Source: a virus | DNA length: 64,000 nucleotides | Virus record (IMG/VR): IMGVR_UViG_3300042401_001747 | Strand: one strand, 5' to 3' | Part shown: piece after piece, positions 1 to 64,000 of the stretch | Layout: each line of letters starts with the position of its first letter | Numbering within the stretch: the stretch's first letter is position 1 | The notes under the pieces: generated by a model | The model's database searches: none | Told to the model about the DNA's origin: nothing | The model's input: only the letters and a program-made list of their open reading frames with translations | Made by a program: the position numbers and the translations under genes

Positions 1-2
1 GG

Positions 3-1508
3 GGTATCTGGACAGTTGCTGCGAATACGTCTTATTTACTTAATGATTACATGTTTACTGGAAGCAACCCGGTTACTACTGGGTACGGCCCTGTCCGTTT
101 CAAGGTATACGCAATGACTGGTCCGTGTGCAGGTGTTGGTAGCGGTTCCTGTATGTATGGGCCGAGTACTAGTGCGGATGCGGATGTTGTCGAACCAGTT
201 TCATCTACAACTACCAGTAGTAGTACATCAGTAGTGCCCACAACGACCACAAGCACAACAGTAGTTTTCCCATTTATCAATAATACAACAACTACCGAAC
301 CAGGTGTTGTTCCTCCTCCTGTTGAAACAATTCCAACAGACAACACCACTGTTTCAATTCCAGAAACAGAAACACCAATTTCACCAACTACTACAACCGT
401 TATTGAAACAATATTTAACCCACCAGTGGAGGTAACCCCAGTTGAGACACCCGCGAGCGAAGGTAACTCCGAAGGTGATGGACCCGCCGCCTCGGTACCA
501 CAATATGCCCCAGAACAAGAGACAACAACACAAACGGATGAACCGGCGATAGTTGTTCCAGCAGATACCCAAGATGCAGCTGATGCTGCAGTTGCGGATA
601 TTTTTGACGGCCCTATGTCTGATGCAGGACTTGCAAATGCAGTTGACGATTTGGTTGCAGATGCCGGAACACCAGAACAACTAACCGCTGTTGTTAACTC
701 ACTTCTTGACCAAGAACTTTCAGATACTCAGTTTGCTACCGTAATTGAATCGGTGTTTGATGGACCTATGTCTAACGAGAACTTTGCCGCTGCCGTAGAT
801 GCCGTATTTGAAGACCCAACTCAACTGTCCGACGCACAGTTTGAAGACGCGGTTGTGGCCGTATTTGACGGTCCATTGTCTAATGCTCAGTTTGAAGACG
901 CAGTAGAAGCCGTCTTTGAAGACACAAAGTCTCTTAGTGACGAGCAGTTTGACGCTGCAGTGCAGGCAGTGTTTGACGAGCCACTTACTACGGAACAATT
1001 CACCGAAGCTCTTACTGCCGTCTTTGACGAACCAATTACTGATGAGAAGTTTGACGCAATCATTGATGCTGTTTTAGACGAGCCACTTACTGGTGAGCAG
1101 TTTGAAGAACTGGTTAATGTCTTGGAATCAGAAACCGTTACCGAAGAACAGGTTGCGGCTGCAGTTGATTCAGTTATTGAAAACGGAGTTACGGAAGACC
1201 AAGCAGTCGACCTTGCCACCAGCGAAAAGGTCTTGCAGAGCGTTGACGGAGACCAGGCAGCAGAAATCTTTGATGCGGTTGAAATAACTAACGTCACGCC
1301 CGAAGACGCAGAACAACTTGTCAATGCGGTCCAGGACGCACCTGTCGAAGTAAAAGAATCATTCGAAGCCGAAATCAATATATTCGAGGGACCAGTTGAC
1401 ACCTATGTGCCTCTTGGTTCTTCGATTCCTGTTAGCGGTCGTCGTGTCATAATTGGTATTGGGACTGCTGTTTTGTTTTCTGTACCGCCAACAACTAGGA
1501 GAAAATAA
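3..1508 (+). CDS. Acidic repeat surface/virion protein (5' end outside window): Thr/Pro-rich linker, ~9 helical 17-19 aa repeats, C-terminal hydrophobic and basic tail
   Basis: Frame is open from position 3 (GIWTVAANTSYLLNDY-M). Repeats of the type AVFDEPLSDEQFDAAVQ. Ends VIIGIGTAVLFSVPPTTRRK. Confidence 0.75.
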   Translation, partial: GIWTVAANTSYLLNDYMFTGSNPVTTGYGPVRFKVYAMTGPCAGVGSGSCMYGPSTSADADVVEPVSSTTTSSSTSVVPTTTTSTTVVFPFINNTTTTEPGVVPPPVETIPTDNTTVSIPETETPISPTTTTVIETIFNPPVEVTPVETPASEGNSEGDGPAASVPQYAPEQETTTQTDEPAIVVPADTQDAADAAVADIFDGPMSDAGLANAVDDLVADAGTPEQLTAVVNSLLDQELSDTQFATVIESVFDGPMSNENFAAAVDAVFEDPTQLSDAQFEDAVVAVFDGPLSNAQFEDAVEAVFEDTKSLSDEQFDAAVQAVFDEPLTTEQFTEALTAVFDEPITDEKFDAIIDAVLDEPLTGEQFEELVNVLESETVTEEQVAAAVDSVIENGVTEDQAVDLATSEKVLQSVDGDQAAEIFDAVEITNVTPEDAEQLVNAVQDAPVEVKESFEAEINIFEGPVDTYVPLGSSIPVSGRRVIIGIGTAVLFSVPPTTRRK

Positions 1509-1675
1509 TGTTTAAAAACTTTAAGGACGGCGTAAGCGACCTTGCTTGGACCATAGGTGGTACAGGTCTTGTCTTGATTACGTTAAGTGGAGACACTCAA
1601 AAGTGGGGACTATGGATATCTGGAATATCTTTGTTCGTTTATGGCATAGGTCTTGCATTAAAAAAAGAAGATTAA
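1508..1675 (+). CDS. Small two-TM membrane protein (55 aa, holin-like)
   Basis: Manual translation MFKNFKDGVSDLAWTIGGTGLVLITLSGDTQKWGLWISGISLFVYGIGLALKKED. ATG overlaps the upstream TAA and the gene lies next to the endolysin. Confidence 0.65.
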   Translation: MFKNFKDGVSDLAWTIGGTGLVLITLSGDTQKWGLWISGISLFVYGIGLALKKED

Positions 1676-1715
1676 AGTGTAAAATTGTTGAGTTCGCAAA
1701 TTATACGGAGGGCAC

Positions 1716-2246
1716 ATGCCAAGAAAGTATTCCTATTACCCAAGTTTTGATGGAAAAAAAGCCCAAGAGGGCACCCTAAAACTCGTTGAACTCTGTGGGA
1801 AAAGATGGAAAGCCACGAATTTGGGGATTTATTCCCCCAGATTGATGCGCAACTCTCACACTGTTGGCAAGAAGATTGGCGACCCAGGTATGGAGAAGTT
1901 CCTGAGCGTTCACGCAACTGGAGCCGCATGTGACGTTGGCTACACAGACCGCAAAGTTGGTCTTGAAATGTACAACTGGCTTCTCAAGTACACCAAAGAA
2001 CTTGGTATTGAAGAAATCCACGACTACGCATTTGATGCCAATGCAAAAGATGGAAAGCCCGGCTATGGAAGAGGCTTCAGGTGCTCTCGCGGTGAGGGCG
2101 AGGCTGGGGTAAAAATTTATAACGAAAAAGATAACGCTGGAAGTTTCGGCGGTAAGTGGTTGCATTTAGAACTTTCACCAGAAATGGCAAAAGACGCAGC
2201 AAAGTTTGAAGCAGCGTGGCGCGCCCTTCCAAAGCCTGGTGCATGA
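1716..2246 (+). CDS. Endolysin-like Zn peptidase, M15/LAS family
   Basis: SVHATGAACD matches SxHxxGxAxD; C-terminal WLHLE supplies the third Zn ligand; GGAGGG RBS. Confidence 0.75.
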   Translation: MPRKYSYYPSFDGKKAQEGTLKLVELCGKRWKATNLGIYSPRLMRNSHTVGKKIGDPGMEKFLSVHATGAACDVGYTDRKVGLEMYNWLLKYTKELGIEEIHDYAFDANAKDGKPGYGRGFRCSRGEGEAGVKIYNEKDNAGSFGGKWLHLELSPEMAKDAAKFEAAWRALPKPGA

Positions 2247-2252
2247 TTTGCA

Positions 2253-2480
2253 ATGGAAGCAATTACAGTTGCTCTCATCACGGTAGTCGGTGCCGTACTA
2301 GTTGCCCTTGTTGAAAAAGGACGACGCGAAAACAAATCTGACCATGGAGTTGTTTCAGAAAAGCTTGACATTATTGGCAAAAGTCTTGGAAGGTCAATCG
2401 ACCGTGTTGAAGAGACCGTTGTTCGTAACGAAGTAAAGCTTGACCAACATATTCGTGACCATGTAAAAGGGAACGTGTAA
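2253..2480 (+). CDS. Membrane protein with one N-terminal TM and a coiled coil (lysis-associated)
   Basis: Hydrophobic N-terminus; directly downstream of the endolysin. Confidence 0.65.
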   Translation: MEAITVALITVVGAVLVALVEKGRRENKSDHGVVSEKLDIIGKSLGRSIDRVEETVVRNEVKLDQHIRDHVKGNV

Positions 2481-2598
2481 TGCGTACTGTTTCTTTTTTT
2501 GCCGGACTACTGATTGTTGGCGCGGTGGCTTTGGCTTCTTTGCTCGCTGTCGTGTGGATTGAGGCTGTAAAAATCAGCAATAGAGATAGTGAAATATA

Positions 2599-2808
2599 AT
2601 GGCTCCCAAAAAACCCGCCAAACCAGTAGCAGGACAAATCAAGCAAATAGTTCAGGACCCAGCCATATACGGCACTCAAGTTCTGTTTCTTGGTTCTAAA
2701 GGTTCCTCTTCTATCTGTGCCAAATGCGGCAAGTCAACAACTAGAGGAATGATTCGCATAAAAAACGAAAAAAATTATTGTTCAAAAGGATGTGCTTTTT
2801 CGTCATAA
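2599..2808 (+). CDS. Small Zn-finger protein
   Basis: CAKC...YCSKGC. Confidence 0.55.
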   Translation: MAPKKPAKPVAGQIKQIVQDPAIYGTQVLFLGSKGSSSICAKCGKSTTRGMIRIKNEKNYCSKGCAFSS

Positions 2809-2859
2809 AAGCAATACCTAAAAACATGGGCCAGGGGATTGGCTCTAAATGGAGAGAAA

Positions 2860-3189
2860 ATGAAAAAAGAATTATTTCTAAATATCATAATGCGCATTTT
2901 TGCTACCTTTGCTGCATCTGGTCTTGGAGTAATTGGTGCCGGAACAATTGCCGGAGTACCTGTCTGGAAATCAATATTTATGGCTGGCATCGCCGGCGTA
3001 GCTACCGTTGTCGAGGGACTCTCGCGTGCCTTCCTTGATGACGGCAAACTGACAGCAAAAGAAATAAATGCTGTCTTTTCTCGTTTCGACAAAAAAGGCT
3101 CGGCTGTCACCGAAGAAGAGATTGACAACCATGAGCAGAACGTTATTAAGAAAAGAACGGCTATCAAAGATACTTCTGCCTCAGTGTAA
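2860..3189 (+). CDS. Putative holin (2 TM plus charged tail)
   Basis: Two hydrophobic helices followed by LDDGKLTAKEIN; GGAGAG RBS. Confidence 0.6.
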   Translation: MKKELFLNIIMRIFATFAASGLGVIGAGTIAGVPVWKSIFMAGIAGVATVVEGLSRAFLDDGKLTAKEINAVFSRFDKKGSAVTEEEIDNHEQNVIKKRTAIKDTSASV

Positions 3190-3272
3190 GGAAGAATGGT
3201 AAATTGGGTTTAGGCCTTGCCGACCGTAAAGGGATGCGGTGATTTTTTCAAATTTATCCGAATTGACTTACC

Positions 3273-3617
3273 ATGAGTAGACACGAAGAGCTTCAACAGG
3301 TGTGGCACAACGATGGCCACAAGATTGAACTAAGAATCAACAAAGCTGAGCTAGAAGTTCTTTCCACGATTTGTCCCCACGAAGACAGTTCTCCATGTAA
3401 AAACATGGCTGGTGATTGTGTGGTGACCTGGTTTATAGACCGTTTTGGGATGGAGTGCAATGGAGGCATATGTCCTCCTGCTGAGTTCATTGAAATATCA
3501 TGGACAACTGTAGGGGATATCAACAATTTTGATTCCTGCCAAGTTTGGTTTATGCCATTGACTGATGACATCTTTAGCGCGTGGATGATTTCTAACTCAA
3601 TGGAAGAACTGGAATAG
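3273..3617 (+). CDS. Hypothetical Cys-rich protein
   Basis: ATG-initiated 114-aa ORF that tiles with its neighbours. Confidence 0.6.
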   Translation: MSRHEELQQVWHNDGHKIELRINKAELEVLSTICPHEDSSPCKNMAGDCVVTWFIDRFGMECNGGICPPAEFIEISWTTVGDINNFDSCQVWFMPLTDDIFSAWMISNSMEELE

Positions 3618-4116
3618 GTTTATTCTTTTTTCTTTTTGTTGAGGCAATATTCTTGACTCTGTTTCTCTCTATGAATCTTGCATAGATTTCATCAAGTACC
3701 TTCTCTTCAGCATCTAAGACTTTGTCGTCCATTGGGAGACCTAGGTTAGAAGAAGCAGAAAGTCGTTCCTGAGCAAGTATTGTGAACTTCGCGCCTATCT
3801 CTTGCCTCATCTTGATTCTGTGCTCAGAGACGGCCTCCACCATGGCTCTCGTGCCATCTGGGGTAATTGTGTATAAACCGATTCTTTTAAAGTTTTCGTC
3901 TTTCAATGAACCAATTCGTTCGATTAATTTCTTAGTTAGAAGCTCGGTAATAGTTCTCCCAGAAAGTTCTATGTTTCTTTCATTGGGTCTAAAAAGGCCT
4001 GCCAGGCAGTCCGCCAAAGAGCGAGACGTAAATCCTTTAGCCCCTTTCATCTTCGCGTACGAGAGTGCTTTGTATTGCCTCGATGAATAACTAAGTAGAA
4101 CTTTTTCATGACTCAT
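3592..4116 (-). CDS. Hypothetical protein, possible winged helix
   Basis: ELLTKKLIER...LYTITPDG wing-like pattern. Confidence 0.55.
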   Translation of the reverse strand: MSHEKVLLSYSSRQYKALSYAKMKGAKGFTSRSLADCLAGLFRPNERNIELSGRTITELLTKKLIERIGSLKDENFKRIGLYTITPDGTRAMVEAVSEHRIKMRQEIGAKFTILAQERLSASSNLGLPMDDKVLDAEEKVLDEIYARFIERNRVKNIASTKRKKNKPIPVLPLS

Positions 4117-4131
4117 TAGCTGAGTATCGTA

Positions 4132-4569
4132 TTAGAAAACTTCTTCTTCTGCAACTTCAGGACGCGTGCTGTCTTTATTTATTTCCGTGATAGCAGACAA
4201 TAAGTTACGTATATCAGGCTGGTTTGTTATTAATTTTTTATTACAACGATAGACATTTTGTCGATTGACTTTTGTCTTTGTAATTAGCCCTGCATTTATA
4301 AGGCTTTTAAGAGTTTTGTCAATCATGGTTTCACTTAAATCAAGATAAACCGAAATTGCCCTTATCGTCATCTCCTGGTCTTGCATGATTGAAATCAATA
4401 CTCTTCCCGAAGTAGACAAGAGACTGACCTCGTGTTCCTGGTGATAGCGGAGTATTTTCTTGGTGTCAAGAGCTTGCATCACTTTTTCAATAGCAACGTC
4501 GCTTTCTTCCCCTTTGGACAGCGCGTCTTCAAGCGCCTTTTTTATTTCATTGATTTTCTGAGACCTCAT
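4132..4569 (-). CDS. Winged-HTH DNA-binding protein (MarR/ArsR-like)
   Basis: MTIRAISVYLDLSETMIDKTLKSLINAGLITKTK pattern. Confidence 0.7.
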   Translation of the reverse strand: MRSQKINEIKKALEDALSKGEESDVAIEKVMQALDTKKILRYHQEHEVSLLSTSGRVLISIMQDQEMTIRAISVYLDLSETMIDKTLKSLINAGLITKTKVNRQNVYRCNKKLITNQPDIRNLLSAITEINKDSTRPEVAEEEVF

Positions 4570-4688
4570 GAGATACCTGTACCTGCGTAGTCTGATGGTG
4601 TAGTGTGTGCGATAACGGTGTGACCGCAATTGAGAACACTACTTAAAAAAATGACCACGACAGTGACAATAGCAGATAAAGGGAAACC

Positions 4689-4973
4689 ATGCTCAGTGAT
4701 AGCCTCCAAAAATTAATGAAAAGCCCCACTGGTACAGGAAGGGACTGCAAGCTCGGAATGATTATTAATTCTTTAGATAAAGAAACTTCCGAAGTATTGA
4801 CAGAAGCCTTAAGCAGCAACGCTTCCACGATGGGTTTGGTACGAGCATTAAAAGAAGAGGGAATCTACCTGAGTAGGGAATACTTGGGGGAAAAGAGAAC
4901 CCAGTGCTTTAAGGGTTCTGGAAGCAGCGCTTGTTGTTTAAATTCAGTTGACAAAAAAGAAAAGAAAAAATAA
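4689..4973 (+). CDS. Hypothetical protein
   Basis: AAGGGA RBS; stop overlaps the start of the next gene. Confidence 0.65.
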   Translation: MLSDSLQKLMKSPTGTGRDCKLGMIINSLDKETSEVLTEALSSNASTMGLVRALKEEGIYLSREYLGEKRTQCFKGSGSSACCLNSVDKKEKKK

Positions 4974-6175
4974 TGGCTGTCGATAAAGAAAATCTAAAAT
5001 CAAACCTTAAAGGTCTTGCCAAAGAGCAGAACAGTAAAAAGACCCTAAATGACATTGCTGCAATGCTCGAAAGAAAGGGTATTGACCCTAGTGAGGTTGG
5101 CTCTATTCAAAAGGTCTCCCTGTATCAGTCGGTCACAAAGAACCCAGATACAGGCGAAGCAATCGTCCATGACCTCCAGGCGATTCAATTTAGTCCTAGC
5201 TGGGACTCCGGACCGCAGTGGCCCCTTATGGAACAAGGGCCAAAAATACAACTACAAAAGCCAAGGACAAAATCGAACCCACCAAAACAGTGGGAAGTGG
5301 CAGTTATCGTACCTGATATACAAATAGGTTTCTATCGCAAATCCCTTGATTCTGTTGAGCTGGAGCCAATTCATGACGAAGCAGCAATAGCTGTTGCCTT
5401 GGGAGTCATTGAAGAGATGAACCCAGACCAGGTCATTATGGTTGGAGACAACTTGGACTTCGCCGAATTTGGTAAATATCTTACAGCTGCACCCTTCAAG
5501 CAGATGGTTCAGGCATCCATAGACAGGGCAACCATGCTTTGTGCTCAAATACGTGCGGCTGCACCAAGAGCAAAAATCACATGGATTGCAGGAAACCATG
5601 AAGCCCGCATGGCTCGGTATATACAAACTAACGCAGAAGCGTCTTTCGGTATAACCAGAGGTAGAGCAAATGACGAACTCCGTGAGGGTTGGCCTGTCCT
5701 GTCTGTTCCGTTTTTGTGCAGAATGGACGAATTTGGTGTCGACTACCTTCCGGGATACCCAGAATCAGCTCACTACATCAACTCAAACCTCATGATTGTT
5801 CACGGTGACAAGGTTGTTTCAAACAACTCAACCACCAAGAAGTATCTGGACAACGAACGAATTTCAGTGATATACGGACACATCCACAGAAACGAGCTGG
5901 CTTATCGTACTTATCGCACAGACCAAGGACCACGCACCATCATGGCAGCCAGCCCTGGTTGTCTCTGCAGAGTAGATGGCGCTGTTCCTTCCACGAAATC
6001 TGGAATGGATGAATTCGGTAGACCACTACTCCAAGGAGCCGAGAACTGGCAACAAGGACTGGGCATTGTTACCTATCAGCCTTATGGTCAGGGTAACGAA
6101 TGGTTCAACTACGAGCCAATGTGGATATACAACGGTCGAGGCATCTTTAGAGGCAAAGAGTACGTCGCAGAATGA
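4973..6175 (+). CDS. Calcineurin-like metallophosphoesterase
   Basis: Motifs PDIQ, GDNLD, GNHE, HGD and GHIHR in canonical order. Confidence 0.85.
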   Translation: MAVDKENLKSNLKGLAKEQNSKKTLNDIAAMLERKGIDPSEVGSIQKVSLYQSVTKNPDTGEAIVHDLQAIQFSPSWDSGPQWPLMEQGPKIQLQKPRTKSNPPKQWEVAVIVPDIQIGFYRKSLDSVELEPIHDEAAIAVALGVIEEMNPDQVIMVGDNLDFAEFGKYLTAAPFKQMVQASIDRATMLCAQIRAAAPRAKITWIAGNHEARMARYIQTNAEASFGITRGRANDELREGWPVLSVPFLCRMDEFGVDYLPGYPESAHYINSNLMIVHGDKVVSNNSTTKKYLDNERISVIYGHIHRNELAYRTYRTDQGPRTIMAASPGCLCRVDGAVPSTKSGMDEFGRPLLQGAENWQQGLGIVTYQPYGQGNEWFNYEPMWIYNGRGIFRGKEYVAE

Positions 6176-6414
6176 GCAACGAACATTCAGGAGAATACGA
6201 GACATACACTCCAGAAGACCTATATAGGGACATGGAGGGCTTGCGTAAAGCGGGAATCATTGAAGTCACGGGTATCGCCGAAGACGGACAGTGGTTGTAT
6301 AGCATGACCGAAGAAGGCAAAGGTCTGTACGAAGAGATGAAAAAGGGCGACCTTGAGGCACTCTTGAGAATCTTTGAAAGAATCGCCGAAATAGAAGACG
6401 AAGAGAACGACTAA
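6172..6414 (+). CDS. Small winged-helix-like hypothetical protein (paralog of 49821-50015)
   Basis: ATGA overlap with the upstream gene; similar to the distal copy. Confidence 0.7.
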   Translation: MSNEHSGEYETYTPEDLYRDMEGLRKAGIIEVTGIAEDGQWLYSMTEEGKGLYEEMKKGDLEALLRIFERIAEIEDEEND

Positions 6415-6418
6415 AAAA

Positions 6419-7051
6419 ATGACAACCGTAGTAGGAATACAAGGAGAAGGATACGCCGTTATTGCGGCAGACACACGTATTACCTCCTTTTCCGATGACG
6501 GACCGGCTTATCACATGACTAGCCTGGGTTCAGGGACTTCAAAGATAGCAACAAACGGCAAATACTTAATCGGTACAGCCGGAGACCTAAGAGCAATTAA
6601 TCTCTTAACTCACGCATTCGCTCCTCCTATAGTGCCGGCAGGTACAAAAGGCAAGAAGCTCGACCAGTTTATTACAGTTAAATTTATACCAGCAATGAGA
6701 GCCTGCTTTGACCTTCATGGCTATTCTCCACCAGAGAACAAAGAGAACAAGGAACACATAGCAGAACAGGGTTCAACTCTCCTGCTAGTAGTCAATGCAA
6801 CTATCTACGTTATAGACAGTGACTATTCCTGGCTCAATGACTCAACAGGACACTATGCGGTAGGCAGTGGTTCGGAATACGCCCTTGGAGCGATAAGCGC
6901 CCTAACTGGCGGAAAGAAACTATCCTCCACACAGGCAAAAAGCGTATGCCTGAAGGCTCTGGGAATCTCGGCAAGACTAGACCCCCATACCGGTTCACCG
7001 TTTCATACATACGTCCAGACAACGGAACCTAAATCGCCGGCCTCAAAATGA
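6419..7051 (+). CDS. Ntn-hydrolase peptidase, HslV/proteasome beta-subunit family
   Basis: N-terminal M-TT (catalytic Thr1), AADTR, SKI, GTAGD, AVGSGSEYALG. Confidence 0.85.
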   Translation: MTTVVGIQGEGYAVIAADTRITSFSDDGPAYHMTSLGSGTSKIATNGKYLIGTAGDLRAINLLTHAFAPPIVPAGTKGKKLDQFITVKFIPAMRACFDLHGYSPPENKENKEHIAEQGSTLLLVVNATIYVIDSDYSWLNDSTGHYAVGSGSEYALGAISALTGGKKLSSTQAKSVCLKALGISARLDPHTGSPFHTYVQTTEPKSPASK

Positions 7052-7278
7052 GCGAAACTACATGGACTTGGCTCCTGTTCCTGATGGAACTAGTCGGAGT
7101 ATACGGAAGCTATACAGTAGGGAACAAGAAATGGCATGGGCATATGATTGTTGCCCTTCACTCATTCCCTTGGGCTATCTACTCAATCATCTTCGACAAA
7201 CCAGGCTTTCTGGCTATGTGGGTCCTATGGCAATGGGTTCACTGGCGCAACATGCTTAAATGGAAAAACAGAGACTAA
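7048..7278 (+). CDS. Small multi-TM membrane protein
   Basis: Trp-rich hydrophobic 76 aa; ATGA overlap. Confidence 0.6.
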   Translation: MSETTWTWLLFLMELVGVYGSYTVGNKKWHGHMIVALHSFPWAIYSIIFDKPGFLAMWVLWQWVHWRNMLKWKNRD

Positions 7279-7455
7279 ATGGCCATCGGTAGCGAACCCG
7301 AACTAGGCAAGAACTTCACTGTCTGGAAAGACATGTCTGAGCAAGACAGGGTTGACTGGTTCAAGTACATGAACGACAACTGGGGAAAATACCTTCAGGC
7401 CGGATACGCAACCCTCGTTCATGACAAAAACAACCGTTTCTACAAGAAACAATAA
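7279..7455 (+). CDS. Hypothetical protein (58 aa)
   Basis: Manual translation MAIGSEPELGKNFTVWKDMSEQDRVDWFKY...; abuts the upstream stop. Confidence 0.55.
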   Translation: MAIGSEPELGKNFTVWKDMSEQDRVDWFKYMNDNWGKYLQAGYATLVHDKNNRFYKKQ

Positions 7456-7899
7456 TCTTTCTTTACCAAGCTTTGCTTTAGATAAATTTATCTGCCCTAA
7501 GAGTCCTTATTGACTATGGACCGTATGTCAGAGTAACAAGCATGCAGAGCCTCGGAAACTGTTTTCTTCGTCCCTGAACCAGAGACTAATACGGTGTTCT
7601 TCTCGCGCGCCCATGCATTACACATCCAGCTTTGACCAATATGAAGCAACTCAAAGTCCATATTCATTAGCTCAAACCACTTTGTGTACTGGTCTATGTC
7701 GTGTGAGGTATTTAGGGATGGTTCTTGTGAGTGTCCGTATGTAACTGGCATAAGGTAAGTATTGCACAACTGGCTTCACGAAGCTGAATATACAGACAAA
7801 ACTAAACGTCGCAGAATTCCTTCCACGTTGTCAAATTCCGCATAAGGCTCAAACTCTCCCTAGAGAGAGAACACCTAGTAGTAGAGAACCCCCTACCGT

Positions 7900-8052
7900 T
7901 TACCCGTGCTTCTTCAGGTGAGCAGCAATTGCGTCTTTGATTACCTTTGAGTTGGATACTTCTTGTTTTCCTGCAAGCTTAGCAATCCCATCCAGTGTCT
8001 CTTGATTAAGCCTGAAGGTTATGCGTGGGTATTCTGTTTCTGTTTTTGTCAT
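7900..8052 (-). CDS. Ribbon-helix-helix (CopG-like) protein
   Basis: Manual translation MTKTETEYPRITFRLNQETLDGIAKLAGKQEVSNSKVIKDAIAAHLKKHG. Confidence 0.65.
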   Translation of the reverse strand: MTKTETEYPRITFRLNQETLDGIAKLAGKQEVSNSKVIKDAIAAHLKKHG

Positions 8053-8189
8053 ACCTGCAGTATAACCAGTTATTCAAAAGTCTGACAACCTACAAAAAAC
8101 ACAAAAAATACTAGACAGGCACGCCTACACATATATGAGGCAGAATATATAAAGAAGCGAAATAAAGCAACATTTCCATAGGAGCACTA

Positions 8190-8540
8190 GTGTCAAGTTC
8201 TGAAGAACAACCACAACAAAAATTACCCAATAAAAATACAGAACCTACATTGGGACTTGCTATACCTCGTAAAGATTGGTTTAGCCTTGCTAGTTGCAAA
8301 GGAAAAACAGAACTCATGTTCCCCAAACAACATAAGGACATTACATACATTGCACAAGCAAGAGCCATATGTAAAACGTGTCCGGTAAAAAATGAGTGTC
8401 TTGAGTATGCACTGGAGTTCCCGGCGGCAGATATGCATGGGGTATGGGCCGGACTAACTAGCAGACAGCTAGCCGCAGAGCAAAGAAGACGAAAGATAAA
8501 AGCCGTCCGACCAACGCTCGCACAAATGTGGGGAAACTGA
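8190..8540 (+). CDS. whiB: WhiB-family Fe-S transcription factor
   Basis: W...ASC...ICKTCPVKNEC...GVWAGL: four Cys plus a G(V/I)WxG turn. Confidence 0.92.
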   Translation: MSSSEEQPQQKLPNKNTEPTLGLAIPRKDWFSLASCKGKTELMFPKQHKDITYIAQARAICKTCPVKNECLEYALEFPAADMHGVWAGLTSRQLAAEQRRRKIKAVRPTLAQMWGN

Positions 8541-8714
8541 AATGGTGACGTTTATAATCCTGGGAGCTGTATTTGCCTGGATACTCTGGTGGAGTTCATA
8601 AAGGGCAAAAAAAGGTCAAAATGTTTAGCCGCGCCCGGTTTTTTCATTTTTTAGAAAATTTTGTAATTACTAATTGCTAATTGTCAATAGTTGCGAGCAC
8701 AACTACTTTCGGTT

Positions 8715-9059
8715 TTACTGGATGCGAATATTACAAGTCTCACAAAAAGACATGTTATTTAATTGGGTAATTTTTTTATCGCACTGCTTTTTGCCACAGG
8801 GTTCGAACATATGTTCGCCCCGGATGTAGGACACGATTGTTTCTTCTATTGTTGGAATAGAGAATTGTGCGGAGCCGGCGCTGGGGATTCCTTTTTCTGT
8901 ACGGATGAAATCCCATACGGCATACAGCACAACGTCATTGACTGATAGTCCCTTCTTGCGGGCATAGTCAATTATCTCGTTTTTTTGTTTGCCCTTCATT
9001 CGTACGTTCAGAATGACGTACTTATCTACAAAGCGGGTCTTCTCTGCTTTGCGGCCCAC
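8715..9059 (-). CDS. RHH-like DNA-binding protein with C-terminal Zn ribbon
   Basis: LNVRM...IIDYARKKGLSVNDVV; PCGKKQC...CETC. Confidence 0.6.
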   Translation of the reverse strand: MGRKAEKTRFVDKYVILNVRMKGKQKNEIIDYARKKGLSVNDVVLYAVWDFIRTEKGIPSAGSAQFSIPTIEETIVSYIRGEHMFEPCGKKQCDKKITQLNNMSFCETCNIRIQ

Positions 9060-9060
9060 T

Positions 9061-9231
9061 TCAGACTGCGCTGTCGCGCTCCACTAGAGCTTTGATGTAG
9101 TCGGTGAGGGTCAGGTCTACTGCCTGGGATTGGTGAATGAGTTTTTGTTTGAACTCTTTATTGACGCGCAGTGTGAGGGTTACTACAGGTTTGGTTGGCT
9201 CGGATACAGGGCGGCCAGGGTTTCGCTTCAT
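9061..9231 (-). CDS. Small RHH protein with N-terminal GRP (AT-hook-like) motif
   Basis: Manual translation MKRNPGRPVSEPTKPVVTLTLRVNKEFKQKLIHQSQAVDLTLTDYIKALVERDSAV. Confidence 0.6.
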   Translation of the reverse strand: MKRNPGRPVSEPTKPVVTLTLRVNKEFKQKLIHQSQAVDLTLTDYIKALVERDSAV

Positions 9232-9403
9232 ACAGCGAATTTACTGCAATACGAAAGTCCTCATTGTAAGTACGATAAAAATTATTACTACCGCACGGAA
9301 TACAAAACTAAAAGGGGAGTACGCAAGTTTGTATATTAAAGTTGTGGATATTAAAAAGGCAATTATTTTAAACAGATTCATTTAGGTTCTTTTTGTTGGG
9401 TCA

Positions 9404-9898
9404 CTATTGTTGGGTAATCTTTTTTGGAGGCGGGTCTGGAACGGCGTACTTGTCTTGTTCTAACTCAGCCACCACCTTCTCGTACGCCTGAGAGAAAACC
9501 GCACGGTCAGAGTTGGTGTGGAGGTTATATGCAGACTGACCCATTGCCTTAATGGTGCCGGCGAGAGCAGCTGACACTTCTATCGATGGAGGCATACCGG
9601 AATTAACCTCCTGGGATAGGGTAATCCATTTACCCCAAGCAATAATAGGGTCATCAAAAGGGGGCACTTTAGTTGTGGTATCTATTGTTACCTTTCTTAT
9701 TTCGCCTGGGCGCGGCATGAACTCTCTGGTTACCGCCATCTTGCGAAACGCCCTCTTGGCGTCTTGCAGGTCCAGGTCATGTAGTAGCTCGTACCAAGCA
9801 TTGAGGGTGGTTGTTAAGTCTCCCTCTTTGTTTGGTAGCTCGGCTCTATAGGTGGCGTACACCTGGTCTACCAATTCGACAAGTTCTTCTTTGGTCAT
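9404..9898 (-). CDS. Replicative helicase loader/inhibitor (SPP1 G39P-like)
   Basis: AWYELLHDL...FMPRPGEIR pattern; follows an initiator-like gene. Confidence 0.65.
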   Translation of the reverse strand: MTKEELVELVDQVYATYRAELPNKEGDLTTTLNAWYELLHDLDLQDAKRAFRKMAVTREFMPRPGEIRKVTIDTTTKVPPFDDPIIAWGKWITLSQEVNSGMPPSIEVSAALAGTIKAMGQSAYNLHTNSDRAVFSQAYEKVVAELEQDKYAVPDPPPKKITQQ

Positions 9899-10278
9899 TC
9901 CTCTGCCCACTTAGATTTAGCTGACTTTGAGTTCGTTCCGTCATACAGGTCTAGGAACTTCTCTACATGAGCAGCGTCTCTAAAGATAATGGCAACGTCG
10001 TTGTAGACGGTCTTTTCTTTATTCTTGCCCATATGGAAGTCTGAGAGCAAACACCCGTCTATGGCTTCCTTGCAGGTCTGGACGCTATATACAGCGATGG
10101 CCCAACGTATATCCCGCTCGCGTTTGATATCGAGGGTGGCGCGATTACGGGCGGTCTTTGTTTTCCAGTACTCAAACACTTCTACCACCAGGTTCATGTT
10201 TACCTTTTTACCCAGCTGGATTTTCGTTTGGTTGTGGGCGCTAGGCCCTCTACCCTTTTTGTCAGTACTCATATTCAT
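9895..10278 (-). CDS. Phage replication initiator/replisome-organiser C-terminal-like protein
   Basis: VFEYW...CKEAIDG...IFRDAAHVEKF; translationally coupled to the loader gene. Confidence 0.55.
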   Translation of the reverse strand: MNMSTDKKGRGPSAHNQTKIQLGKKVNMNLVVEVFEYWKTKTARNRATLDIKRERDIRWAIAVYSVQTCKEAIDGCLLSDFHMGKNKEKTVYNDVAIIFRDAAHVEKFLDLYDGTNSKSAKSKWAEE

Positions 10279-10816
10279 AATCTACTCGCTCTCTTCCGCC
10301 ACCGTCAAATGCATTTTTGAAAATGAACAGTATTTACCTTAAACCGTATTCTTAGCTTGGTGTGAGTTGAAGCTTTCGGCAGTTTCGTGGATGGTATCTA
10401 TTGCGATGTTACCCGTAGTGTCACTTTGGAGGGGGGTGTGGGGGGAACCTTTAGATAAAGTTCTTGCCGCGCGCACACTAAATACCACCCCCTCAGGTGG
10501 TACATGAAAAAATCAAGTAGTTGATTGCTGGCCGGCAATCTATGAATTCATACTTTTACTCTATTGAGTTCCAGAACGGTAAAGCTATCAGGCTCTTCCA
10601 CCACCGTCAACCTCAACCAAGGATTTTCTTCCGCGCAAACCAAAAAACATTTTTACGAAAAAAACATTGCGAAGCTGAAACACAAAAAAGATTTGTGATA
10701 AAGTTACGGGGCTTCCGACGGGCTTACCCCTTTCACCCGGAAAGAAGCAGCCCCTGGGTTGAGACTATTGATTGGTTGGTAGGTGACTTTTCGATAGCTC
10801 CCCGGGGGCACCTTCG

Positions 10817-11191
10817 CTATTCGCCCCACCATGGTTGGCTGCGGTACTTGCTCGCGATGAACTTGCCGAACTCGTCCCTACGTGGGGGAGTGATGTTCTC
10901 TTTATGCTTGGGGATTCTCGAGATAATGTCTTTGGTCTCTTTATCGAGTCTGTCCCTGTGGTAATTCGTAGGATGTTCGCGCCGGCTTTTTAGCTGTTGA
11001 CTATTAATGTATTCCTGAAATTCTGCAGCCAGCTCGTCCTGCAGCATTGTCTCAGTATTTTTTGGATTAATGAATTTGTTGTATTTGTAACGTTTAGTCC
11101 AGATGCCGGCGCGGTGCACCAGGGAGTGGATTGTAAGCAGAACTGTCGCGACGAACGTTATGGAGATGATTGTGGAAATTGCTGTTTTCAT
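10817..11191 (-). CDS. Membrane-anchored hypothetical protein
   Basis: N-terminal TM; tiles with 11188-11388. Confidence 0.55.
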   Translation of the reverse strand: MKTAISTIISITFVATVLLTIHSLVHRAGIWTKRYKYNKFINPKNTETMLQDELAAEFQEYINSQQLKSRREHPTNYHRDRLDKETKDIISRIPKHKENITPPRRDEFGKFIASKYRSQPWWGE

Positions 11192-11542
11192 TTAGGTAGC
11201 CTTTTTGTGTATTTTTTGATTTGCCATTTCCGGAAGTTGTACCCCGTACGCCATAACGAAACTCTTTCGACAACTAAGCCGCGCAAATTATCATAAATAA
11301 TTGCAATTGTTCCGTCGTTGACACGTGGTCTAACCCAGATAAAGAACCAGAGGACCAGGGATAGGTAAAGAAAAAAGAAAAAACTCATTCGCCGGCCTCG
11401 AGCCCGTCGAGGTAAGAATCGCGCATTCCATCCATATATTCCTGATAAAGGTAATTTATTTCCGCCGCATCGAGCAGATGGCTATCGCGCTGATTTTCAA
11501 GAAAAGCGTGATACTCGGCAGCGGCTTCTTCGCGACCCGTCA

Positions 11543-11806
11543 TTACTTCCCAACTTCCAGCAGCTCTTCGTGCTCATTATTTAAACTTTCATACATCCGG
11601 GAAGACGACAGCAGCGCCATCATTAAAGCTGCGCGCGCCTGGATATCGTCCAGTCCTTCCATAACTTCATTTAATTGAAGAATTCTTAATCTAATAGCAT
11701 CTAAAGCGTCAGCTCTATCTTCAGGAGGTCTTGTTTCTCCTGAATCTTCAAAAAAAGCAGTAATTCGTATCTGCTTCATAATTTCTTCTTGTGTTTGGTC
11801 TTCCAT
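11543..11806 (-). CDS. Hypothetical protein
   Basis: GAGG RBS; A-box upstream at 11826-11839. Confidence 0.6.
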   Translation of the reverse strand: MEDQTQEEIMKQIRITAFFEDSGETRPPEDRADALDAIRLRILQLNEVMEGLDDIQARAALMMALLSSSRMYESLNNEHEELLEVGK

Positions 11807-12019
11807 TGTTTAGTACCTCTCTGGAAAGTTATCTACTCCGACCGGCGGAGTTTCTTTTTTTTAGCAATTTTATAACCAGCGCGGTCGAGTTCCTCGATTA
11901 TGTGCTGCGGGATGCCTTCCCATATAGTGATTCCCCTGTGCACTAGTGCACGTGCAATAGCTGCGCGCTTGGGTCCCAGTTGATTAATATCTTGGCTCAT
12001 ACACCACCGTCAATACTTT

Positions 12020-12718
12020 CTAGTTTGTTTCAGTTAAATCTAACAGAAACCAGCCGCGCTCCCACAGCATGCCGATTGCTGAGTAACCTATAATATCTAG
12101 GTACGTGTCGGCGACTGACTCGTTTTGCGCAGCGCCTCCTCTAGATAATTGAAGATTCTTGAGTCGTGCCATCTTGTCATGACACCTAACCAATATCCCT
12201 TGGCGTCCAAACCGAGCAATATTGTGGTGACCGTAGTCCCTTTGCTTCCGAATAAGGGTTTCGGTGATATCTTCGCGCAGCATCCAGCTTCCGAAGAAGC
12301 CCGCGGAAGACGATTTAAAATTGTCAATTTCTGGATGGTTCGCGGCCGGCGACGATTGGTTCAAATTTTCACTTTTTATGCCGCACGCAGCGGCCAACGT
12401 GCCAAGAATTTTCCATTCTTCTACCCAGTACATGGGGTCCGAATCGAACCATTTCGAATTATTCAGCATTCCCTCGAACTGAAGGTCCAGAATATGGAGG
12501 CCCTCGAGGACAAAGTTCAAAAAATCGTCTTTTTCGACATCCGCACGGGAGCTCACTATCTGAGAAATCCCTGATTCTTCATATTCCTGGAAATGTTTCT
12601 CAACGTTATCTACTCTGTCAAAAATCTCACAAACCACAATCTGCGCAGCTTCTTGCCATGACCTTGGTTCGCCTGGTTCCATCTCATCCACCACCGTCAA
12701 CATATTGTTATCTCTCAT
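12020..12718 (-). CDS. Nucleotide-modification-associated domain 1 (DUF1599-like) protein
   Basis: KQRDYG...GILVRCHDKMARL...ESVADTYLDIIGY pattern. Confidence 0.7.
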   Translation of the reverse strand: MRDNNMLTVVDEMEPGEPRSWQEAAQIVVCEIFDRVDNVEKHFQEYEESGISQIVSSRADVEKDDFLNFVLEGLHILDLQFEGMLNNSKWFDSDPMYWVEEWKILGTLAAACGIKSENLNQSSPAANHPEIDNFKSSSAGFFGSWMLREDITETLIRKQRDYGHHNIARFGRQGILVRCHDKMARLKNLQLSRGGAAQNESVADTYLDIIGYSAIGMLWERGWFLLDLTETN

Positions 12719-13173
12719 TCCCCCGCTAGCAATTCGTCCCAGCTCTCGGGCGGGTTCGTTTTGATTTCCAGTCTAACCAACTCAGCCAGATTCTCCAATT
12801 CCTCAATCCACCTGGCATCGGAAACTCCGCTGAGCCCCGGCTTTTCCTCTTCAGATTCGACCCGGGCTAGACACTCGGCGATGTAGTCACGGGAGAAAGC
12901 TGCGGTTATTGACTTTTCGTTGGAGCCGCGCATGAGTACTGGACCGCGATTTCCATCCAAGGCCTCGGCTGGGACGTGAATACCCGTCACAACATACTCA
13001 TTATTATCGGTAAAGATAAAAACGACATTATTGCTGTCATCGTTGCTGCTTACCTGGTTAGCCACTTCTTCTGCAATTTCTTGCGAAATATCGGATTTCA
13101 TCAGCATCTGGACCATATCGTCCTTTTTTGGCTTTTTGTTCTTGCCCGCCGCGGGCTCCCAGTATTGTTCCAT
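12715..13173 (-). CDS. Hypothetical protein
   Basis: 152-aa ORF with ATGA coupling to the next gene. Confidence 0.65.
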   Translation of the reverse strand: MEQYWEPAAGKNKKPKKDDMVQMLMKSDISQEIAEEVANQVSSNDDSNNVVFIFTDNNEYVVTGIHVPAEALDGNRGPVLMRGSNEKSITAAFSRDYIAECLARVESEEEKPGLSGVSDARWIEELENLAELVRLEIKTNPPESWDELLAGE

Positions 13174-13794
13174 TTTTTCTCTTTTCCGTTAAGCGACGTA
13201 TCGATGGCCGCGTGTGCGATTTTTTCGTTTTTTTGACATATATCCAGTGGCACGTCGTGTATAAATTTATCTAAATACAACCAGGCGTCTACTCGATAAG
13301 AATTCCTTTAAAAACCATATAACCAGGCAGCGCTGATTCCCCGTCAGTTCGGACAATTCCAGAAACCCAAAAAGGTTTTGGATGTGGCTCGAGAGGGTCT
13401 TCTTCAATAACTGTTCTTACTGCAGCAATTGCGAGACCGCTGGCTTCCTCAGGTGTAGCAGCATGTACATCTACCCCAACCATTACTTGGACCCGATAGT
13501 TATTCATGTTCATACTCGCACTTCTGTCCATCACAGCTGCCGAATTGTCGGCAAAACATTGAATAATTGATGCAGTCTGGGTCACGTGAGTCTTCAGCTT
13601 CTGATTGGCTGTTGCGCTCTTTACGTTTTCCACGAGACTTGCCTAGCTTGTAAGCAACTAAATTAGTGACTAATCCCATGGCGCAACCTTATCCGCCACC
13701 GTTGCTTTTGTCAACCTATATATTAATCATTCCCGTAAATGAAAAATGTAATTCTTTCTGCATGCGAACATACGTTCGTACTAGTGTGTCATCT

Positions 13795-14172
13795 ATGGAC
13801 AACGGTACAAAATTCAGTATTTATAAGGCAGCTCTTGAGCTGTACATTTCCGAAAATGGAGATTCTAAAATTTCATCAAGTTATGTTGATAAAAATCAAG
13901 AAAAAGAAATCTCACTGGGAGCTTGGGTTGGTTACATCCGGCAGAGATATCGTAAAAATCAACTTTCTGCATCACGTGTTTCAGTTCTGGAGCAAATTCC
14001 GGGTTGGTCATGGGGTCCTTTTCAACCAGGACCTCCAACCGATACTGAAAGAAATGAATCAATTCGTCAAATGAGAATTGAGGGATTATCCCTTAGGCAG
14101 ATTGCTGATGAATTTGATTTGAGCCGCCAGAGGGTTCATCAGATAGTTAAAAAAATGGAATTATTTAATTAG
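13795..14172 (+). CDS. Helicase-associated (HA) domain fused to a sigma-4-like HTH; candidate regulator
   Basis: LGAWVGYIRQRYRKNQLSASRVSVLEQIPGWSW (HA) plus GLSLRQIADEFDLSRQRVHQIV (HTH). Confidence 0.75.
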   Translation: MDNGTKFSIYKAALELYISENGDSKISSSYVDKNQEKEISLGAWVGYIRQRYRKNQLSASRVSVLEQIPGWSWGPFQPGPPTDTERNESIRQMRIEGLSLRQIADEFDLSRQRVHQIVKKMELFN

Positions 14173-14217
14173 CCACGGGCTCTTCCACCACCGTGAACAG
14201 GATTTAGGTATAAGAAA

Positions 14218-14541
14218 ATGAATGACGGATTTGATAAAGACGGAAAATATTCTTTTAAAGCTAAGAACAGTTTTCCGAGAGTTATGAGAGATACGCCAAC
14301 AGCCCCGAGGGCTGCCGCTTCTGGCGGGGCTCATGCCAAGAAAGAAGGAAACGTGTTTGCTGGATTCATTCTGCTTGTTATCACACATGCTGCCTTGCTG
14401 TTCTTTGCTCTCGCTATCGCACACTCGGCAGGATTGACCAGCGTGAGCGTGGGCGTGTGGGATTCCTTTGGCTTGGCAGTGCTGTATGTGGTGTGGCGTT
14501 CTTTTGACTCCAACATCTTTGGTGGCAATCGCAAGAAGTGA
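14218..14541 (+). CDS. Two-TM membrane protein
   Basis: Two hydrophobic segments; A-box just downstream. Confidence 0.6.
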   Translation: MNDGFDKDGKYSFKAKNSFPRVMRDTPTAPRAAASGGAHAKKEGNVFAGFILLVITHAALLFFALAIAHSAGLTSVSVGVWDSFGLAVLYVVWRSFDSNIFGGNRKK

Positions 14542-15051
14542 CTGGCGTGGAAAGAGTTATCTACTCTTAGTAGTGCCATGCAGATAGCGAACGATACGAG
14601 CGTGTAAGGCTCTGTAAGCAACGCAAGAATGAGTAGCAGTATTTCCATGACTACTTTCTATCAGCGAGTTCAGAGAGAACGGACATGATGTTGTTTCCTT
14701 CATTGCATGTCAGGTTCTCGTAGTCCTCGTACGCTTTCTGTGGTGTGTATGTGTTTGCCACTATCTCGTCTCGTATCGCAGAGTAATACTTCATTGCGTT
14801 TGTGATACTTGTGAACAAGTCATCTAGTAGTTGTGATTCAGTTGGCTCGGTCATAATAAAAATCCATTTTTTGTAGTAGTGAATGTTGTTTGGTTTCCCC
14901 CTGCCACCACCCCTCACGCAGAATCAAAGGAGTATGAAACTTCCACGCTCGGGGCAGTGGTGGTACATAGAGTAGATAACTCCATGCACCAGTTTCCTTT
15001 CAGAGGTGGTGGTGTCCTGTCGGAGCCACCACCCCTGTCGGGAAAACTTAT

Positions 15052-16584
15052 CTACTCCCCTTTCTCGGGGAGAGGTACGCCCATGTGCTTGTAGTAGGTC
15101 TGTTGGAACATGTAAGGATACACGCTGTGAGCCTTGCCATTCACTTTCAGGTTGCGTAACTGTTGTATCGCTTCCTCAATGTGTGGAACAACAATGAAGT
15201 TGTGTTGGCGAGCGTAGGTAATGCACTGCATTGAGAGCAGGTCAGAGAATCCGTCATGCGCTCCACAGACACCACCATCTGTCACCCATACAAGAGGTGT
15301 GTTCTTGTATTGGCGATTCTTTACGCCCCACTCAATCGCAGGAAAGTCCACGCCGTTACCGTGTCCGTAGTCAATGTATTCCACATTCTCAACCATTTTG
15401 CCTTTGTCAGCAACGACCCACATGTTTGGCAAGTCTTTCCTTCCTCGGTCTGAATAGATAGCCACTGTTGCGCCTTGTGCGTTCTCAATGATTTCTGCAA
15501 TCTGTTCAGTAGTGAACGACATAGAGCCACTTGCGTCAATGATTACCATTCCACCACTGCCACGAATGGTCTTGTCAAAGACACGCTTCGCAGGGTCAGT
15601 CATGTAACGGTGCAATCGGCGTGGTCTGCGCCCCATGTTCGTAGCAATGCGCTTCTTGCCCATTGAGCCGTAGTGGTGGCGTGGCATTGGCTCACGACTA
15701 ACAATCAGTTCAGCCCAACCGTGTGCGCCACCAGCAGGAGCAGGGGAGACTTTGGCGTGTGGGTTTCCGTCTCTGTCACCGTCTTTGGATTCCTCGTACT
15801 CGGCGTGATGTTCTTCGTCACCTTCGCCTTTGGACTTATCTACTCCCTTTGCTTCGCCTGCCTTACCCTTTGGTGGTGGTGGGAACGAGGCAAGCCTGTC
15901 CACCCATTCTGCAAGACGCTCGGTGTGAGTGAATCCGTATGGAGCAATCCCTTCATAAGTGTCGGTGCTTGCGAGTGTGCGTTCTTTGTGCGCTTTACGC
16001 ATTTCTTTCACTGCTCGCTTGCCGATAGCAACAAGTGATTCACCCCACTCACGATTATGCCTGCGTATTCCGTTCAGGAATGTCTTGTGACCAGCAGTGT
16101 TCGCAGTAGCGATACACATAGCAACTGCGCCTGCCCAATCGTTTGACTTCGCAAGGTGTTCGCCTGTTGCCAGTTCGCTTCCGTCAGACAGAAACTTCTT
16201 GACATCAAATCCACGAGTTTCGCATAAGTAGTTCACTCGTAGTTCCTCTACAACAATCATCGCTGTCTCGGAAGCAACACTGCGCTCTACCCATTGGGTC
16301 ATCTGTTCAGGTGTGGGGGATACTTTTGCATGCATCATTTCATGCCCACGAACAACACGCTCCATGTCACCGTCCGTAGAAGGTGCGAACATGACACGGT
16401 TGGCTAGGTCTGTGCTTGGCTCTCCACGAACAGGCAGACAATCTCGGACTGTCCAGCGTTCATGTTCCATGTCTTTACGAGAGAGCATGTTGGGTTCAGG
16501 ACGGTGCGCCCCCCTTTCAGAGTTATCTACTCTACTGGGGAACGCCTTGCCTGTACCTGTATTGGTGGCAGGGGTGTAAGCCAT
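15052..16584 (-). CDS. VWA-domain protein with N-terminal HExxH motif (MoxR partner, CobT-like)
   Basis: HEMMH; MIDAS motif IIDASGSM; VTDG; adjacent to the AAA ATPase; stop TAG lies inside an A-box. Confidence 0.8.
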   Translation of the reverse strand: MAYTPATNTGTGKAFPSRVDNSERGAHRPEPNMLSRKDMEHERWTVRDCLPVRGEPSTDLANRVMFAPSTDGDMERVVRGHEMMHAKVSPTPEQMTQWVERSVASETAMIVVEELRVNYLCETRGFDVKKFLSDGSELATGEHLAKSNDWAGAVAMCIATANTAGHKTFLNGIRRHNREWGESLVAIGKRAVKEMRKAHKERTLASTDTYEGIAPYGFTHTERLAEWVDRLASFPPPPKGKAGEAKGVDKSKGEGDEEHHAEYEESKDGDRDGNPHAKVSPAPAGGAHGWAELIVSREPMPRHHYGSMGKKRIATNMGRRPRRLHRYMTDPAKRVFDKTIRGSGGMVIIDASGSMSFTTEQIAEIIENAQGATVAIYSDRGRKDLPNMWVVADKGKMVENVEYIDYGHGNGVDFPAIEWGVKNRQYKNTPLVWVTDGGVCGAHDGFSDLLSMQCITYARQHNFIVVPHIEEAIQQLRNLKVNGKAHSVYPYMFQQTYYKHMGVPLPEKGE

Positions 16585-16586
16585 TG

Positions 16587-17318
16587 CTATTTCACTCCGT
16601 CCACTGCAAGAGCGTCAAGAATCTGCTTGGCACGAGTACCGAAAGTGAGTTGGCATGCTCGTTCCATACCGACTGCCTTACGCAGTTTGTCAAGTGCCAT
16701 GAAGGCTCGCAATGAGATACGAGCCTCACCACCGTCAGCCATACGAACGGCGTAACCACGCAAGTCAGGAGACAAGCGTAGAAGTGCGTTGGGGTGTGGC
16801 TCGTTGATACGAACACGAATCGGGAAACGGTCAGCGAGTGCTGTTGGCAGTTCGCTCATGTTCTCAATGTTCGTGGTCATCACGGCAGAAAAGCCTTCTA
16901 ATGGGCGTACCAGTTCACCACTTTCAGGGTGTTGGAATGTGGCAGATTCAGGTGAATCCAACATGGCGAGAAGTGTTGCGAAAACATCGCCACCAGCCTT
17001 ATCTACTTCGTCCACGATGAGACGACCACCTTTTGTGCCGTTGCCTTTCCATGCTTTGAGAGCAGAGCCGTCAAGCCATTGGAAGCCACCGTTACTGCTT
17101 GGCATGAAGCCACCAGTTACGTCCATGTTTGTCATGTCCTCGGTGCAGACTAGGCGATGTGCGCCAGCCTCAATGTCTCCGAACGAAAGACCAGCGTAGG
17201 TCTTGCCTGTTCCAGCAGGTCCGAACAGAATGATTCTGTCTATTCCTGAGTCAAGTGCGTCCTTGACATCTTTCCAGCACTGTGGCAGTGCCTCTTGGGT
17301 GGTTGTTACTGTATCCAT
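16587..17318 (-). CDS. MoxR/CbbQ/CobS-type AAA+ ATPase
   Basis: Walker A GPAGTGKT, Walker B IVDEVD, TTN sensor, ALADRF arginine finger. Confidence 0.88.
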   Translation of the reverse strand: MDTVTTTQEALPQCWKDVKDALDSGIDRIILFGPAGTGKTYAGLSFGDIEAGAHRLVCTEDMTNMDVTGGFMPSSNGGFQWLDGSALKAWKGNGTKGGRLIVDEVDKAGGDVFATLLAMLDSPESATFQHPESGELVRPLEGFSAVMTTNIENMSELPTALADRFPIRVRINEPHPNALLRLSPDLRGYAVRMADGGEARISLRAFMALDKLRKAVGMERACQLTFGTRAKQILDALAVDGVK

Positions 17319-17640
17319 TGTATTGCTCCTTTGTAAGCGTTGTTGGTTGGACAAACACACCATACCACCTTCGGTACAGACTTTGATAATCGCTTGACAA
17401 AGTTATCTACTCTGTATGGAGAGAAGTTATCTACTCTGTTTGCGCCCCTTCCACCACCGTCAATGTGTTGCGTAGTTCTGCGTCTCGCTCGCTCGCTCGG
17501 TGCGCTTGCGTTGCGCAGATTTATCTCTCACCCCCCCCGTTCACTGCGCCCTGTGCCTGCCCCCCCTGTGGGCGAACAGCCCCGGGGGGAACCAAGCGCA
17601 GCGGGGCTATTGTCTAAAAAAGAAAAAGTTATCTACTCTC

Positions 17641-18129
17641 TTACTTCTTCCTCTGAACATCAGAGACTTGCCATAAACCTTTTTTGATTTTTGTGAACAT
17701 GTGAGATTCACTGACGTATTTCAGTGTCGTCTGATACGAGAATCCAGCAACCTCAACAAGTTGGTCGGTGGAAAACTGTTCGCCAGTGTGTTCGGTAGTC
17801 CATTTGTCAAACGCTCCCCATTTGTCTTTGCGTTTCTCGGGTCTACTCTCTTCGGTTTGGTCACTGCTAACAACAGTAGATAAATAGGTTTTTATGAACG
17901 ATGACATCACATCTGTACCTAGTGAATAATGTTTCAGCATTGCTACTGGATTTCCGTTGCGTCCTTCTCTGTGCCACTTCTCCATTATGTAAAGACCACG
18001 AACAGTCTCGCTCATTCGGTACTGCTCTGCACTCTGTTTCATTCGTGCTTTGTCTGTTTTGTATTTCTTGTAGAACGAATCATGCATACGCTTGTTCTCT
18101 TCATTTACAAACTCAATCGTGAAGTTCAT
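17641..18129 (-). CDS. Hypothetical protein
   Basis: AAGGA RBS; ends 1 bp from an A-box. Confidence 0.65.
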   Translation of the reverse strand: MNFTIEFVNEENKRMHDSFYKKYKTDKARMKQSAEQYRMSETVRGLYIMEKWHREGRNGNPVAMLKHYSLGTDVMSSFIKTYLSTVVSSDQTEESRPEKRKDKWGAFDKWTTEHTGEQFSTDQLVEVAGFSYQTTLKYVSESHMFTKIKKGLWQVSDVQRKK

Positions 18130-18243
18130 TTTTATTCCTTTTTATTTGACCCCTAATGGAGTAGACAAGCCTGAAAGGGGGAAACTTATCTACTCCAAAC
18201 TTAGTGGGTGATTTTGTTGTTTATTAGAGAGTATCGCTCATTC

Positions 18244-18438
18244 TCATAATAGAGAGAAAGCGTCTCCCTCTTCTTGTATCAAGCCGAGACTACTGCCGTT
18301 ATCCCACAAGACATGAACAGTGCCGTAATCGTCCACATCTGTTACCACCCCTTCATCTCCTCGTTGTAGTTTCGTATAAGGGTCAGTGCATGCGTCAAGC
18401 CTGACACGCTTGCCGATTAGGTCTGTCTTTGTTCTCAT
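18244..18438 (-). CDS. DUF4314-like SH3-fold small protein
   Basis: RVRL...DPY...GDEGVVTDVDDYGTVHVLWDNGSSLGL pattern. Confidence 0.75.
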   Translation of the reverse strand: MRTKTDLIGKRVRLDACTDPYTKLQRGDEGVVTDVDDYGTVHVLWDNGSSLGLIQEEGDAFSLL

Positions 18439-18582
18439 GCTGGCACTTCCGTTTCTTTGTTCAGAAGTAGGCGAATGTCTAAGAGCATGTCCATCATTTC
18501 ATGTGACGATACATTGTCTCTGCCTGAACAGTTGGCTATTGCCTTGTCCACTAGGGCGATGATTTCCTCATTCATAAGTTAT

Positions 18583-19284
18583 CTACTCTCCTTTCTTTCT
18601 CTTGGGTGCTTTTTTGAGTATGTCTGTGTATTTGAGGGTCTGTGTTGCGATGTTCATGTATTGAGCAGTAGCAACCATTACATCAACTAAGCGTCCGTAC
18701 TCGTCATTGTCGTCATACGGATAGGAAGTAAAGAACGGCTCGTCAAATGTCGGTACACCAGTGTCGTTGTAGCGATACATGTTGGCAACGCCCCATACGC
18801 CAGTCATGCCCCAATCAACGGCACTCATCATCAGTCCTTCACGGACATCGGTGAATGGATTTTCTTTGTATTCCTTCTCCAAGTCACCCTTGTTCATTTT
18901 CTTGACTTCTGATTGGTCTGTCTCTTCTGACAGGTCTTTGCCGTAGCCCTCAACGACTACTGCTATGAACTCAAACTTGCGAATAGGAAGCGAGCGAACA
19001 ACATCATCGTAAGCGTCATACATGTCCTCTTTGTGAATCAACGGAACCATTGCCACTTGATAGGGCTTAGATAGCGATAGTTCTTGTTGGTTGATGAGGC
19101 AGGCTTCGTGTTCCTCTTCGTTTTCCTCAACGCTCTCAAAAGCGACTAAGAATAATGGTGGGTTGTCTGACATCGGCTCCTCTTTGCACATTTCTGTTTT
19201 CGCATAGACGCTTCTATGAAGCAGGTCGGTCAGTATCTTGGTGATGTCATCATCAAGGTCTTTGTTGATTTTTTGTGATTTCAC
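18583..19284 (-). CDS. Hypothetical acidic protein
   Basis: Cassette promoter at 19320-19348 and GAAAGGGG RBS; stop inside an A-box. Confidence 0.7.
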   Translation of the reverse strand: MKSQKINKDLDDDITKILTDLLHRSVYAKTEMCKEEPMSDNPPLFLVAFESVEENEEEHEACLINQQELSLSKPYQVAMVPLIHKEDMYDAYDDVVRSLPIRKFEFIAVVVEGYGKDLSEETDQSEVKKMNKGDLEKEYKENPFTDVREGLMMSAVDWGMTGVWGVANMYRYNDTGVPTFDEPFFTSYPYDDNDEYGRLVDVMVATAQYMNIATQTLKYTDILKKAPKRKKGE

Positions 19285-19403
19285 TGTATGCCCCTTTCAG
19301 GCTTGTGGTGTTACTGGAAACCATACCATGCTCGGTACAGACTTCCAAATGTTATCTACTCTGACAGGCAAGGGTCGGTACAAGCCCTTACATGCCAGCA
19401 TTG

Positions 19404-19631
19404 TTATTTATTTCCTATGAGATTGTTCATGGACACGCCAAGTGCGTCACCTACAAGAAGTAGGGTCTCAACGCTTGGTGCGTAGCGTCCGTTCTCAACA
19501 CGATTTACAGTTTTCCTATCCACGCCTGCACGATTAGCGAGTTCTAACTGTGACCAGCCCTTCTTGGTTCTGTGTGTTCGTACTGATTCTGAAATGTTTT
19601 CCATAGATTGTGTGTTTTTTGTAGTTCCCAT
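19404..19631 (-). CDS. XRE/Cro-C1 helix-turn-helix protein
   Basis: WSQLELANRAGVDRKTVNRVENGRYAPSVETL. Confidence 0.88.
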   Translation of the reverse strand: MGTTKNTQSMENISESVRTHRTKKGWSQLELANRAGVDRKTVNRVENGRYAPSVETLLLVGDALGVSMNNLIGNK

Positions 19632-19670
19632 TCGGGTTCTCTTTTCTTTTGTGTAGTTATCTACTCTTAT

Positions 19671-20393
19671 TTAGACTGATGAAATAAATGATTTAGGTAT
19701 CGTTCCTTTCTTTTCGCACCGTTTCATGTATGCGAGATGTTTTGGGTATTCGGTCATGACAATCATAAGTTCGTCATCACAGAGTTCTACTAAATGATGT
19801 TCCCATTCGCTAAACGATTCGTACCAATCTTCTTCGTCCTCGGACAAGTTGGGGTTTTCAGGGTCGTTCGCTTTTTTGCATTTTTCATCAAGTTCAGGGG
19901 TGAGCCTCTGGGGGTCACGCCCACCTTCCTCAATAACTTCTCCATTATGGAAAGCAGACCACGCCACAAAGGCACTGGACTCCTCTGTGGAAACAACTCC
20001 AAAGACAAGGCTCGGATACATGGCAGAAATCTTGGCAATAAGTGCGTCACATGGACTCCACGCAGACTCGTAACGCATAGAAAGCGTTTTTCCGTCAAGA
20101 GCAGGGTCATCTACATCTACGCTACATGCGCCCCATTTGCTACCCCATGTCTCAATAGCGTCTAAGTACCCATCAAATCCGTCACTCTCACTACTGAAAG
20201 CAGTAAAGACAGTTTCTACTCCGTCAGCGTTGGTCGTCTTGATTTCTTTTGACCCTCTTGGGTCAAGTGGTACGAGTTGATTCAGGTCGTACTCTTTATG
20301 TTCTGTGTTTTTTACTTCTATGTCTTTGATGAACTTGGCAAGGTTTCTTTTTGTTCCCTTGACGGTCATGTAGTTGTAACACCAGTTAGGCAT
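19671..20393 (-). CDS. DUF1281/YubB-like ferredoxin-fold protein
   Basis: MPNWCYN...WGSKW...YESAWSP pattern. Confidence 0.7.
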   Translation of the reverse strand: MPNWCYNYMTVKGTKRNLAKFIKDIEVKNTEHKEYDLNQLVPLDPRGSKEIKTTNADGVETVFTAFSSESDGFDGYLDAIETWGSKWGACSVDVDDPALDGKTLSMRYESAWSPCDALIAKISAMYPSLVFGVVSTEESSAFVAWSAFHNGEVIEEGGRDPQRLTPELDEKCKKANDPENPNLSEDEEDWYESFSEWEHHLVELCDDELMIVMTEYPKHLAYMKRCEKKGTIPKSFISSV

Positions 20394-20639
20394 CTGTTCC
20401 TCTTTCAGTAGGTTTGTTTCCACAGCGTACCACCTGTGGAACAGACTTCACTCAGCCCTCTTCCACCACCGTGAATAGGTTGGACAAAGTTATCTACTCT
20501 CTTTCCGTCTCGGCTTGGCTCGCCCTCGTCCCTCGGATTTATCTCTCACCCCCCCGTTCATCTCGCTCTGCTGTTTTCAGCAAGAGCCCCGGGGGGAAGC
20601 AAGCATGGCGGGGCTGTTCTCGAAAAACAAGAAAGTTAT

Positions 20640-20957
20640 CTACTCTGATAGAGAAGCGTAGATAAGTGAGACGCTGACGAACGAGTGTCCGTCGTTGCTC
20701 CTACGTCTCACGAACGAGAGCATCTGCCACATGCTCGGTACATGCATGAACACTGAATCAAGAGACCACCCATACATGTCAAAGTCACATGGCTCCATAG
20801 GTTCAGGGGCGAATGAGATAACCCTCACTGACGGCGTACGCTCCCACAACCAGCGAACACGACATTCAGAGCCGACCAGTATCAGGTCTCTGTGAAACAG
20901 TGCATGACGGACATAGGACATCAAGACAGAGAAATAGATACCGATAGTCGTCCACAT
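20640..20957 (-). CDS. Hypothetical protein
   Basis: Starts 1 nt after one A-box and its stop lies inside the next. Confidence 0.55.
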   Translation of the reverse strand: MWTTIGIYFSVLMSYVRHALFHRDLILVGSECRVRWLWERTPSVRVISFAPEPMEPCDFDMYGWSLDSVFMHVPSMWQMLSFVRRRSNDGHSFVSVSLIYASLSE

Positions 20958-20960
20958 GAG

Positions 20961-21206
20961 TTATCTACTCTGACTCATGGCAGGTTTCCGTCTGTCCTCT
21001 ACGGACATTGACGCAACCTTCATCACGAGAAGCGAAAGGGTTTCCAGTAACTTACGCTCGGACACATCGTGTTCCAAAGCGACCCAGTTTGCAATGTCCT
21101 CGTACTCGCCCCAAATGATTTGCAGCGCCTCTGTGGCAGTAGTGGCGAGAGTGTAATAGTTCTCCCAAATCAACTCTGCTAACTCTTCCTGAAAAATCAC
21201 TTCCAC
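20961..21206 (-). CDS. Hypothetical protein
   Basis: GAGGAG RBS; ends ...SR* encoded by an A-box. Confidence 0.6.
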   Translation of the reverse strand: MEVIFQEELAELIWENYYTLATTATEALQIIWGEYEDIANWVALEHDVSERKLLETLSLLVMKVASMSVEDRRKPAMSQSR

Positions 21207-21343
21207 GGTCTCTCCTCAATACAATCCTCGCAAATCCAAGCACGATGATACTCGTGCCAAGTGTAGTTGGATTCAGGGTCGTCTCTACCACAGTAGAGAC
21301 ATTCATCGGGTTCTGTTTCTGTTGCCACTTATCTACTCCCTTC

Positions 21344-21949
21344 TCACGGCAACCAGTAGGTGGGTGCGCCCTTTGAGATGTGTGTCTCAACGAACGATAC
21401 TGCCCATTCCCACACCGTGTCACGATGACCGTAGAGACCAGCGTCAATGGCACGAGATGTGCGATTGTCAAAATCCACGATGGTGGTGGTGTCTTTCTTA
21501 CTCAGAACCTGAGCAACATCTTTCTCTGTCAAAGCGTCCTGCTTATCCACGATTGCTACTACTGCGTCAGACGAGTGCTTGACATCTGTCATCTCTGCTC
21601 GTAATGAGAGGTACGAGTTGCGAACCACTGCTACACGGAATGGCACTTGGTCAAAGTAGGTGGACTTGCCACCGAGTAGACCTGCGTCAATAACCACGAA
21701 ATCGTAGCCCGTGATGTCCTGATTGCTCACCTTGTCAAACGGTGTGCCAATAATGGTGATACCACCGTATGTCTGTTCCTTTGATGACGGAACACTTAGT
21801 CCGAGAATCAACATGTCATCGTTGTTCACTGATGTGTCAATGAGCAACACTTTCTCAGGATTGGTCTTTCCCAATGCCAATGCGATTGAGCAGGCTGTGG
21901 TGCTTGTGCCGACCCCACCCTTTCGTGCGCTTACTTCTATTACTTTCAT
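21344..21949 (-). CDS. ParA/MinD-like P-loop protein with deviant Walker A
   Basis: SARKGGVGTST, VLLID, YDFVVIDAG; has its own cassette promoter. Confidence 0.7.
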   Translation of the reverse strand: MKVIEVSARKGGVGTSTTACSIALALGKTNPEKVLLIDTSVNNDDMLILGLSVPSSKEQTYGGITIIGTPFDKVSNQDITGYDFVVIDAGLLGGKSTYFDQVPFRVAVVRNSYLSLRAEMTDVKHSSDAVVAIVDKQDALTEKDVAQVLSKKDTTTIVDFDNRTSRAIDAGLYGHRDTVWEWAVSFVETHISKGAPTYWLP

Positions 21950-22280
21950 GAGATACCCCTTTCAGGTACGGCAGGTAGTTGCCAACAACAATGTACCACG
22001 ATGAGTACAGACTTCCAAAGAGTTATCTACTCTCATTCTTTCGCCCCACAGAGAGACTGCTCTGTTCCTTGACTTATCTCTCGCCACCCCCGTTGTTTGC
22101 TTTCGCACCCTTCGAGTGAAAAGCCCCGCTTCGCTGTGTTCCTGCCGGGGCTATCTGCCAAGAGCGCGCGCATGGGGGAGTGAGAGATAACTCGCAGATT
22201 TGTGAGAAACACGGCGAGATGAAAAGTTATCTACTCCGAGTGAAGGCTTGCGAGACGGTGGCAAGAGAGTAGATAAGTGA

Positions 22281-22312
22281 AAGTCCCCGTCAGGGGGGAC
22301 TGACGGGGACTT
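22281..22312 (-). terminator. Intrinsic terminator-like hairpin
   Basis: AAGTCCCCGTCAG-loop-CTGACGGGGACTT, a perfect 13-bp stem downstream of 22340-22810. Confidence 0.65.
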
Positions 22313-22339
22313 CCGATTGGGGGGACTGTGGGCTGTGCG

Positions 22340-22810
22340 CTAGTTGCTCTTTTTTGCGCCTGTCATCACGAACTGCTGGATTGCGTCAGCGAGTGAACCA
22401 CTTGCTTTTCCTTCGTCTGTGATTACATCATCAGGCTCATCAGCGAAACGCAAGACGCTGGCAACGCTCTGACGGTTGGCGATACAAGCAAGACGAACAC
22501 GGCGACGCTCGGCGTGTTGTGACGGTGGCTGGTCAATGTTTCCATTGGCGTTGAGTGGCGCAGCCCAACCTGTCGTAACAACAAGTGTCCAAGCGTAGTT
22601 GCTTGCCACCAATGCGTTGTAGTCATTGTCAAGCAGGTCATACACATCAGCATGAGACTCAATGAACATGAGTTTCGGTGTGCCTTCGGCTGTGTAATCC
22701 ACACCGTAAAGGTGTGCGCCTTCCATGACGAACGGTGTTGCGTCATCTCCCTTTGAGAGTAGAGAGTGAAACTCTGCCTCTATCTGCTCTGCTATTTCTA
22801 CTGTGTCCAT
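22340..22810 (-). CDS. Hypothetical protein
   Basis: Cassette promoter at 22848-22876; GAAAGGG RBS. Confidence 0.7.
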   Translation of the reverse strand: MDTVEIAEQIEAEFHSLLSKGDDATPFVMEGAHLYGVDYTAEGTPKLMFIESHADVYDLLDNDYNALVASNYAWTLVVTTGWAAPLNANGNIDQPPSQHAERRRVRLACIANRQSVASVLRFADEPDDVITDEGKASGSLADAIQQFVMTGAKKSN

Positions 22811-23155
22811 TGGATACCCTTTCGGTTGGTGTTGGTGGAACATGGTCAGCGTACCACACCTAGGACAGACTTGCGAAAGTTATCTACTCTGACTGCCTTG
22901 GGGTTATCTACTCTGTTCTTCCACCACCGTCATTGTGTTGTGGCATGGTGACGAACTCGCCGTTCGTGCCGTGACCCGTGACCGTTGCGCAGATTTATCT
23001 CTCACCCCCCCGTCGCCCCTGCTTTGCCCTTTCGGGCAATAGCCCCGGGCGGACCCGAGCGTAGCGGGGCTGTTCCCCGAACTACGGCACGGCAGAAAGT
23101 TATCTACTCTGCTTGCTCTGTCGGGAGTGAACAGAGTAGATAACTTCTCGCCTGA

Positions 23156-23473
23156 TTAGTCAGACAGGTGGTACTGCCCACCACGCCGTTCGTATTGAGC
23201 CGTAGCCTCGGTGATGGTCTCACGGTAATCGCCCTGCTCCATGTGCCAGCCCTCTGGACGGTCTACGGCGTTCCACACTGCGAAAGGGTGAAGCGTGTTA
23301 TGTGGTAACAGACAGAGAACCACCCACACAGCGTAGGAGTCAATGTCAGACGGACGAGAGAGCCAGCAGGCAAGAATAGTGACAGGGTTACTGCCACTGC
23401 TAGGGGTGAACGAGTCACCCACTTTCAGTAGGCGCATTGGGTATGTCTCGGTAGGTGACTTATCTACTCCCAT
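23156..23473 (-). CDS. Hypothetical protein
   Basis: N-terminal MGVDK is encoded by an A-box variant. Confidence 0.6.
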   Translation of the reverse strand: MGVDKSPTETYPMRLLKVGDSFTPSSGSNPVTILACWLSRPSDIDSYAVWVVLCLLPHNTLHPFAVWNAVDRPEGWHMEQGDYRETITEATAQYERRGGQYHLSD

Positions 23474-23477
23474 GTCG

Positions 23478-23924
23478 TTACCCTTCCCCATTGAGCCATG
23501 TGTTCATTTGCTCATCTGTCATTGGTGTAACAGTAGGCGCAAAATCCATCTCGGCAATCGTCTTAGCAAGCATTGCTTGGATTACTTCGCTATTCACGAT
23601 TTCAGAAGCAAAATCGTAGAAGCGTCCTGATGTGTACGCTTTGGGTACATCGTGATTCTCTCCGTCATACTCGCCCTTCTCGTTGAGAGAGCCGATAACA
23701 ACGCAATCGCCCACAAGTGGACGCTGGAACAACATAGACGCTACGGCGTTCACAGGAAGCCCGATAAGTAGACCTTCATCGTGGACATAGCCAACGATTT
23801 CCTCGCCTCGTACGCAGTCAAACCAACCACCCACGATTTCATGAATGAGTGTGTGACCGTCCTCGGTTGGAATGTCTGTTTGGTAAAGGTTGCCCTCTGC
23901 CGTGATTACTAATGCTGTTGCCAT
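23478..23924 (-). CDS. DUF3846-like protein
   Basis: IVGGWF...YVHDEGLLIGLPVN..AS...LVGDCVVIG pattern. Confidence 0.72.
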   Translation of the reverse strand: MATALVITAEGNLYQTDIPTEDGHTLIHEIVGGWFDCVRGEEIVGYVHDEGLLIGLPVNAVASMLFQRPLVGDCVVIGSLNEKGEYDGENHDVPKAYTSGRFYDFASEIVNSEVIQAMLAKTIAEMDFAPTVTPMTDEQMNTWLNGEG

Positions 23925-24201
23925 TGCTGTACCTCTTTCGTTTGCTGATGACATGTGTAGCGTACCAGCAGGGGTACAGACTTCCACAACGTGGACTTAT
24001 CTACTCTGTTACTTCGCCACGCCACTCAAAGACCCACCGATTATTTGACTTATCTCTCACACCCCCCGTGTTTGCGCTTTGCCCACTTTGTGGGGATAGC
24101 CCCGGTGATGACCGAGCATGGCGGGGCTTTTCCCCTCGCGCACGAAACGGGAACAAAGTTATCTACTCTCACTCGCCACAACGAGAGTAGATAACTTCTG
24201 T

Positions 24202-24411
24202 TCAGTCGGAGTGTTCGTTCGTCTCCATGTCAATGGCGAAAGCATCTTCCATTTTGGCTTCTGCCAACTTGGCTTCCTGCCTACCGAATGTCTTAGCCAT
24301 TTTGCCTGCTTCCACAAGGCTCTTGGCTTCCACAGTGGTGCTTTCGTGCCACTCTGCCAAACCAATCTTTTCTTGCTTTGACAGTAGAACCATGAGTTCA
24401 TACTCTTTCAT
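24202..24411 (-). CDS. Hypothetical protein
   Basis: Cassette promoter at 24443-24471; GAAAGGGG RBS. Confidence 0.65.
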   Translation of the reverse strand: MKEYELMVLLSKQEKIGLAEWHESTTVEAKSLVEAGKMAKTFGRQEAKLAEAKMEDAFAIDMETNEHSD

Positions 24412-24536
24412 TGTTGCGCCCCTTTCACTTGGCTTCGCTGACAATGTACCACGCCTAGTACAGACTTCCGAGAGTTATCTACTCTCATTCTGCCGAACCA
24501 ATGGGGGCTTGCGCCCCCACTAGTCGTGTGAGTTGA

Positions 24537-24932
24537 TTAGGCAGTCTTAGCAGTCGGCTTGACTGCGCCCTTCGCTGGTCGTACAAGCACTCTCACAGAT
24601 GAGGTGACTGATACAACGGCTTTGATTACCTTCGTAGGCACTTTGCCTTCCTTGACTGCTCTGTCCCACGCTGGCGTATCCACGCTTGGCTTAGTGACAG
24701 TACGGAACAATGGTGCGCTGATTAGGTCACGCAACTTCTCAATGTCAAACGAACGACGGTCAGACGGACTGAGTTTGATGTTGATTTCCTCGTAGTCCAG
24801 CGTCTCAACGCCGTGCTTTGCGTACACAGCGAGCAACAACTCTCGTGCTTCGTCATGAGCCAACTCTGCTTGCTCTTTCGCAGTCAGAGAGTTCAGAAAC
24901 GCCTCTGTTGCCTTGTCTATTTCCTTGTTCAT
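24537..24932 (-). CDS. Hypothetical protein
   Basis: Cassette promoter at 24992-25020; GAAAGGG RBS. Confidence 0.68.
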   Translation of the reverse strand: MNKEIDKATEAFLNSLTAKEQAELAHDEARELLLAVYAKHGVETLDYEEINIKLSPSDRRSFDIEKLRDLISAPLFRTVTKPSVDTPAWDRAVKEGKVPTKVIKAVVSVTSSVRVLVRPAKGAVKPTAKTA

Positions 24933-25313
24933 TGGATACCCTTTCACTGGTAGATGAACGCCACACGCCGTGTTGCTTGTGGCTTGCCACAAGCATACAC
25001 CCCTTGACACAGACTTCCAACATTGCTTGACAGAAAGTTATCTACTCTCATTCCGAGGCTTCTTCCACCACCGTCAAATAGTTGTGATGATGTCAGGGCT
25101 TGCTTCTCCGTGCGCCCCCACGAGCAGAACTTATCTCTCACCCCCCCGTCGCCCCTGCTTTGTCCCCTTCGGGGAAAAGCCCCGGGGGCAACCGAGCGTA
25201 GCGGGGCTGTTCCCCCCAACAAGCAAAAAAAGAGAAGGGGAGTTATCTACTCTCAAATAGAAAGGGGTAACGAGAGTAGATAACCCCGAACAGGCTCGCC
25301 CTGCGTGGTGGTG

Positions 25314-25601
25314 CTAGGGGCGAGGCGAGGCTACTGGCAGGTGAATGGTCTGCCATGTGTCTAGTTGTGCGCCATAGATTGACACGAGCCTACTGATGAC
25401 TTCCTGAATGTCACCAGCGCAATGACGGTGAGCAATGTCCCACAGAGTGTCGGCAGTCTTTATGTCCACGACATGAGTATCACAGGAGAATGTGGGCTGT
25501 TTCGTAACTTCATTCAGTCCCCACCAGCAAGCACCCAGCAAGGCGATTACTAATGGGATAGAGACTATGAAACGGCGTAGTGCGTACTTATCTACTCTCA
25601 T
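25314..25601 (-). CDS. TM plus LysM protein (YneA/ChiZ-like architecture)
   Basis: Single TM followed by DTLWDIAHRH...IHLP, a LysM-like domain. Confidence 0.7.
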   Translation of the reverse strand: MRVDKYALRRFIVSIPLVIALLGACWWGLNEVTKQPTFSCDTHVVDIKTADTLWDIAHRHCAGDIQEVISRLVSIYGAQLDTWQTIHLPVASPRP

Positions 25602-26062
25602 GCCGTTACTGCCTTGATTGCGATTGTGTCCCAAGCGTGACGGCTTAGTGGTTCAGTCGTGAGCAAGTGTGTCGTTTCATCTCTGACGATTGTGTGAACT
25701 TCCAAATAGTCGTGATGAATAATGTACAGATAATCGCACCATGCGAACTCTGTATCGTCATTTGTAAATAACGCACTAGGGTCGTCTAGTTCCACATCTG
25801 TGTGTGCGTATCCGTAGCCCTCTATTAGTGCTTTGTCCTCATAGAGATTAGGTACGCCACTTTTTGCCATTGGTTCTATTTGTGACCATGAAGCCGTATC
25901 GGTGATAAGTGTCTTGATGACCTTATCTACTCCATCTCTTGCTACTAACTCGCCTAGTACATAGGTCATGCGCTCTGGGTAGTTGTCCCAATGCGTGTAG
26001 CGACCTTGCCACTTGTTCTCACTCTCCGAGAGTGATTGTGCCACGATACCTCGTGTTGCCAT
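25598..26062 (-). CDS. Phage hypothetical protein (YxHWDxYP motif)
   Basis: MATRG...RYTHWDNYPE; cassette promoter at 26093-26121. Confidence 0.7.
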   Translation of the reverse strand: MATRGIVAQSLSESENKWQGRYTHWDNYPERMTYVLGELVARDGVDKVIKTLITDTASWSQIEPMAKSGVPNLYEDKALIEGYGYAHTDVELDDPSALFTNDDTEFAWCDYLYIIHHDYLEVHTIVRDETTHLLTTEPLSRHAWDTIAIKAVTA

Positions 26063-26516
26063 TTGTGTCCCCTTTCATTTGTGAACACCCGAAGCGTACC
26101 ACCCCTCGTACAGACTTCCAAAAAAGTTATCTACTCTCATTAGTTCCCACCCGAAAACCCCCACAGGAGTAAAGTTATCTCTCACTCCCCCGTGTTTGTC
26201 TTTCACCCCGTTGGGGGGAAAGCCCCGCTGTGAGGGCTATCGGTAGGTGGATAAGTGACTATTTATTTGTGGGATTACGAGAAGCGATTGGCTCGGATAG
26301 AGGAACTAACTCGCGAGGCGAACAGGCTCACTACTCTTGTGCGCGAAGCCAATGACGAAACGCGAGCCATTCTTGCTAGGTCTAAGTTTGGGCTCGTTTC
26401 AGACTTATCTACTCCCAATACAAAGTAGATAAAAACAACAGAAAACGGGCTAACTCACCATTTCGCAAGTCAGCCCGTTCTGTCAGGGTGAAGCCCTCTT
26501 ACAGAGGGAAAGGGGA

Positions 26517-26960
26517 TTAGAGGTACTTCACCACGCTGTGATAGGTGCTTGTGGACACCACTTCATTGTCAGCCATTTCCAAAACGCGAATAGCGTTCTC
26601 CAATGCTTCTTTGTCTGCGCGATACTCCCACTCACGGTAAGTGTCAGGACATTTCGGCTGTTCGGTCAAAAGTGCCTTGGGAATGTTCAGGGTTAGTTCC
26701 ACTACTGCTGTTTTGTCATCTTGTGGTGCGTTTCCCCAACGACTGCGCTCGGTCACACTTTCAGGCTTTGCCTTGCCGTTCTTTACAGAAGCAATTACTG
26801 ACTTCATAAAGTCTGCTTGCCATTTTTCTTGTGCTTTTTTGTAATCGGCTTCTGTTTTTTCATTTTTTGTGAAGCGTTCCTCACGGACTGCTAACGCTTT
26901 TTGTAAGGCGTCAATAAGCACACTTACTTTCACCTTCACGCTGATGTTTTTGTTGGACAT
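26517..26960 (-). CDS. Hypothetical coiled-coil protein
   Basis: Cassette promoter at 27003-27031; AGGAG RBS. Confidence 0.7.
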   Translation of the reverse strand: MSNKNISVKVKVSVLIDALQKALAVREERFTKNEKTEADYKKAQEKWQADFMKSVIASVKNGKAKPESVTERSRWGNAPQDDKTAVVELTLNIPKALLTEQPKCPDTYREWEYRADKEALENAIRVLEMADNEVVSTSTYHSVVKYL

Positions 26961-27209
26961 TTTTCTCTCCTGCCAGCAGGGTTGGTATTTGCTGACCTGC
27001 GAACTGTACCAGCGTAGGTACAGACTTCCAAAAGTTATCTCTTACCCCCCCCATTTATTCCTTTCGGTTTGTAGAGATAGCCCCGGCCGTTCGCCGACAA
27101 TGCCGGGGCTTTCTACCCAAAGGCGAGCAGAGGGCGAATGGGGGAATGAGAGATAAGTCGGCTCAAAGTTTCTTTGACATTCCGACACGCAACACCCCTT
27201 GTAATAAGT

Positions 27210-27512
27210 ATGACTACCTACGGTTCACACACCCCCCTTCCATACACGACCAAACCACACCACGAGTGGACACAGCGTGACTTCTTTGATTACGAGGTGG
27301 ACTCGTATTGCCGTTGCGCCACCCGAGTTCGCTATCGCTCTCGTGAGTGGCACGAGTTCACAGAACGCTTTCTGCCGTATTGCGAGAACTGGAACGGTTG
27401 CTGGGTCGCAGAGGAAGCGTGGAATGAGTTCACGCTCTATCTCGTTCTCCCCGAGGGCGAATACATACCCGAGGAATACCCCGAGGGCTGGCACTTCCGT
27501 AGAGGACACTAG
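27210..27512 (+). CDS. Hypothetical aromatic-rich protein (opposite strand to neighbours)
   Basis: Lies between an inverted B-box unit and an inverted A-box pair. Confidence 0.55.
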   Translation: MTTYGSHTPLPYTTKPHHEWTQRDFFDYEVDSYCRCATRVRYRSREWHEFTERFLPYCENWNGCWVAEEAWNEFTLYLVLPEGEYIPEEYPEGWHFRRGH

Positions 27513-27702
27513 ACAGCGTTATCTACTCCCATTCACGCCAATGAGAGTAGATAACTTTCGGCTATTCGCTTTCGCTCTTACACAAGCCCTCAATGGCTAG
27601 GTCGTAACATTCAGCGCAGTACGCACCTTTCAGGCGTGGACTCGTGTTGATTTCGTAGTAACTGAGTTCGCACTCGCACTTCTCGCATACATCATTCATG
27701 AC

Positions 27703-27897
27703 TTATCTACTTTCTTTCTTTGCTTGTTCAGCGTTGTGCTTACGGTCACGCTCAATGCCATTCAGCACGGCGAGTATCTGCTTCTCGGATAGAACGCCTT
27801 TGCGCTCAAACTGTGATAACAGGCTCGCATAGAACTTGTTGCGAGTGTGATTTGCTCGCAAGTAGTCATACGCTCTGTCAAAGTCAGTCAGTCTCAT
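27703..27897 (-). CDS. Hypothetical protein
   Basis: FYASLLSQF..KGVLSEKQI resembles FARSLAQQF..KGTLSDKQI in 38686-39153; ends SR* in an A-box. Confidence 0.65.
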   Translation of the reverse strand: MRLTDFDRAYDYLRANHTRNKFYASLLSQFERKGVLSEKQILAVLNGIERDRKHNAEQAKKESR

Positions 27898-28220
27898 TGG
27901 TCAGCCTCGGTTTGGCTAATAATGCGAGCGTTAGGGTAACGCCAGTCAGGATTTGCGAGAGCCGATACGATTTGTCCGTTCTCAACGACATAGACAACGA
28001 GTTTGCCACCAGTAGTGCGACCCTTCGTGGCAAGTGCTTCGTCAATCGCCTTCACAGCACCATTCAGCGTGTTCGCATAACGCTCAAAGTTTCCTAAGTC
28101 AAATCGGCAGAACGCCCATGTGAACATTCGGTCATTCTCACGAGTGATTTGTACCTCACGATAGATGTAGTGAGTAATCGCCCTTCCGTTACGAATGGCT
28201 AGTGGCTTGGTGGTGGTCAT
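27894..28220 (-). CDS. Hypothetical protein
   Basis: Cassette promoter at 28249-28277; GAAAGGGG RBS. Confidence 0.68.
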   Translation of the reverse strand: MTTTKPLAIRNGRAITHYIYREVQITRENDRMFTWAFCRFDLGNFERYANTLNGAVKAIDEALATKGRTTGGKLVVYVVENGQIVSALANPDWRYPNARIISQTEADQ

Positions 28221-28494
28221 GATTTCCCCTTTCAGTTGGAACGCCCTAACTGTACCACTACTGGAACAGGCTTCCGAGAGTTATCTACTCTCATTGGGGC
28301 AAGCCTTCGCCCCATGCGCCAACCCCTTCGCAGTCGCAGTTATCTCTCACCACCCCCATTTCGCCAGCACTCGTTCCCAACGGGGCTCTGCCCCCTGCTT
28401 GCCCCCCTTTGGGGTGAAAGCCCCGGCTGGCACCGACTAACGCCCTCGCCCAGCGAGGTTGTTCTCGCATGGACAAGGGCAAGTCGGGGGTTAT

Positions 28495-29088
28495 CTAATC
28501 CTCGTAATCTGAGCGATACAGCTCGTCCTGCTCCTCTTGCGTCATGTATTCCATGCTGATGGAACGGTGACCACCTTCGCACTCCCAGCCAACTCGCACA
28601 CCGTTGCGAATGACATCTGAAACCTTCGCACCACAGTCAACGATTGCGTAGCGACTGCCTGACTCGGCTGCTCGTTCGCTCAGGCTTTCCCACCAGTAGA
28701 ACTCGCTTTCACGGTTCTCCTCGTCTGTGTATTCGGGATTAGGCACGAATGGGAAAGCTGCTTCCCAGTTGCGCTCTACGAGCCAACCACAGCGATTCGC
28801 TTCCTCACGGTCACGAGCGTTCGCTTCCAGCGCTGATTCACGCTCACGGTCACCTTCCTCAACAATCCAGCCGTAGACATCGTTACGAACCTCGTTACGA
28901 GCTTTGACTGCCTTGACTGCTTGCTTCGGTGTAAGCGCCTTGTCTCCTTCCCAGCCGAACTGCTCTACAAGCTCGTCATCTGAGTAGCACTCGGCTAGCT
29001 CGGACTCAAAGAATGTCTGTGGGTCTGTGTAAGCAGGTAGCGCTTTGATTGCCTCTACTACTGCTGTGTGGTTTGGGTGTGTGTTCAT
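28495..29088 (-). CDS. Hypothetical acidic protein
   Basis: AAGGA RBS; stop lies in a degenerate A-box. Confidence 0.65.
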   Translation of the reverse strand: MNTHPNHTAVVEAIKALPAYTDPQTFFESELAECYSDDELVEQFGWEGDKALTPKQAVKAVKARNEVRNDVYGWIVEEGDRERESALEANARDREEANRCGWLVERNWEAAFPFVPNPEYTDEENRESEFYWWESLSERAAESGSRYAIVDCGAKVSDVIRNGVRVGWECEGGHRSISMEYMTQEEQDELYRSDYED

Positions 29089-29664
29089 CGGTTCGTTCCT
29101 TTCCTTTTTGTTCCGATTTTTATTTCTTGTTCTTTGGCTTTGATTTGCCACGCTTATTCCAATGACCTGCGCCACCTACGAATGAAGTAGGTGGTCTACG
29201 GTTTTTGTCGTGTGGTTTCATGTGTGCCTCCTTGTTTTTGGCTTTTTGATTTAGATGATACCAATCGTGGTACAGACTGTGATTCTTGCTTCTAAAACCC
29301 TTTGCCAGTAACAAGTGGCGTTTAGCAACTCGTTAGTTGCGTTACAAACACAAACACGGCTTATCTACTCTCATTGCCTGCTTTTTTGCTCCCAGCTCCC
29401 AGCTCCCAGCGAGTTATCTCTTACCCCCCCGACTGTGACAAGTCCAGCGCAAAGAATGGAGCCCCGCTTCGCTTGGGAAACGCCGGGGCTTTCGCCCAAA
29501 GGCGTGACGGCGGACATGGGGGAATGAGAGATAAGTTTGATTGCGCGTTTATGGGTCTCGGCGTGGTGGCACATGAACAATGAGAGTAGATAACTTTCAC
29601 GCGTGGTGGCGCGTTGTTCTACCCTGCCAGCGTTGCGCCAACAGAGTAGATAACTTTCACGCGC

Positions 29665-30828
29665 CTACGGAACTAGCAGGCGCGCCTTGCTTGGGCGTTT
29701 GTAGAACCCGAAACACTCATCACGGTCTGAACGCTCAACGCTCGCCGTGAACTCAATACGGTCTCCCACGCATGGGTCAAGCGCGCTAGGTTGCGAACCC
29801 CACACGGTAAATCCAGAGTCATCGCGAACTGTCATGACATAGCGCGTACCGAAATCGGTATCTTTCGTATCTACGGATACAACCACGCCAACTACCGTGA
29901 CGCGCCCCACAGGGCAGGGTACGCGAACCTCATTAGCGCGCTCGCGCTCGCGTTCAGCATTACGCTCGGCGTGTTCTAGGTGCTTGTCATACGCGCGCGC
30001 AAGCGATACCAGCAAGCCCATACGCTTGCTATCAGTCACGCCAGCAAGCACCACAGAGCGCAAGTTAGCGAGATAGCCACTCTCATCAGTAGTTGCGCTA
30101 ATCCACTCGATAGCCAACACGGCGCGCGCGTAATGCTCGATAGTGGTTTCGACTTTCTCATCGCGCCCTCTTGGGCGTAGAGCGTTATCTACTCGCATAC
30201 GCGTAGTAATGCCTTCGACACGATTACCGTCAGCGTCAGTAGAACTACGCCAGCCATGCGCCTCGATAATCGCAACAGACAGCGCAACAATGCGTGTCAG
30301 GGACTCGCTCGAACCACCACCCGATGAACGCTCGCCACTCCACTCGCTCAAATCGGTATCAAAAATCTCCCACACAGCAGGCAAGTTATGACCAGTAAAA
30401 TCACGCAGACATGACTTACCAACTCGATGACTCACGCCAGCCTCATCACGAATAACTATCGTGAACTTGCGCGCACGATTATGCCCACAATGGTCACAGG
30501 TAGCAGGCGCGTGAAGCAGGTCAGTAGGCGCGTGTTCGCGCGCGTATGGCGCAACGCTCACGATGTTGCCAGTATCAAAATGCTCAACGCTTGCTACTAC
30601 TTGCCAGCCACCAGCCAACACAGGGCGTTCGCCATGAATGACATACGCGATAAACGGCTCAATGGATTCGCGCCCAAGTTCATCGGTGCGCTTCTCCATG
30701 AATCGGCGCGTCACTTCGACAGTAGGCGCAGATACGCCCATGCGCGCGCAACGCTTCGCTAGAACGCGCTCGCGCTCGACTAACTCAGCCTCGTAGTACG
30801 CAGGCACAATGATTTCATGAGTGGTCAT
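29665..30828 (-). CDS. Hypothetical protein with Zn-binding motif and C-terminal OB-fold
   Basis: CDHC...VGKSC; C-terminal GRVTVVGVVVSVDTKDTDFG...GDRIEFTASV; cassette promoter at 30857-30885. Confidence 0.7.
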   Translation of the reverse strand: MTTHEIIVPAYYEAELVERERVLAKRCARMGVSAPTVEVTRRFMEKRTDELGRESIEPFIAYVIHGERPVLAGGWQVVASVEHFDTGNIVSVAPYAREHAPTDLLHAPATCDHCGHNRARKFTIVIRDEAGVSHRVGKSCLRDFTGHNLPAVWEIFDTDLSEWSGERSSGGGSSESLTRIVALSVAIIEAHGWRSSTDADGNRVEGITTRMRVDNALRPRGRDEKVETTIEHYARAVLAIEWISATTDESGYLANLRSVVLAGVTDSKRMGLLVSLARAYDKHLEHAERNAERERERANEVRVPCPVGRVTVVGVVVSVDTKDTDFGTRYVMTVRDDSGFTVWGSQPSALDPCVGDRIEFTASVERSDRDECFGFYKRPSKARLLVP

Positions 30829-31116
30829 GATTTCCCCTTTCAGTTGGAACACCCCAACAATACCAGCACAGGTACAGGCTCTCGAAAGTTATCTACTCTC
30901 TTTCAGAGTCTCGCTCTCGAAAGTTATCTACTCTGTTTCGCCTCGCCCCTCGCGCGCCCTCGACCAGCAGGCTTATCTCTCACACCCCCGTTTCGCCTGC
31001 CCCCCTTTGGGGTGAAAGCCCCGATGGGGAACCACGCGTAGCGGGGCTTACTAACGCCCTCGCCATGCGAGGTTGTTCTCGCAATGACGACGGAGATTCC
31101 GGGGAGTTATCTACTC

Positions 31117-31455
31117 TCAGTATCGGCCGTCCAAAATCATTTTCTTGTATTTCTCAAACATCTCAAAAGCATCGTGACGGCTATCGCAATCTTCAAGTTG
31201 TGGCACTGTTGTCTTGTCTTTCCAGATAACAATCTTGTAACACTTGATGACACAGTACGTGTCTGTCGTGAGGCCTTCTGCCATGTACTCGAAATAATCT
31301 GCATTTATTTCTAAGCGTGATTTTTCATTTTCCCATGCGTCCACTACGTCAGTACCGATGGCTGTTCCGATAGGTACTAATTCACGGTTGAGTTCGTTCG
31401 CCCAATCCAATGCGTCTTGCCACTCTCTAAAAGTTGTGTAATTTTTATTTTTCAT
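31117..31455 (-). CDS. Hypothetical protein
   Basis: Cassette promoter at 31484-31512; stop abuts an A-box. Confidence 0.68.
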   Translation of the reverse strand: MKNKNYTTFREWQDALDWANELNRELVPIGTAIGTDVVDAWENEKSRLEINADYFEYMAEGLTTDTYCVIKCYKIVIWKDKTTVPQLEDCDSRHDAFEMFEKYKKMILDGRY

Positions 31456-31669
31456 TGGCTGCCCCTTTCACTTGGCTGCAATAAACATACCACACGAGGT
31501 ACAGACTTGTGAAAGTTATCTACTCTCAATAGTTAGCGCGCTAAACTTTTCCCTCACCCCAACTTTCGCCTTTCGGCGAAAGCCCCGCTTATTCGCGCAG
31601 CAAGCGCGTAATGAGGCTATGATTCTCGCAGTCGGCGCGAAGCTGACGCGCAACATCAAGGAGACAACC

Positions 31670-31900
31670 GTGGGAATACCGAAGAAGAAGCCAGTCGACA
31701 AGAAACCGGCCAAGAAGAAGGCCGTGGCCAAGAAGAGAATTGCTCTTCCACGTAAGACAGTGAAGCCAGTAAAGGTCGCGTCTACGAGTACGTCTAGCAC
31801 GGTGTCTATTACAACAGTAAGAGTTACTCCTGTTACCAAAGTGAGCAGCACATCTATTACCCCAGGCACAAAAGTCTCTTACAAGTCTGAAAAGAAGTAG
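31670..31900 (+). CDS. Lys-rich histone-H1/HupB-tail-like basic protein
   Basis: AAGGAG RBS then GTG; KKKPVDKKPAKKKAVAKK. Confidence 0.55.
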   Translation: MGIPKKKPVDKKPAKKKAVAKKRIALPRKTVKPVKVASTSTSSTVSITTVRVTPVTKVSSTSITPGTKVSYKSEKK

Positions 31901-31971
31901 CCGTGGTAGGTAAAGATGCGTGGGGATTCGACCCGGCCGGTATGATGGCCAGGTTGAGAGAAGGAGAAAAA

Positions 31972-32199
31972 ATGACTTTTGATGAATGGATAAAAATTGG
32001 TCTTGATTCCGGATGGTGTGGCCCACCGGTTTGTTACACCCACGATGGATTACCAATGTCCGAAGAAGAAGAAACTGAATTCGAAGAAGGAGACCCATGC
32101 GTACACGTGATTCGTATGTACGAGAGCGAAGAGCACAAGCAATCGGTAGAGGACGCGCACTCGCCGAGCCAATGGCGCAATCATTACTCGAAGGATTAG
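31972..32199 (+). CDS. Hypothetical protein
   Basis: AAGGAG RBS; WCGPPVCYTHDG. Confidence 0.65.
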   Translation: MTFDEWIKIGLDSGWCGPPVCYTHDGLPMSEEEETEFEEGDPCVHVIRMYESEEHKQSVEDAHSPSQWRNHYSKD

Positions 32200-32515
32200 A
32201 TACTCTCGCAGCGCTACTTAGACAGAGCGCAATGTTTCATTTATTGATGAGCTTGTTTGCCGGATACATGGGATTGATTACTCACTCGGATTTCTTGGCA
32301 ACCATTGTTATCGCAACTGGCGCTTGCTGCTCTCTTAGAGCTTTGTATCTTGCTCGCATCCAGGGACTAATAGAGTAGATAACCCCGAGATTTTAGTCGG
32401 GGCTCCCAACGCCCCCAGGTCGATTTCGCTTTGCGAGCATGTGGGGGAATGAGAGATAAGTTTTGGAAGTCTGTACTGTGCGTGGTACATTGGTGCTGTA
32501 CCAGTGAAAGGGGAC

Positions 32516-32758
32516 ATGATGAAAACAAGACTTTTATCAGACATTGCCAGTGACATTCGAGCCGATTGGGCTAACCCATACTTTGGGGCCGTTCCATACT
32601 TGGATGCCATGAGCACATTGAGCAGTATCGACGATACTTATGGCATGGACGATGCGAAATACATCGTGGTGTATTTCTTGAGCAATGCTACGACATGGCG
32701 TGGCCCAGTGGCACGAGACATCAAAAAGGAACTCAAGAAGTTGGCAGGCCTCAAGTGA
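32516..32758 (+). CDS. Hypothetical protein
   Basis: Cassette promoter at 32463-32491; GAAAGGGG RBS. Confidence 0.72.
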   Translation: MMKTRLLSDIASDIRADWANPYFGAVPYLDAMSTLSSIDDTYGMDDAKYIVVYFLSNATTWRGPVARDIKKELKKLAGLK

Positions 32759-33092
32759 AAGAAGCAACTACAAGTCGCATCAAAGAAGTGCTGGCAAGTC
32801 ACGAGAATGTCATTTGCCTAGAATGTTTGCGATTGTTTGACTTGCTGAATGAGCAAGAAGCGAACGAATGGTTTTACGGCCACGATTGCGAAACTGTTTC
32901 AGAGTAGATAACTTTCGCCCCCCCGACTCTCACCCTCATTGCGTGAACAACCTCACGCAGTGAGGGCGTTAGTCAGTGAAGCCGGGGCTTTTGTCCAAAA
33001 AGCAGAACTGCGCATGGGGGTGTGAGAGATAAGTTTGCAAGTCTGTCCCCTGGGTGGTACGATAAAGGCAGACCAACTGAAAGGGGTTCACA

Positions 33093-33419
33093 ATGGAAAC
33101 GACCGACAAACTTGAAATGCTCAAAGAGCAACTGGAAGAAATGACAGACCAGGTGAAAAAAATGGCAGAGGCTCTAAGAACACCAACGCCATGCGATTGC
33201 TGTTTCACTCTCCAAGAAAACGCTGATAACTATCTTGACTTTGAGAACGCAGTTCTTGACATTTCCAACAAGTGCCAGGAAATTCACATGACAGCGAACC
33301 TGTGTTACTGGGCTGTTCTTTCCGTTCCACACGAGATTGCTCTTGCGAAACTACAAGCAGAAAATCGTGAACACTTTTACACACACCCTGACAGCAACGC
33401 TTTCATTTCCTGGGACTAA
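33093..33419 (+). CDS. Hypothetical protein
   Basis: Cassette promoter at 33035-33063; GAAAGGGG RBS. Confidence 0.7.
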   Translation: METTDKLEMLKEQLEEMTDQVKKMAEALRTPTPCDCCFTLQENADNYLDFENAVLDISNKCQEIHMTANLCYWAVLSVPHEIALAKLQAENREHFYTHPDSNAFISWD

Positions 33420-33436
33420 GAGAGAGTAGATAACTC

Positions 33437-33655
33437 ATGAACATAGAAAACAACTCATACACCAAGACGCACAACAAGTTTGTGTTGTGTCCTCGCTGTG
33501 AAGGTTTTATTCCGAACAACGAAACACCAGGCGCATACCCAGGTGCTATTTCTCGCATTGACAACAAGACCGAAATCTGTTCAGCCTGTGGTGTTTCAGA
33601 AGCGTTCCTTGATTACGAAGGCAGACTGACAGACTGGCGCAAGCCACAAGAGTAA
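33437..33655 (+). CDS. Small Zn-finger protein
   Basis: CPRC...ICSACG; ATG 1 nt after an A-box. Confidence 0.68.
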   Translation: MNIENNSYTKTHNKFVLCPRCEGFIPNNETPGAYPGAISRIDNKTEICSACGVSEAFLDYEGRLTDWRKPQE

Positions 33656-33844
33656 ATCACTCACAACTTCATCATGAAGAGAGAGTAGATAACTTCACAA
33701 GGAGCCCCGGCTTCGCCGACTAACGCCCTCGCTTCGCTTCGGTTGTTCTCGCTCTGAAAACGAGAGAACGGAGAGAGTAGATAACTTTTGAAAGTCTGTA
33801 CTCCCCGTGGTACATTGTTGGTGTCTCAACGAAAGGGGATTCAA

Positions 33845-34186
33845 ATGTCGTCCGACATCACATTCATCAACAAGGTGCAGGAAGCACTGGAAGCAGGGGT
33901 CATCATTGCTGATGGTCACACGCTTTTCGCACCTGAGTTTTACGAGCCGTTCTTCACGGCAACAGAACTCGGACACCTCATCCGTAAGCACGAATCTCAC
34001 GGCTCGTGGAAATCCACCATCTTTGACGAGAACGGTGAAGTCATTCCTGAACTGGAAGCCATTTACAATCTCGACTTTTTGTACTGGCTCGCCAGCAAAC
34101 TCGGAGTCACGAAGCACACCACTGCGATGGGTCGTGGTTCACAGGCTGAACAACTGAAAGGCTTCATCCGAGAAGCAATCGCATAA
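33845..34186 (+). CDS. Hypothetical protein
   Basis: Cassette promoter at 33788-33816; GAAAGGGG RBS. Confidence 0.7.
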   Translation: MSSDITFINKVQEALEAGVIIADGHTLFAPEFYEPFFTATELGHLIRKHESHGSWKSTIFDENGEVIPELEAIYNLDFLYWLASKLGVTKHTTAMGRGSQAEQLKGFIREAIA

Positions 34187-35021
34187 GTTTGGTTCTCTCG
34201 GTTTCCTTCCCTCCGAGAGAACCCTCACGGGAAACGCCCCACAAGAGTTATCTACTCTCTTGTGGGGCGTTCTCTTTTTCTCAATCAAATGTGCTCACAG
34301 AAGTTATCTACTCTATTGGCGTGACGCAGGTGCACAGGTTCGCTTCGCAGTGCGCTCAATCCAGCGAGTGTGTGAAATCGGAAACTTATCTCTCACTCCC
34401 CCATCCTCAACTTTCCCCCTTCGGGTGAAAGCCCCGCTTATGGGCAGCAAGCTCTTGGTGGTCTGCGATGTAAGCGGCTGAATTTTGGAACGTCAGCGAT
34501 TGGAATAGCTTGCGGCTCTGGTTTTGGAGCTTCTGCTGGGAGTTGAGCTTCTGGTTCTTCGTTATTTTCTGTCATGTCCTATTTTCTCACAATTTCTAAA
34601 TTAGATGGGGCAGCAAGAGATAAGTCAGGTTTTTAAAAAAGAGGAACATCCATGGTTTGCGGCCGGTCGTTGCAATGTATGTGCTTGTATTCGTGGAGCT
34701 CTTCGACTACCCGATTAATGGCCTTGCCGCCCGATTTAAGCCAAACAATAGCCTTGCGCTCAACGGTGTTATCTCCAGGACGAAGCGATAGGCCGCAGAC
34801 GTAGCAGACAAAAAGAGGAGGCAATCCGGTCATGTTGATGGACCTTTCATAGAGTAGATAAGGCATCCTAGCGCGAGGCCTAACTAAAATCTCAATAGTT
34901 TTGCCATTCACGAAGAAAGGTGACTAGGATGTCGGCATAGGAATTAACAGGGCTCTCGCAACCTCTCTCCTTTCGGTACATCCCCAGCGTGAGCCCTGTT
35001 GGTTTCTACTATGATGAACCC

Positions 35022-36938
35022 ATGAGGTTGTACTTAGATAAAAACGAGATAGTGCTCGACTTCCCATACGATGCACATCAGGTCTCGGAACTGAAACTAA
35101 TAAAAGGTTCGCGCTGGGATAAGCAAACAAAGCTATGGAGAGTTCCGGTTACCTCTCTGGAAGCTGCTCGAGATTTCGCCATCAAACACGACTTCACCGT
35201 GACTATTGATGTCCTCACATTTAACGCCCCCAAAATCAAAACTGGCAAAGCAAAAGTCTCACTCGAAGATGAAATGATTTCTATCCGTGTTCCGTACGAG
35301 CGCGTTGTTGTGAAAGCCGTGAAACAAATACCAGCAGTTTCGTGGAACGCCGATAAACACTGCTGGCAAGCACCCGTGTCGTCTGTTCTAAATACCATCG
35401 AATGGGCAGAGAAGTTTGATGTGGTAGTGGACCCTGCTGTTGCTGCACTATCGGACCAAGTAACGGCACGTATGAACGAGTTCGTTGAGGCCTCGCGCGC
35501 GACAGAAGCCCATGTTGACATCGCGGCATTACAAGGAGAACTGCTTCCCTATCAGCATGCCGGAGTCGTATACGCAGCCCGTGCTCGACGTACATTTATT
35601 GCCGATGACATGGGGTTAGGTAAAACTCTCCAATCAATAGCAACGCTCGAATACGTTATGGATTCGTATCCGGCCGTGGTCGTTTGTCCACCGAGCTTGG
35701 TTCTCAACTGGGTAACAGAATGGAACCGGTGGCTGCCTAATCGAAAGGTTGTACCGGTAACCAATCGCAAAGACTTCCCTGAACGTGGCTCGTATGACGT
35801 TGTTGTTGTTGGTTATAGCAACATTGCTCACTGGGAGAAGCGACTTACCGGACATCGTTCCTACATCTTCGACGAAAGTCATTACGCAAAAACACCAACA
35901 GCACAAAGAACAAAAGCAGCAGTAAAGATGGCTAAGTCTGCTCACAAAGACGGCCTCGTACTGTGTCTCACCGGAACGCCAGTGACTAATCGTCCGAATG
36001 AATACGCTTCTCAGTTAGAAATACTGGGAAGGTTAAAAGACTTCGGTGGTCTTTGGGGTTTTTATCGACGCTATTGCGCTGCCTACCAAGACAACTTCGG
36101 CCAATGGAACATCGCCGGCCATTCGCACCTCGACGAACTAAACGAGCGCCTTCGAGGTACGTGCTACATAAGAAGAACGAAAGACCAAGTGCTTTCAGAA
36201 CTTCCTCCCGTAATGCATAGCAAGCTGCTGGTAGAGGGAAGCTCTGCTGCAATGAAAGAATACAAGAAAGCAGAAACAGACATCCTGTTGTACATCGCTG
36301 AACGAGCACGACAACTCGCTCTCGAACAAGGAAAGCCGTCTTACGGTGCTGCTATTCACGCAATGATTAAAGCAGAAGCTAACGAACACCTAGTTCGACT
36401 ATCGGTACTTCGTAAGCTCGCTGCCAAAGCGAAGATGGAAGTCGTAGAAGAGTGGATAAACACCCGTATAGAGAACGGAAAGAAAGTTGTCGTTGCTGCT
36501 CACCATAGAGACATTGTCGATGAGTTGGCTAGGAAGTTTGGTAACTTGCGCATTCAGGGTGGCATGAGCGTAGAGGAAGTCGAAGAGAACAAGCATCGTT
36601 TTCAGACGGAAGACATCGAAAGCGCACCCGTAATTGTTTTGTCAATACAAGCTGCAAAGACTGGACACACATTGACGGCAGCAGAAGAGTGCTTGTTTGT
36701 TGAGTTGCCGTGGACGCCGGCCGATGTTGACCAGACTTACAGTAGATTGCACAGAATTGGACAAAAAGGAAGCGTAACGGCTACGTACATGCTTGCAGCC
36801 GGAACAATAGACGAAGAAATCTACGAGATTATTGACAAAAAACGTTCAGTAGTCAATGCTGCTGTTGATGGTGGGGAAGTAGATAACTCTGACTTTTCTA
36901 CCCAGATGATTCTTAGCTTGCTAGATAAGCTTTCTTAA
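35022..36938 (+). CDS. SNF2-family helicase with two N-terminal HARP-like domains (SMARCAL1-like annealing helicase)
   Basis: ADDMGLGKT, DESH, LTGTP, QTYSRLHRIGQ; twin (F/V)PY...W....(L/C)W..P repeats at the N-terminus. Confidence 0.85.
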   Translation: MRLYLDKNEIVLDFPYDAHQVSELKLIKGSRWDKQTKLWRVPVTSLEAARDFAIKHDFTVTIDVLTFNAPKIKTGKAKVSLEDEMISIRVPYERVVVKAVKQIPAVSWNADKHCWQAPVSSVLNTIEWAEKFDVVVDPAVAALSDQVTARMNEFVEASRATEAHVDIAALQGELLPYQHAGVVYAARARRTFIADDMGLGKTLQSIATLEYVMDSYPAVVVCPPSLVLNWVTEWNRWLPNRKVVPVTNRKDFPERGSYDVVVVGYSNIAHWEKRLTGHRSYIFDESHYAKTPTAQRTKAAVKMAKSAHKDGLVLCLTGTPVTNRPNEYASQLEILGRLKDFGGLWGFYRRYCAAYQDNFGQWNIAGHSHLDELNERLRGTCYIRRTKDQVLSELPPVMHSKLLVEGSSAAMKEYKKAETDILLYIAERARQLALEQGKPSYGAAIHAMIKAEANEHLVRLSVLRKLAAKAKMEVVEEWINTRIENGKKVVVAAHHRDIVDELARKFGNLRIQGGMSVEEVEENKHRFQTEDIESAPVIVLSIQAAKTGHTLTAAEECLFVELPWTPADVDQTYSRLHRIGQKGSVTATYMLAAGTIDEEIYEIIDKKRSVVNAAVDGGEVDNSDFSTQMILSLLDKLS

Positions 36939-37381
36939 TCTTCTGCTGCTCGTGATTCGGAAGAATCGACGCCCGTAATAATTTCTTGCGCAATAAGCTT
37001 GGCGTACTTACGGCGTAAGCGCCAAATCTTTCTATTCATTTCGGTTAACCCACTACTCATGCGCGCCTTGATGATTGCGTCGTCGTCGAATACCCCGTAA
37101 GCATTAAACAACGCATCATGAAGTTCCGTGTCCTCGATTAGAATGTCCGAAATCCATCCGGCTTTCTTATCTATCGACATCATCAGTTCGCACATTCCTT
37201 CTGCACCGAACTCTTCCCAGAGGCGATTTACGACAATGTTGCAGTAATGGCTACGGTACAAGCGCTGAGCTTTCTGTGATTGAGACATGAACTCAGAGAG
37301 CCATACGGCAAGTTCGGCGCTCGATGGGCCTTCTTCATCCTCAAAGTCGAAGACTTCATCGTTATCGTCATTTTCATTCAC
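36935..37381 (-). CDS. Hypothetical protein
   Basis: 148-aa ORF with GAAGGG RBS. Confidence 0.6.
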   Translation of the reverse strand: MNENDDNDEVFDFEDEEGPSSAELAVWLSEFMSQSQKAQRLYRSHYCNIVVNRLWEEFGAEGMCELMMSIDKKAGWISDILIEDTELHDALFNAYGVFDDDAIIKARMSSGLTEMNRKIWRLRRKYAKLIAQEIITGVDSSESRAAED

Positions 37382-37425
37382 GATTGTTCCCTTCGGCTTT
37401 CTCTATCTAAATGATACAGCCGAGA

Positions 37426-38454
37426 TTAGGATACTCCTGACAATAGATAATCCTGAGCCTTTACTTTTGCTCGTGTCACCCATGAGTTGTTGCTCATAGA
37501 CGCGAGTGCTCGCTCGGTAGGTGTTGCTTCGCGATAGTGGTCGAGATACTCGCCGATTGCGTTGACCAAAGACCAGCCGTTGTACCCGTAGTTCTTTGCG
37601 TTGTTATCGTTTGCGTAAATTGCGCGTACCAATGCTGTTACTTCTTTGTGGTTTGTTTCTTGACGCGCTGTTGCGTCTTTGCTTATCGGGAATACTTGAT
37701 TCAGTGTCTTGTCAAGTATTTGAGAAGAAGCAGGAACATTTATTGACAGCAACTTTTCTGCTGTAAGCGTGAACTCGCGAGCCCATTCGGTCGAGATGTT
37801 GAGAACTTCGTTCGCTTGCTCCATTGCTCTATCTGCATTGCGTGTATGGCGCGCAGTAAAGACTCGCTTCGCTGATGAAACACCAGCAATAACTGTGTTT
37901 TTACATACGGCACGAATACTCGTGTTCGCAAAGGTAATCGCCGTTTTGCCGTCATGTCCATTGTGTACGAGTAGATAACGCTCAATCGAGTCATTGATTC
38001 CTGCTGGGTCGATTATCAGCGCACCCATGTCAATAGACGCAAAGAATTCACAGCCATCTCTCAGCACCCCACAGGTATCCACAACGGCGTCCCCGTCCGA
38101 AGCTCCAACTATGTCGAGGGCGTAATTGAGGCATTCCCGATTTTGCTGAACTACATAGCGAGTACCCACTGTTGCTAGTCCATTAAACGACCCGTCCGTA
38201 TTCACCCGTACCGTTGCTCTGCTATCTGGAACGAGGATTGTAGTTCCGTCTGGTTGGCGAATCGGCTCGCCTTCATCGTCACATACGGCTACCCGTGTCG
38301 TTACTACGTCGAAATCTGCCTGTGCTGCTGCGAGCATTGCCTCAGCCGTTTGTAGGCCTTTCATAGGCTGCCCAAGCTTGTGCCATGGAATCTGTCGGTC
38401 TGCGTACGCCATGCGTGCCGTGCCGTCTTTGTTGATTTCTATCTGATGAGCCAT
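37426..38454 (-). CDS. DUF932 family (phage/plasmid-like) protein
   Basis: PWHKLG...YVVQQNRE...YLLVHNGHDG...IRAVCKNT...RHT...WSLVNAIGEYLDH pattern. Confidence 0.82.
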   Translation of the reverse strand: MAHQIEINKDGTARMAYADRQIPWHKLGQPMKGLQTAEAMLAAAQADFDVVTTRVAVCDDEGEPIRQPDGTTILVPDSRATVRVNTDGSFNGLATVGTRYVVQQNRECLNYALDIVGASDGDAVVDTCGVLRDGCEFFASIDMGALIIDPAGINDSIERYLLVHNGHDGKTAITFANTSIRAVCKNTVIAGVSSAKRVFTARHTRNADRAMEQANEVLNISTEWAREFTLTAEKLLSINVPASSQILDKTLNQVFPISKDATARQETNHKEVTALVRAIYANDNNAKNYGYNGWSLVNAIGEYLDHYREATPTERALASMSNNSWVTRAKVKAQDYLLSGVS

Positions 38455-38685
38455 AGCCGTCTCCGTCTCTGTTTTCTTATAGATAAATCTATCTGAAAGA
38501 TACCCAGTTCCAGTGCAACAGTTATTAGCGGGGCTCCCCCCTTGGGGGCGTTGCTCGCGCGTGGGGGTGGTGAGAGATAAGTCTGCTGGTTTGAGTGAAG
38601 TGGCGTACTAGCAGAGTAGATAACTCTTCGCAAGTCTGTACCCCTGCTGGTACGATTTGGGTATTCCAACTGAAAGGGGAACCCA

Positions 38686-39153
38686 ATGAGAACCATTATG
38701 AACGAGCACACAGGCGAAATCCCTGCCGACCAAAGTTTGGAGGCGTGCCGAGCACGCTCCTACACAAAGCGCAACACGCAGTGCGCCTCGGCTGACCTGC
38801 CTGAAGAATGGGAAAGCATCCACGATGCAACGCTGGAGCAAAAGTGCAATCGCCTCGCCACGGTGAACACAGGCAAATACGAGTTCGCCCGTAGCCTCGC
38901 TCAGCAGTTCAAGGACAAGGGAACACTTTCCGACAAGCAAATCGTCTGGGTCAATCGCCTCTACCACGAACACGCCGAAATCAATCGCATCGTGCGTAAT
39001 GTTCGTGGAGCACACGAATGGACAACGGTCGGTGCAATCACCCACAACCTAAACACAGTGCTCGGCACTTACGCCATTACCAACTTCCACAAGTGCGACA
39101 GATGTGGCGAATGGGGCGAGACCTACGAAAGCAACAACTACTCGGGCGACTGA
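38686..39153 (+). CDS. Hypothetical protein with C-terminal CxxC
   Basis: Cassette promoter at 38628-38656; GAAAGGGG RBS. Confidence 0.68.
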   Translation: MRTIMNEHTGEIPADQSLEACRARSYTKRNTQCASADLPEEWESIHDATLEQKCNRLATVNTGKYEFARSLAQQFKDKGTLSDKQIVWVNRLYHEHAEINRIVRNVRGAHEWTTVGAITHNLNTVLGTYAITNFHKCDRCGEWGETYESNNYSGD

Positions 39154-39401
39154 CCACCCCCCCCAAAAAAAAGACGGCACTCGGAGTAGATAACCCCCCA
39201 ACCCCGACCCTGCGTCGTCAGGGCGAGAACAACCTCGCGAAGCGAGGGCGTTAGCCAGCAAAGCCGGGGCTTTCGCTCAAACCTGCTGACATCGGGAGCG
39301 AAACGGGGGGGGTGAGAGATAACTCGGATTACCAAAAACAACAAACACACAGAGAGTAGATAACTTTTGCAAGTCTGAACCAGCGATGGTACATTGTGTG
39401 C

Positions 39402-40610
39402 ATGAGACAAGTACCCACAGCATCACTAGCCCATAGCCTGCACACCGATTACCTGCAATACCGAGAAAGTCACCCAACGATGGACAGGCTCTTGCATCTC
39501 GGATACTTTCGCGCCATGTGGGCAGACAGCGATACGCCGATTTTGACCCGTGACGCATTGGAGAGCGAAGCAGAAAGAGGCGCAGTCCATCACGAAGTGC
39601 ATCGCGCACTAGATGACACAATCATCGCGCTCGGTGACACTGTGTTTCTCACTGACGACCTGCGTGAGTTGGTCAAGACGGCAGAAGCAACAATGCCCGA
39701 TGAAGTTTTATTTGAGACGGACATTTTTACCCCGTGTGGATTTATCGTGATGGAAACACCACTACACAAAAGCGTACGGTCACTCATAAGAGCCGAAGAT
39801 TTTGACGAAGTGCTAACGCTCGCAAAAAAGTATGGCGCAATAGTAAGTGGAACACGCAATGACAATGAACCCGACGAAGATGGAAACTATGTGGGCACGG
39901 AGAATTGGGAAGTGCAAGCGTTTGCATGGGCTGACGCGAACGCCGTAACACCCGTAGCACTTTTGGAAATAGAGAGACGGTTCGGCAAGGACAGTAACGA
40001 ATACGCTTTGGCTCAAAACATTTCTAAGAACTCAGAGAACGCCGATGCTATTCAGGTGCGCGTCTTTGGGACTCTTGTATCAACTACTGTCAATGGACTA
40101 ACGATAGAAGTGCCACAACTACACATTGCTCCGTTACGACTAATGGACATGTATGTGTTTTTCTATGGCGAAGACGGAATGGAAATAGAACGCGAAGCAA
40201 GTGGAGTAGATAACTCCTCAGAAACAGAACTAAACGAGTCTTCATGGGAACGAAGCAGGGAAGTGCGTCGTTTTCTTGTTGCTCTCTTTCGCTTGATGGA
40301 GGAGTATGTAGACAAAGACACAACCGTTCTCCCTCGCGCTTTCGGAAGACGCGCTACCCGTGGTGGTCGTAAGGGTGATACAAAAAGTGTCACAACACTT
40401 TCATTGCGTCGCGCCCTCTATGACGAAACAGACGGAACGGGAACAGGAGTGAAAGTAACTCTCGCTCACCTAGTCCGTGGTCACTGGCGTAATCAGTGGT
40501 ATCCATCACGAAAGATGCACCGTGCAAAATGGATACAGGCTCATCGCCGTGGTGGAAACATCACAGACGAAGTGACACAACGCCCACGCGTTATCAAGGT
40601 AGACCGATAG
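39402..40610 (+). CDS. Hypothetical protein with C-terminal HxVRGHWR motif; probably leaderless
   Basis: ATG 7 nt after the -10 of promoter 39367-39395; HLVRGHWRNQWYPS. Confidence 0.72.
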   Translation: MRQVPTASLAHSLHTDYLQYRESHPTMDRLLHLGYFRAMWADSDTPILTRDALESEAERGAVHHEVHRALDDTIIALGDTVFLTDDLRELVKTAEATMPDEVLFETDIFTPCGFIVMETPLHKSVRSLIRAEDFDEVLTLAKKYGAIVSGTRNDNEPDEDGNYVGTENWEVQAFAWADANAVTPVALLEIERRFGKDSNEYALAQNISKNSENADAIQVRVFGTLVSTTVNGLTIEVPQLHIAPLRLMDMYVFFYGEDGMEIEREASGVDNSSETELNESSWERSREVRRFLVALFRLMEEYVDKDTTVLPRAFGRRATRGGRKGDTKSVTTLSLRRALYDETDGTGTGVKVTLAHLVRGHWRNQWYPSRKMHRAKWIQAHRRGGNITDEVTQRPRVIKVDR

Positions 40611-40619
40611 GAACGCAAA

Positions 40620-40671
40620 AGCGCCGTGCCGATACTTATCTACTCTCATAGGTAAGTGCCGACACGACGCT
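40620..40671. terminator. Long imperfect hairpin between convergent genes, containing an A-box
   Basis: ~23-bp stem AGCGCCGTGCCGATACTTATCTA / TAGGTAAGTGCCGACACGACGCT with a 6-nt loop. Confidence 0.55.
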
Positions 40672-40692
40672 TACGTCGTGTACCGAATGTGT

Positions 40693-41013
40693 TTACTTAG
40701 TCCGTGCGTGTTTCCCGTAAGGATACGAAGGGTGCGCCCGTCGTGCGTCGTGACGCATGCCCTTGATTTCTCCGTATGCCCAAACGCCAAGCAGTGTTCC
40801 CGTCACAGTGCCCGTGACGGTCAGAAACAAACCAGCGAAAAGGTCGTAAGCAGTGTGGCTCTGATACGAGAGCGATGCGAGATACAGACCAAGCACGGTG
40901 AACACCCATGGCGTTCCTGCGAGAAGTTTGTAAATCAGTGTCGGATAGTTTTCTGAAAGCCAGTTAGTAGTCCGTGCTTCTATTTGGTCTAGGTGGTTGA
41001 TGATGTTTGTCAT
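40693..41013 (-). CDS. Two-TM membrane protein
   Basis: Cassette promoter at 41047-41075; hydrophobic segments. Confidence 0.65.
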   Translation of the reverse strand: MTNIINHLDQIEARTTNWLSENYPTLIYKLLAGTPWVFTVLGLYLASLSYQSHTAYDLFAGLFLTVTGTVTGTLLGVWAYGEIKGMRHDARRAHPSYPYGKHARTK

Positions 41014-41272
41014 GATGGTTTCCTATCAGTTGGTGGTGACACACGAACTGTACCACTCACAGTACAAACTATCAAGGATTATCTCTCACTCCCCCGACAT
41101 TGGGGACAGTGGCTGTGGTGGGAGCCCCGGGTTTTGTTGGTTATCTTGTGTAGATAGAGGGTCACGGCAAGGTTTACTATTCCAATCGACCAGCCAACAT
41201 AGTTTCTCATGCTTCACATTTTACAAGCACGGTCTCGGCCATCTAGAAGGAAATGACGACTGTGACGGTTAT

Positions 41273-41533
41273 CTACTCTGTGTCAGTATCGCCACGCAGG
41301 TAGTTGGCACGCATCACCTCAGTGGTGGCCTCTCCAATTTGGTCAAGTGTTGTGATGTCGTAGATACAACCACAGCGACAGCAGAGATACGAACGGCTAT
41401 CCCACAAACCGTTAGCAACGGGTTCTACCATTTCGCCTGATAGTAGACATGCGTAGAAACCGTCTATGTCAGGTTCGTTACCACATTCACATACAAGCCA
41501 GTCGGCTACTGTTCTGTCGAGATTGAGTGTCAT
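41273..41533 (-). CDS. Small Cys-rich (Zn-finger) protein
   Basis: CECG...CCRCG; stop inside an A-box. Confidence 0.65.
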   Translation of the reverse strand: MTLNLDRTVADWLVCECGNEPDIDGFYACLLSGEMVEPVANGLWDSRSYLCCRCGCIYDITTLDQIGEATTEVMRANYLRGDTDTE

Positions 41534-41982
41534 GACTGTTCTGTTTCCTTTGGTTTTTCGGTGATTAGGAAAGCCCTATCATAGGGGTTATGTGGGGGGT
41601 CATCGTGCCACACGCCATCAGGCCATGCTGTACGAGAGTGAACGCCATAAATGTTTTGTCCAAACAGTTCAGTGCTCTGCCAAGCGTGTGTACAGCAAGG
41701 AATAATGTCGCTGTTCGAATGACAGTTCTGACCAACCGTCTGAGCGAGCAGAGGGAATGTAGTAAGAAACTTAGCAACGCAGTCATGACACATAATCCAT
41801 TCACGAGAACGAACCCTGCCTGAGAGAACATCAAGGTTGTCATCGAAGCCACCATAGTAACCAAAGGTGTCGAAGGGTAAGACCCAGCCGTCATCGGGGT
41901 AACTATCTTGTTGAGTACAGATGACCTGTTGAGCACATGCTGAGCAGGTTGCGTATTTGTTAGGTGTGTAGGGTTGGTTCAT
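41530..41982 (-). CDS. Cys-rich hypothetical protein, probably leaderless
   Basis: CSAC...CHDC; ATG 8 nt from the -10 of promoter 41990-42018. Confidence 0.65.
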   Translation of the reverse strand: MNQPYTPNKYATCSACAQQVICTQQDSYPDDGWVLPFDTFGYYGGFDDNLDVLSGRVRSREWIMCHDCVAKFLTTFPLLAQTVGQNCHSNSDIIPCCTHAWQSTELFGQNIYGVHSRTAWPDGVWHDDPPHNPYDRAFLITEKPKETEQS

Positions 41983-42055
41983 GTAGAGAATGGTACCACC
42001 ATGAGTACAGACTCCCGTAGGGTACCCGTGGCACTTTGCGTGACCATCGAGAAAA

Positions 42056-42421
42056 TCAAGAAATAATGTTTCCTGATGTCATTCGGTAAAAGATGGCATA
42101 GCAGTACCGTCTGCGTCGTGTCTGTTCTCTCTCGACCTTGTACCTATGCCACCTGTTGAGCATTTCCATGCTGGCAGGTGAACGATAGCAACCTGCCTCT
42201 GTCTCTGCCTCTACCATGAGGGAGTAGAGGTTCACCTCACTACCCGTGGCACTCTGCGTGTTCACCTTCGCTTCACGCAATCCCTGAAATACTTTTGACA
42301 TGAACAGAGAGGCAACGAGCATCTGTTCGAGGTTCTCATCGTCTGTTAGGTAGTCATCGACGATACGTGACACACGAATAGCCTGATGGACACTATGTGA
42401 AGGGAAATAGATGCCTGCCAT
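42056..42421 (-). CDS. Hypothetical protein
   Basis: 121-aa ORF co-oriented with neighbours. Confidence 0.5.
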   Translation of the reverse strand: MAGIYFPSHSVHQAIRVSRIVDDYLTDDENLEQMLVASLFMSKVFQGLREAKVNTQSATGSEVNLYSLMVEAETEAGCYRSPASMEMLNRWHRYKVEREQTRRRRYCYAIFYRMTSGNIIS

Positions 42422-42627
42422 CTGCGCAGAGTATCACTCCACTAACGAGAGGGGTGGCTATCCCCACTTGATTTCTTTGGTCTGTTTGTCTTGGGGCTCT
42501 ACTGATAACACTTCGAGCATGTCTCCTTGACTGAGAAGGTTGCGCACTAGGGATAGTGCCTCATCTACTGATGATGGTATGTCAAGGTCACTGCGCTGAC
42601 CTACTGTAACGGTGATTCGGTATGTGT

Positions 42628-42861
42628 TCATGCCTTGTACCATACAGCCTTAGATAGGCGAGCGATGCTAGATGCCTGCTGAGGTGATGAGCAAGGGATA
42701 CGCCTAATGATGCGATGCGTATCATCTGATGTCGTTACTGATAACCACACCTCCACGATGTTACCTATGGCATTGATGTAGGTGACTGTCCCCTCTGATG
42801 CTAGGTCAATGATGGGTGAGGTGAGTAGATGGTCTATTGGTGATGAGGTGATGGTGTTCAT
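42628..42861 (-). CDS. Hypothetical protein (plausible portion of the 42628-43257 ORF)
   Basis: MNTITSSPID... begins about 8 nt after a TTTACT-N17-TACTGT promoter; the upstream part is low-complexity. Confidence 0.5.
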   Translation of the reverse strand: MNTITSSPIDHLLTSPIIDLASEGTVTYINAIGNIVEVWLSVTTSDDTHRIIRRIPCSSPQQASSIARLSKAVWYKA

Positions 42862-44250
42862 GTGAAGGACAGTACACGAGGGGTGGTACACAGTAAAGGG
42901 GGTGAGGGGCAAGGGTGATGATGTTTCTAAATACGAGGGGTAGTGAGATGGGTAATAGATAGGGGGTGATGAGGTGAGGGGTAGATGATGAATGATGAAT
43001 GAGTGAGAGGTATGAGTGATGAGAGGGGTAAGAGATGATGAGGTAATGATGACTAGGTAGGTAGGTAGGTAGGTAGGTAGGTAGGTAGTGATGATAGGTA
43101 GAGGGGAGGGCAAGAGGTAAGAGGTAGAGATGATGATGAGTAGAGGGGGTAGGGGTAAGGGGTAGCAATGATGGAGAGTAGAGAGAGGTAGAGGTAGAGG
43201 GGTAGAGGTGATGAGAGGTGATGATGAATGATGATAGGTATCCAATCGGATACGCACTAGGTAGGTGATGATGATGGGGTATGTGTACTACTACCCGTGA
43301 GACACCCATGGCACTTGCGAAAAAGGTGAGGGGGTAGAGGTGAGGTGAAAGGGTCAAGGGGTGAGGGGGTGATGATGATGATGAGGGGTGATGGTCAAGG
43401 GGGTAAGGGGTGAAGGCATGAGGTGAAGGGGTGATGAGTAGAGGGGTAGGGGTAGGTAGATGATGAGGTAGGTATGGGTATGGGTATGTATGTGTAGGGG
43501 TATGTACTAGTACCCGTGTACTACCCGTGGCACCTGCGAAAAAACAACACAACAAATGATGACGATGATGACGATGACGAATGGTCAAGGGGTGATGGGC
43601 ATAGGGGGTAGGGCATAGGACATAGGGGGTAGGGGTAGTGATGACGATGGTCAATGACCAACGATGATGATGCGATACACAATGCGTAATGACAATGATG
43701 ATGATGCGATAGGCATAGGCATAGGCAATGCGATAGTCAATGCGTGATGATGCGATGCGATACACGATGCGATACGCAATACACAATGATGACGAACAAT
43801 AATAAATGCGATGATGTAATGCGATACGCAATGCGATGCGATGATGTAACGATGATGCGATGACGATGAACGAATGATGATGTGTCAATGCGATGACGAT
43901 GCGTAATGCGATGACGATGTGCGATAGTCAATGCGATGTGATGTGATGACATCGTGCGATGCGATGACGATGCGTCAATGAATGATGAACAACAATGATG
44001 ATGATGTGATGACGATGTGTCAATGCGATGTGTGTATGTCAATGAATGATGTGATGTCACAACTCTACTGATGGTGATAGAAGTGTGACTATGTGTCACG
44101 CTTCTGTGTGTGTGCGTGTGGTGGCGTGTGTAATAGCGTGCCTATGGGGCGCGCTTCTGTGTATGAACAGGCAGTGTGTGTTCTGTTGTGTATGCCATAC
44201 ACAGGGGAGTAGGGGGGTGGGGGTATAGCCCCGCGAGCTTTCAACCGAGG
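42850..44250. repeat. Strand-biased low-complexity non-coding tract with iteron-like repeats
   Basis: C-poor GGTA/GAT/GGGGT words, (TAGG)8 at ~43054-43085, then GCGAT/GATGAC words; two ~45-bp repeats at 43280-43324 and 43501-43544. Confidence 0.85.
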
Positions 44251-44358
44251 TCCGAATACCGGGGGCCACCTGAAAATCAAAATTTATGCTTCATCTTTTT
44301 TTACTTAAATTTATCCAAACCGCTTGCATGTGGCAGCCTGTCTGTGTAGCCTTGTCCC

Positions 44359-44625
44359 ATGAGCACTATCTACAACTACGACGAGTTCCTTATCTTTGTG
44401 AAACAAGAGCATGACGAGCTCTCCAAGAACGACCCCACGATTCGTTATGGGCAGACGTTTTTCAACTGTTTGTGGGAATTCCGGCCAAGTATTGCCTCTG
44501 AGATTCGTGCCACGAAAATGGACCCTTTCCACATGAGCGAAGTCTCCCCTCTAATCCATGTGCATGTCCAGGGTTTATGGGACGAAATGAACGCCAAAGT
44601 GCTGAAAAGCATTCAGGAGAGCTAA
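44359..44625 (+). CDS. Hypothetical protein
   Basis: IRYGQTFFNCL...DPF motif seen in small phage proteins. Confidence 0.6.
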   Translation: MSTIYNYDEFLIFVKQEHDELSKNDPTIRYGQTFFNCLWEFRPSIASEIRATKMDPFHMSEVSPLIHVHVQGLWDEMNAKVLKSIQES

Positions 44626-45247
44626 ATAAACCATGAATACCGATGTTCTTTCTGTTTTTTTTATTGTTTTATTGGGGTTGGGTGGATTTTTCGTGTTGGT
44701 GGGACTCTGGTCTGACGACAAGAAGTGCACAGGCTGCAATCGCCTCGGACCCTCTGAATATATGTCCAAAGACACAAGAGGCCGTTATTGGCACTATTCT
44801 TGCTACAAAGATGGTTATTTTTTTGAGTGACTACTTTGTTGTTCTTTGCATTGTGGTTCTCTTAATCGTCTTTGCCTTGACCGGTAACGCTCAGGGCCTC
44901 TGAAAGCCTCCTGTAAGCAATTCTGAGCCCCTGAAGCCGCGTCTAGTACGTGGAAGGCCGTAATGCTAGAAAAGGGGCGCACGGATTTTCCCCCAGCCCA
45001 AATATAGGGCACCCCCACAAATTTTGAGGTCCTGGACCGCATTAGGATAAATTTATCCAAAAAGAGGGTCTCAGAAAAAAAATCGCGTTGGTTCATCACT
45101 TTTCTATTCAATGGAGTTACCCGCAGGGTGGGGCTTGCGGACTGGGTGTTTGGAGGGTAGAGTGAATGGATGGTAGAATTAACTACTACCGATAATGAAC
45201 TTACTACTAACAGAGTTCACCGTATCCGCCTAACACAGGAGTAACCC

Positions 45248-46213
45248 TTGAAGCACCCCGTACGCCTTTTGGCTATATCTCTATCTATCGTTTCCTTAAT
45301 TGGACCGCTCAAGAAAGCCGAGGCTACGGATTCACCTCCGACTACAAACACACCTTCGTCTTCCACTGTCGTACAGGAGGGCGATACTCCGAAAGTAAAA
45401 GTAACGGCGTACACCGGAATGCCTCCAGAGTTGGTCACGCAACTCAAGTCAAAAAAGGGCGGCTCAATTAGATTTTGGGAAGCCGTTTCATGGTGCGAAA
45501 CAAACCACAACTGGAATAACGGTGGCTACTTTGCTGGTGGACTAGGAATGGCACAATCAGTCTGGATTAATTACGGGGGGAAACAGTTCGCTTCTCGGCC
45601 ACCTAAAGCCACAAAGCACGAACAGATAATTATCGCCAACCGTGCTGCCTTCTTTGGTTTTCAAACTAAAAACATATTTAGAACTCTTGACGATAAAGAA
45701 AACAACAAGCCCTTCTTTCGACCAGCAGTTGGTTGGAGAAGCATGAAGAACTGGGGTAGGGGTTGTGCCAATTGGGAAACACGTAAACCATTACGAGACC
45801 GGTACACAGAGGCAGGTGTGGCTGAGTGGAAGAAAACTCGGCCAGGATACAAGGCCCCTTCGGGCAAGGTTTCATCTCAAAGTCTTCGTCCTGAAGCTGA
45901 AGTTAAAAGCTGTCCTCAGTGGGAAAGCAAACTGAAAGCACAAGGACTTGTTCCAGTGAAGAAGTTCTCATACATAATGTGGCGTGAAAGCCGTTGCCAA
46001 GAAAAAGTAATTTCTAAGAAAAACTCTAACGGTACGCGAGATTACGGATTACTGCAAATCAACTCTTCATGGCGGACGGTTACAAGGAACGTATGTGGTG
46101 TCAAAAATATTGACGCGCTACTTGACCATAAGTGCAACTTGAAGGTCGCTCGGTACCTGTTCGACAACGGCGGAATCGGTCACTGGAAAGCAACGTCCGG
46201 ACGTTCAAGCTAA
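45248..46213 (+). CDS. Secreted dual muramidase: Rpf-like transglycosylase plus C-terminal SLT/lysozyme-like domain
   Basis: Signal peptide; WEAVSWCET..NW...GGLG...W..YGG...ATKHEQI..A (Rpf); IMWRESRC...DYGLLQIN...CNLKVA (SLT/lysozyme); AGGAG RBS. Confidence 0.78.
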   Translation: MKHPVRLLAISLSIVSLIGPLKKAEATDSPPTTNTPSSSTVVQEGDTPKVKVTAYTGMPPELVTQLKSKKGGSIRFWEAVSWCETNHNWNNGGYFAGGLGMAQSVWINYGGKQFASRPPKATKHEQIIIANRAAFFGFQTKNIFRTLDDKENNKPFFRPAVGWRSMKNWGRGCANWETRKPLRDRYTEAGVAEWKKTRPGYKAPSGKVSSQSLRPEAEVKSCPQWESKLKAQGLVPVKKFSYIMWRESRCQEKVISKKNSNGTRDYGLLQINSSWRTVTRNVCGVKNIDALLDHKCNLKVARYLFDNGGIGHWKATSGRSS

Positions 46214-47050
46214 AAGTTTTTTAACAAGTCTCTCCATCGGAACAAGATGATGGTCGAGCAATGTTATTTTTTCATCTTCCATTCTCTTGTTTCTTAGAAC
46301 AGAGTTAAGTGGACGATGAGCTGGTCTTTGGCTGCGGATGTCTTCAGTTTTTACGGGTTTCACGGGGGTACTGATGCCGGCGAAATCTAGTACATTCTTT
46401 GCGAAATCATACCAAGACGTTTGTCCTTGATTTGTCACGTGCCAAATGCCGGGAGAATTAGAAATTGACATCTCAAGTATTCGTAATGAAGCATCGTCTG
46501 CAAATGTAGGGTGACCAATCTGGTCGTCGACAAAAGATAATTCCGAAGAGCCTTCCGCTATTCGAAGAATTGTCTTAACCATATTTGAACCATTCTTGCC
46601 GTTCACCCAAGACACGCGTATTACCGAGTCTGTTGGTCTCATGCATGTTTCTCCTTGAAGCTTTGTTAAGCCATATGTAGAGATAGGGGAAGGCGAATCG
46701 TTTTCTTCGTAAGGCGATTTTTTGTTTCCGTCGAAAACATAGTCTGTCGAGATGTATGTTACGTGCGCGTCAACTTCTGCAGCGGCCTGTACTACGAACC
46801 TGGTGCCATCAGCGTTTATTGACTCTGCCTTGACTTGATGTTTTTCGCACTCATCCACGGCTGTCCACGCTGCACAGTGAATAATATGTGTTGGCTGGTG
46901 TTTTCTTATTGAATCAATTACGTCTGCTTGATTGCTGACGTTTAGTCCTCGTTTATCAAGCGCGACAGTTTCGTATCCGTGCTCGATGCTACGTTCTACT
47001 ATTTCTGAGCCAAGCTGTCCACCAGCTCCAGTAATGAGGACTTTATACAT
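46205..47050 (-). CDS. rmlD: dTDP-4-dehydrorhamnose reductase
   Basis: LITGAGGQLG, AAWTAVDECE, YISTDYVFDG, YGLTK, VDDQIGHPT. Confidence 0.93.
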   Translation of the reverse strand: MYKVLITGAGGQLGSEIVERSIEHGYETVALDKRGLNVSNQADVIDSIRKHQPTHIIHCAAWTAVDECEKHQVKAESINADGTRFVVQAAAEVDAHVTYISTDYVFDGNKKSPYEENDSPSPISTYGLTKLQGETCMRPTDSVIRVSWVNGKNGSNMVKTILRIAEGSSELSFVDDQIGHPTFADDASLRILEMSISNSPGIWHVTNQGQTSWYDFAKNVLDFAGISTPVKPVKTEDIRSQRPAHRPLNSVLRNKRMEDEKITLLDHHLVPMERLVKKLLA

Positions 47051-48002
47051 TCTTGAGCGGTTCCCACCACCAACGATTAGACCGATACCAGTCAATCGTG
47101 TGGCTAAGGGAGTCTTCGATGTTGTGAACAGGCTTCCAGCCAAGTGCAGTAATTTTACCTACGTCCACCGAATAGCGTCTGTCGTGTCCTTTTCTATCCT
47201 CAACATGCTCAATCCAGTCTTTAGGGTCCTGTTCAAAGTAACGAAGAATCATGTCCACGAGCTGAATGTTTGAGGTGCCGTTGCCTGCGCCTATGTTATA
47301 AATTTGTCCGCTTTCACCGTGCGTGAGGACTCTATGTATGGCGGCACAATGGTCAAAAACGTCAATCCAGTCTCTTTCGTTGAGACCGTCTCCATATAGA
47401 GGTATTTTTTTGTTTTGAAATATGTTCGTGGCGAATAGCGGTATTGCTTTTTCTGGAAACTGATACGGCCCGAAGTTGTTGGTGCACCTAGTAACTGACA
47501 CTGGGAGCCCGTGTGTATGGAAGTGGGACAGCGCTATAAGGTCTGAGCCTGCCTTGGATGCTGAATAAGGAGAGCGCGGCTCTAGTGGGTCTGTCTCTAG
47601 TGAAGAGCCGGTCTCAACGGAGCCATACACCTCGTCGGTGCCGATATGCACAATTCTCTTCACCCCTAGTTGATAAGCAACATTCATTACAGAGTCTGTA
47701 CCAGTGCAGTTTGTGCGCACAAAGTCATCGGAAAGAAGTATTGACCTGTCAACATGTGTCTCTGCCGCGAAATGGACTACGTAGTCGGACCCTTTCATGG
47801 CTGCAAGGAGAGATTCCTTGTCACAAACGTCTCCGTATGCAAAGTGGACTCGTGGAGAATCTATGAAGTCGCTCATCGTCGTCAATAATCCTGCGTAAGT
47901 CAGCATGTCGTAGACTGTTACTTCGTCGTCTGTATTGTTTAGTACGTAGCGAACGTAGTTGGAGCCTATGAACCCGGCTCCGCCGGTTACGAAGTGTTTC
48001 AC
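47043..48002 (-). CDS. rmlB: dTDP-glucose 4,6-dehydratase
   Basis: VTGGAGFIGSN, HFAAETHVDRS, TDEVYG, SPYSASKA, NNFGPYQFPEK. Confidence 0.95.
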   Translation of the reverse strand: MKHFVTGGAGFIGSNYVRYVLNNTDDEVTVYDMLTYAGLLTTMSDFIDSPRVHFAYGDVCDKESLLAAMKGSDYVVHFAAETHVDRSILLSDDFVRTNCTGTDSVMNVAYQLGVKRIVHIGTDEVYGSVETGSSLETDPLEPRSPYSASKAGSDLIALSHFHTHGLPVSVTRCTNNFGPYQFPEKAIPLFATNIFQNKKIPLYGDGLNERDWIDVFDHCAAIHRVLTHGESGQIYNIGAGNGTSNIQLVDMILRYFEQDPKDWIEHVEDRKGHDRRYSVDVGKITALGWKPVHNIEDSLSHTIDWYRSNRWWWEPLKNV

Positions 48003-48003
48003 G

Positions 48004-48570
48004 TTATGTCCTTGAGTCGTACATTGGTTTTAGTGTTGCTGGAATGTCTAATATTAGTGGATTGTTTTTGTCCCTATCGGAAACGATGGGGTTCTCAATA
48101 ACTTCGGCAATGTTTATGTCTGGGTCGTTCCAGAGTATTCCTAGCTCGTCGTTTTTGTTGTAGTAATTATCAACCATATAGGTGATGGTCATGTCTGTTA
48201 TTGAGTAAAACCCATGTGCCACGCCGGGTGGAATAAATACGCCGCGGTGGTCGTGGGTGTTTTCATCTATCATTCCAAGCCGTGTCGTGTAAGTGTTTCC
48301 GTAAGTAGGGGAACCTTCTCTAATGTCGTGAAGAATAACTAAACACGTCCCAAATGGGACATACCAATAATCTGCTTGATGTAGGTGATAATGGAGACCC
48401 ACTAGGCAGCCGGCTTTTCTGTCTCCTCTATTTCCTTGAATCATCTCTCGACCTAGAGGCAACCAGCTTCGCCTGTATGTTTCTACGAAGTACCCGCGCT
48501 CGTCTCCGTGCTTGTCGGGGTGAACTATTAGTACGTCTTTTATTTCCGCACACTCTTCAAATTTTGGCAT
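48004..48570 (-). CDS. rmlC: dTDP-4-dehydrorhamnose 3,5-epimerase
   Basis: HGDERGYFVE, GLHYH, DIREGSPTYG, IPPGVAHGF, WNDPDI. Confidence 0.93.
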   Translation of the reverse strand: MPKFEECAEIKDVLIVHPDKHGDERGYFVETYRRSWLPLGREMIQGNRGDRKAGCLVGLHYHLHQADYWYVPFGTCLVILHDIREGSPTYGNTYTTRLGMIDENTHDHRGVFIPPGVAHGFYSITDMTITYMVDNYYNKNDELGILWNDPDINIAEVIENPIVSDRDKNNPLILDIPATLKPMYDSRT

Positions 48571-49628
48571 TACTCTACCTCTACTACGCTGTAGTCACTT
48601 ATCATCAGTTTTAATGCTGATGGCTTCTGTTCTGATTGTTTCACGATAGCCGAACGGCCTACTAGAGAGTCGCTCATTCTTGCAATGTCTGTAACCGTGC
48701 TGCCTTTGAGAAGAACGGAGTTTTGAATTTCTGAATTTCTCACAACACAGTCAGGGCCTATGGATGTGTATGGCCCTATATACGAATCGGAGATTATTGC
48801 ATTATCCGCTATGGATACTGGCCCAATAATTCTGGAATTGTATATCTGAGACTTTCCTATCTTTACTTTTCCGTCTGCCGTAAAAGAGTTAAGAGGGTTA
48901 TCGTATATATCTCGTTCGATTGCGTCAAGAACGAGTCTATTGCACTCAAGAAGAGGGTCTTTTTTGCCAGTATCAATCCACCAGCCATCGAGTATCTCGT
49001 AAGCCACTCTGCTGCCAGAATCTATTAAGTTTTGTATGGCGTCCGTTATCTCAAGTTCGCCTCGTGGTGAGGCTTTGATTTTTTTGATGCTTTGATGTAT
49101 TTCTTTTGAAAACATGTAAACACCAACTAGCGCCAAATTGGATTTTGGGTTGGCTGGTTTTTCTACCAATGTTTTTATTCGGCCGTCATCACCTATTTCA
49201 GCAACTCCGAACTGGCTAGCATCTTCGACTTCTTTCAGAAGAAGTTTTGCGTCGAAACCGGCCATACCGTCAAGTACAAAAGAGGTAAGACTGGACTCAA
49301 TCATGTTGTCTCCTAGATACATGACGAAATTATCTTCACCTAGAAAATCTGAAGCGATATATACGCAATGAGCTAAGCCAAGCGGAGCGCCCTGAGTTAT
49401 GTAAGTTATTTTTGCACCAAAAGCCGAACCGTCCCCAACGGCCTCAATTACTTCGTTCGCCGTAGAGCCAACAATGATTGCAATGTCGTTTATTCCAGCA
49501 TTAACCATGTCTTCTATGCCGTAAAAAAGTATCGGCTTGTTGGCAATGGGGACTAACTGTTTTGCGCTCGTGTGTGTTATTGGCCTAAGTCTCGTTCCAG
49601 AGCCGCCAGATAAAATTAAACCCTTCAT
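48570..49628 (-). CDS. rmlA: Glucose-1-phosphate thymidylyltransferase (long form)
   Basis: LSGGSGTRLRPITHTSAKQLVPIANKP, LGDN, EKP, RGELEITD; C-terminal hexapeptide-like region. Confidence 0.95.
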   Translation of the reverse strand: MKGLILSGGSGTRLRPITHTSAKQLVPIANKPILFYGIEDMVNAGINDIAIIVGSTANEVIEAVGDGSAFGAKITYITQGAPLGLAHCVYIASDFLGEDNFVMYLGDNMIESSLTSFVLDGMAGFDAKLLLKEVEDASQFGVAEIGDDGRIKTLVEKPANPKSNLALVGVYMFSKEIHQSIKKIKASPRGELEITDAIQNLIDSGSRVAYEILDGWWIDTGKKDPLLECNRLVLDAIERDIYDNPLNSFTADGKVKIGKSQIYNSRIIGPVSIADNAIISDSYIGPYTSIGPDCVVRNSEIQNSVLLKGSTVTDIARMSDSLVGRSAIVKQSEQKPSALKLMISDYSVVEVE

Positions 49629-49820
49629 GAGCGTGGGTCCCGTGTCTGATTGGTATTTTTTGTACGCTCGTTGGCTGCATGATTTAGTGATGTAACAACA
49701 ATTTGAGCTATCTGTCGGTCAAGAGTGCCCACAACCTCCCATGCGTCCACTTCTGCGGTTGAACACAGCAGGTAACAAAAGGACGGATTTTCTGGGGGGA
49801 ACGAGTATGCGTAAACTGGA

Positions 49821-50015
49821 CTATTTGTCATCTTCTTCTTCAATCCAACCATCGATTATTTTCATTATATGTTCTTCTGACATATTTAGACTTTCGGCAG
49901 TTGGTCCCCACAGCCATTCTCCGTCTTCGTTCATGCCTTTTATTTCAATCAAGTTTGCTTTTCTAAGATATTCCATATCGTCAAACAAGTCTTGCTTTGT
50001 GTATTGTTCTTCCAT
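49821..50015 (-). CDS. Small hypothetical protein (paralog of 6172-6414)
   Basis: DLFDDMEYLRKANLIEIKGMNEDGEWLW vs DLYRDMEGLRKAGIIEVTGIAEDGQWLY. Confidence 0.7.
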   Translation of the reverse strand: MEEQYTKQDLFDDMEYLRKANLIEIKGMNEDGEWLWGPTAESLNMSEEHIMKIIDGWIEEEDDK

Positions 50016-50042
50016 GTTCCTATGTTTCTATTATCTTTCTAG

Positions 50043-50116
50043 TGGGCCCTCTGGGACTTGAACCCAGGACTGACGGATTATGAGTCCGGCGCTCTAACCA
50101 ACTGAGCTAAGGGCCC
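50043..50116 (-). tRNA. tRNA with CAT anticodon, most likely tRNA-Ile2 (lysidine-modified)
   Basis: GGGCCCTTAGCTCAGTTGGTTAGAGCGCCGGA-CTCATAA-TCCGTCAGTCCTGGGTTCAAGTCCCAGAGGGCCCA: full cloverleaf resembling bacterial Ile2; no encoded CCA. Confidence 0.9.
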
Positions 50117-50136
50117 GTTTTAGGCTGGTTTAATTC

Positions 50137-50379
50137 CTAAAGCGCGCAACATTTCTGATGTGCCATGAAAGCAATATGGTTTACCTGGTCTGCCAAACGG
50201 TCCGCCACGCTTGCTGGGTTATCCATTCCAAGCTCGTCCATAAGCCATTCAAACATTTCAAAAACGGCATACTCTAGTAATTCAATTTGTTTTTCTGGAG
50301 ATTTAGGGATAGGTCCAAGTTTGTACCTGCCGGTTTCCCATTCATTATAAGTGGTGTGGGTAAATTTTGTTTTACTCAT
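50137..50379 (-). CDS. Hypothetical protein
   Basis: Tiles in the minus-strand run of small ORFs. Confidence 0.55.
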   Translation of the reverse strand: MSKTKFTHTTYNEWETGRYKLGPIPKSPEKQIELLEYAVFEMFEWLMDELGMDNPASVADRLADQVNHIAFMAHQKCCAL

Positions 50380-50401
50380 TGTTTTTTTTCTTTCTTTCTT
50401 T

Positions 50402-50704
50402 TTATTTATGCGTGCTTGGATTAGACATCACAGATTTAGGCGGGATTGGCAGTCCTCCGGCGTTCATTCGTAGCCATGTTTTTTCGTTGACTATTTCGTA
50501 TGCCCATGCATCCTGGGTATAGCCGTGATTTGCAGGGTGTGGTCGCCTGTCAATTAGTGACTTTAGAATTGCTCGCTCTTTGGTTTCTTCGATTGTTACA
50601 AACCATCTTTCTGCTGGGTCTGACGTATGCCATATGACGTAAACGACATCGTTATCAATTCCTGCTTGTGTAAATTTTCCTATGGTTCCTTTATTGTTTG
50701 GCAT
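50402..50704 (-). CDS. Hypothetical protein
   Basis: AAGG RBS; tiles with neighbours. Confidence 0.6.
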   Translation of the reverse strand: MPNNKGTIGKFTQAGIDNDVVYVIWHTSDPAERWFVTIEETKERAILKSLIDRRPHPANHGYTQDAWAYEIVNEKTWLRMNAGGLPIPPKSVMSNPSTHK

Positions 50705-50713
50705 TTTTACCTT

Positions 50714-51070
50714 TCATAGTGCTTTCGATGGGGGTGAGTATGTTCGCCAAGTTGCATGTTTTTCGGGGTCACTATTTCCATCCCAGTAGGTAGGGATTTC
50801 TCCAAGAATTATTGCTGCGTCGTGTATGTCTGAATCCATCTTAGGGAGTTCCGTATCGAGAGTGTCAAGCCATCCGGCGGCCCAGTAGTCTTGCGAGCGT
50901 GCACTCATTACTTCAGGCATCCAAATTTTGAGAAGACTTTTTAATTGAGCTATTTCCGTTTTTGTTTGCGAAAGTTTTTCTTCAAGACCGTGGCAATGGT
51001 CAATCCAAAAATTTAGAGCCCTGCGCTCTTCTTCGCGTTTTTGCTCTGGTGGCAGGTCAGGCATTTCCAT
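50714..51070 (-). CDS. Hypothetical protein
   Basis: AAGGGA RBS; tiles with neighbours. Confidence 0.6.
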   Translation of the reverse strand: MEMPDLPPEQKREEERRALNFWIDHCHGLEEKLSQTKTEIAQLKSLLKIWMPEVMSARSQDYWAAGWLDTLDTELPKMDSDIHDAAIILGEIPTYWDGNSDPEKHATWRTYSPPSKAL

Positions 51071-51083
51071 TTTTTATTCCCTT

Positions 51084-51242
51084 TTATTTTTGATTGCTGT
51101 TTTTATCTAGGTACTCGTGTATTGCTTTTCTGAGAAGCGAGCCTACTGATAGTTTTTCTTTTTCCGACACCAATACCAGACGGTCGTGAAGCTCTCGCGA
51201 TATGTGTAGTACTAGTTTTTCGTAATCTGTTAATTTTTTCAT
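51084..51242 (-). CDS. Ribbon-helix-helix protein
   Basis: KLVLHISRELHDRL...EKLSVGSLLRKAIHEYL. Confidence 0.65.
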   Translation of the reverse strand: MKKLTDYEKLVLHISRELHDRLVLVSEKEKLSVGSLLRKAIHEYLDKNSNQK

Positions 51243-51255
51243 AATTCCTTCTTTG

Positions 51256-51332
51256 TGCTGGAGGCGAGATTTGAACTCGCGTGTCACCATCTACCCTTTC
51301 TACACTTTATAAGAGTGAGGGGATACTCCAGC
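51256..51332 (-). ncRNA. Non-canonical tRNA-like RNA (anticodon-type loop TAT, no 5' D-arm)
   Basis: Acceptor stem GCTGGAG/CTCCAGC-A, T-arm GCGAG-TTCAAAT-CTCGC, and CACT-CTTATAA-AGTG arm only 8 nt after the acceptor strand. Confidence 0.7.
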
Positions 51333-51347
51333 CATCGCTTTTTGTGG

Positions 51348-51677
51348 CTAAAGAGCGATGGCTATTCGAATGTTTTCTGTTAAGCGGCTTTTGCTGTAAC
51401 CGCCCCTCGAAGGAACTAGTCCGCCGAATACGCCGTCTTTAAACATTGCAAAAGCAGGAATTGACATTACGGAGTATCGCTTGCCAAATTCTGGAAACTC
51501 TTCTATGTCCATTTTTGCAAATATTACTTCTTCGGCCATTTCTGTTGACAGTTCATCGATGAGTGGTGCAATTATCCTGCAAGGCCCACACCAGGGTGCC
51601 CAAAAGTCAACAATGACTGGTTTATCTGCGCTTTGGATAAATTCATCAAAAGTGTTTGCGTTTAGTTCTGTTGTCAT
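51348..51677 (-). CDS. trxA: Thioredoxin
   Basis: VDFWAPWCGPC; SIP cis-Pro loop. Confidence 0.92.
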   Translation of the reverse strand: MTTELNANTFDEFIQSADKPVIVDFWAPWCGPCRIIAPLIDELSTEMAEEVIFAKMDIEEFPEFGKRYSVMSIPAFAMFKDGVFGGLVPSRGGYSKSRLTENIRIAIAL

Positions 51678-51715
51678 TTTTTTAATACTGCTTTCGTGTC
51701 TTGATATCTTTTAAT

Positions 51716-52165
51716 CTAGTCGTAGATTTGATTGATTAGCAAATCCTGAACGTGTTCTTTCATTAGAAGAAAACCACGAGCAGGGTTGTCGTTTCCGCCA
51801 AGATTTATCTTGGTCGACTCATTGAATGTTTCATGGTTTGCTCGTAGGTATCTTTTCACGCGAGCAACATCCACAACAACAAAACCCTGCGACGGAGAAA
51901 AAACGTAGACCCACCATTTGGCTGTAGTTACGTTTATGCCACTTTTGTGCCAGATTCTATTTCCGTCTGCGTCTGTTATTGCTCTGGGGTTCTGGTCAGT
52001 TTCTATAACCATTCTTCCGTTTCGGTAACGGTCTGTTTTTACCTCAAAGGAACCGTTAGACAAATCATCAAGAAACCCCTCTATCTCTTTTTCGCTTTGT
52101 AACCCAAACTCTAAGTCTTTTTTGAAGTCAAAAGACCGAGCTGGGATATCGAATGATTCCTTCAT
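51716..52165 (-). CDS. Putative PD-(D/E)xK-like nuclease-fold protein
   Basis: FEVKTDR...MVIE pattern. Confidence 0.5.
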   Translation of the reverse strand: MKESFDIPARSFDFKKDLEFGLQSEKEIEGFLDDLSNGSFEVKTDRYRNGRMVIETDQNPRAITDADGNRIWHKSGINVTTAKWWVYVFSPSQGFVVVDVARVKRYLRANHETFNESTKINLGGNDNPARGFLLMKEHVQDLLINQIYD

Positions 52166-52506
52166 TATCCTGCTACTAATTGATATTCTTCGGGTGTTTC
52201 ACGGCTCATCGTTACGCTCATTTCACCCTTTTCATTGAGGCCATCATCAACAGCTAATCCAAGCATTCCTGCTATCAGTTCAGAAATGTCTTCAGCAGCC
52301 ATTTGCGTTTCACGAGCCTCTTCCAGACTATCTGATTCTAGCCCCATAAAGTTAGATATTGTTTCGGCAAATAGGTCTATGAGGGAGAGTCGAAGTTCTG
52401 TTCCGTTTTTTGAATTCATGGTTGACATACTAGCGCAGGACGTGTATCGTGTGCTTGTCCAGGAATGACCCATTCCGAAGGCAACCATATAGAAAAGAGA
52501 TAACCC

Positions 52507-52983
52507 ATGAATTTGGCCCCAATTACAGTGGTCGGGAACCTGACAGCAGACCCCGAACTCACCTACACAACATCAGGACAAGCAAAACTGAGCTTTTCCG
52601 TAGCATCAACCCATGTTTGGTACGACCAGGCTGGAGAGAAGCAAGAGAAGACAAGCTACTTCAACATCGCCGCTTGGCGTTACTTGGCTGAGAACTCAGC
52701 TCGCACTCTCGAAAAGGGAATTGGCGTCATCGTGTACGGCCGCCTAGAGCAGCGTTCATACGAAGACAAAGAAGGCATCAAGCGTTCAGCAGTTGAACTC
52801 GTAGCAGAAGAAGTTGCTATTTCAACAAAGTCACTTGAGACAATTGAGCGTCGTCAGCGAAGCGAGAATGCCCAGTCGGCAGCTCCTCGTGGACAATCAG
52901 ACCAGCAGCGCAGAACCCGCCCAAATACCGCAAAGGTACCTGCTGGCGGTCTTCTTGAGGAAATTGACTCAGACCCGTTTTAG
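52507..52983 (+). CDS. ssb: Single-stranded DNA-binding protein
   Basis: ITVVGNLTADPEL..T.SG, VYGRLEQRSYEDKEG, acidic C-terminal DPF. Confidence 0.93.
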   Translation: MNLAPITVVGNLTADPELTYTTSGQAKLSFSVASTHVWYDQAGEKQEKTSYFNIAAWRYLAENSARTLEKGIGVIVYGRLEQRSYEDKEGIKRSAVELVAEEVAISTKSLETIERRQRSENAQSAAPRGQSDQQRRTRPNTAKVPAGGLLEEIDSDPF

Positions 52984-53033
52984 TCCGCTCATGGGCGCAC
53001 TGAGCGCCTGAGAACGGTTTACAGAACCAATAG

Positions 53034-53080
53034 AACACCCAGCTGGCGAGATTTCCTCAAAGGCTGGGTGTTTTGTTTTG
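53034..53080 (+). terminator. Intrinsic terminator after ssb
   Basis: AACACCCAGC...GCTGGGTGTT followed by TTGTTTTG. Confidence 0.7.
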
Positions 53081-53126
53081 TCCAAGCTTACATAGATATA
53101 TATTTTTAAAAAATGTTTGAAATATG

Positions 53127-53155
53127 TTGCAAAAAACCAAAACCTTGTTTATGAT
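53127..53155 (+). promoter_or_regulatory. Sigma-70/HrdB-type promoter
   Basis: TTGCAA-N17-TATGAT with AT-rich upstream region, pointing at ORF 53195. Confidence 0.6.
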
Positions 53156-53194
53156 TTCCTTACCCATCCACCTACATAAAACTGGGAGTCAATA

Positions 53195-53443
53195 ATGTCA
53201 GAATATAGCAAGCTTCGCGAAAAGGGAATCAACCGAGGTCGGCCTAAGCACAGTCCTGAACAAAAGGCCGAATCACAGATGCGCAACTCGGTCCGGCAGG
53301 AAGCACGTCGAAGGGCTCATATGGTTCTCAAGGCACGTCATGCCGAAGAGTTCAATGCGATTTATGAGGCAGAGATGAAAGACCTCGTTAAAGAGCTTTC
53401 GACACCTCAAAAAAGCGCACCGAAGAAGTCCTCGAAAAACTAG
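53195..53443 (+). CDS. Basic hypothetical protein (RGRPK AT-hook-like motif)
   Basis: GGGAG RBS; upstream promoter. Confidence 0.65.
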   Translation: MSEYSKLREKGINRGRPKHSPEQKAESQMRNSVRQEARRRAHMVLKARHAEEFNAIYEAEMKDLVKELSTPQKSAPKKSSKN

Positions 53444-53797
53444 TCTTCTGTTTCGGCTTCTTTTTTAGCATTCCTATAGGAGTGTTCTAAAGCGGCTATC
53501 AAATCAAGCCCTCTTTCTTCTCCGTCATGATTTCTTTTTGAGTCAAGGGCGTTTAGGTCAGCAAGGAGTTTTATGTCTGCATCTATTCCAGGGAAGGTCA
53601 TGTTAGGAGTCCTTGTCTTTGTGATTCTTGGTGTTTCTTTTAAGTGCTTTTTTTCTTGAAGAACCATAGCTTATTTCTAGCCAGTCATCAAAGTCTTCGT
53701 ATGTCCCAACGCTGTGCTGCACGTATCTTTCGTATTGAGATAAGAGACTTAAGTACTCTTCGTTGTTTTCATCAAAACGTGATGGCATAGGAATACC

Positions 53798-54286
53798 TTA
53801 TTGTCTTTTTCTTGCTTTTTTAGCAGCTTCAGTGTTTGAAACAAACTGGCTACCTTTTCGGCTGCCAAGTATTTTCTTCCTGTTTGTCGCAGCTCTTTGT
53901 GCTGGCGTCAGTTTTGCCCACGCTTTTGCTGGAAGATACCTACGAGTTCCGCCCTTGCGTATCGCTGGCTTGCCATCTGACGTGCTCCACTTCTCGCGAG
54001 TCCACGTCTTTAATGAGCGCTGTGCCTTACGTGGGGCTCCTTTATAGCCTCCACCAGCCTTCCGGTACTCCATGGCCAGTAATTGAGCCTTGCGTGCGCT
54101 CCACTGTCCAGGCTTGCCGCCTTTTGAGCCAGCCATGATTCTGTTCTTTATACGTTCACGAACATCTGGTTTTGTGTAGGACATCTTTGCTGTTTTTTCA
54201 AGAACATCAGGCGCTCCTTCTGTAAAAACAGATGCAGCCTCTTCGACCCATGCTGGTGAATCTGGGGAATTTTTATGGTCTCTCAT
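53798..54286 (-). CDS. DUF5872-like basic protein
   Basis: YTKPDVRERIK..IMAGSKGGKPGQWSARKAQLLA.EY.KAGGGY pattern. Confidence 0.7.
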   Translation of the reverse strand: MRDHKNSPDSPAWVEEAASVFTEGAPDVLEKTAKMSYTKPDVRERIKNRIMAGSKGGKPGQWSARKAQLLAMEYRKAGGGYKGAPRKAQRSLKTWTREKWSTSDGKPAIRKGGTRRYLPAKAWAKLTPAQRAATNRKKILGSRKGSQFVSNTEAAKKARKRQ

Positions 54287-54538
54287 TTTTCATTTTCTTT
54301 AATCGCTTTTTCCGCTTCACCTATTATCCATGCAGTTTCGGCGTTTAACGTGTAAAGCCATGGATGGGATTTTGCGAAGTCAACGATTACTTGTGAGCCG
54401 TCTTCCCCACTGAAGTCAATCCCTACGAATCTAAGCACATCGTAGATGCTCTCTACTCCAGGAATGTCGATTTGGCGATACTTGGCCCAGTCGGCATTCT
54501 CTTGAGAATCGTCAATGTTTACTCTATTCGTCGCCATC
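54283..54538 (-). CDS. Hypothetical protein (start approximate)
   Basis: ATGA coupling to the next gene. Confidence 0.5.
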
Positions 54539-54743
54539 TTTTTTCTTTCGGGTCTTGAGTGGCTTGACATATCTGGATGGCATCGGAGTATTTAAGGACG
54601 GGATATCCAGGAAAGAGGGTTTGCTCTCTTCCGGTTCGGGCTTTGATTTATTTTTCCCGGTTGTGCGTATTTTTGCAGTAGGCAAACCCCTGGCTCCTAT
54701 TTGGTCCAGTTCTAAGCTAAAAACTTTTTTCTGTTCGTCTTTT

Positions 54744-64000: not shown

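What the first reader, a model, noticed from the sequence alone, without database searches (positions are those of the whole stretch)
11826..41280. The 13-bp asymmetric A-box (AGAGTAGATAACT) marks gene ends, gene starts, promoters and codons
Seen: about 60 copies, essentially confined to 11.8-41.3 kb, mostly co-oriented with transcription and flipping where genes flip (32.3-33.8 kb, 38.6-40.2 kb). (1) It carries stops in two frames (TAG, TAA) and supplies the actual stop of genes ending at 15052, 18583, 20640, 20961, 27703, 32378, 32907 and 41273, so these proteins end in ...E* or ...SR*. (2) ATGs follow within 1-2 nt at 18575, 20957 and 33437. (3) It sits 1-3 bp upstream of the -35 of many promoters (19351, 22021, 22878, 24473, 28279, 30887, 31514, 33774, 38613, 39353). 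(4) It is written into ORFs as RVDN/GVDK/EVDN at 12605, 15835, 16521, 16998, 23459, 25587, 25922, 30184, 36876 and 40203. Inference: it could be a repressor 'stoperator' that blocks elongation, an activator site, or the crossover point of cassette insertion. Stop-codon capture recalls integron cassettes, whose stops often lie in the attC inverse core.
Basis: partly seen in the sequence, partly recalled or inferred. Interest (0 to 1): 0.85.

Follow-up and report, generated by a model that had tools for sequence, protein, structure and literature searches.

The report
Private operator word of lake phages
One oriented 13-base DNA word occurs about 70 times in the 30-kb early-gene block of an uncultured ~150-kb freshwater actinobacterial phage. 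It is most likely the docking site of a phage-encoded regulator that gates about 17 near-identical promoters and blocks read-through between gene cassettes, and related phages use their own spellings of the word at the same places.

Summary
There are 37 exact copies and 67 with up to 2 mismatches (1.4 expected). 69 of 70 copies of the core GTAGATAA lie in 11.8-41.3 kb. 52-58 of 69 are co-oriented with transcription, and 57 of 69 lie outside genes. Thirteen copies sit next to the -35 of a 17-member promoter family (TTGgAAGTCTGTMC-N6-TGGTAYnnT), most often 1 nt from it. In-gene copies are selected at the DNA level.

Relatives in IMG/VR, including three complete 151-170-kb genomes, confine the word to one 30-40-kb block. 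Each lineage re-spells it (GTAGATAAC, ATAGATAAC, CTAGATAAG, AGGATAATG, GGGATAAC), even at the same codons of the same gene. That points to a co-evolving, phage-encoded reader.

Best reading (about 0.55): a stoperator-like dispersed operator, acting as promoter gate and polar roadblock. The reader protein is not identified. A winged-helix protein (17641-18129) and the single XRE protein (19404-19631) are candidates; the HA-HTH protein is unlikely. No Cluster-A-type repressor and no integrase were found, so this works like a stoperator system but is not shown to be a member. The integron-like crossover idea is not supported.

This scan had already found the same word system in a related genome (e1-5685030).

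The parts
11827..41279 (.). A-box domain: 69 of the window's 70 GTAGATAA cores, plus about 23 B-boxes and 17 promoters of one family
22021..22033 (-). Promoter-adjacent A-box (type example). The other adjacent boxes are at 19350, 22878, 23995, 24473, 26125, 28279, 30887, 31514 (-) and 33774, 38613, 39353 (+). 17401 is more distal.
   Evidence: The box ends 1 nt before the -35 hexamer in 10 units, so it spans -49..-37. The same spacing is seen in G001.
21990..22018 (-). Promoter of the family: TTGGAA - 17 bp with conserved GTCTGTAC - extended -10 TGGTACATT
   Evidence: 16 regex matches plus the variant at 30881. The family is conserved in G001, L026, L032 and L038.
18577..18589 (-). Junction or translation-start class: the box holds the stop (TAG) of gene 18583-19284, its 5' GGAG/AGAG can serve as a Shine-Dalgarno sequence, and the next gene's ATG follows 1 nt after. 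Also at 20959, 27701 (-) and 33423 (+).
   Evidence: the same class in G001 and L032
16521..16533 (-). In-gene A-box, codons 18-22 of the 510-aa gene (RVDN), 51 nt after its start
   Evidence: At the same codons each lineage carries its own spelling and the amino acid follows it: GTA (V) / ATA (I) / CTA (L).
16997..17009 (-). In-gene A-box core inside the invariant Walker-B peptide DEVDK of the AAA_5 ATPase
   Evidence: The peptide is the same in 15 lineages. Only the GTAGATAA lineages use the codons GTA-GAT-AAG; all but one of the others use a GAC codon, so GATAA is not spelled (L062 has GTG-GAT-AAG).
15834..15846 (-). In-gene A-box (GVDK) in a linker of the 510-aa protein
   Evidence: Identical in G001. 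L031, L037 and L040 carry their own spelling at this place, and L035 a 2-mismatch version of its own.
37968..37980 (+). Antisense in-gene copy inside the DUF932 gene. It faces read-through from the convergent SNF2 operon, as does 36876-36888 (+) near the SNF2 stop.
   Evidence: Perfectly kept in G002 and G001, where coding identity is about 73%.
23098..23145 (-). Divergent box pair at a cassette 3' end. Others: 24157-24196, 25241-25285, 27517-27556, 22225-22278, 20634-20667, 26403-26434.
   Evidence: The four tightest pairs fold into 16-19-bp hairpins, dG -23 to -28 kcal/mol, z -5.7 to -6.4; the three looser pairs give weaker hairpins (dG -8 to -16). Centre-to-centre spacing varies from 19 to 41 bp.
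22993..23013 (-). B-box (ACGGGGGGGTGAGAGATAAAT): shares AGATAAnT with the A-box. About 23 copies. It takes the A-box place at promoters 27027, 32467 and 33039.
   Evidence: B-type boxes with the lineage's own core in G001 and L038
20448..20473 (-). C-element (CACGGTGGTGGAAGA, 20459-20473) in the box position of promoter P20448, which heads the operon containing the XRE gene
   Evidence: the element is shared by nearly all lineages
17641..18129 (-). Candidate reader 1: 162-aa protein with a C-terminal winged helix
   Evidence: AF2 pLDDT 82, wHTH at residues 100-155. Weak fold matches to winged-helix domains. The recognition helix differs between box spellings and is the same within them, but not beyond the phylogenetic background.
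19404..19631 (-). Candidate reader 2: 75-aa XRE/Cro-type HTH
   Evidence: Pfam HTH_3 4e-15. It is the only HTH_3 gene in the complete genomes that have GATAA boxes, it always lies inside the box block, and it is absent from complete genome G006, which lacks such boxes. Its recognition helix is invariant.
13795..14172 (+).
   Evidence: The helix LSRQRVHQI does not vary across the 29 loci aligned, including lineages with other boxes or none.
24009..24445 (-). Cassette present here and absent in relative G002
   Evidence: 47-bp overlap at the junction, which is the repeated box+promoter unit.

Best explanation
The A-box is the dispersed, asymmetric operator of a phage-encoded sequence-specific DNA-binding regulator that controls the early or accessory gene array of this ~150-kb actinobacterial phage.

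Proposed mechanism. At 13 of 17 near-identical host-type promoters (extended -10) the bound protein sits directly upstream of the -35 and gates initiation; repression is the more likely effect. The other roughly 55 copies are co-oriented with transcription and lie at gene junctions, at translation starts and inside genes. There the protein acts as a polar roadblock or insulator, so each cassette can be shut off or isolated. This is the way Cluster A mycobacteriophage stoperators work. The stops, the ATG-adjacent copies and the hairpin pairs are secondary uses of a word that has to sit at tightly packed gene borders.

Shown here: enrichment, confinement to one block, orientation, fixed promoter spacing, DNA-level selection, and re-spelling by lineage at homologous positions.

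Inferred: that a protein binds, that the effect is repression and roadblock, and which protein it is. The winged-helix protein 17641-18129 and the XRE protein 19404-19631 are the candidates, both encoded in the array downstream of boxes, which would allow autoregulation.
For: 1. Non-random and confined to one domain. The same holds in three complete relatives: G001 at 92-131 kb of 156, G003 at 2-34 kb of 170, G004 at 27-62 kb of 151.

2. Tied to transcription: 52-58 of 69 copies are sense and flip with gene direction; 57 of 69 lie outside genes.

3. Fixed geometry with RNA polymerase: the box spans -49..-37 in 10 promoters, and the same spacing is seen in G001 at about 67% nucleotide identity. 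In lineage L026 the box lies on the -35 itself in 3 of 6 promoters (GGTAGATAAGTCTGAACC-N6-TGGTAY), which suits occlusion. The promoters carry an extended -10 and should not need an activator.

4. Purifying selection on the DNA: box positions are 93.8% identical vs 85.4% for other intergenic DNA (G002), and 88% vs 76% (G001). VD dipeptides are encoded by GTAGAT 15 times out of 45 inside the region against 4.3 expected (p=1e-5); outside it the figure is 6 of 40 against 4.0 (not significant).

5. A co-evolving trans factor: each lineage has its own spelling in the same architecture of promoter, junction, hairpin and B-box. At codons 18-22 of the 510-aa gene the spelling changes in place and the residue changes with it (V/I/L). 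In the invariant DEVDK peptide only the GTAGATAA lineages use GTA-GAT-AAG.

6. This matches the published stoperator picture: 13-14-bp asymmetric sites, one orientation relative to transcription, some in promoters and most not, and motifs that differ between related phages (PMC6550527, PMC9283540).
Against: No homologue of the Cluster A repressor was identified, although the genome was never searched with a Cluster A repressor sequence. The only clear HTH proteins in the array have recognition helices that do not change with the spelling (XRE, HA-HTH). The winged-helix covariation ranks only 115th of 1824 windows, so it is not distinguishable from shared ancestry.

No integrase is present in the complete relatives, so lysogenic 'immunity' is not established.

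The density, about one A- or B-box per 320 bp, is far above that of known stoperator systems. Sense orientation, start-codon placement and hairpin pairs would also fit an RNA-level role.

In more distant lineages the lineage-specific word lies inside the promoter core, which leaves room for a promoter-specificity (activator) function.
Confidence: 0.55

Rival explanations
1. Activator or promoter-specificity site. The box is read by a phage factor that recruits or re-targets host RNA polymerase to the cassette promoters, in the manner of class II activators, WhiB7-type or MotA-type factors. Copies without a promoter would be by-products or sinks.
For: The box centre lies near -43 at fixed spacing in two lineages. 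In distant lineages the lineage-specific repeated word is part of the promoter core. The spacer GTCTGTMC is conserved, which suggests factor-dependent promoters. The phage encodes no sigma-70 region 2 protein but has a sigma-4-like HA-HTH and a WhiB.
Against: About 55 of 69 A-boxes have no promoter downstream, and nothing is conserved beyond +14. In-gene and junction copies are conserved and re-spelled in place, which an activator does not explain. Spacing varies in some units (17401, 23995, 26125), and in L026 the box overlaps the -35. The extended -10 argues against any need for activation.
Confidence: 0.15
2. RNA-level signal. The sense-strand word in early mRNAs is a site for a phage RNA-binding protein, nuclease or antisense RNA, controlling translation or decay in the manner of T4 RegA/RegB. 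The inverted pairs would be stabilising or terminating hairpins.
For: There is a strong sense bias. Copies lie between the Shine-Dalgarno sequence and the ATG, directly after the ATG, or 51 nt into an ORF. Pairs form 16-19-bp hairpins with complementary flanks. The pattern resembles the Cluster K start-associated sequences (PMC3203893).
Against: Thirteen boxes lie upstream of the -35 at fixed spacing, outside their own transcript. The antisense in-gene copy at 37968 is perfectly conserved. No Rfam family matches. B-boxes share only half of the word.
Confidence: 0.12
3. Recombination or selfish repeat. The box is the crossover or target site of a cassette-shuffling system (integron-like), or a REP/MITE-like element that spreads by itself.
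For: Cassette content differs between relatives. One indel (24009-24445) has a 47-bp junction overlap equal to the box+promoter repeat. Breakpoints are somewhat closer to boxes than random. Inverted doublets resemble REPINs.
Against: The complete genomes have no tyrosine or serine recombinase and no Y1 (RAYT-type) transposase. Most breakpoints lie at gene or promoter edges, not in boxes. Copies inside conserved genes, re-spelled at the same codon, show position-specific function rather than insertion. The fixed promoter spacing also argues against it.
Confidence: 0.08
4. Host-factor site. The word (reverse complement TTATCTAC) is a variant DnaA box or another host protein's site, used to recruit or titrate a host factor.
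For: The core differs from TTATCCAC by one base. Distant lineages show a modest excess of DnaA-like boxes: 6-9 per 20 kb against 1-3 for the reversed control. An earlier scan note (e1-5685030) makes the same link.
Against: Spellings differ between closely related phage lineages and change together at homologous sites, which is not expected for one conserved host protein. The window and G001 show no excess of true DnaA boxes (8 vs 6-7 in the control). I could not establish that the positions are equivalent.
Confidence: 0.05

Closest known systems
Operator/stoperator network of Cluster A mycobacteriophages (L5 gp71, Bxb1, TipsytheTRex Rep; PMC6550527, PMC9283540)
   Same: A 13-bp asymmetric word. 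Many copies, oriented with transcription. Some lie at an early promoter, but most are unrelated to promoters and sit in short gaps between genes or inside genes. Related phages carry related but distinct spellings.
   Different: There are 69 A-boxes plus about 23 B-boxes in 30 kb, against 20-30 sites per ~50-kb genome. They are confined to about 20% of a 150-kb genome rather than spread genome-wide. About 17 promoters are gated, not one or two. No Rep-like two-domain repressor was recognised. No integrase is present, so temperate life is not shown. Inverted pairs form hairpins.
Start-associated sequences (SAS/ESAS) of Cluster K mycobacteriophages (PMC3203893)
   Same: A 13-bp asymmetric word restricted to the non-structural half of the genome and in one orientation. 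It lies a few bases before start codons and contains a Shine-Dalgarno-like GGAG. The upstream gene's stop sometimes lies inside it. Inverted repeats are associated with it, and the consensus is subcluster-specific. The function is unknown.
   Different: Only a minority of A-boxes are next to start codons. Many are next to promoters, at 3' ends or inside genes. The sequences are unrelated.
Phage P1 C1 repressor with dispersed asymmetric 17-bp operators; Streptomyces phage phiC31 repressor with conserved inverted repeats beside a family of early promoters (both from my own knowledge, not checked here)
   Same: One regulator with many operators spread over a large phage genome, often beside reiterated promoters. 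P1 is a plasmid prophage without integration.
   Different: These systems have far fewer sites. The phiC31 sites are palindromic. No homology was tested.
Integron attC sites
   Same: Arrays of small cassettes, with stop codons inside the repeated site.
   Different: No integrase is present. The site is 13 bp without the paired core and inverse-core structure. Copies lie inside conserved genes and at fixed promoter spacing. Each cassette carries its own promoter.

Membership tests
Cluster A-type repressor/stoperator system | Asymmetric 13-14-bp sites, tens of copies, far above chance | tested here: met
   37 exact copies and 67 with up to 2 mismatches against 1.4 expected; no dyad symmetry in the box
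Cluster A-type repressor/stoperator system | Sites predominantly in one orientation relative to transcription | tested here: met
   52 sense and 17 antisense by the nearest-gene rule, p=3e-5; the strand flips with gene direction
Cluster A-type repressor/stoperator system | A site within or at the early lytic promoter, plus many sites not associated with promoters | tested here: met
   13 boxes sit next to the -35 of the promoter family and about 55 have no promoter. In L026 the box overlaps the -35.
Cluster A-type repressor/stoperator system | Sites distributed across the whole genome | tested here: not met
   Confined to one 30-40-kb block in three complete 151-170-kb relatives and to 11.8-41.3 kb here
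Cluster A-type repressor/stoperator system | Monomeric repressor with an N-terminal HTH plus a 'Stoperator' domain (homologue of L5 gp71 / TipsytheTRex Rep) | tested here: inconclusive
   Most array proteins of 60 aa or more were scanned against Pfam and eight against PHROGs. They gave only an XRE, an HA+sigma-4-like HTH and a predicted winged helix. XRE matches Cro/434/SinR-type structures. No direct search with a Cluster A Rep sequence was possible.
Cluster A-type repressor/stoperator system | Protein binding that blocks elongation in an orientation-dependent way | not testable with these tools
Cluster A-type repressor/stoperator system | Temperate life cycle (integrase or parABS) with repressor-based immunity | tested here: inconclusive
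   No tyrosine or serine recombinase in the complete relatives. A ParA-like gene lies at 21344-21949, and a ParB_N protein lies elsewhere in all genomes, including the one without GATAA boxes.
Cluster K start-associated sequences | The word lies 3-7 bp upstream of start codons in nearly all copies | tested here: not met
   Only about 4-6 of 69 copies are next to a start codon
Integron cassette array (attC plus IntI) | Tyrosine-recombinase integrase and structured attC sites at every cassette border | tested here: not met
   PF00589 absent in G001/G002. Breakpoints are mostly not in boxes. Boxes occur inside genes.
REP/REPIN with RAYT transposase | Y1 (IS200/IS605-like) transposase in the genome; hairpin doublets | tested here: not met
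   PF01797 absent in four complete genomes, although doublet hairpins exist

The most novel reading that the evidence does not exclude
These are probably virulent (integrase-less) 150-kb phages. In that case the word would not be a lysogeny operator. It would be a private, re-spellable 'punctuation code' for a plug-and-play early-gene array, in which one oriented word, read by a fast-evolving phage factor, serves as promoter gate, polar stop and cassette insulator at once. Lineages would re-spell all ~70-100 copies, even inside conserved genes, under pressure from cross-silencing by co-infecting relatives. The word may have derived from host DnaA-box-like sites.
Probability: 0.2. Interest if true: 0.85.

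Novelty: new variant of a known kind. Interest (0 to 1): 0.66.

Why it matters
Dispersed 'stoperator' control has been studied experimentally only in a few temperate actinophage groups. Here the same logic appears in a family of uncultured ~150-kb freshwater actinobacterial phages, at several times the density and limited to the early cassette block.

Nature has already run the experiment. At least five spellings of the word sit at homologous positions, including the same codons of the same gene. That makes the co-evolution of a regulator and ~100 targets directly testable.

The system also gives a ready map of promoters, transcription units and regulators for a phage group that has no cultured member. 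It offers compact, orthogonal operator/regulator pairs for actinobacterial genetics.

Tried and rejected
- Megablast of 20 kb against INPHARED phages found no match. No whole genome is held for the window.
- XRE: it occurs only in the GATAA-box clade, but that clade may represent a single evolutionary event, and its helix is invariant. It is kept only as a candidate, perhaps reading the constant GATAA.
- Winged-helix covariation looked one-to-one, but a window scan over 12 protein families ranks it 115th of 1824, so it is no better than the phylogenetic background.
- The acidic 152-aa and 233-aa proteins co-occur with the boxes but have no family match and do not look DNA-binding.
- Integron and REP/RAYT readings: no recombinase or Y1 transposase.
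- T7-type RNA polymerase search: no hit, but the control cannot ring, so this is uninformative. No sigma-70 region 2 protein was found.
- Rfam: no match.
- The consensus terminator and promoter scan was uninformative.
- Foldseek of the winged-helix model gave only weak generic winged-helix matches.
- The test of whether the box doubles as a -10 or -35 for hidden promoters was negative: nothing is conserved downstream.

Full report
OBSERVATION

AGAGTAGATAACT occurs 37 times exactly (none expected) and 67 times with up to 2 mismatches (1.44 expected). The invariant core GTAGATAA occurs 70 times, 69 of them between 11827 and 41279. Information content covers -4..+14 (aatgAGAGTAGATAACTtt), and no position further out is conserved across all copies.

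I called genes with a codon-usage score. Against that map, 57 of 69 boxes are not inside genes although 73% of the region is coding (p=5e-22). By the nearest-gene rule 52 are sense and 17 antisense (p=3e-5). Most antisense copies are the inverted partners of 3'-end pairs or sit at convergent junctions.

The box supplies the stop of at least nine ORFs. An ATG follows 1 nt after the box at 18575, 20957, 27699 and 33437. The ten listed boxes sit next to promoters. The ten listed in-ORF copies exist, all in the only open frame.

CONTEXT

Earlier notes of this scan describe the genome as an uncultured ~150-157-kb freshwater tailed phage. My own data fit that description:
- a WhiB gene (8190-8540) and an Rpf-like transglycosylase point to an actinobacterial host;
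- the best hits for the DUF932 protein are actinophages;
- the IMG/VR relatives are 148-170-kb genomes rated 100% complete (G001, G004, G006 with direct terminal repeats; G003 classed linear).

The array genes are mostly small ORFans. Among them are a ParA-like protein, AAA_5, SNF2, DUF932, DUF3846, one XRE protein and one HA+HTH protein.

ANATOMY

The window holds a family of 17 promoters: a -35 of T(T/C)G(G/C)AA, a 17-bp spacer beginning GTCTGTMC, and an extended -10 TGGTAYnnT (plus the variant at 30881).
- Thirteen have an A-box directly upstream. In ten the gap is exactly 1 nt, so the box spans -49..-37.
- Three (27027, 32467, 33039) have a related 'B-box' there (GGGGG-n-GTGAGAGATAAsT). 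About 23 copies of the B-box lie in the region, and it shares AGATAAsT with the A-box.
- One (20448), which heads the operon containing the XRE gene, has instead the element CACGGTGGTGGAAGA. This element has about 9 copies, all on the minus strand.

A typical gap between cassettes reads: stop, inverted A-box, A-box, GC-rich hairpin, B-box, C-element, one or two A-boxes, promoter, 5'UTR, ATG. The four tightest inverted pairs fold into 16-19-bp hairpins (dG -23 to -28 kcal/mol, z about -6; looser pairs are weaker). Centre-to-centre spacing varies from 19 to 41 bp, which argues against a fixed protein dimer.

SELECTION

In alignments with relatives, box positions are better conserved than other intergenic DNA: 93.8% vs 85.4% (G002) and 88% vs 76% (G001). 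In-gene boxes at 15834, 16997, 23458, 25586, 25921, 36876 and the antisense copy at 37968 are identical in G001, where coding identity is about 73%.

Inside the region, VD dipeptides are encoded by GTAGAT 15 times out of 45 against 4.3 expected (p=1e-5). Outside it the figure is 6 of 40 against 4.0.

COMPARATIVE EVIDENCE (THE KEY RESULT)

A pattern scan found relatives that share the box plus the promoter. A search with the HA-HTH protein gave 56 loci from a broad family.

The complete genomes G001, G003 and G004 confine the word to one block: 92-131 kb of 156, 2-34 kb of 170, and 27-62 kb of 151. The spelling differs by lineage:
- aGAGTAGATAAcT (this clade);
- gGTAGATAAGTc (L026);
- ctAATAGATAACT (L030, L032);
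- aCTAGATAAGTg (L031);
- ctaaAGGATAATGTAa (L035, L038);
- GTGGGATAAc (L037);
- AGGATAGTGC (L040).

The architecture stays the same across these lineages: promoter-adjacent copies, SD-box-ATG copies, hairpin pairs, and B-type boxes carrying the lineage's own core.

At homologous codons the word is re-spelled in place. Codons 18-22 of the 510-aa gene read AGA-GTA-GAT-AAC (RVDN) here. They read GTA-GAT-AAG in G001 and L026, ATA-GAT-AAC (I) in L030 and L032, CTA-GAT-AAG (L) in L031, and the L040 word in L040. In the invariant Walker-B peptide DEVDK of the AAA_5 ATPase, only the GTAGATAA lineages use GTA-GAT-AAG. All but one of the others use a GAC codon, so GATAA is not spelled; L062 has GTG-GAT-AAG.

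So the nucleic-acid word itself is under position-specific selection, and it is read by something that co-evolves with the phage lineage. That means a phage-encoded factor, not a conserved host protein.

WHO READS IT

This is unresolved.
- HA-HTH has an invariant recognition helix in every lineage. It pairs more naturally with the equally invariant C-element or the promoter spacer; that pairing is inference.
- The XRE protein is the only HTH_3 gene in each complete genome that has GATAA boxes. It always lies inside the block, and it is absent from complete genome G006, which lacks such boxes. Its recognition helix is invariant and the co-occurrence may be a single evolutionary event. It could read the constant GATAA.
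- The 162-aa protein 17641-18129 has a predicted C-terminal winged helix. Its recognition helix is identical within spellings (TTLKY[VI]SES for GTAGATAA, despite 43-56% overall identity) and differs between them. A control scan ranks this window only 115th of 1824.

Both candidate genes lie in the operons P20448/P19344 downstream of boxes, so autoregulation is possible.

MECHANISM

The best-supported reading is a stoperator-like operator network. A protein bound at -49..-37 (or on the -35 in L026) gates strong extended -10 promoters. At the other oriented sites it blocks elongation or insulates cassettes. This matches the published features of Cluster A stoperators.

It differs from them in four ways: density, confinement to one block, the number of gated promoters, and the absence of a recognisable Rep homologue or integrase. 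I therefore file it as 'works like' a stoperator system, not as a member.

The rivals are an activator or promoter-specificity site, an RNA-level signal, a recombination or selfish repeat, and a host DnaA-like site. Each is weighed in its own section of this report. The crossover reading has little support.

EARLIER SCAN NOTES

Earlier scan note e1-5685030 reports the same GAGTAGATAA system in a related genome, with re-spelling in relatives and a DnaA link. I found the re-spelling independently and tested the protein-cost claim (it holds). I could confirm the DnaA link only partly.

Noticed in passing
window 10292-25075 (-): 10292, 10594, 11997, 12684, 14181, 17447, 20459, 22917, 25061: C-element (T)GACGGTGGTGGAAGA: about 9 copies, all on the minus strand. 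It is present in nearly every lineage of the phage family, including those without GATAA boxes. At P20448 it takes the place of the A-box. By inference it is a likely site for an invariant factor such as the HA-HTH protein.
   Followed up: partly
window 12713-41084, e.g. 22993-23013 (-): B-box GGGGG-n-GTGAGAGATAAsT, about 23 copies. The left half (GGGGG.GTG) is conserved across lineages. The right half carries each lineage's own core (GGATAATG in L038, GTAGATAAGT in G001).
   Followed up: partly
promoters, e.g. 21990-22018 (-), 33788-33816 (+): The promoter spacer GTCTGTMC (-29..-22) is conserved across lineages at 60-70% identity. That is unusual for a spacer. It may be a second factor's site, with geometry like a MotA box.
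   Followed up: no
L044, L059, L051, L075, L067, L062, L046 (gap upstream of the AAA_5 homologue): In lineages without GATAA boxes, the lineage-specific repeated words are tandem promoter cores. Examples: AACTTGTTACTCGYCCGTAACG-n-TAATCT and TAGGAAACTCCAGCC-n4-TGGTATAGA.
   Followed up: partly
window 12715-13173 (-) and 18583-19284 (-): Two acidic ORFan proteins (152 and 233 aa) occur only in the GATAA-box clade and evolve fast (37-61% identity). Their function is unknown; they could be partners or antagonists of the regulator.
   Followed up: partly
window 9404-9898 (-): A 164-aa protein with a weak match to the G39P helicase-loader family has the most lineage-group-specific segment of all proteins scanned (residues about 89-112).
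   Followed up: no
window 7480-7493, 13272, 38481: Short palindromes AGATAAATTTATCT or AGATAAATCTATCT (inverted GATAA halves) outside or at the edge of the array. Distant lineages have paired true DnaA boxes (TGTGGATAA-n15-TTATCCAC) a few kb upstream of whiB.
   Followed up: partly
window 42902-44212: A 1.3-kb low-complexity tract just right of the array is missing in relative G002 (alignment jump).
   Followed up: no
window 29473-31037: A cassette with a 387-aa ORFan gene, flanked by two antisense and two sense A-boxes, is present here and absent in G002.
   Followed up: partly

What the first reader, a model, noticed from the sequence alone, without database searches (positions are those of the whole stretch)
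14550..42900. A ~28-kb array of small gene cassettes built from a recurring kit of DNA elements
Seen: read in the direction of transcription, the intergenic spaces follow one grammar with parts dropped or duplicated. The order is gene stop/A-box, optional F hairpin, AGCCCCG..CGGGGCT hairpin (often followed by T-rich bases), GGGGG..TGAGAGATAA B-box, optional TTGACGGTGGTGGAAG, A-box, promoter, GAAAGGGG RBS, then 1-3 small genes. Clear examples are 17359-17639, 20424-20646, 22848-23148, 23959-24197, 24992-25285, 28249-28500 and 30857-31117, mirrored on the plus strand at 32901-33063 and 39183-39395. The sequences between elements are unrelated, so these are conserved functional sites rather than recent tandem duplications. 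About 21 cassettes carry ~45 mostly ORFan genes. Established: T4-type PeSL (promoter-early stem-loop) elements drive modular gene shuffling, and mycobacteriophage L5 uses dispersed asymmetric stoperators. Neither has this five-part kit as far as I know. Inference: this is a plug-in early/host-takeover gene library in which each unit has its own promoter and terminator and may be exchanged by recombination at the repeats, an integron-like arrangement in a phage. No recombinase is visible in the window.
Basis: partly seen in the sequence, partly recalled or inferred. Interest (0 to 1): 0.92.

Follow-up and report, generated by a model that had tools for sequence, protein, structure and literature searches.

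The report
Shuffled early-gene cassettes in phage
A large uncultured lake phage runs about 30 kb of small early genes from repeated promoter, hairpin and short "word" modules, and related phages have gained, lost, swapped and reordered genes at those modules, much as the known PeSL cassettes of T4-type phages do; it is not an integron.

Summary
All five motif classes are far above chance and follow the stated order. The A-box GAGTAGATAAC has 66 copies against 0.7 expected. The promoter has 20, the B-box 24, the 7-bp-arm hairpin 10 and the X word 8.

Three corrections apply.
- The B-box is a variant of the A-box.
- The hairpin loop is about 17 nt.
- The modules are diverged paralogues (70-92% identity over 50-224 bp), not unrelated sequence.

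Relatives carry the same kit, confined to the same roughly 30-kb early region. In a complete 156-kb genome, 115 of 119 copies of the core word lie there.

Gene content and order differ between lineages.
- Three indels have hybrid junctions exactly inside an A-box or hairpin.
- Two single-ORF replacements begin at the ATG behind the conserved promoter and RBS.
- Three short insertion/deletion differences also begin or end at a start codon behind a conserved RBS.
- Cassettes are transposed and inverted in the distant relative.

That relative has no tyrosine or serine recombinase, RecA, RecT or ERF. The left half of the array is collinear in every lineage.

Best reading: PeSL-like regulatory cassettes combined with a stoperator-like oriented word, which makes this a new variant of a known kind. 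This scan has noted similar arrays, and a sister word, on other phage DNA.

The parts
11828..42012 (.). Whole field of kit elements (the early-gene array). Transcription is leftward from about 31.5 kb down to 11.8 kb and mainly rightward from 32.4 to 40.6 kb.
   Evidence: Positions of the A, B, P, H and X elements. The same field is confined to 90-131 kb of the complete relative G006.
17362..17381 (-). Promoter P. It reads -35 TTGnAA, a 17-nt spacer beginning GTCTGTAC, then TGG plus the -10 TACnnT. This is one of 20 copies. The others start at 19323, 20427, 21993, 22851, 23962, 24446, 26096, 27006, 28252, 29258, 30860, 31487 and 41050 and 41993 (minus strand), and at 32469, 33041, 33794, 38634 and 39373 (plus strand).
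   Evidence: The same architecture occurs 21 times in the G006 early region, with the AGATAA box at a fixed 9 nt upstream.
23996..24006 (-). A-box that serves as the left crossover point of the 438-bp indel (cassette 24008-24446).
   Evidence: Three-way junction alignment. The relative matches the left flank up to the A-box and the right flank after it.
24474..24484 (-). A-box that serves as the right crossover point of the same indel.
   Evidence: A third allele (metagenome contig L245) lacks 24215-24467 instead.
24202..24411 (-). 69-aa ORFan cassette gene, present in the window and absent from Rel-1, L245 and G006.
29460..29490 (.). Hairpin H (AGCCCCG-N17-CGGGGCT). It is the left crossover point of the 1566-bp indel.
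31017..31048 (.). Hairpin H. It is the right crossover point of the 1566-bp indel.
29665..30828 (-). 387-aa gene (PHROG 2319) inside the segment missing from the relatives.
33845..34186 (+). Expression slot. A 113-aa ORF here is replaced in Rel-1 and in L145 by an unrelated 66-aa ORF. The junctions are at the ATG after the conserved promoter/RBS and just after the stop codon.
38686..39153 (+). Expression slot. A 155-aa ORF here is replaced in Rel-1 by an unrelated 131-aa ORF.
41268..41278 (-). A-box at the crossover of a 115-bp indel. The partner is a degenerate A-like word near 41141.
23099..23144 (-). A'/A inverted pair giving a 17-19-bp perfect stem at a cassette 3' end. Other pairs are at 24158-24195, 25242-25284 and 27518-27555.
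   Evidence: RNA folds with z-scores of -4.2 to -6.4.
22074..22190 (.). Unit of inverted B-box, H hairpin and B-box, about 120 bp. Other copies are at 27035-27156 and 29414-29534.
   Evidence: Alignment and folds.
17448..17463 (-). X word TTGACGGTGGTGGAAG. Other copies are at 10595, 14182, 20460, 22918 and 25062, all on the minus strand.
   Evidence: G006 has six copies, all on the minus strand.
13795..14172 (+). Candidate regulator with an HA domain plus a sigma-70 region-4-like HTH.
   Evidence: Pfam HA 6e-10 and Sigma70_r4 5e-6. Conserved in Rel-1 (96%) and G006 (72%).
19404..19631 (-). Candidate regulator: a 75-aa XRE/Cro-type HTH protein inside the array.
   Evidence: Pfam HTH_3 4e-15. 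NCBIfam RstR-like repressor 1e-10, below that family's cut-off.
21344..21949 (-). ParA-like P-loop ATPase cassette. In G006 it is transposed and inverted.

Best explanation
The region is the early-gene block of a roughly 156-kb uncultured freshwater tailed phage. The block probably serves host takeover and anti-defence, and the host is possibly actinobacterial.

The small genes sit in expression units built from diverged copies of one composite regulatory module. The module has three parts.
1. A strong host-type promoter. It reads -35 TTGnAA, a 17-nt spacer with the conserved block GTCTGTAC, an extended -10 TGG-TACnnT, and a short conserved leader with the GAAAGGGG ribosome-binding site.
2. 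Upstream of the promoter, a cluster of stable hairpins (the A'/A stem, the H hairpin with invariant 7-bp arms, and G/C tetraloop stems). These most likely end, attenuate or process the upstream transcript.
3. An oriented word with core GTAGATAA, which covers the A-box and its G-run variant the B-box. It sits at a fixed 9 nt from the promoter spacer block, about 3 nt from the -35 hexamer. It also occurs alone at gene junctions and inside some genes. It is most likely the docking site of a phage-encoded regulator that gates early transcription, in the way that mycobacteriophage operators and stoperators do.

The same parts recur every 0.3-1.5 kb, so they also act as portable homology. Recombination or template switching between copies deletes, inserts, replaces and moves promoter-gene units over evolutionary time, as PeSLs do in T4-type phages. 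No dedicated recombinase is involved.

Shown here: the motifs, their order and their confinement to this region; the gene-content and order differences between lineages; and the three hybrid junctions.

Inferred: promoter and terminator activity, the factor that binds the word, and the recombination enzymology.
For: Promoter.
- Its architecture is conserved between the window (19 copies found with the pattern) and the divergent complete genome G006 (21 early-region copies), with the AGATAA box at the same distance.
- Canonical TTGACA/TATAAT promoters are depleted in the region, 8 against 16 expected.

Core word.
- GTAGATAA occurs 70 times in the window (2 expected) and 119 times in G006 (4.8 expected). 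In G006, 115 of the 119 lie at 90-131 kb.
- No A-box occurs in the other roughly 72 kb of contig G002.
- 53 of 70 copies are co-oriented with the nearest gene.
- An A-box inside the DUF932 gene, antisense to it, is kept at the orthologous position in G006 (w37969 and G006 124446).

Structure.
- Inter-cassette RNA folds have z-scores of -2.7 to -6.4 in eight of the nine inter-cassette stretches folded; the ninth (20553-20650) gave z = -1.3.

Comparative evidence.
- Against Rel-1 (81-92% nt identity), nine or ten indel or replacement events lie between 24 and 46 kb.
- Hybrid junctions fall in an A-box, in the H hairpin and in another A-box.
- Two ORF-precise non-homologous replacements begin at the ATG behind the conserved promoter/RBS.
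- Rel-1 has an extra ORF inserted right after the RBS.
- Contigs L145 and L245 carry mosaic allele combinations and a third allele at the 24.2-kb slot.
- Against G006, cassette order is permuted and two cassettes are inverted.
- In several cases the promoter-side flank moves with its gene.

Homology and precedent.
- Module copies share 40-85 bp at 85-92% identity.
- PeSL precedent: PMC2839356 and PMC4122927.
- Stoperator precedent: PMC9283540.
Against: - There are no expression data, so promoter, terminator and regulator roles rest on sequence alone.
- The H hairpin has a 17-nt loop and only a weak T-tract. The terminator scan does not pick it up.
- The H arms are invariant in 25 copies, so there is no covariation. 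H could equally be a protein-binding palindrome.
- Junction positions are enriched in kit elements against the whole region (P = 0.005 to 0.0002) but not against intergenic DNA (P = 0.3 to 0.67). For most events, selection on random intergenic breakpoints is therefore not excluded.
- Only three of about nine events show the hybrid-repeat signature.
- Window 8.2-21.2 kb (26 genes with many kit copies) is collinear in all lineages.
- Rel-1 is 99.5-100% identical (99.9-100% in ten of the eleven), with one arrangement, in 11 contigs.
- Effectively only three or four independent lineages were compared.
- Gene calls are my own heuristic.
- The binder of the word is not identified. The recognition helices of both HTH candidates are conserved between lineages, which does not discriminate between them.
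Confidence: 0.62

Rival explanations
1. The kit is purely regulatory. The elements are transcription, RNA-processing and translation signals only. The differences between relatives come from ordinary illegitimate or host-mediated recombination anywhere in the DNA, and selection keeps only intergenic breakpoints. The repeats have no special role in plasticity.
For: - Junctions are not enriched in kit elements relative to intergenic DNA.
- The left half of the array is collinear in all lineages despite many kit copies.
- Rel-1 has the same arrangement in 11 contigs.
- No phage recombinase was detected.
Against: - Three events have both ends in copies of the same element, in register, and leave one hybrid element. 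Random intergenic breaks would rarely produce that.
- Three different alleles occur at one slot.
- Replacements start exactly at the ATG behind the longest conserved block, the promoter and RBS.
Confidence: 0.22
2. The system is integron-like. A dedicated recombinase recognises the A/B boxes or the H hairpin as att-type sites and inserts or excises cassettes.
For: - Short, perfectly conserved, oriented words lie at cassette borders.
- Two crossovers map within an 11-15-bp A-box, which is shorter than typical substrates for homologous recombination.
Against: - The complete relative G006 has no Phage_integrase or Resolvase match, and no recombinase domain appears among the window ORFs scanned.
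- Cassettes carry their own promoters.
- Crossovers use at least three different elements (A, H and the promoter/RBS edge).
- A-boxes also lie inside genes, and the word sits at a fixed distance from promoters, which points to a transcriptional role.
- The arrangement is stable in 11 contigs of one lineage.
Confidence: 0.04
3. The A-box acts in RNA rather than DNA. It could be a processing site, a docking site for a trans-acting RNA or protein on the early transcripts, or a stop/SD/start junction element. The A'/A stems would then be RNase III-type or stabilising hairpins.
For: - The word is co-oriented with transcription.
- Antisense copies nearly always pair with a sense copy to give 17-19-bp stems.
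- The word carries TAG and TAA in two frames.
- In several junctions it overlaps an SD-like GGAG/GAGAG followed by an ATG 3-4 nt after the box, for example at 18588, 20970, 27712 and 33424.
Against: - The fixed distance (8-10 nt in 11 of the 20 window promoters) to the promoter spacer block, conserved between divergent genomes, places many copies upstream of the transcription start they accompany.
- Rfam finds no known RNA family in the window other than one tRNA.
- A conserved copy lies antisense inside the DUF932 gene.
Confidence: 0.12

Closest known systems
PeSL (promoter-early stem-loop) cassettes in the hyperplastic regions of T4-type phages RB49/phi1, T4/PST and KVP40/nt-1 (Arbiol et al. 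2010, PMC2839356; Comeau et al. 2014, PMC4122927)
   Same: - Dozens of copies per genome of a composite unit holding the upstream stop codon, a sigma70-like early promoter, a stable G/C-rich stem-loop and an SD.
- The units are concentrated in a region of small ORFans.
- Related phages differ by insertion, deletion and replacement of the flanked genes, with crossovers in the repeated unit. In PeSLs the crossover is placed in the region just upstream of -35, where the A-box sits here.
   Different: - This is not a T4-type phage. G006 has no Gp23 capsid match, although that search rang in no control genome, so it only hints at absence.
- The module is longer, about 250-300 bp.
- The hairpin cluster lies 60-200 bp upstream of the promoter rather than overlapping it.
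- The promoter spacer is itself conserved.
- A separate oriented 8-15-bp word recurs 70-119 times, also away from promoters and inside genes.
- Mini-circles and promoter or terminator activity have not been tested here.
Operators and stoperators of Cluster A mycobacteriophages (L5 gp71, TipsytheTRex repressor; PMC9283540)
   Same: - An asymmetric word of about 13 bp in many copies.
- It is found both at promoters and in short intergenic spaces.
- Its orientation is tied to the direction of transcription.
- Its spelling shifts between lineages (GATAAC here, GATAAG in G006).
   Different: - The density is much higher: 70 copies in 30 kb, against just over 20 across a whole genome of about 50 kb.
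- The word is confined to the early block of a large phage in which no integrase was found.
- No homologue of the stoperator repressor was identified.
- Binding and roadblock activity are untested.
Start-associated sequences and extended SAS of Cluster K mycobacteriophages (Pope et al. 2011, PMC3203893)
   Same: - An oriented 13-bp word restricted to the non-structural half of the genome.
- It often holds the upstream stop codon.
- It is sometimes accompanied by 17-bp inverted repeats.
- Its function is unknown.
   Different: SAS lies 3-7 bp before start codons and contains the SD. Here the word mostly lies just upstream of the -35 hexamer or at 3' ends, and a separate GAAAGGGG serves as the SD.
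Integron gene cassettes (IntI/attC)
   Same: An array of small, mostly unknown genes separated by repeated structured sites, with content that varies between relatives.
   Different: - There is no integrase.
- There is no attC-type site.
- Cassettes are self-promoted rather than driven by one Pc promoter.
- Genes lie on both strands.

Membership tests
PeSL-type regulatory cassette | Sigma70-like early promoter in each repeated unit | tested here: met
   Met at sequence level only. The unit reads TTGnAA, 17 nt, TGG-TACnnT. There are 20 copies in the window and 21 in the G006 early region. Promoter activity was not measured.
PeSL-type regulatory cassette | Stable stem-loop (terminator or attenuator) within the composite unit | tested here: inconclusive
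   Stable hairpin clusters are present in every full unit, with fold z-scores of -2.7 to -6.4 in eight of the nine stretches folded and -1.3 in the ninth. They lie 60-200 bp upstream of the promoter, lack a good T-tract and are not called as terminators.
PeSL-type regulatory cassette | Concentrated in a plastic region of small ORFans | tested here: met
   The kit is confined to about 30 kb in the window and in G006. Most of the genes have no Pfam match.
PeSL-type regulatory cassette | Indels and replacements between relatives with crossovers in the repeated units | tested here: met
   There are three hybrid junctions and ORF swaps at the promoter/RBS edge. Position enrichment against intergenic DNA is not significant.
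PeSL-type regulatory cassette | Host phage belongs to the T4 superfamily | tested here: inconclusive
   G006 has no Gp23 match and no RecA/UvsX-type match. The Gp23 search rang in no control genome, so absence is not proven.
PeSL-type regulatory cassette | Excised mini-circles | not testable with these tools
   This needs reads or PCR on phage DNA.
Integron | IntI-type tyrosine recombinase | tested here: not met
   PF00589 gives no match in the complete relative G006, while it rang in 14 of 14 control genomes. None was found among the window ORFs scanned.
Integron | Promoterless cassettes ending in attC and expressed from one Pc promoter | tested here: not met
   There are 20 promoter copies, usually one per 1-3 genes.
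Stoperator system (Cluster A mycobacteriophages) | Asymmetric word of about 13 bp in many copies, at promoters and in short intergenic spaces | tested here: met
Stoperator system (Cluster A mycobacteriophages) | Orientation tied to the direction of transcription | tested here: met
   The strand of the word switches with the transcription blocks. 53 of 70 copies are co-oriented with the nearest gene, and most exceptions are hairpin partners.
Stoperator system (Cluster A mycobacteriophages) | Bound by a monomeric two-domain repressor that blocks initiation and elongation | not testable with these tools
   Candidates exist: an HA plus sigma4-like HTH protein at 13795-14172 and a Cro-like protein at 19404-19631. 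No binding data are available, and no search for the L5 gp71 family was run.
MITE-like mobile element | Presence/absence polymorphism of the inverted-repeat unit itself between relatives | tested here: not met
   The B'-H-B units at 22.1 and 27.1 kb lie inside collinear blocks in Rel-1. The unit at 29.4 kb is only one end of a larger deletion.

The most novel reading that the evidence does not exclude
The GTAGATAA word is the docking site of a fast-evolving phage regulator that gates both initiation and elongation across the whole early block of a large, apparently non-temperate phage. That would be a stoperator-type circuit outside temperate mycobacteriophages. The same word would double as the preferred microhomology at which promoter-gene units are excised and re-inserted. 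One short sequence would then set both the expression programme and the evolvability of an anti-host gene library, in a family of freshwater phages that each use their own spelling.
Probability: 0.22. Interest if true: 0.75.

Novelty: new variant of a known kind. Interest (0 to 1): 0.55.

Why it matters
- It extends the PeSL principle, in which regulatory repeats act as portable homology that shuffles accessory early genes, to a phage lineage with no detected T4-type capsid or RecA/UvsX genes.
- It does so with nucleotide-level junctions drawn from environmental genomes.
- It shows a stoperator-like oriented word at unusually high density in a large phage that appears to be lytic.
- The variable slots mark genes under rapid turnover and are likely anti-defence or host-takeover functions. 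Neighbours carry DUF932, DUF3846, DUF1281_C, ParA-like and SNF2 domains.
- The conserved promoter, RBS and terminator frames are ready-made expression slots, which makes these ORFans easy to test.

Tried and rejected
- Hairpin search with a 2-12-nt loop found nothing, because the loop is about 17 nt.
- No isolate phage resembles the region. Megablast of 20 kb and blastn of 7.9 kb found nothing. tblastn of the 510-aa protein also found nothing.
- No genome is held for the window.
- Rfam finds only a tRNA.
- The metagenome pattern scan was too loose. Most of the 119 loci were chance hits and 10 were real relatives.
- The junction-position enrichment test is not significant against intergenic DNA, so I do not use it as support.
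- Covariation in the H stem and its flanks is absent: the arms are invariant and only one flank position pairs above the shuffled control. Structure and protein site cannot be separated.
- The RecT-like annotation of a distant homologue of the 387-aa protein could not be confirmed. There are no Pfam, NCBIfam or PDB matches.
- I compared the reverse complement of the A-box by eye with the DnaA box, IHF and UP-element consensus sequences. None fits well enough to claim a match.
- The X word contains GGTGGTGG, one base off the E. coli Chi sequence. I did not pursue this because the host is unknown.
- Comparing the recognition helices of the two HTH candidates between lineages did not discriminate between them.

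Full report
**What is in the window.**
The window is phage DNA.
- It encodes an SNF2 helicase (34989-36938), a DUF932 protein (37426-38454) and an AAA_5 ATPase (16587-17318).
- It also encodes dTDP-sugar enzymes, an Rpf-type transglycosylase and a protein of more than 2994 aa.
- No genome is held for it, and no cultured phage resembles it at DNA level.
- The helicase's best tblastn hits are in Arthrobacter and Gordonia phages at 32-35% identity.
- Together with the Rpf-type domain and an HA domain, this weakly suggests an actinobacterial host. That is an inference.
- Notes from other windows of the same genome describe it as a freshwater phage of about 157 kb. I did not check that.

**Check of the observation.**
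Every element class is far above chance against dinucleotide-preserving shuffles.

| Element | Copies | Expected |
|---|---|---|
| A-box GAGTAGATAAC | 66 | 0.71 |
| B-box | 24 | 0.33 |
| Promoter block GTCTGTNC-N6-TGGTAY | 20 | 0.11 |
| AGCCCCG-N14-22-CGGGGCT | 10 | 0 |
| X word ACGGTGGTGGAAG | 8 | 0.03 |

In the direction of transcription it reads: gene end, (A'/A inverted pair), H hairpin, small G/C hairpin, B-box, (X), one or two A-boxes, promoter, GAAAGGGG, ATG.

The A-box is on the minus strand from 11.8 to 31.5 kb and on the plus strand from 32.4 to 40.2 kb, following transcription. Most opposite-strand copies are the partner of an inverted pair.

- The hairpin loop is about 17 nt.
- The field starts near 11.8 kb.
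- Copies of the module are recognisably paralogous, at 70-92% identity over 50-224 bp. "Unrelated sequence between elements" is therefore too strong.

**Anatomy of the parts.**

*Promoter.*
- Aligning all promoter copies shows a host-type promoter: -35 TTGnAA, a 17-nt spacer that begins with the conserved block GTCTGTAC, TGG as an extended -10, then TACnnT.
- About 18 nt further on lies a conserved leader with GAAAGGGG and the ATG.
- Classical TTGACA/TATAAT promoters are depleted in the region.
- The AGATAA core of an A- or B-box lies 9 nt before GTCTG in most copies, which is about 3 nt before the -35 hexamer.

*A and B boxes.*
- A and B are one family. A reads TGAGAG-TAG-ATAAC. B reads G-run-TGAGAG-ATAA.
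- In the divergent relative G006 the B position holds GGGGGAGTGGTAGATAAG.

*Hairpins.*
- The A'/A pairs fold into 17-19-bp perfect stems. Eight of the nine inter-cassette stretches folded are much more stable than shuffles, with z from -2.7 to -6.4; the ninth (20553-20650) gave z = -1.3.
- The H arms are invariant in 25 copies from two genomes. The eighth positions never pair and the flanks show almost no covariation.
- H may therefore be a structure, a protein-binding palindrome, or both.
- H is not a canonical intrinsic terminator.

*A-boxes inside genes.*
- A-boxes inside genes always use the one open frame, GTA-GAT-AAC/G.
- One copy lies antisense inside the DUF932 gene and is kept at the orthologous site in G006.

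**Relatives.**
Scanning IMG/VR for the A-box and for A-box plus promoter, and scanning metagenome contigs, gave several lineages.
- **Rel-1.** It is 81-92% identical to the window. It was recovered at 99.5-100% identity (99.9-100% in ten of the eleven) and with one arrangement in 11 contigs.
- **A closer lineage.** Contigs L145 and L245 are 92-95% identical, and a 4.3-kb contig is 97% identical.
- **G006.** IMGVR_UViG_3300032288_004702 is a complete 156,276-bp genome with terminal repeats. It is about 68-78% identical at DNA level in shared genes.
- **G001.** This more distant contig ends just as the A-box field begins.

The kit is confined to the same block everywhere.
- In G006, 115 of the 119 GTAGATAA copies lie at 90-131 kb, as do all P, H and X copies.
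- In the 92-kb contig G002 all A-boxes lie in the first 20 kb.
- The spelling shifts by lineage: mostly GATAAC after GAGAG here, and mostly GATAAG after GGT or GTA in G006.

**Is gene content exchanged at the repeats?**
Against Rel-1, the window is collinear from 8.5 to 24.0 kb. It then differs by nine or ten events up to 46 kb.

Junction alignments show the following.
1. **24008-24446.** This cassette carries a 69-aa ORF with its own kit and is absent from Rel-1. Rel-1 follows the left flank up to the A-box and the right flank from the A-box on, so the junction is a hybrid exactly in the 11-15-bp word.
2. **29472-31038.** This segment is 1566 bp, includes a 387-aa gene and is absent from Rel-1. 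The switch lies inside the H hairpin.
3. **115-bp indel.** The switch lies at A-box 41268-41278 and a degenerate copy near 41141.
4. **Third allele.** L245 lacks 24215-24467 at the same slot.
5. **ORF replacements.** At 33845-34186 and 38686-39153 the ORF alone is replaced by an unrelated one. The replacement runs from the ATG behind the conserved promoter/RBS to just after the stop codon.
6. **Insertions and other differences at start codons.**
   - Rel-1 has an extra ORF inserted directly after the RBS at 32519.
   - The window has an extra 33-aa ORF at 29120-29221, read from the block ends and my ORF calls; that junction was not aligned.
   - The complex difference at 27575-28213 ends 7 nt short of the ATG of the 108-aa gene 27894-28220.
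7. **Mosaic alleles.** L145 combines a window-like backbone with the Rel-1 allele at the 33.8-kb slot, and it lacks the Rel-1 insertion at 32.5 kb.

Against G006, window 8.2-21.2 kb (26 genes) is collinear. The units from 21.3 to 34.8 kb are permuted.
- The G006 order is [23156-23954], [24537], [26255-26960], [22340], [25314-26062], ... [27703], [28495].
- The ParA-like gene 21344-21949 is transposed and inverted.
- The gene 33437-33655 is inverted.
- Each genome has many private genes.
- The promoter-side flank usually travels with its gene. The downstream flank usually does not.

**Limits of that evidence.**
- Kit elements with 5-10 nt of padding fill 33-43% of intergenic DNA. The 17 junction coordinates are enriched in them against the whole region (P = 0.005 to 0.0002) but not against intergenic DNA (P = 0.3 to 0.67).
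- The real support is therefore three in-register hybrid junctions, the ORF-precise swaps next to the longest conserved block, and multiple alleles at one slot.
- Half of the array never rearranges, and one lineage is structurally uniform in 11 contigs. Exchange is occasional, not a running shuffling machine.

**Recombinase and polymerase searches.**
- The complete relative G006 gives no match to Phage_integrase, Resolvase, RecA, RecT or ERF. All of these rang in control genomes.
- It also gives no match to Sigma70_r2.
- It gives no match to T7-type RNA polymerase or T4 Gp23. Those two searches rang in no control genome, so they are weak evidence.
- No recombinase domain was found among the window ORFs scanned.

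**Candidate regulators.**
- A 125-aa protein at the left border combines an HA domain with a sigma-70 region-4-like HTH (13795-14172).
- A 75-aa XRE/Cro-type HTH protein lies inside the array (19404-19631).
- Both are conserved in Rel-1 and G006, and their recognition helices are unchanged.
- Which of them binds what, if anything, is inference.

**Comparison with known systems.**

*PeSLs.* PeSLs of T4-type phages are described as follows (PMC2839356; PMC4122927).
- There are about 50 composite units of roughly 100 bp per genome.
- Each unit holds the upstream stop codon in an AT-rich stretch, a strong sigma70-like promoter, a G/C-rich stem-loop and the SD.
- They are concentrated in hyperplastic ORFan regions.
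- Recombination between them explains the indels and replacements between RB49 and phi1, and it yields mini-circles.

The present array works like this. Even the crossover position just upstream of -35 matches. It differs in four ways.
- The phage lineage is different.
- The module is longer, with the hairpins set apart from the promoter.
- The promoter spacer is conserved.
- A separate oriented word recurs 70-119 times.

*Stoperators.* The oriented word matches the layout of Cluster A mycobacteriophage operators and stoperators (PMC9283540).
- It is asymmetric.
- It has many copies.
- It lies at promoters and at short junctions.
- Its orientation is tied to transcription.

Binding and roadblock activity are untested, and no integrase was found.

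*SAS/ESAS.* These Cluster K elements are a looser parallel (PMC3203893).

*Integron.* Membership fails on the recombinase and on cassette structure.

**What this scan saw before.**
These are AI notes used as leads only.
- Other first-stage notes on this same stretch flagged the conserved promoter spacer, the inverted A-box pairs, the B'-H-B units and the HA-HTH protein. I checked each of these.
- On other DNA, the scan reported PeSL-like cassette arrays in several uncultured phages.
- It also reported a sister word, GGTGTAGGTAAG, tiling the early block of another freshwater phage that its note calls actinobacterial, read there as stoperator-like.

**Verdict.**
The array is a PeSL-like regulatory cassette system combined with a stoperator-like oriented word, in a phage lineage with no detected T4-type capsid or RecA/UvsX genes. 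It is a new variant of a known kind. The main open questions are what binds the GTAGATAA word and how often cassettes actually move.

Noticed in passing
window 42902-44212: The 1.3-kb G-rich low-complexity tract is absent from Rel-1, where the blocks join directly. The corresponding stretch in G006 is only about 0.9 kb. The tract is therefore itself a variable insert at the right edge of the array.
   Followed up: partly
window 10595, 14182, 17448, 20460, 22918, 25062 (all minus strand); G006 95043-111141: The X word TTGACGGTGGTGGAAG is strictly oriented. It lies 13-70 nt upstream of promoters or replaces the A-box there. It contains GGTGGTGG, one base off the E. coli Chi sequence, and in frame it reads LTVVE. 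Its role is unknown.
   Followed up: partly
IMG/VR contigs G001, G002, G003, G004, G007: Assemblies of relatives tend to begin, end or lie wholly within this array. That fits assembly breaks at repeats or at strain-level variation in this block.
   Followed up: no
window 8190-21206 vs G006 92472-106528: Twenty-six consecutive genes are collinear across all lineages even though the stretch holds many A-boxes and three promoters. This part of the array, which includes the AAA ATPase, a 510-aa protein and the Cro-like HTH protein, behaves as a conserved core.
   Followed up: partly
window 37969-37979 (+) inside DUF932 gene 37426-38454 (-); G006 124446: An A-box lies antisense within a conserved gene and is kept at the orthologous position in the distant relative. 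It faces the convergent helicase operon, as a block to read-through transcription would.
   Followed up: partly
window 18173-18180, 25260-25267, 26508-26515: CCCCTTTC, the complement of the shared GAAAGGGG ribosome-binding site, occurs on the sense transcripts at cassette 3' ends. One copy sits in the loop of an A'/A hairpin. These could be anti-SD elements.
   Followed up: no
window 12020-12718, 19671-20423, 23478-23954, 26517-26960, 37426-38454: Domains typical of plasmid leading regions and anti-restriction islands occur among the cassette genes: DUF1599, DUF1281_C/Api92-like, DUF3846, pPIWI_RE_Y (just below Pfam's cut-off) and DUF932.
   Followed up: no

What the first reader, a model, noticed from the sequence alone, without database searches (positions are those of the whole stretch)
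51256..51332. tRNA-like RNA with rearranged arms and a UAU anticodon-type loop, near tRNA-Ile2
Seen (minus strand): GCTGGAG TATCCCCT CACT-CTTATAA-AGTG TAGA AAGGGTA GATGGTGACAC GCGAG-TTCAAAT-CTCGC CTCCAGC A. The acceptor stem and T-arm are perfect, but there is no D-arm 5' of the anticodon arm. Instead TATCCCCT can pair with AAGGGTA to extend that arm around a TAGA bulge, and a D-loop-like TGGT lies 3' of it. The loop CU-UAU-AA would read AUA, the same codon read by the lysidine-dependent tRNA-Ile2 encoded 1.1 kb away. Inference: a non-canonical tRNA giving TilS-independent AUA decoding, or a tRNA mimic or decoy for anticodon nucleases.
Basis: partly seen in the sequence, partly recalled or inferred. 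Interest (0 to 1): 0.7.

Follow-up and report, generated by a model that had tools for sequence, protein, structure and literature searches.

The report
Rewired phage isoleucine tRNA (UAU)
This 77-base phage gene is a real, widely conserved transfer RNA, most likely for the isoleucine codon AUA, whose D-arm pieces lie on either side of the anticodon arm instead of before it, so it breaks the textbook cloverleaf and gene finders miss it.

Summary
Window 51256-51332 (minus strand) has a perfect acceptor stem, T-arm and CUUAUAA anticodon loop, but no D hairpin. ARAGORN misses it; Rfam's tRNA model scores 34.5 bits only by deleting the D-arm.

It is not a decayed tRNA. I collected 98 distinct relatives from phage contigs. 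A 3-bp helix (nt 11-13 with 37-39) encloses the anticodon arm. It is paired in 100% of them, and all three pairs show compensatory changes. An invariant GAAA bulge and a D-loop-like AG..GGU..CAC segment follow.

Equivalents of U8-A14, the 15-48 pair (G-C changing to A-U) and G18G19 are kept, and the number of stacked layers equals that of a normal tRNA.

The same layout occurs with GAU, CAU and a few arginine anticodons; the arginine forms switch the base after GG from U to A, the ArgRS determinant.

Related phages hold a canonical tRNA-Ile(UAU) in the same slot. Complete relatives carry the rewired gene as their only UAU tRNA, within a set that mostly reads A-ending codons. AUA makes up 31% of this phage's Ile codons.

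Cultured Streptomyces and crAss-like phages carry it unannotated. I found no paper describing it. This scan has met the family before on other DNA. Expression and charging remain untested.

The parts
51326..51332 (-). Acceptor stem, 5' strand (nt 1-7, GCUGGAG)
   Evidence: Pairs perfectly with 51257-51263. All 7 pairs covary in 98 relatives, 98.8% paired.
51323..51325 (-). U8 A9 U10 connector, invariant in the family
   Evidence: U8, A9 and U10 are invariant in 98 of 98 sequences. U8 with A41 is proposed to stand for U8-A14 (inference).
51320..51322 (-). Enclosing helix, 5' strand (nt 11-13, CCC). It occupies the place of D-stem strand 23-25.
   Evidence: 100% paired with nt 37-39. Double compensatory changes occur in 18, 57 and 32 of 98 sequences. 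RNAalifold predicts the helix independently.
51318..51319 (-). C14 U15, 5' side of the internal loop (proposed equivalents of nt 26 and 27)
   Evidence: C14 is invariant and nt 15 is U or C. They face U31 and R32 as non-Watson-Crick partners.
51303..51317 (-). Anticodon hairpin: stem CACU/AGUG and 7-nt loop CUUAUAA. The anticodon UAU lies at 51309-51311.
   Evidence: The four stem pairs are 99.7% paired and all covary. The loop has U33 and A37/A38.
51297..51302 (-). U31 A32 plus the invariant GAAA bulge (nt 33-36)
   Evidence: GAAA is invariant in the 98 strong family members, but three of the four search patterns required it. Divergent members carry other bulges. Its role is inferred: filling the groove of the enclosing helix.
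51294..51296 (-). Enclosing helix, 3' strand (nt 37-39, GGG). It occupies the place of D-stem strand 10-12.
   Evidence: See the 5' strand.
51281..51293 (-). U40 plus the D-loop-like segment A41 G42 A U G45 G46 U47 G A C50 A51 C52
   Evidence: A41, G45, G46, C50 and A51 are invariant. Positions 42 and 52 covary like the 15-48 Levitt pair (GC 85, AU 4, GU 1, GG 8). U47 corresponds to position 20: it is U in all Ile-type forms and A in the Arg-type forms.
51264..51280 (-). T-arm: GCGAG / UUCAAAU / CUCGC
   Evidence: A 5-bp stem, 98.6% paired, with 4 of 5 pairs covarying, and a canonical UUCRANY loop.
51256..51263 (-). Acceptor stem 3' strand (CUCCAGC) and discriminator A77. No CCA is encoded here.
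   Evidence: The discriminator is A in all 97 forms with NAU anticodons and G in the CCU form. Twelve of the 67 UAU relatives encode CCA directly after it.
51331..51362 (-). Leader hairpin spanning the thioredoxin stop codon and the first two tRNA bases
   Evidence: -8.6 kcal/mol, z = -3.0. The same hairpin, with changed bases, is seen in close relatives L005-L014. A role in processing or in stabilising the upstream mRNA is inferred.
50042..50116 (-). Canonical tRNA(CAU), probably tRNA-Ile2, the second possible AUA reader
   Evidence: ARAGORN and Rfam at 71.3 bits. It has C4-G69 and C5-G68.

Best explanation
The element is a working elongator tRNA of a phage-specific family with a rewired core.

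Proposed route (inferred): it is transcribed within the minus-strand gene array and cut out at both ends. CCA is added by a nucleotidyltransferase, because this copy encodes none. Host IleRS charges it with isoleucine, and it reads AUA through its UAU anticodon.

The fold is a three-way junction rather than a cloverleaf. The chain runs from the acceptor stem through U8 A9 straight into one strand of a D-stem-like helix, then down and up the anticodon hairpin, past a GAAA bulge, and up the other strand of that helix. Only then does it pass through a D-loop-like segment (A14, G15, G18 G19, U20 equivalents) into the T-arm.

The stack is 4 anticodon pairs + Y.U + C.R + 3 pairs + U.U + U8-A41 + G42-C52. 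That equals the number of layers in a normal tRNA, so the L shape and the distance from anticodon to elbow should be kept.

Shown here: the conservation, the helices, the covarying tertiary-type pair, the gene context and the codon usage. Inferred: the 3D fold, processing, charging and decoding.
For: 1. Family and structure.
- More than 119 viral contigs match a loose pattern that does not demand pairing.
- 67 distinct UAU forms (A1) and 98 distinct forms overall (A3) keep 19 pairs at 99.8% pairing, and 17 of the 19 pairs show compensatory changes. Shuffled and slid controls fall far below.
- RNAalifold predicts the same structure on its own.

2. Tertiary equivalents.
- U8/A41 are invariant. 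G42-C52 changes to A42-U52 in 4 strong members and in further divergent ones, never to A-C or A-G.
- GG and the UUC of the T-loop are invariant.

3. Identity elements follow the anticodon.
- All 97 NAU forms in A3 have A73 and a U after GG.
- All five Arg-anticodon candidates (CCU, UCU, ACG, and two less clean ones) have an A there.
- This matches ArgRS A20 and IleRS U20/A73 as listed in Table 1 of PMC9976931.

4. Slot equivalence.
- Downstream of the thioredoxin gene, 21 relatives hold the rewired form and 6 hold a canonical tRNA-Ile(UAU).
- None of 141 loci with the rewired form also holds a canonical UAU tRNA.

5. tRNA arrays.
- In L243 the gene abuts tRNA-Lys and tRNA-Ile(GAU) base to base, inside a 19-tRNA array.
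- Two complete 151-156 kb relatives carry 11 canonical tRNAs, nearly all for A-ending codons, plus the rewired UAU as the only AUA-type U34 tRNA.

6. Demand: AUA is 31% of Ile codons (16.7 per 1000) in the window's ORFs.

7. Encoded CCA follows the discriminator in 12 of 67 UAU relatives.
Against: - There is no expression, end-mapping or aminoacylation evidence for any member, and the L-shaped fold is inferred from sequence.
- Several E. coli IleRS determinants (C4-G69, U12-A23, C29-G41) are not conserved at the equivalent positions.
- The anticodon stem has only four Watson-Crick pairs plus a Y.U.
- A U34 left unmodified could also read AUG.
- Some phages carry a canonical tRNA with the same anticodon beside a rewired one: Streptomyces phage EGole has both GAU forms. 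This hints at a role that is not simply redundant supply.
- The crAss-like copy has two U.U mismatches in its acceptor stem.
Confidence: 0.72

Rival explanations
1. It is a tRNA mimic or decoy that is not used in translation. It would bind and occupy a host tRNA-targeting defence nuclease or a tRNA-modifying enzyme, protecting the real tRNA-Ile pool. A variant of this idea: it is a charged, working tRNA whose rewired core exists mainly to escape such a nuclease.
For: Phage tRNA variants are known counter-measures to tRNA-cleaving immunity, for example PARIS/AriB and the phage T5 tRNAs (PMC12409363). Some phages keep a rewired tRNA next to a canonical one with the same anticodon. This window carries two candidate AUA readers.
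Against: A pure decoy would not need A73, an encoded CCA, or the U20-to-A20 switch that accompanies the Arg anticodons. The rewired and canonical UAU forms exclude each other in the same slot. No tRNA-Ile-specific defence nuclease is known to me (own knowledge). No partner gene is conserved nearby: the most widespread neighbouring family occurs in only 29 of 135 loci.
Confidence: 0.17
2. It is a tRNA-like processing signal ('punctuation'). RNase P and RNase Z would cut the polycistronic transcript at it, and it has no decoding role.
For: It lies in a 105-nt gap between two co-directional genes, with no promoter-like or terminator-like site nearby. A conserved hairpin at its 5' edge could cap the upstream mRNA after cleavage.
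Against: A punctuation role needs only the acceptor and T arms. Here the anticodon arm, its 7-nt loop and a narrow set of anticodons are kept: of all anticodons that do not start with U, only GAU, CAU and CCU were found. The D-loop-like segment is kept too. The gene also sits inside ordinary tRNA arrays.
Confidence: 0.06
3. It is a decayed or rearranged tRNA pseudogene.
For: Standard finders reject it.
Against: There are 98 distinct variants in very different phages. Helices are 98.6-100% paired with abundant compensatory changes, and the junction residues are invariant.
Confidence: 0.01

Closest known systems
Canonical bacterial and phage tRNA-Ile (Rfam RF00005): GAU, lysidine-CAU (tRNA-Ile2) and the rarer UAU type
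   Same: 7-bp acceptor stem, A73, canonical T-arm, 7-nt anticodon loop with U33, A37 and A38, length 75-78 nt, a GG elbow motif, and position in phage tRNA arrays. It shares a genomic slot with the cloverleaf tRNA-Ile(UAU) of sister phages.
   Different: There is no D hairpin between nt 9 and the anticodon arm. The two strands of the D-stem-like helix flank the anticodon arm, the D-loop-like segment takes the place of the variable loop, and a GAAA bulge is added. The result is a three-way rather than a four-way junction.
D-armless mitochondrial tRNAs (metazoan mt-tRNA-Ser(AGY), nematode and mite minimal tRNAs; reviewed in PMC7609411 and PMC4013460, from titles and abstracts)
   Same: A three-armed secondary structure without a D hairpin, with an extended anticodon-side helix.
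   Different: Those tRNAs are truncated and lose the D-loop/T-loop contact. By their abstracts (PMC1636415 and PMC12221289), they depend on co-evolved organellar factors such as a dedicated EF-Tu. This family is full length, keeps a D-stem-like helix and the GG motif, and occurs in phages of bacteria with ordinary translation machinery.
allo-tRNAs with 8/4 or 9/3 acceptor/T-stem geometry (PMC5389517, abstract)
   Same: Non-canonical tRNAs found by mining metagenomes. Bacteria and their phages carry them, and standard finders overlook them.
   Different: allo-tRNAs keep the cloverleaf order of arms and change stem lengths. Here the stem lengths are canonical (7/5) and the order of strands is changed.
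Permuted, split or intron-bearing tRNA genes (for example Cyanidioschyzon merolae, PMC3728597, abstract)
   Same: The gene order of tRNA segments departs from the cloverleaf order.
   Different: In those genes processing restores a normal cloverleaf RNA. Here the 5' and 3' acceptor strands are already at the ends, and removing no single segment yields a cloverleaf, so the mature RNA itself must be rewired (read directly from the sequence).

Membership tests
tRNA (Rfam RF00005, cloverleaf elongator tRNA) | 7-bp acceptor stem with unpaired discriminator | tested here: met
   Perfect in the window. 98.8% paired in 98 relatives, with all 7 pairs covarying.
tRNA (Rfam RF00005, cloverleaf elongator tRNA) | T-arm: 5-bp stem and 7-nt UUCRANY loop | tested here: met
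   GCGAG/UUCAAAU/CUCGC. 98.6% paired in relatives.
tRNA (Rfam RF00005, cloverleaf elongator tRNA) | Anticodon arm with 7-nt loop, U33 and purine 37 | tested here: met
   Loop CUUAUAA. Four Watson-Crick pairs plus a U.U in place of pair 27-43.
tRNA (Rfam RF00005, cloverleaf elongator tRNA) | D-arm hairpin between nt 9 and the anticodon arm (four-way junction) | tested here: not met
   Infernal deletes 15 D-arm positions. ARAGORN of 98 family members.
tRNA (Rfam RF00005, cloverleaf elongator tRNA) | Score at or above the family's gathering threshold | tested here: met
   34.5 bits against 29, but only with permissive filters; the default gathering run missed it. Relatives score 33-38 bits.
tRNA (Rfam RF00005, cloverleaf elongator tRNA) | Tertiary core: U8-A14, R15-Y48, G18G19 with the T-loop | tested here: inconclusive
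   Sequence equivalents are present. U8/A41 are invariant, 42-52 covaries between G-C and A-U, and GG is invariant. The 3D contacts themselves cannot be tested here.
tRNA (Rfam RF00005, cloverleaf elongator tRNA) | 3' CCA end and aminoacylation | not testable with these tools
   CCA is encoded after the discriminator in 12 of 67 UAU relatives but not in the window. No RNA data were available.
Bacterial tRNA-Ile identity set (PMC9976931, Table 1) | A73, A35, U36, A37, A38, U20 | tested here: met
   All are present in the window. A73 and U20 are invariant in the 97 NAU forms of A3.
Bacterial tRNA-Ile identity set (PMC9976931, Table 1) | C4-G69, U12-A23, C29-G41 | tested here: not met
   The window has G4-C69, G-C at the 12-23 equivalent and A17-U29 at the 29-41 equivalent. 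All three positions vary in the family.
D-armless mitochondrial tRNA | Truncated length, unstructured D-replacement loop 5' of the anticodon stem, loss of the GG elbow motif | tested here: not met
   The length is 75-78 nt, a covarying D-stem-like helix is present, and a GG-bearing segment lies 3' of the anticodon arm.
Permuted or intron-bearing tRNA gene | Processing (circularisation or removal of one segment) restores a cloverleaf | tested here: not met
   The acceptor strands are terminal and in the normal order. Removing no single contiguous segment gives a cloverleaf.
tRNA pseudogene | Eroded stems, no purifying selection, restricted to one lineage | tested here: not met
   Helices are 98.6-100% paired, 18-19 pairs covary, and 98 variants occur across unrelated phages.

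The most novel reading that the evidence does not exclude
Phages have evolved, and spread widely, a second solution to the tRNA fold. It is a three-way-junction tRNA in which the strands of the D-stem are swapped around the anticodon arm. Ordinary bacterial synthetases, EF-Tu and ribosomes accept it. It is kept beside cloverleaf tRNAs because the altered core makes it invisible to host enzymes that recognise the normal D-arm or core, such as tRNA-targeting defence nucleases or toxins.
Probability: 0.2. Interest if true: 0.92.

Novelty: new variant of a known kind. Interest (0 to 1): 0.85.

Why it matters
- The cloverleaf is among the most conserved RNA architectures. The known natural exceptions that still translate come mostly from animal mitochondria, which have co-evolved partner proteins. 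A full-length tRNA with a different strand topology, apparently used by ordinary bacterial translation systems in hosts as far apart as Streptomyces and Bacteroides, would show that the L shape is what is constrained, not the cloverleaf wiring.
- Phage tRNA repertoires are under-counted. ARAGORN found 0 of 98 members, GenBank records leave the gene blank, and one record labels it tRNA-Leu.
- The fold offers a natural new scaffold for engineered or orthogonal tRNAs.
- Cultured carrier phages exist, so the question can be tested directly.

Tried and rejected
- Exact-match scan of viral contigs with 54 nt of the element: no hit. A looser pattern was needed.
- Whole-genome tools: no genome is held for this window.
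This says nothing about expression.
- Genome-contig scan: 52 pattern hits, of which only 2 are true members (an Actinomycetota MAG contig with a tRNA array and a short Snowella MAG contig). The other 50 are chance matches.
- Scans for the same layout with a UNN anticodon other than UAU: one chance match (34 = U, 35 not A) and no match (34 = U, 35 = A, 36 not U). These patterns required the URGAAA bulge, so divergent forms escape them. Model searches then found UCU, ACG and UCG forms with other bulges. Two of those five (L337, L339) have poor acceptor or enclosing helices, and I do not count them as secure.
- Search for a conserved partner protein within 3 kb of 135 non-identical (dereplicated) loci: no family occurs in more than 29 loci, and the common ones are ordinary phage genes such as thioredoxin.
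- BLAST of a CAU form against isolated phages: no match.
- A kink-turn reading of the internal loop is rejected, because the opposite strand (C, Y) lacks the tandem G.A partners (read from the sequence).
- Seven literature searches found no description of this layout. The library lacks most subscription journals, so this is not proof of absence.

Full report
**What is in the window**

On the minus strand, 51332-51256 reads as a 77-nt RNA:
- a perfect 7-bp acceptor stem (GCUGGAG/CUCCAGC) and discriminator A;
- a canonical T-arm (GCGAG, UUCAAAU, CUCGC);
- an anticodon hairpin CACU/CUUAUAA/AGUG.

Between the acceptor strand and the hairpin lie only UAUCCCCU. After the hairpin come UAGAAA, GGGU and AGAUGGUGACAC.

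ARAGORN reports only the canonical tRNA(CAU) at 50042-50116. Rfam's default run also misses the element. With permissive filters RF00005 matches it at 34.5 bits (threshold 29), but it deletes the 15 D-arm positions and inserts 18 nt in the variable region. The single sequence folds better than its shuffles (z = -3.46).

The gene sits in a 105-nt gap between a thioredoxin gene (51348-51677, Pfam PF00085, E = 2.7e-27) and a small ORF that starts at 51242. All are on the minus strand, and no promoter-like or terminator-like site lies nearby.

**It is a conserved family**

Using the flanking proteins as anchors, I fetched related IMG/VR phage contigs. The element lies directly after the thioredoxin gene in relatives whose thioredoxin is only 43-98% identical.

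The decisive observation is in the pairing. Where the window has UCCC...GGGU, relatives have UCGG...CCGU, UCUC...GAGU, UACC...GGUU or UUCC...GGAU.

Of the 82 distinct stretches found, 79 are clear members. In 596 Gb of bacterial and archaeal genomes the same pattern gave 52 hits, of which only 2 are real: an Actinomycetota MAG contig and a small Snowella MAG contig. The family is essentially confined to phages.

**Secondary structure**

Pairing statistics:
- 67 distinct UAU sequences (alignment A1) form 19 pairs at 99.8% pairing, and 17 of the pairs show changes on both sides. No shuffle out of 500 reached these values, and sliding the partners by one to three columns dropped pairing to 30-50%.
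- On 98 distinct sequences that include other anticodons (A3), the enclosing helix (nt 11-13 with 37-39) is paired in 100% of cells. Double changes occur in 18, 57 and 32 sequences.
- RNAalifold, run without my structure, predicts the same 19 pairs.

The register that fits is C11-G39, C12-G38 and C13-G37.

Invariant residues are U8, A9, U10, C14, G33-A36 (GAAA), A41, G45, G46, C50 and A51. U40 is U in all but one sequence. Part of this invariance was imposed by my search patterns (U8 A9 U10, C14, GAAA, U40, A41). The anticodon loop of the UAU set was fixed in the same way.

**Why I read it as a rewired tRNA core (inference from the sequence data)**

Count the layers from the anticodon loop upward:
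- four Watson-Crick pairs;
- Y15.U31 (place of 27-43);
- C14.R32 (place of 26-44; it is C-G in 4 sequences);
- three Watson-Crick pairs plus U10.U40 (place of the four D-stem pairs);
- U8-A41 (place of U8-A14);
- G42-C52 (place of G15-C48).

This is the same number of layers as in a cloverleaf tRNA.

The 42-52 pair behaves like the Levitt pair. It is GC in 85 sequences, AU in 4, GU in 1 and GG in 8. A42 is never matched with C, G or A. The cultured-phage copies and several divergent members also have A42 with U52. G45 G46 and the UUC of the T-loop supply the usual elbow partners.

In effect, the 5' D-stem strand and the D-loop of a normal tRNA have been moved to the place of the variable loop. 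The anticodon arm and the D-stem then form one long hairpin hanging from a three-way junction. The role of the GAAA bulge is open; filling the groove normally occupied by nt 9, 45 and 46 is my guess.

**The layout is not specific to AUA**

I ran pattern scans that left the anticodon free. They returned the same layout with GAU in about 20 loci, with CAU in about 8, and once with CCU and discriminator G. They returned nothing real for other anticodons that start with U.

The covariance model R1 then found further members in jumbo-phage tRNA clusters: UCU, ACG and a doubtful UCG form with different bulges, and forms with an extra hairpin.

The base after GG is U in all 97 forms with NAU anticodons and A in all five Arg-anticodon candidates. 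U20 and A73 are listed as IleRS determinants, and A20 as the main ArgRS determinant (PMC9976931, Table 1 and the arginine identity section). Synthetase identity positions that follow the anticodon argue that these RNAs are charged.

**Context argues for decoding**

- Downstream of the thioredoxin gene, 21 relatives carry the rewired UAU gene and 6 carry a cloverleaf tRNA-Ile(UAU). None of the 141 loci with the rewired gene also has a cloverleaf UAU tRNA within the DNA I held.
- In the Actinomycetota MAG contig the gene (1411-1486) touches tRNA-Lys (ending at 1410) and tRNA-Ile(GAU) (starting at 1487) inside an array of 19 tRNAs.
- Two complete relatives of the window's phage (151 and 156 kb, with terminal repeats) have 11 cloverleaf tRNAs: Lys UUU, Pro UGG, Leu UAG and UAA, Gln, Asn, Ser UGA, Val UAC, Arg UCU, Thr UGU and CAU. 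Nearly all read A-ending codons. The rewired UAU gene fills the AUA place.
- In the window's ORFs AUA makes up 31% of Ile codons, 16.7 per thousand.
- Twelve of the 67 UAU relatives encode CCA right after the discriminator.

**Cultured carriers**

BLAST against GenBank phages found the GAU form in two places:
- about 48 Streptomyces phage records, such as Jay2Jay, EGole, Samisti12 and Coruscant;
- the crAss-like Kehishuvirus 'tikkala' of Bacteroides cellulosilyticus.

Almost all of these records leave the site unannotated. EGole labels it tRNA-Leu (UUA), but its loop is CUGAUAA.

EGole also has cloverleaf tRNA-Ile(GAU) and tRNA-Ile(UAU). In the crAss-like phage the gene fills an unannotated gap in a tRNA array, next to a cloverleaf UAU tRNA annotated as tRNA-Ile, and its acceptor stem has two U.U mismatches. 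ARAGORN detects none of the 98 family members.

**Rivals**

- Pseudogene: excluded by the covariation.
- Pure processing signal: it would not need the anticodon arm or the restricted set of anticodons.
- Decoy, or a defence-evading role: this remains possible, because some phages keep the rewired and cloverleaf forms of one anticodon side by side, and phage tRNAs are known to counter tRNA-cleaving immunity (PMC12409363). Against a pure decoy stand the identity switch, the encoded CCA and the slot equivalence. No partner protein is conserved nearby.
- I hold 'working tRNA-Ile(UAU)' at about 0.72. No expression or charging data exist.

**Known or new**

Seven full-text searches found no description of this layout. 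The closest published classes are D-armless mitochondrial tRNAs, allo-tRNAs and permuted tRNA genes, and each differs as set out in the comparison fields.

This scan has already noted the same family many times on other DNA, and earlier follow-up agents reached the same reading. My tests here were made independently on this window and its relatives.

It is a tRNA, so the kind is known. The topology is a new variant.

Noticed in passing
window 51331-51362 (-): A hairpin joins the last codons and stop of the thioredoxin gene to the bases just 5' of the tRNA, overlapping G1 and C2 (-8.6 kcal/mol, z = -3.0). Close relatives keep it with changed bases. It could cap the upstream mRNA after RNase P cleavage.
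   Followed up: partly
window 50042-50116 (-): A canonical tRNA(CAU) with G1-C72, C4-G69 and C5-G68, most like tRNA-Ile2. If so, the phage carries two different AUA readers 1.1 kb apart. The same CAU tRNA sits right next to a cloverleaf tRNA-Ile(UAU) in relative L089.
   Followed up: partly
window 54744-63728 (-): A giant ORF of 2994 aa or more (open to the window's end), with an RNase T-type exonuclease domain near the N-terminus and a long pentapeptide-repeat region near the C-terminus.
   Followed up: no
window 47043-49628 (-): A nucleotide-sugar gene set in a phage: an NTP transferase with a hexapeptide domain, a dTDP-4-dehydrorhamnose 3,5-epimerase and a nucleotide-sugar epimerase. It may serve DNA or surface sugar modification.
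   Followed up: no
window 42001-44000: A sharp local GC-skew peak (+0.36, against at most about 0.13 in absolute value elsewhere). It overlaps two overlapping minus-strand ORFs (42628-43257 and 42806-43888) that have no PHROG match.
   Followed up: no
L326 2498-2574 (Streptomyces phage EGole MK494112 75265-75341): GenBank annotates this as tRNA-Leu (UUA), but it is a rewired tRNA with loop CUGAUAA (anticodon GAU). About 45 sister records leave the site blank. The same phage encodes a Ro-like protein, an RNA ligase, a polynucleotide kinase and a tmRNA.
   Followed up: partly
L343 (G001 169734-169822) and L344 (G005 4368-4457): Rewired UAU tRNAs from two different phage contigs share an extra hairpin (UUGAGAUAACAUCAA) between the D-loop-like segment and the T-arm, like a variable arm. 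In these jumbo-phage clusters ARAGORN also calls several oddly long (84-97 nt) tRNAs, such as His, Asn, Trp, Lys, Thr and Gly.
   Followed up: no
A3, CAU-anticodon rows (e.g. L303 4089-4165, L311, L319, L322): Most rewired CAU forms carry G at the position before the T-stem (a G.G at the 15-48 equivalent) and a U.U mismatch at the second T-stem pair. This is a subgroup signature of unknown meaning. Whether they are Ile2-type or Met-type was not resolved.
   Followed up: no
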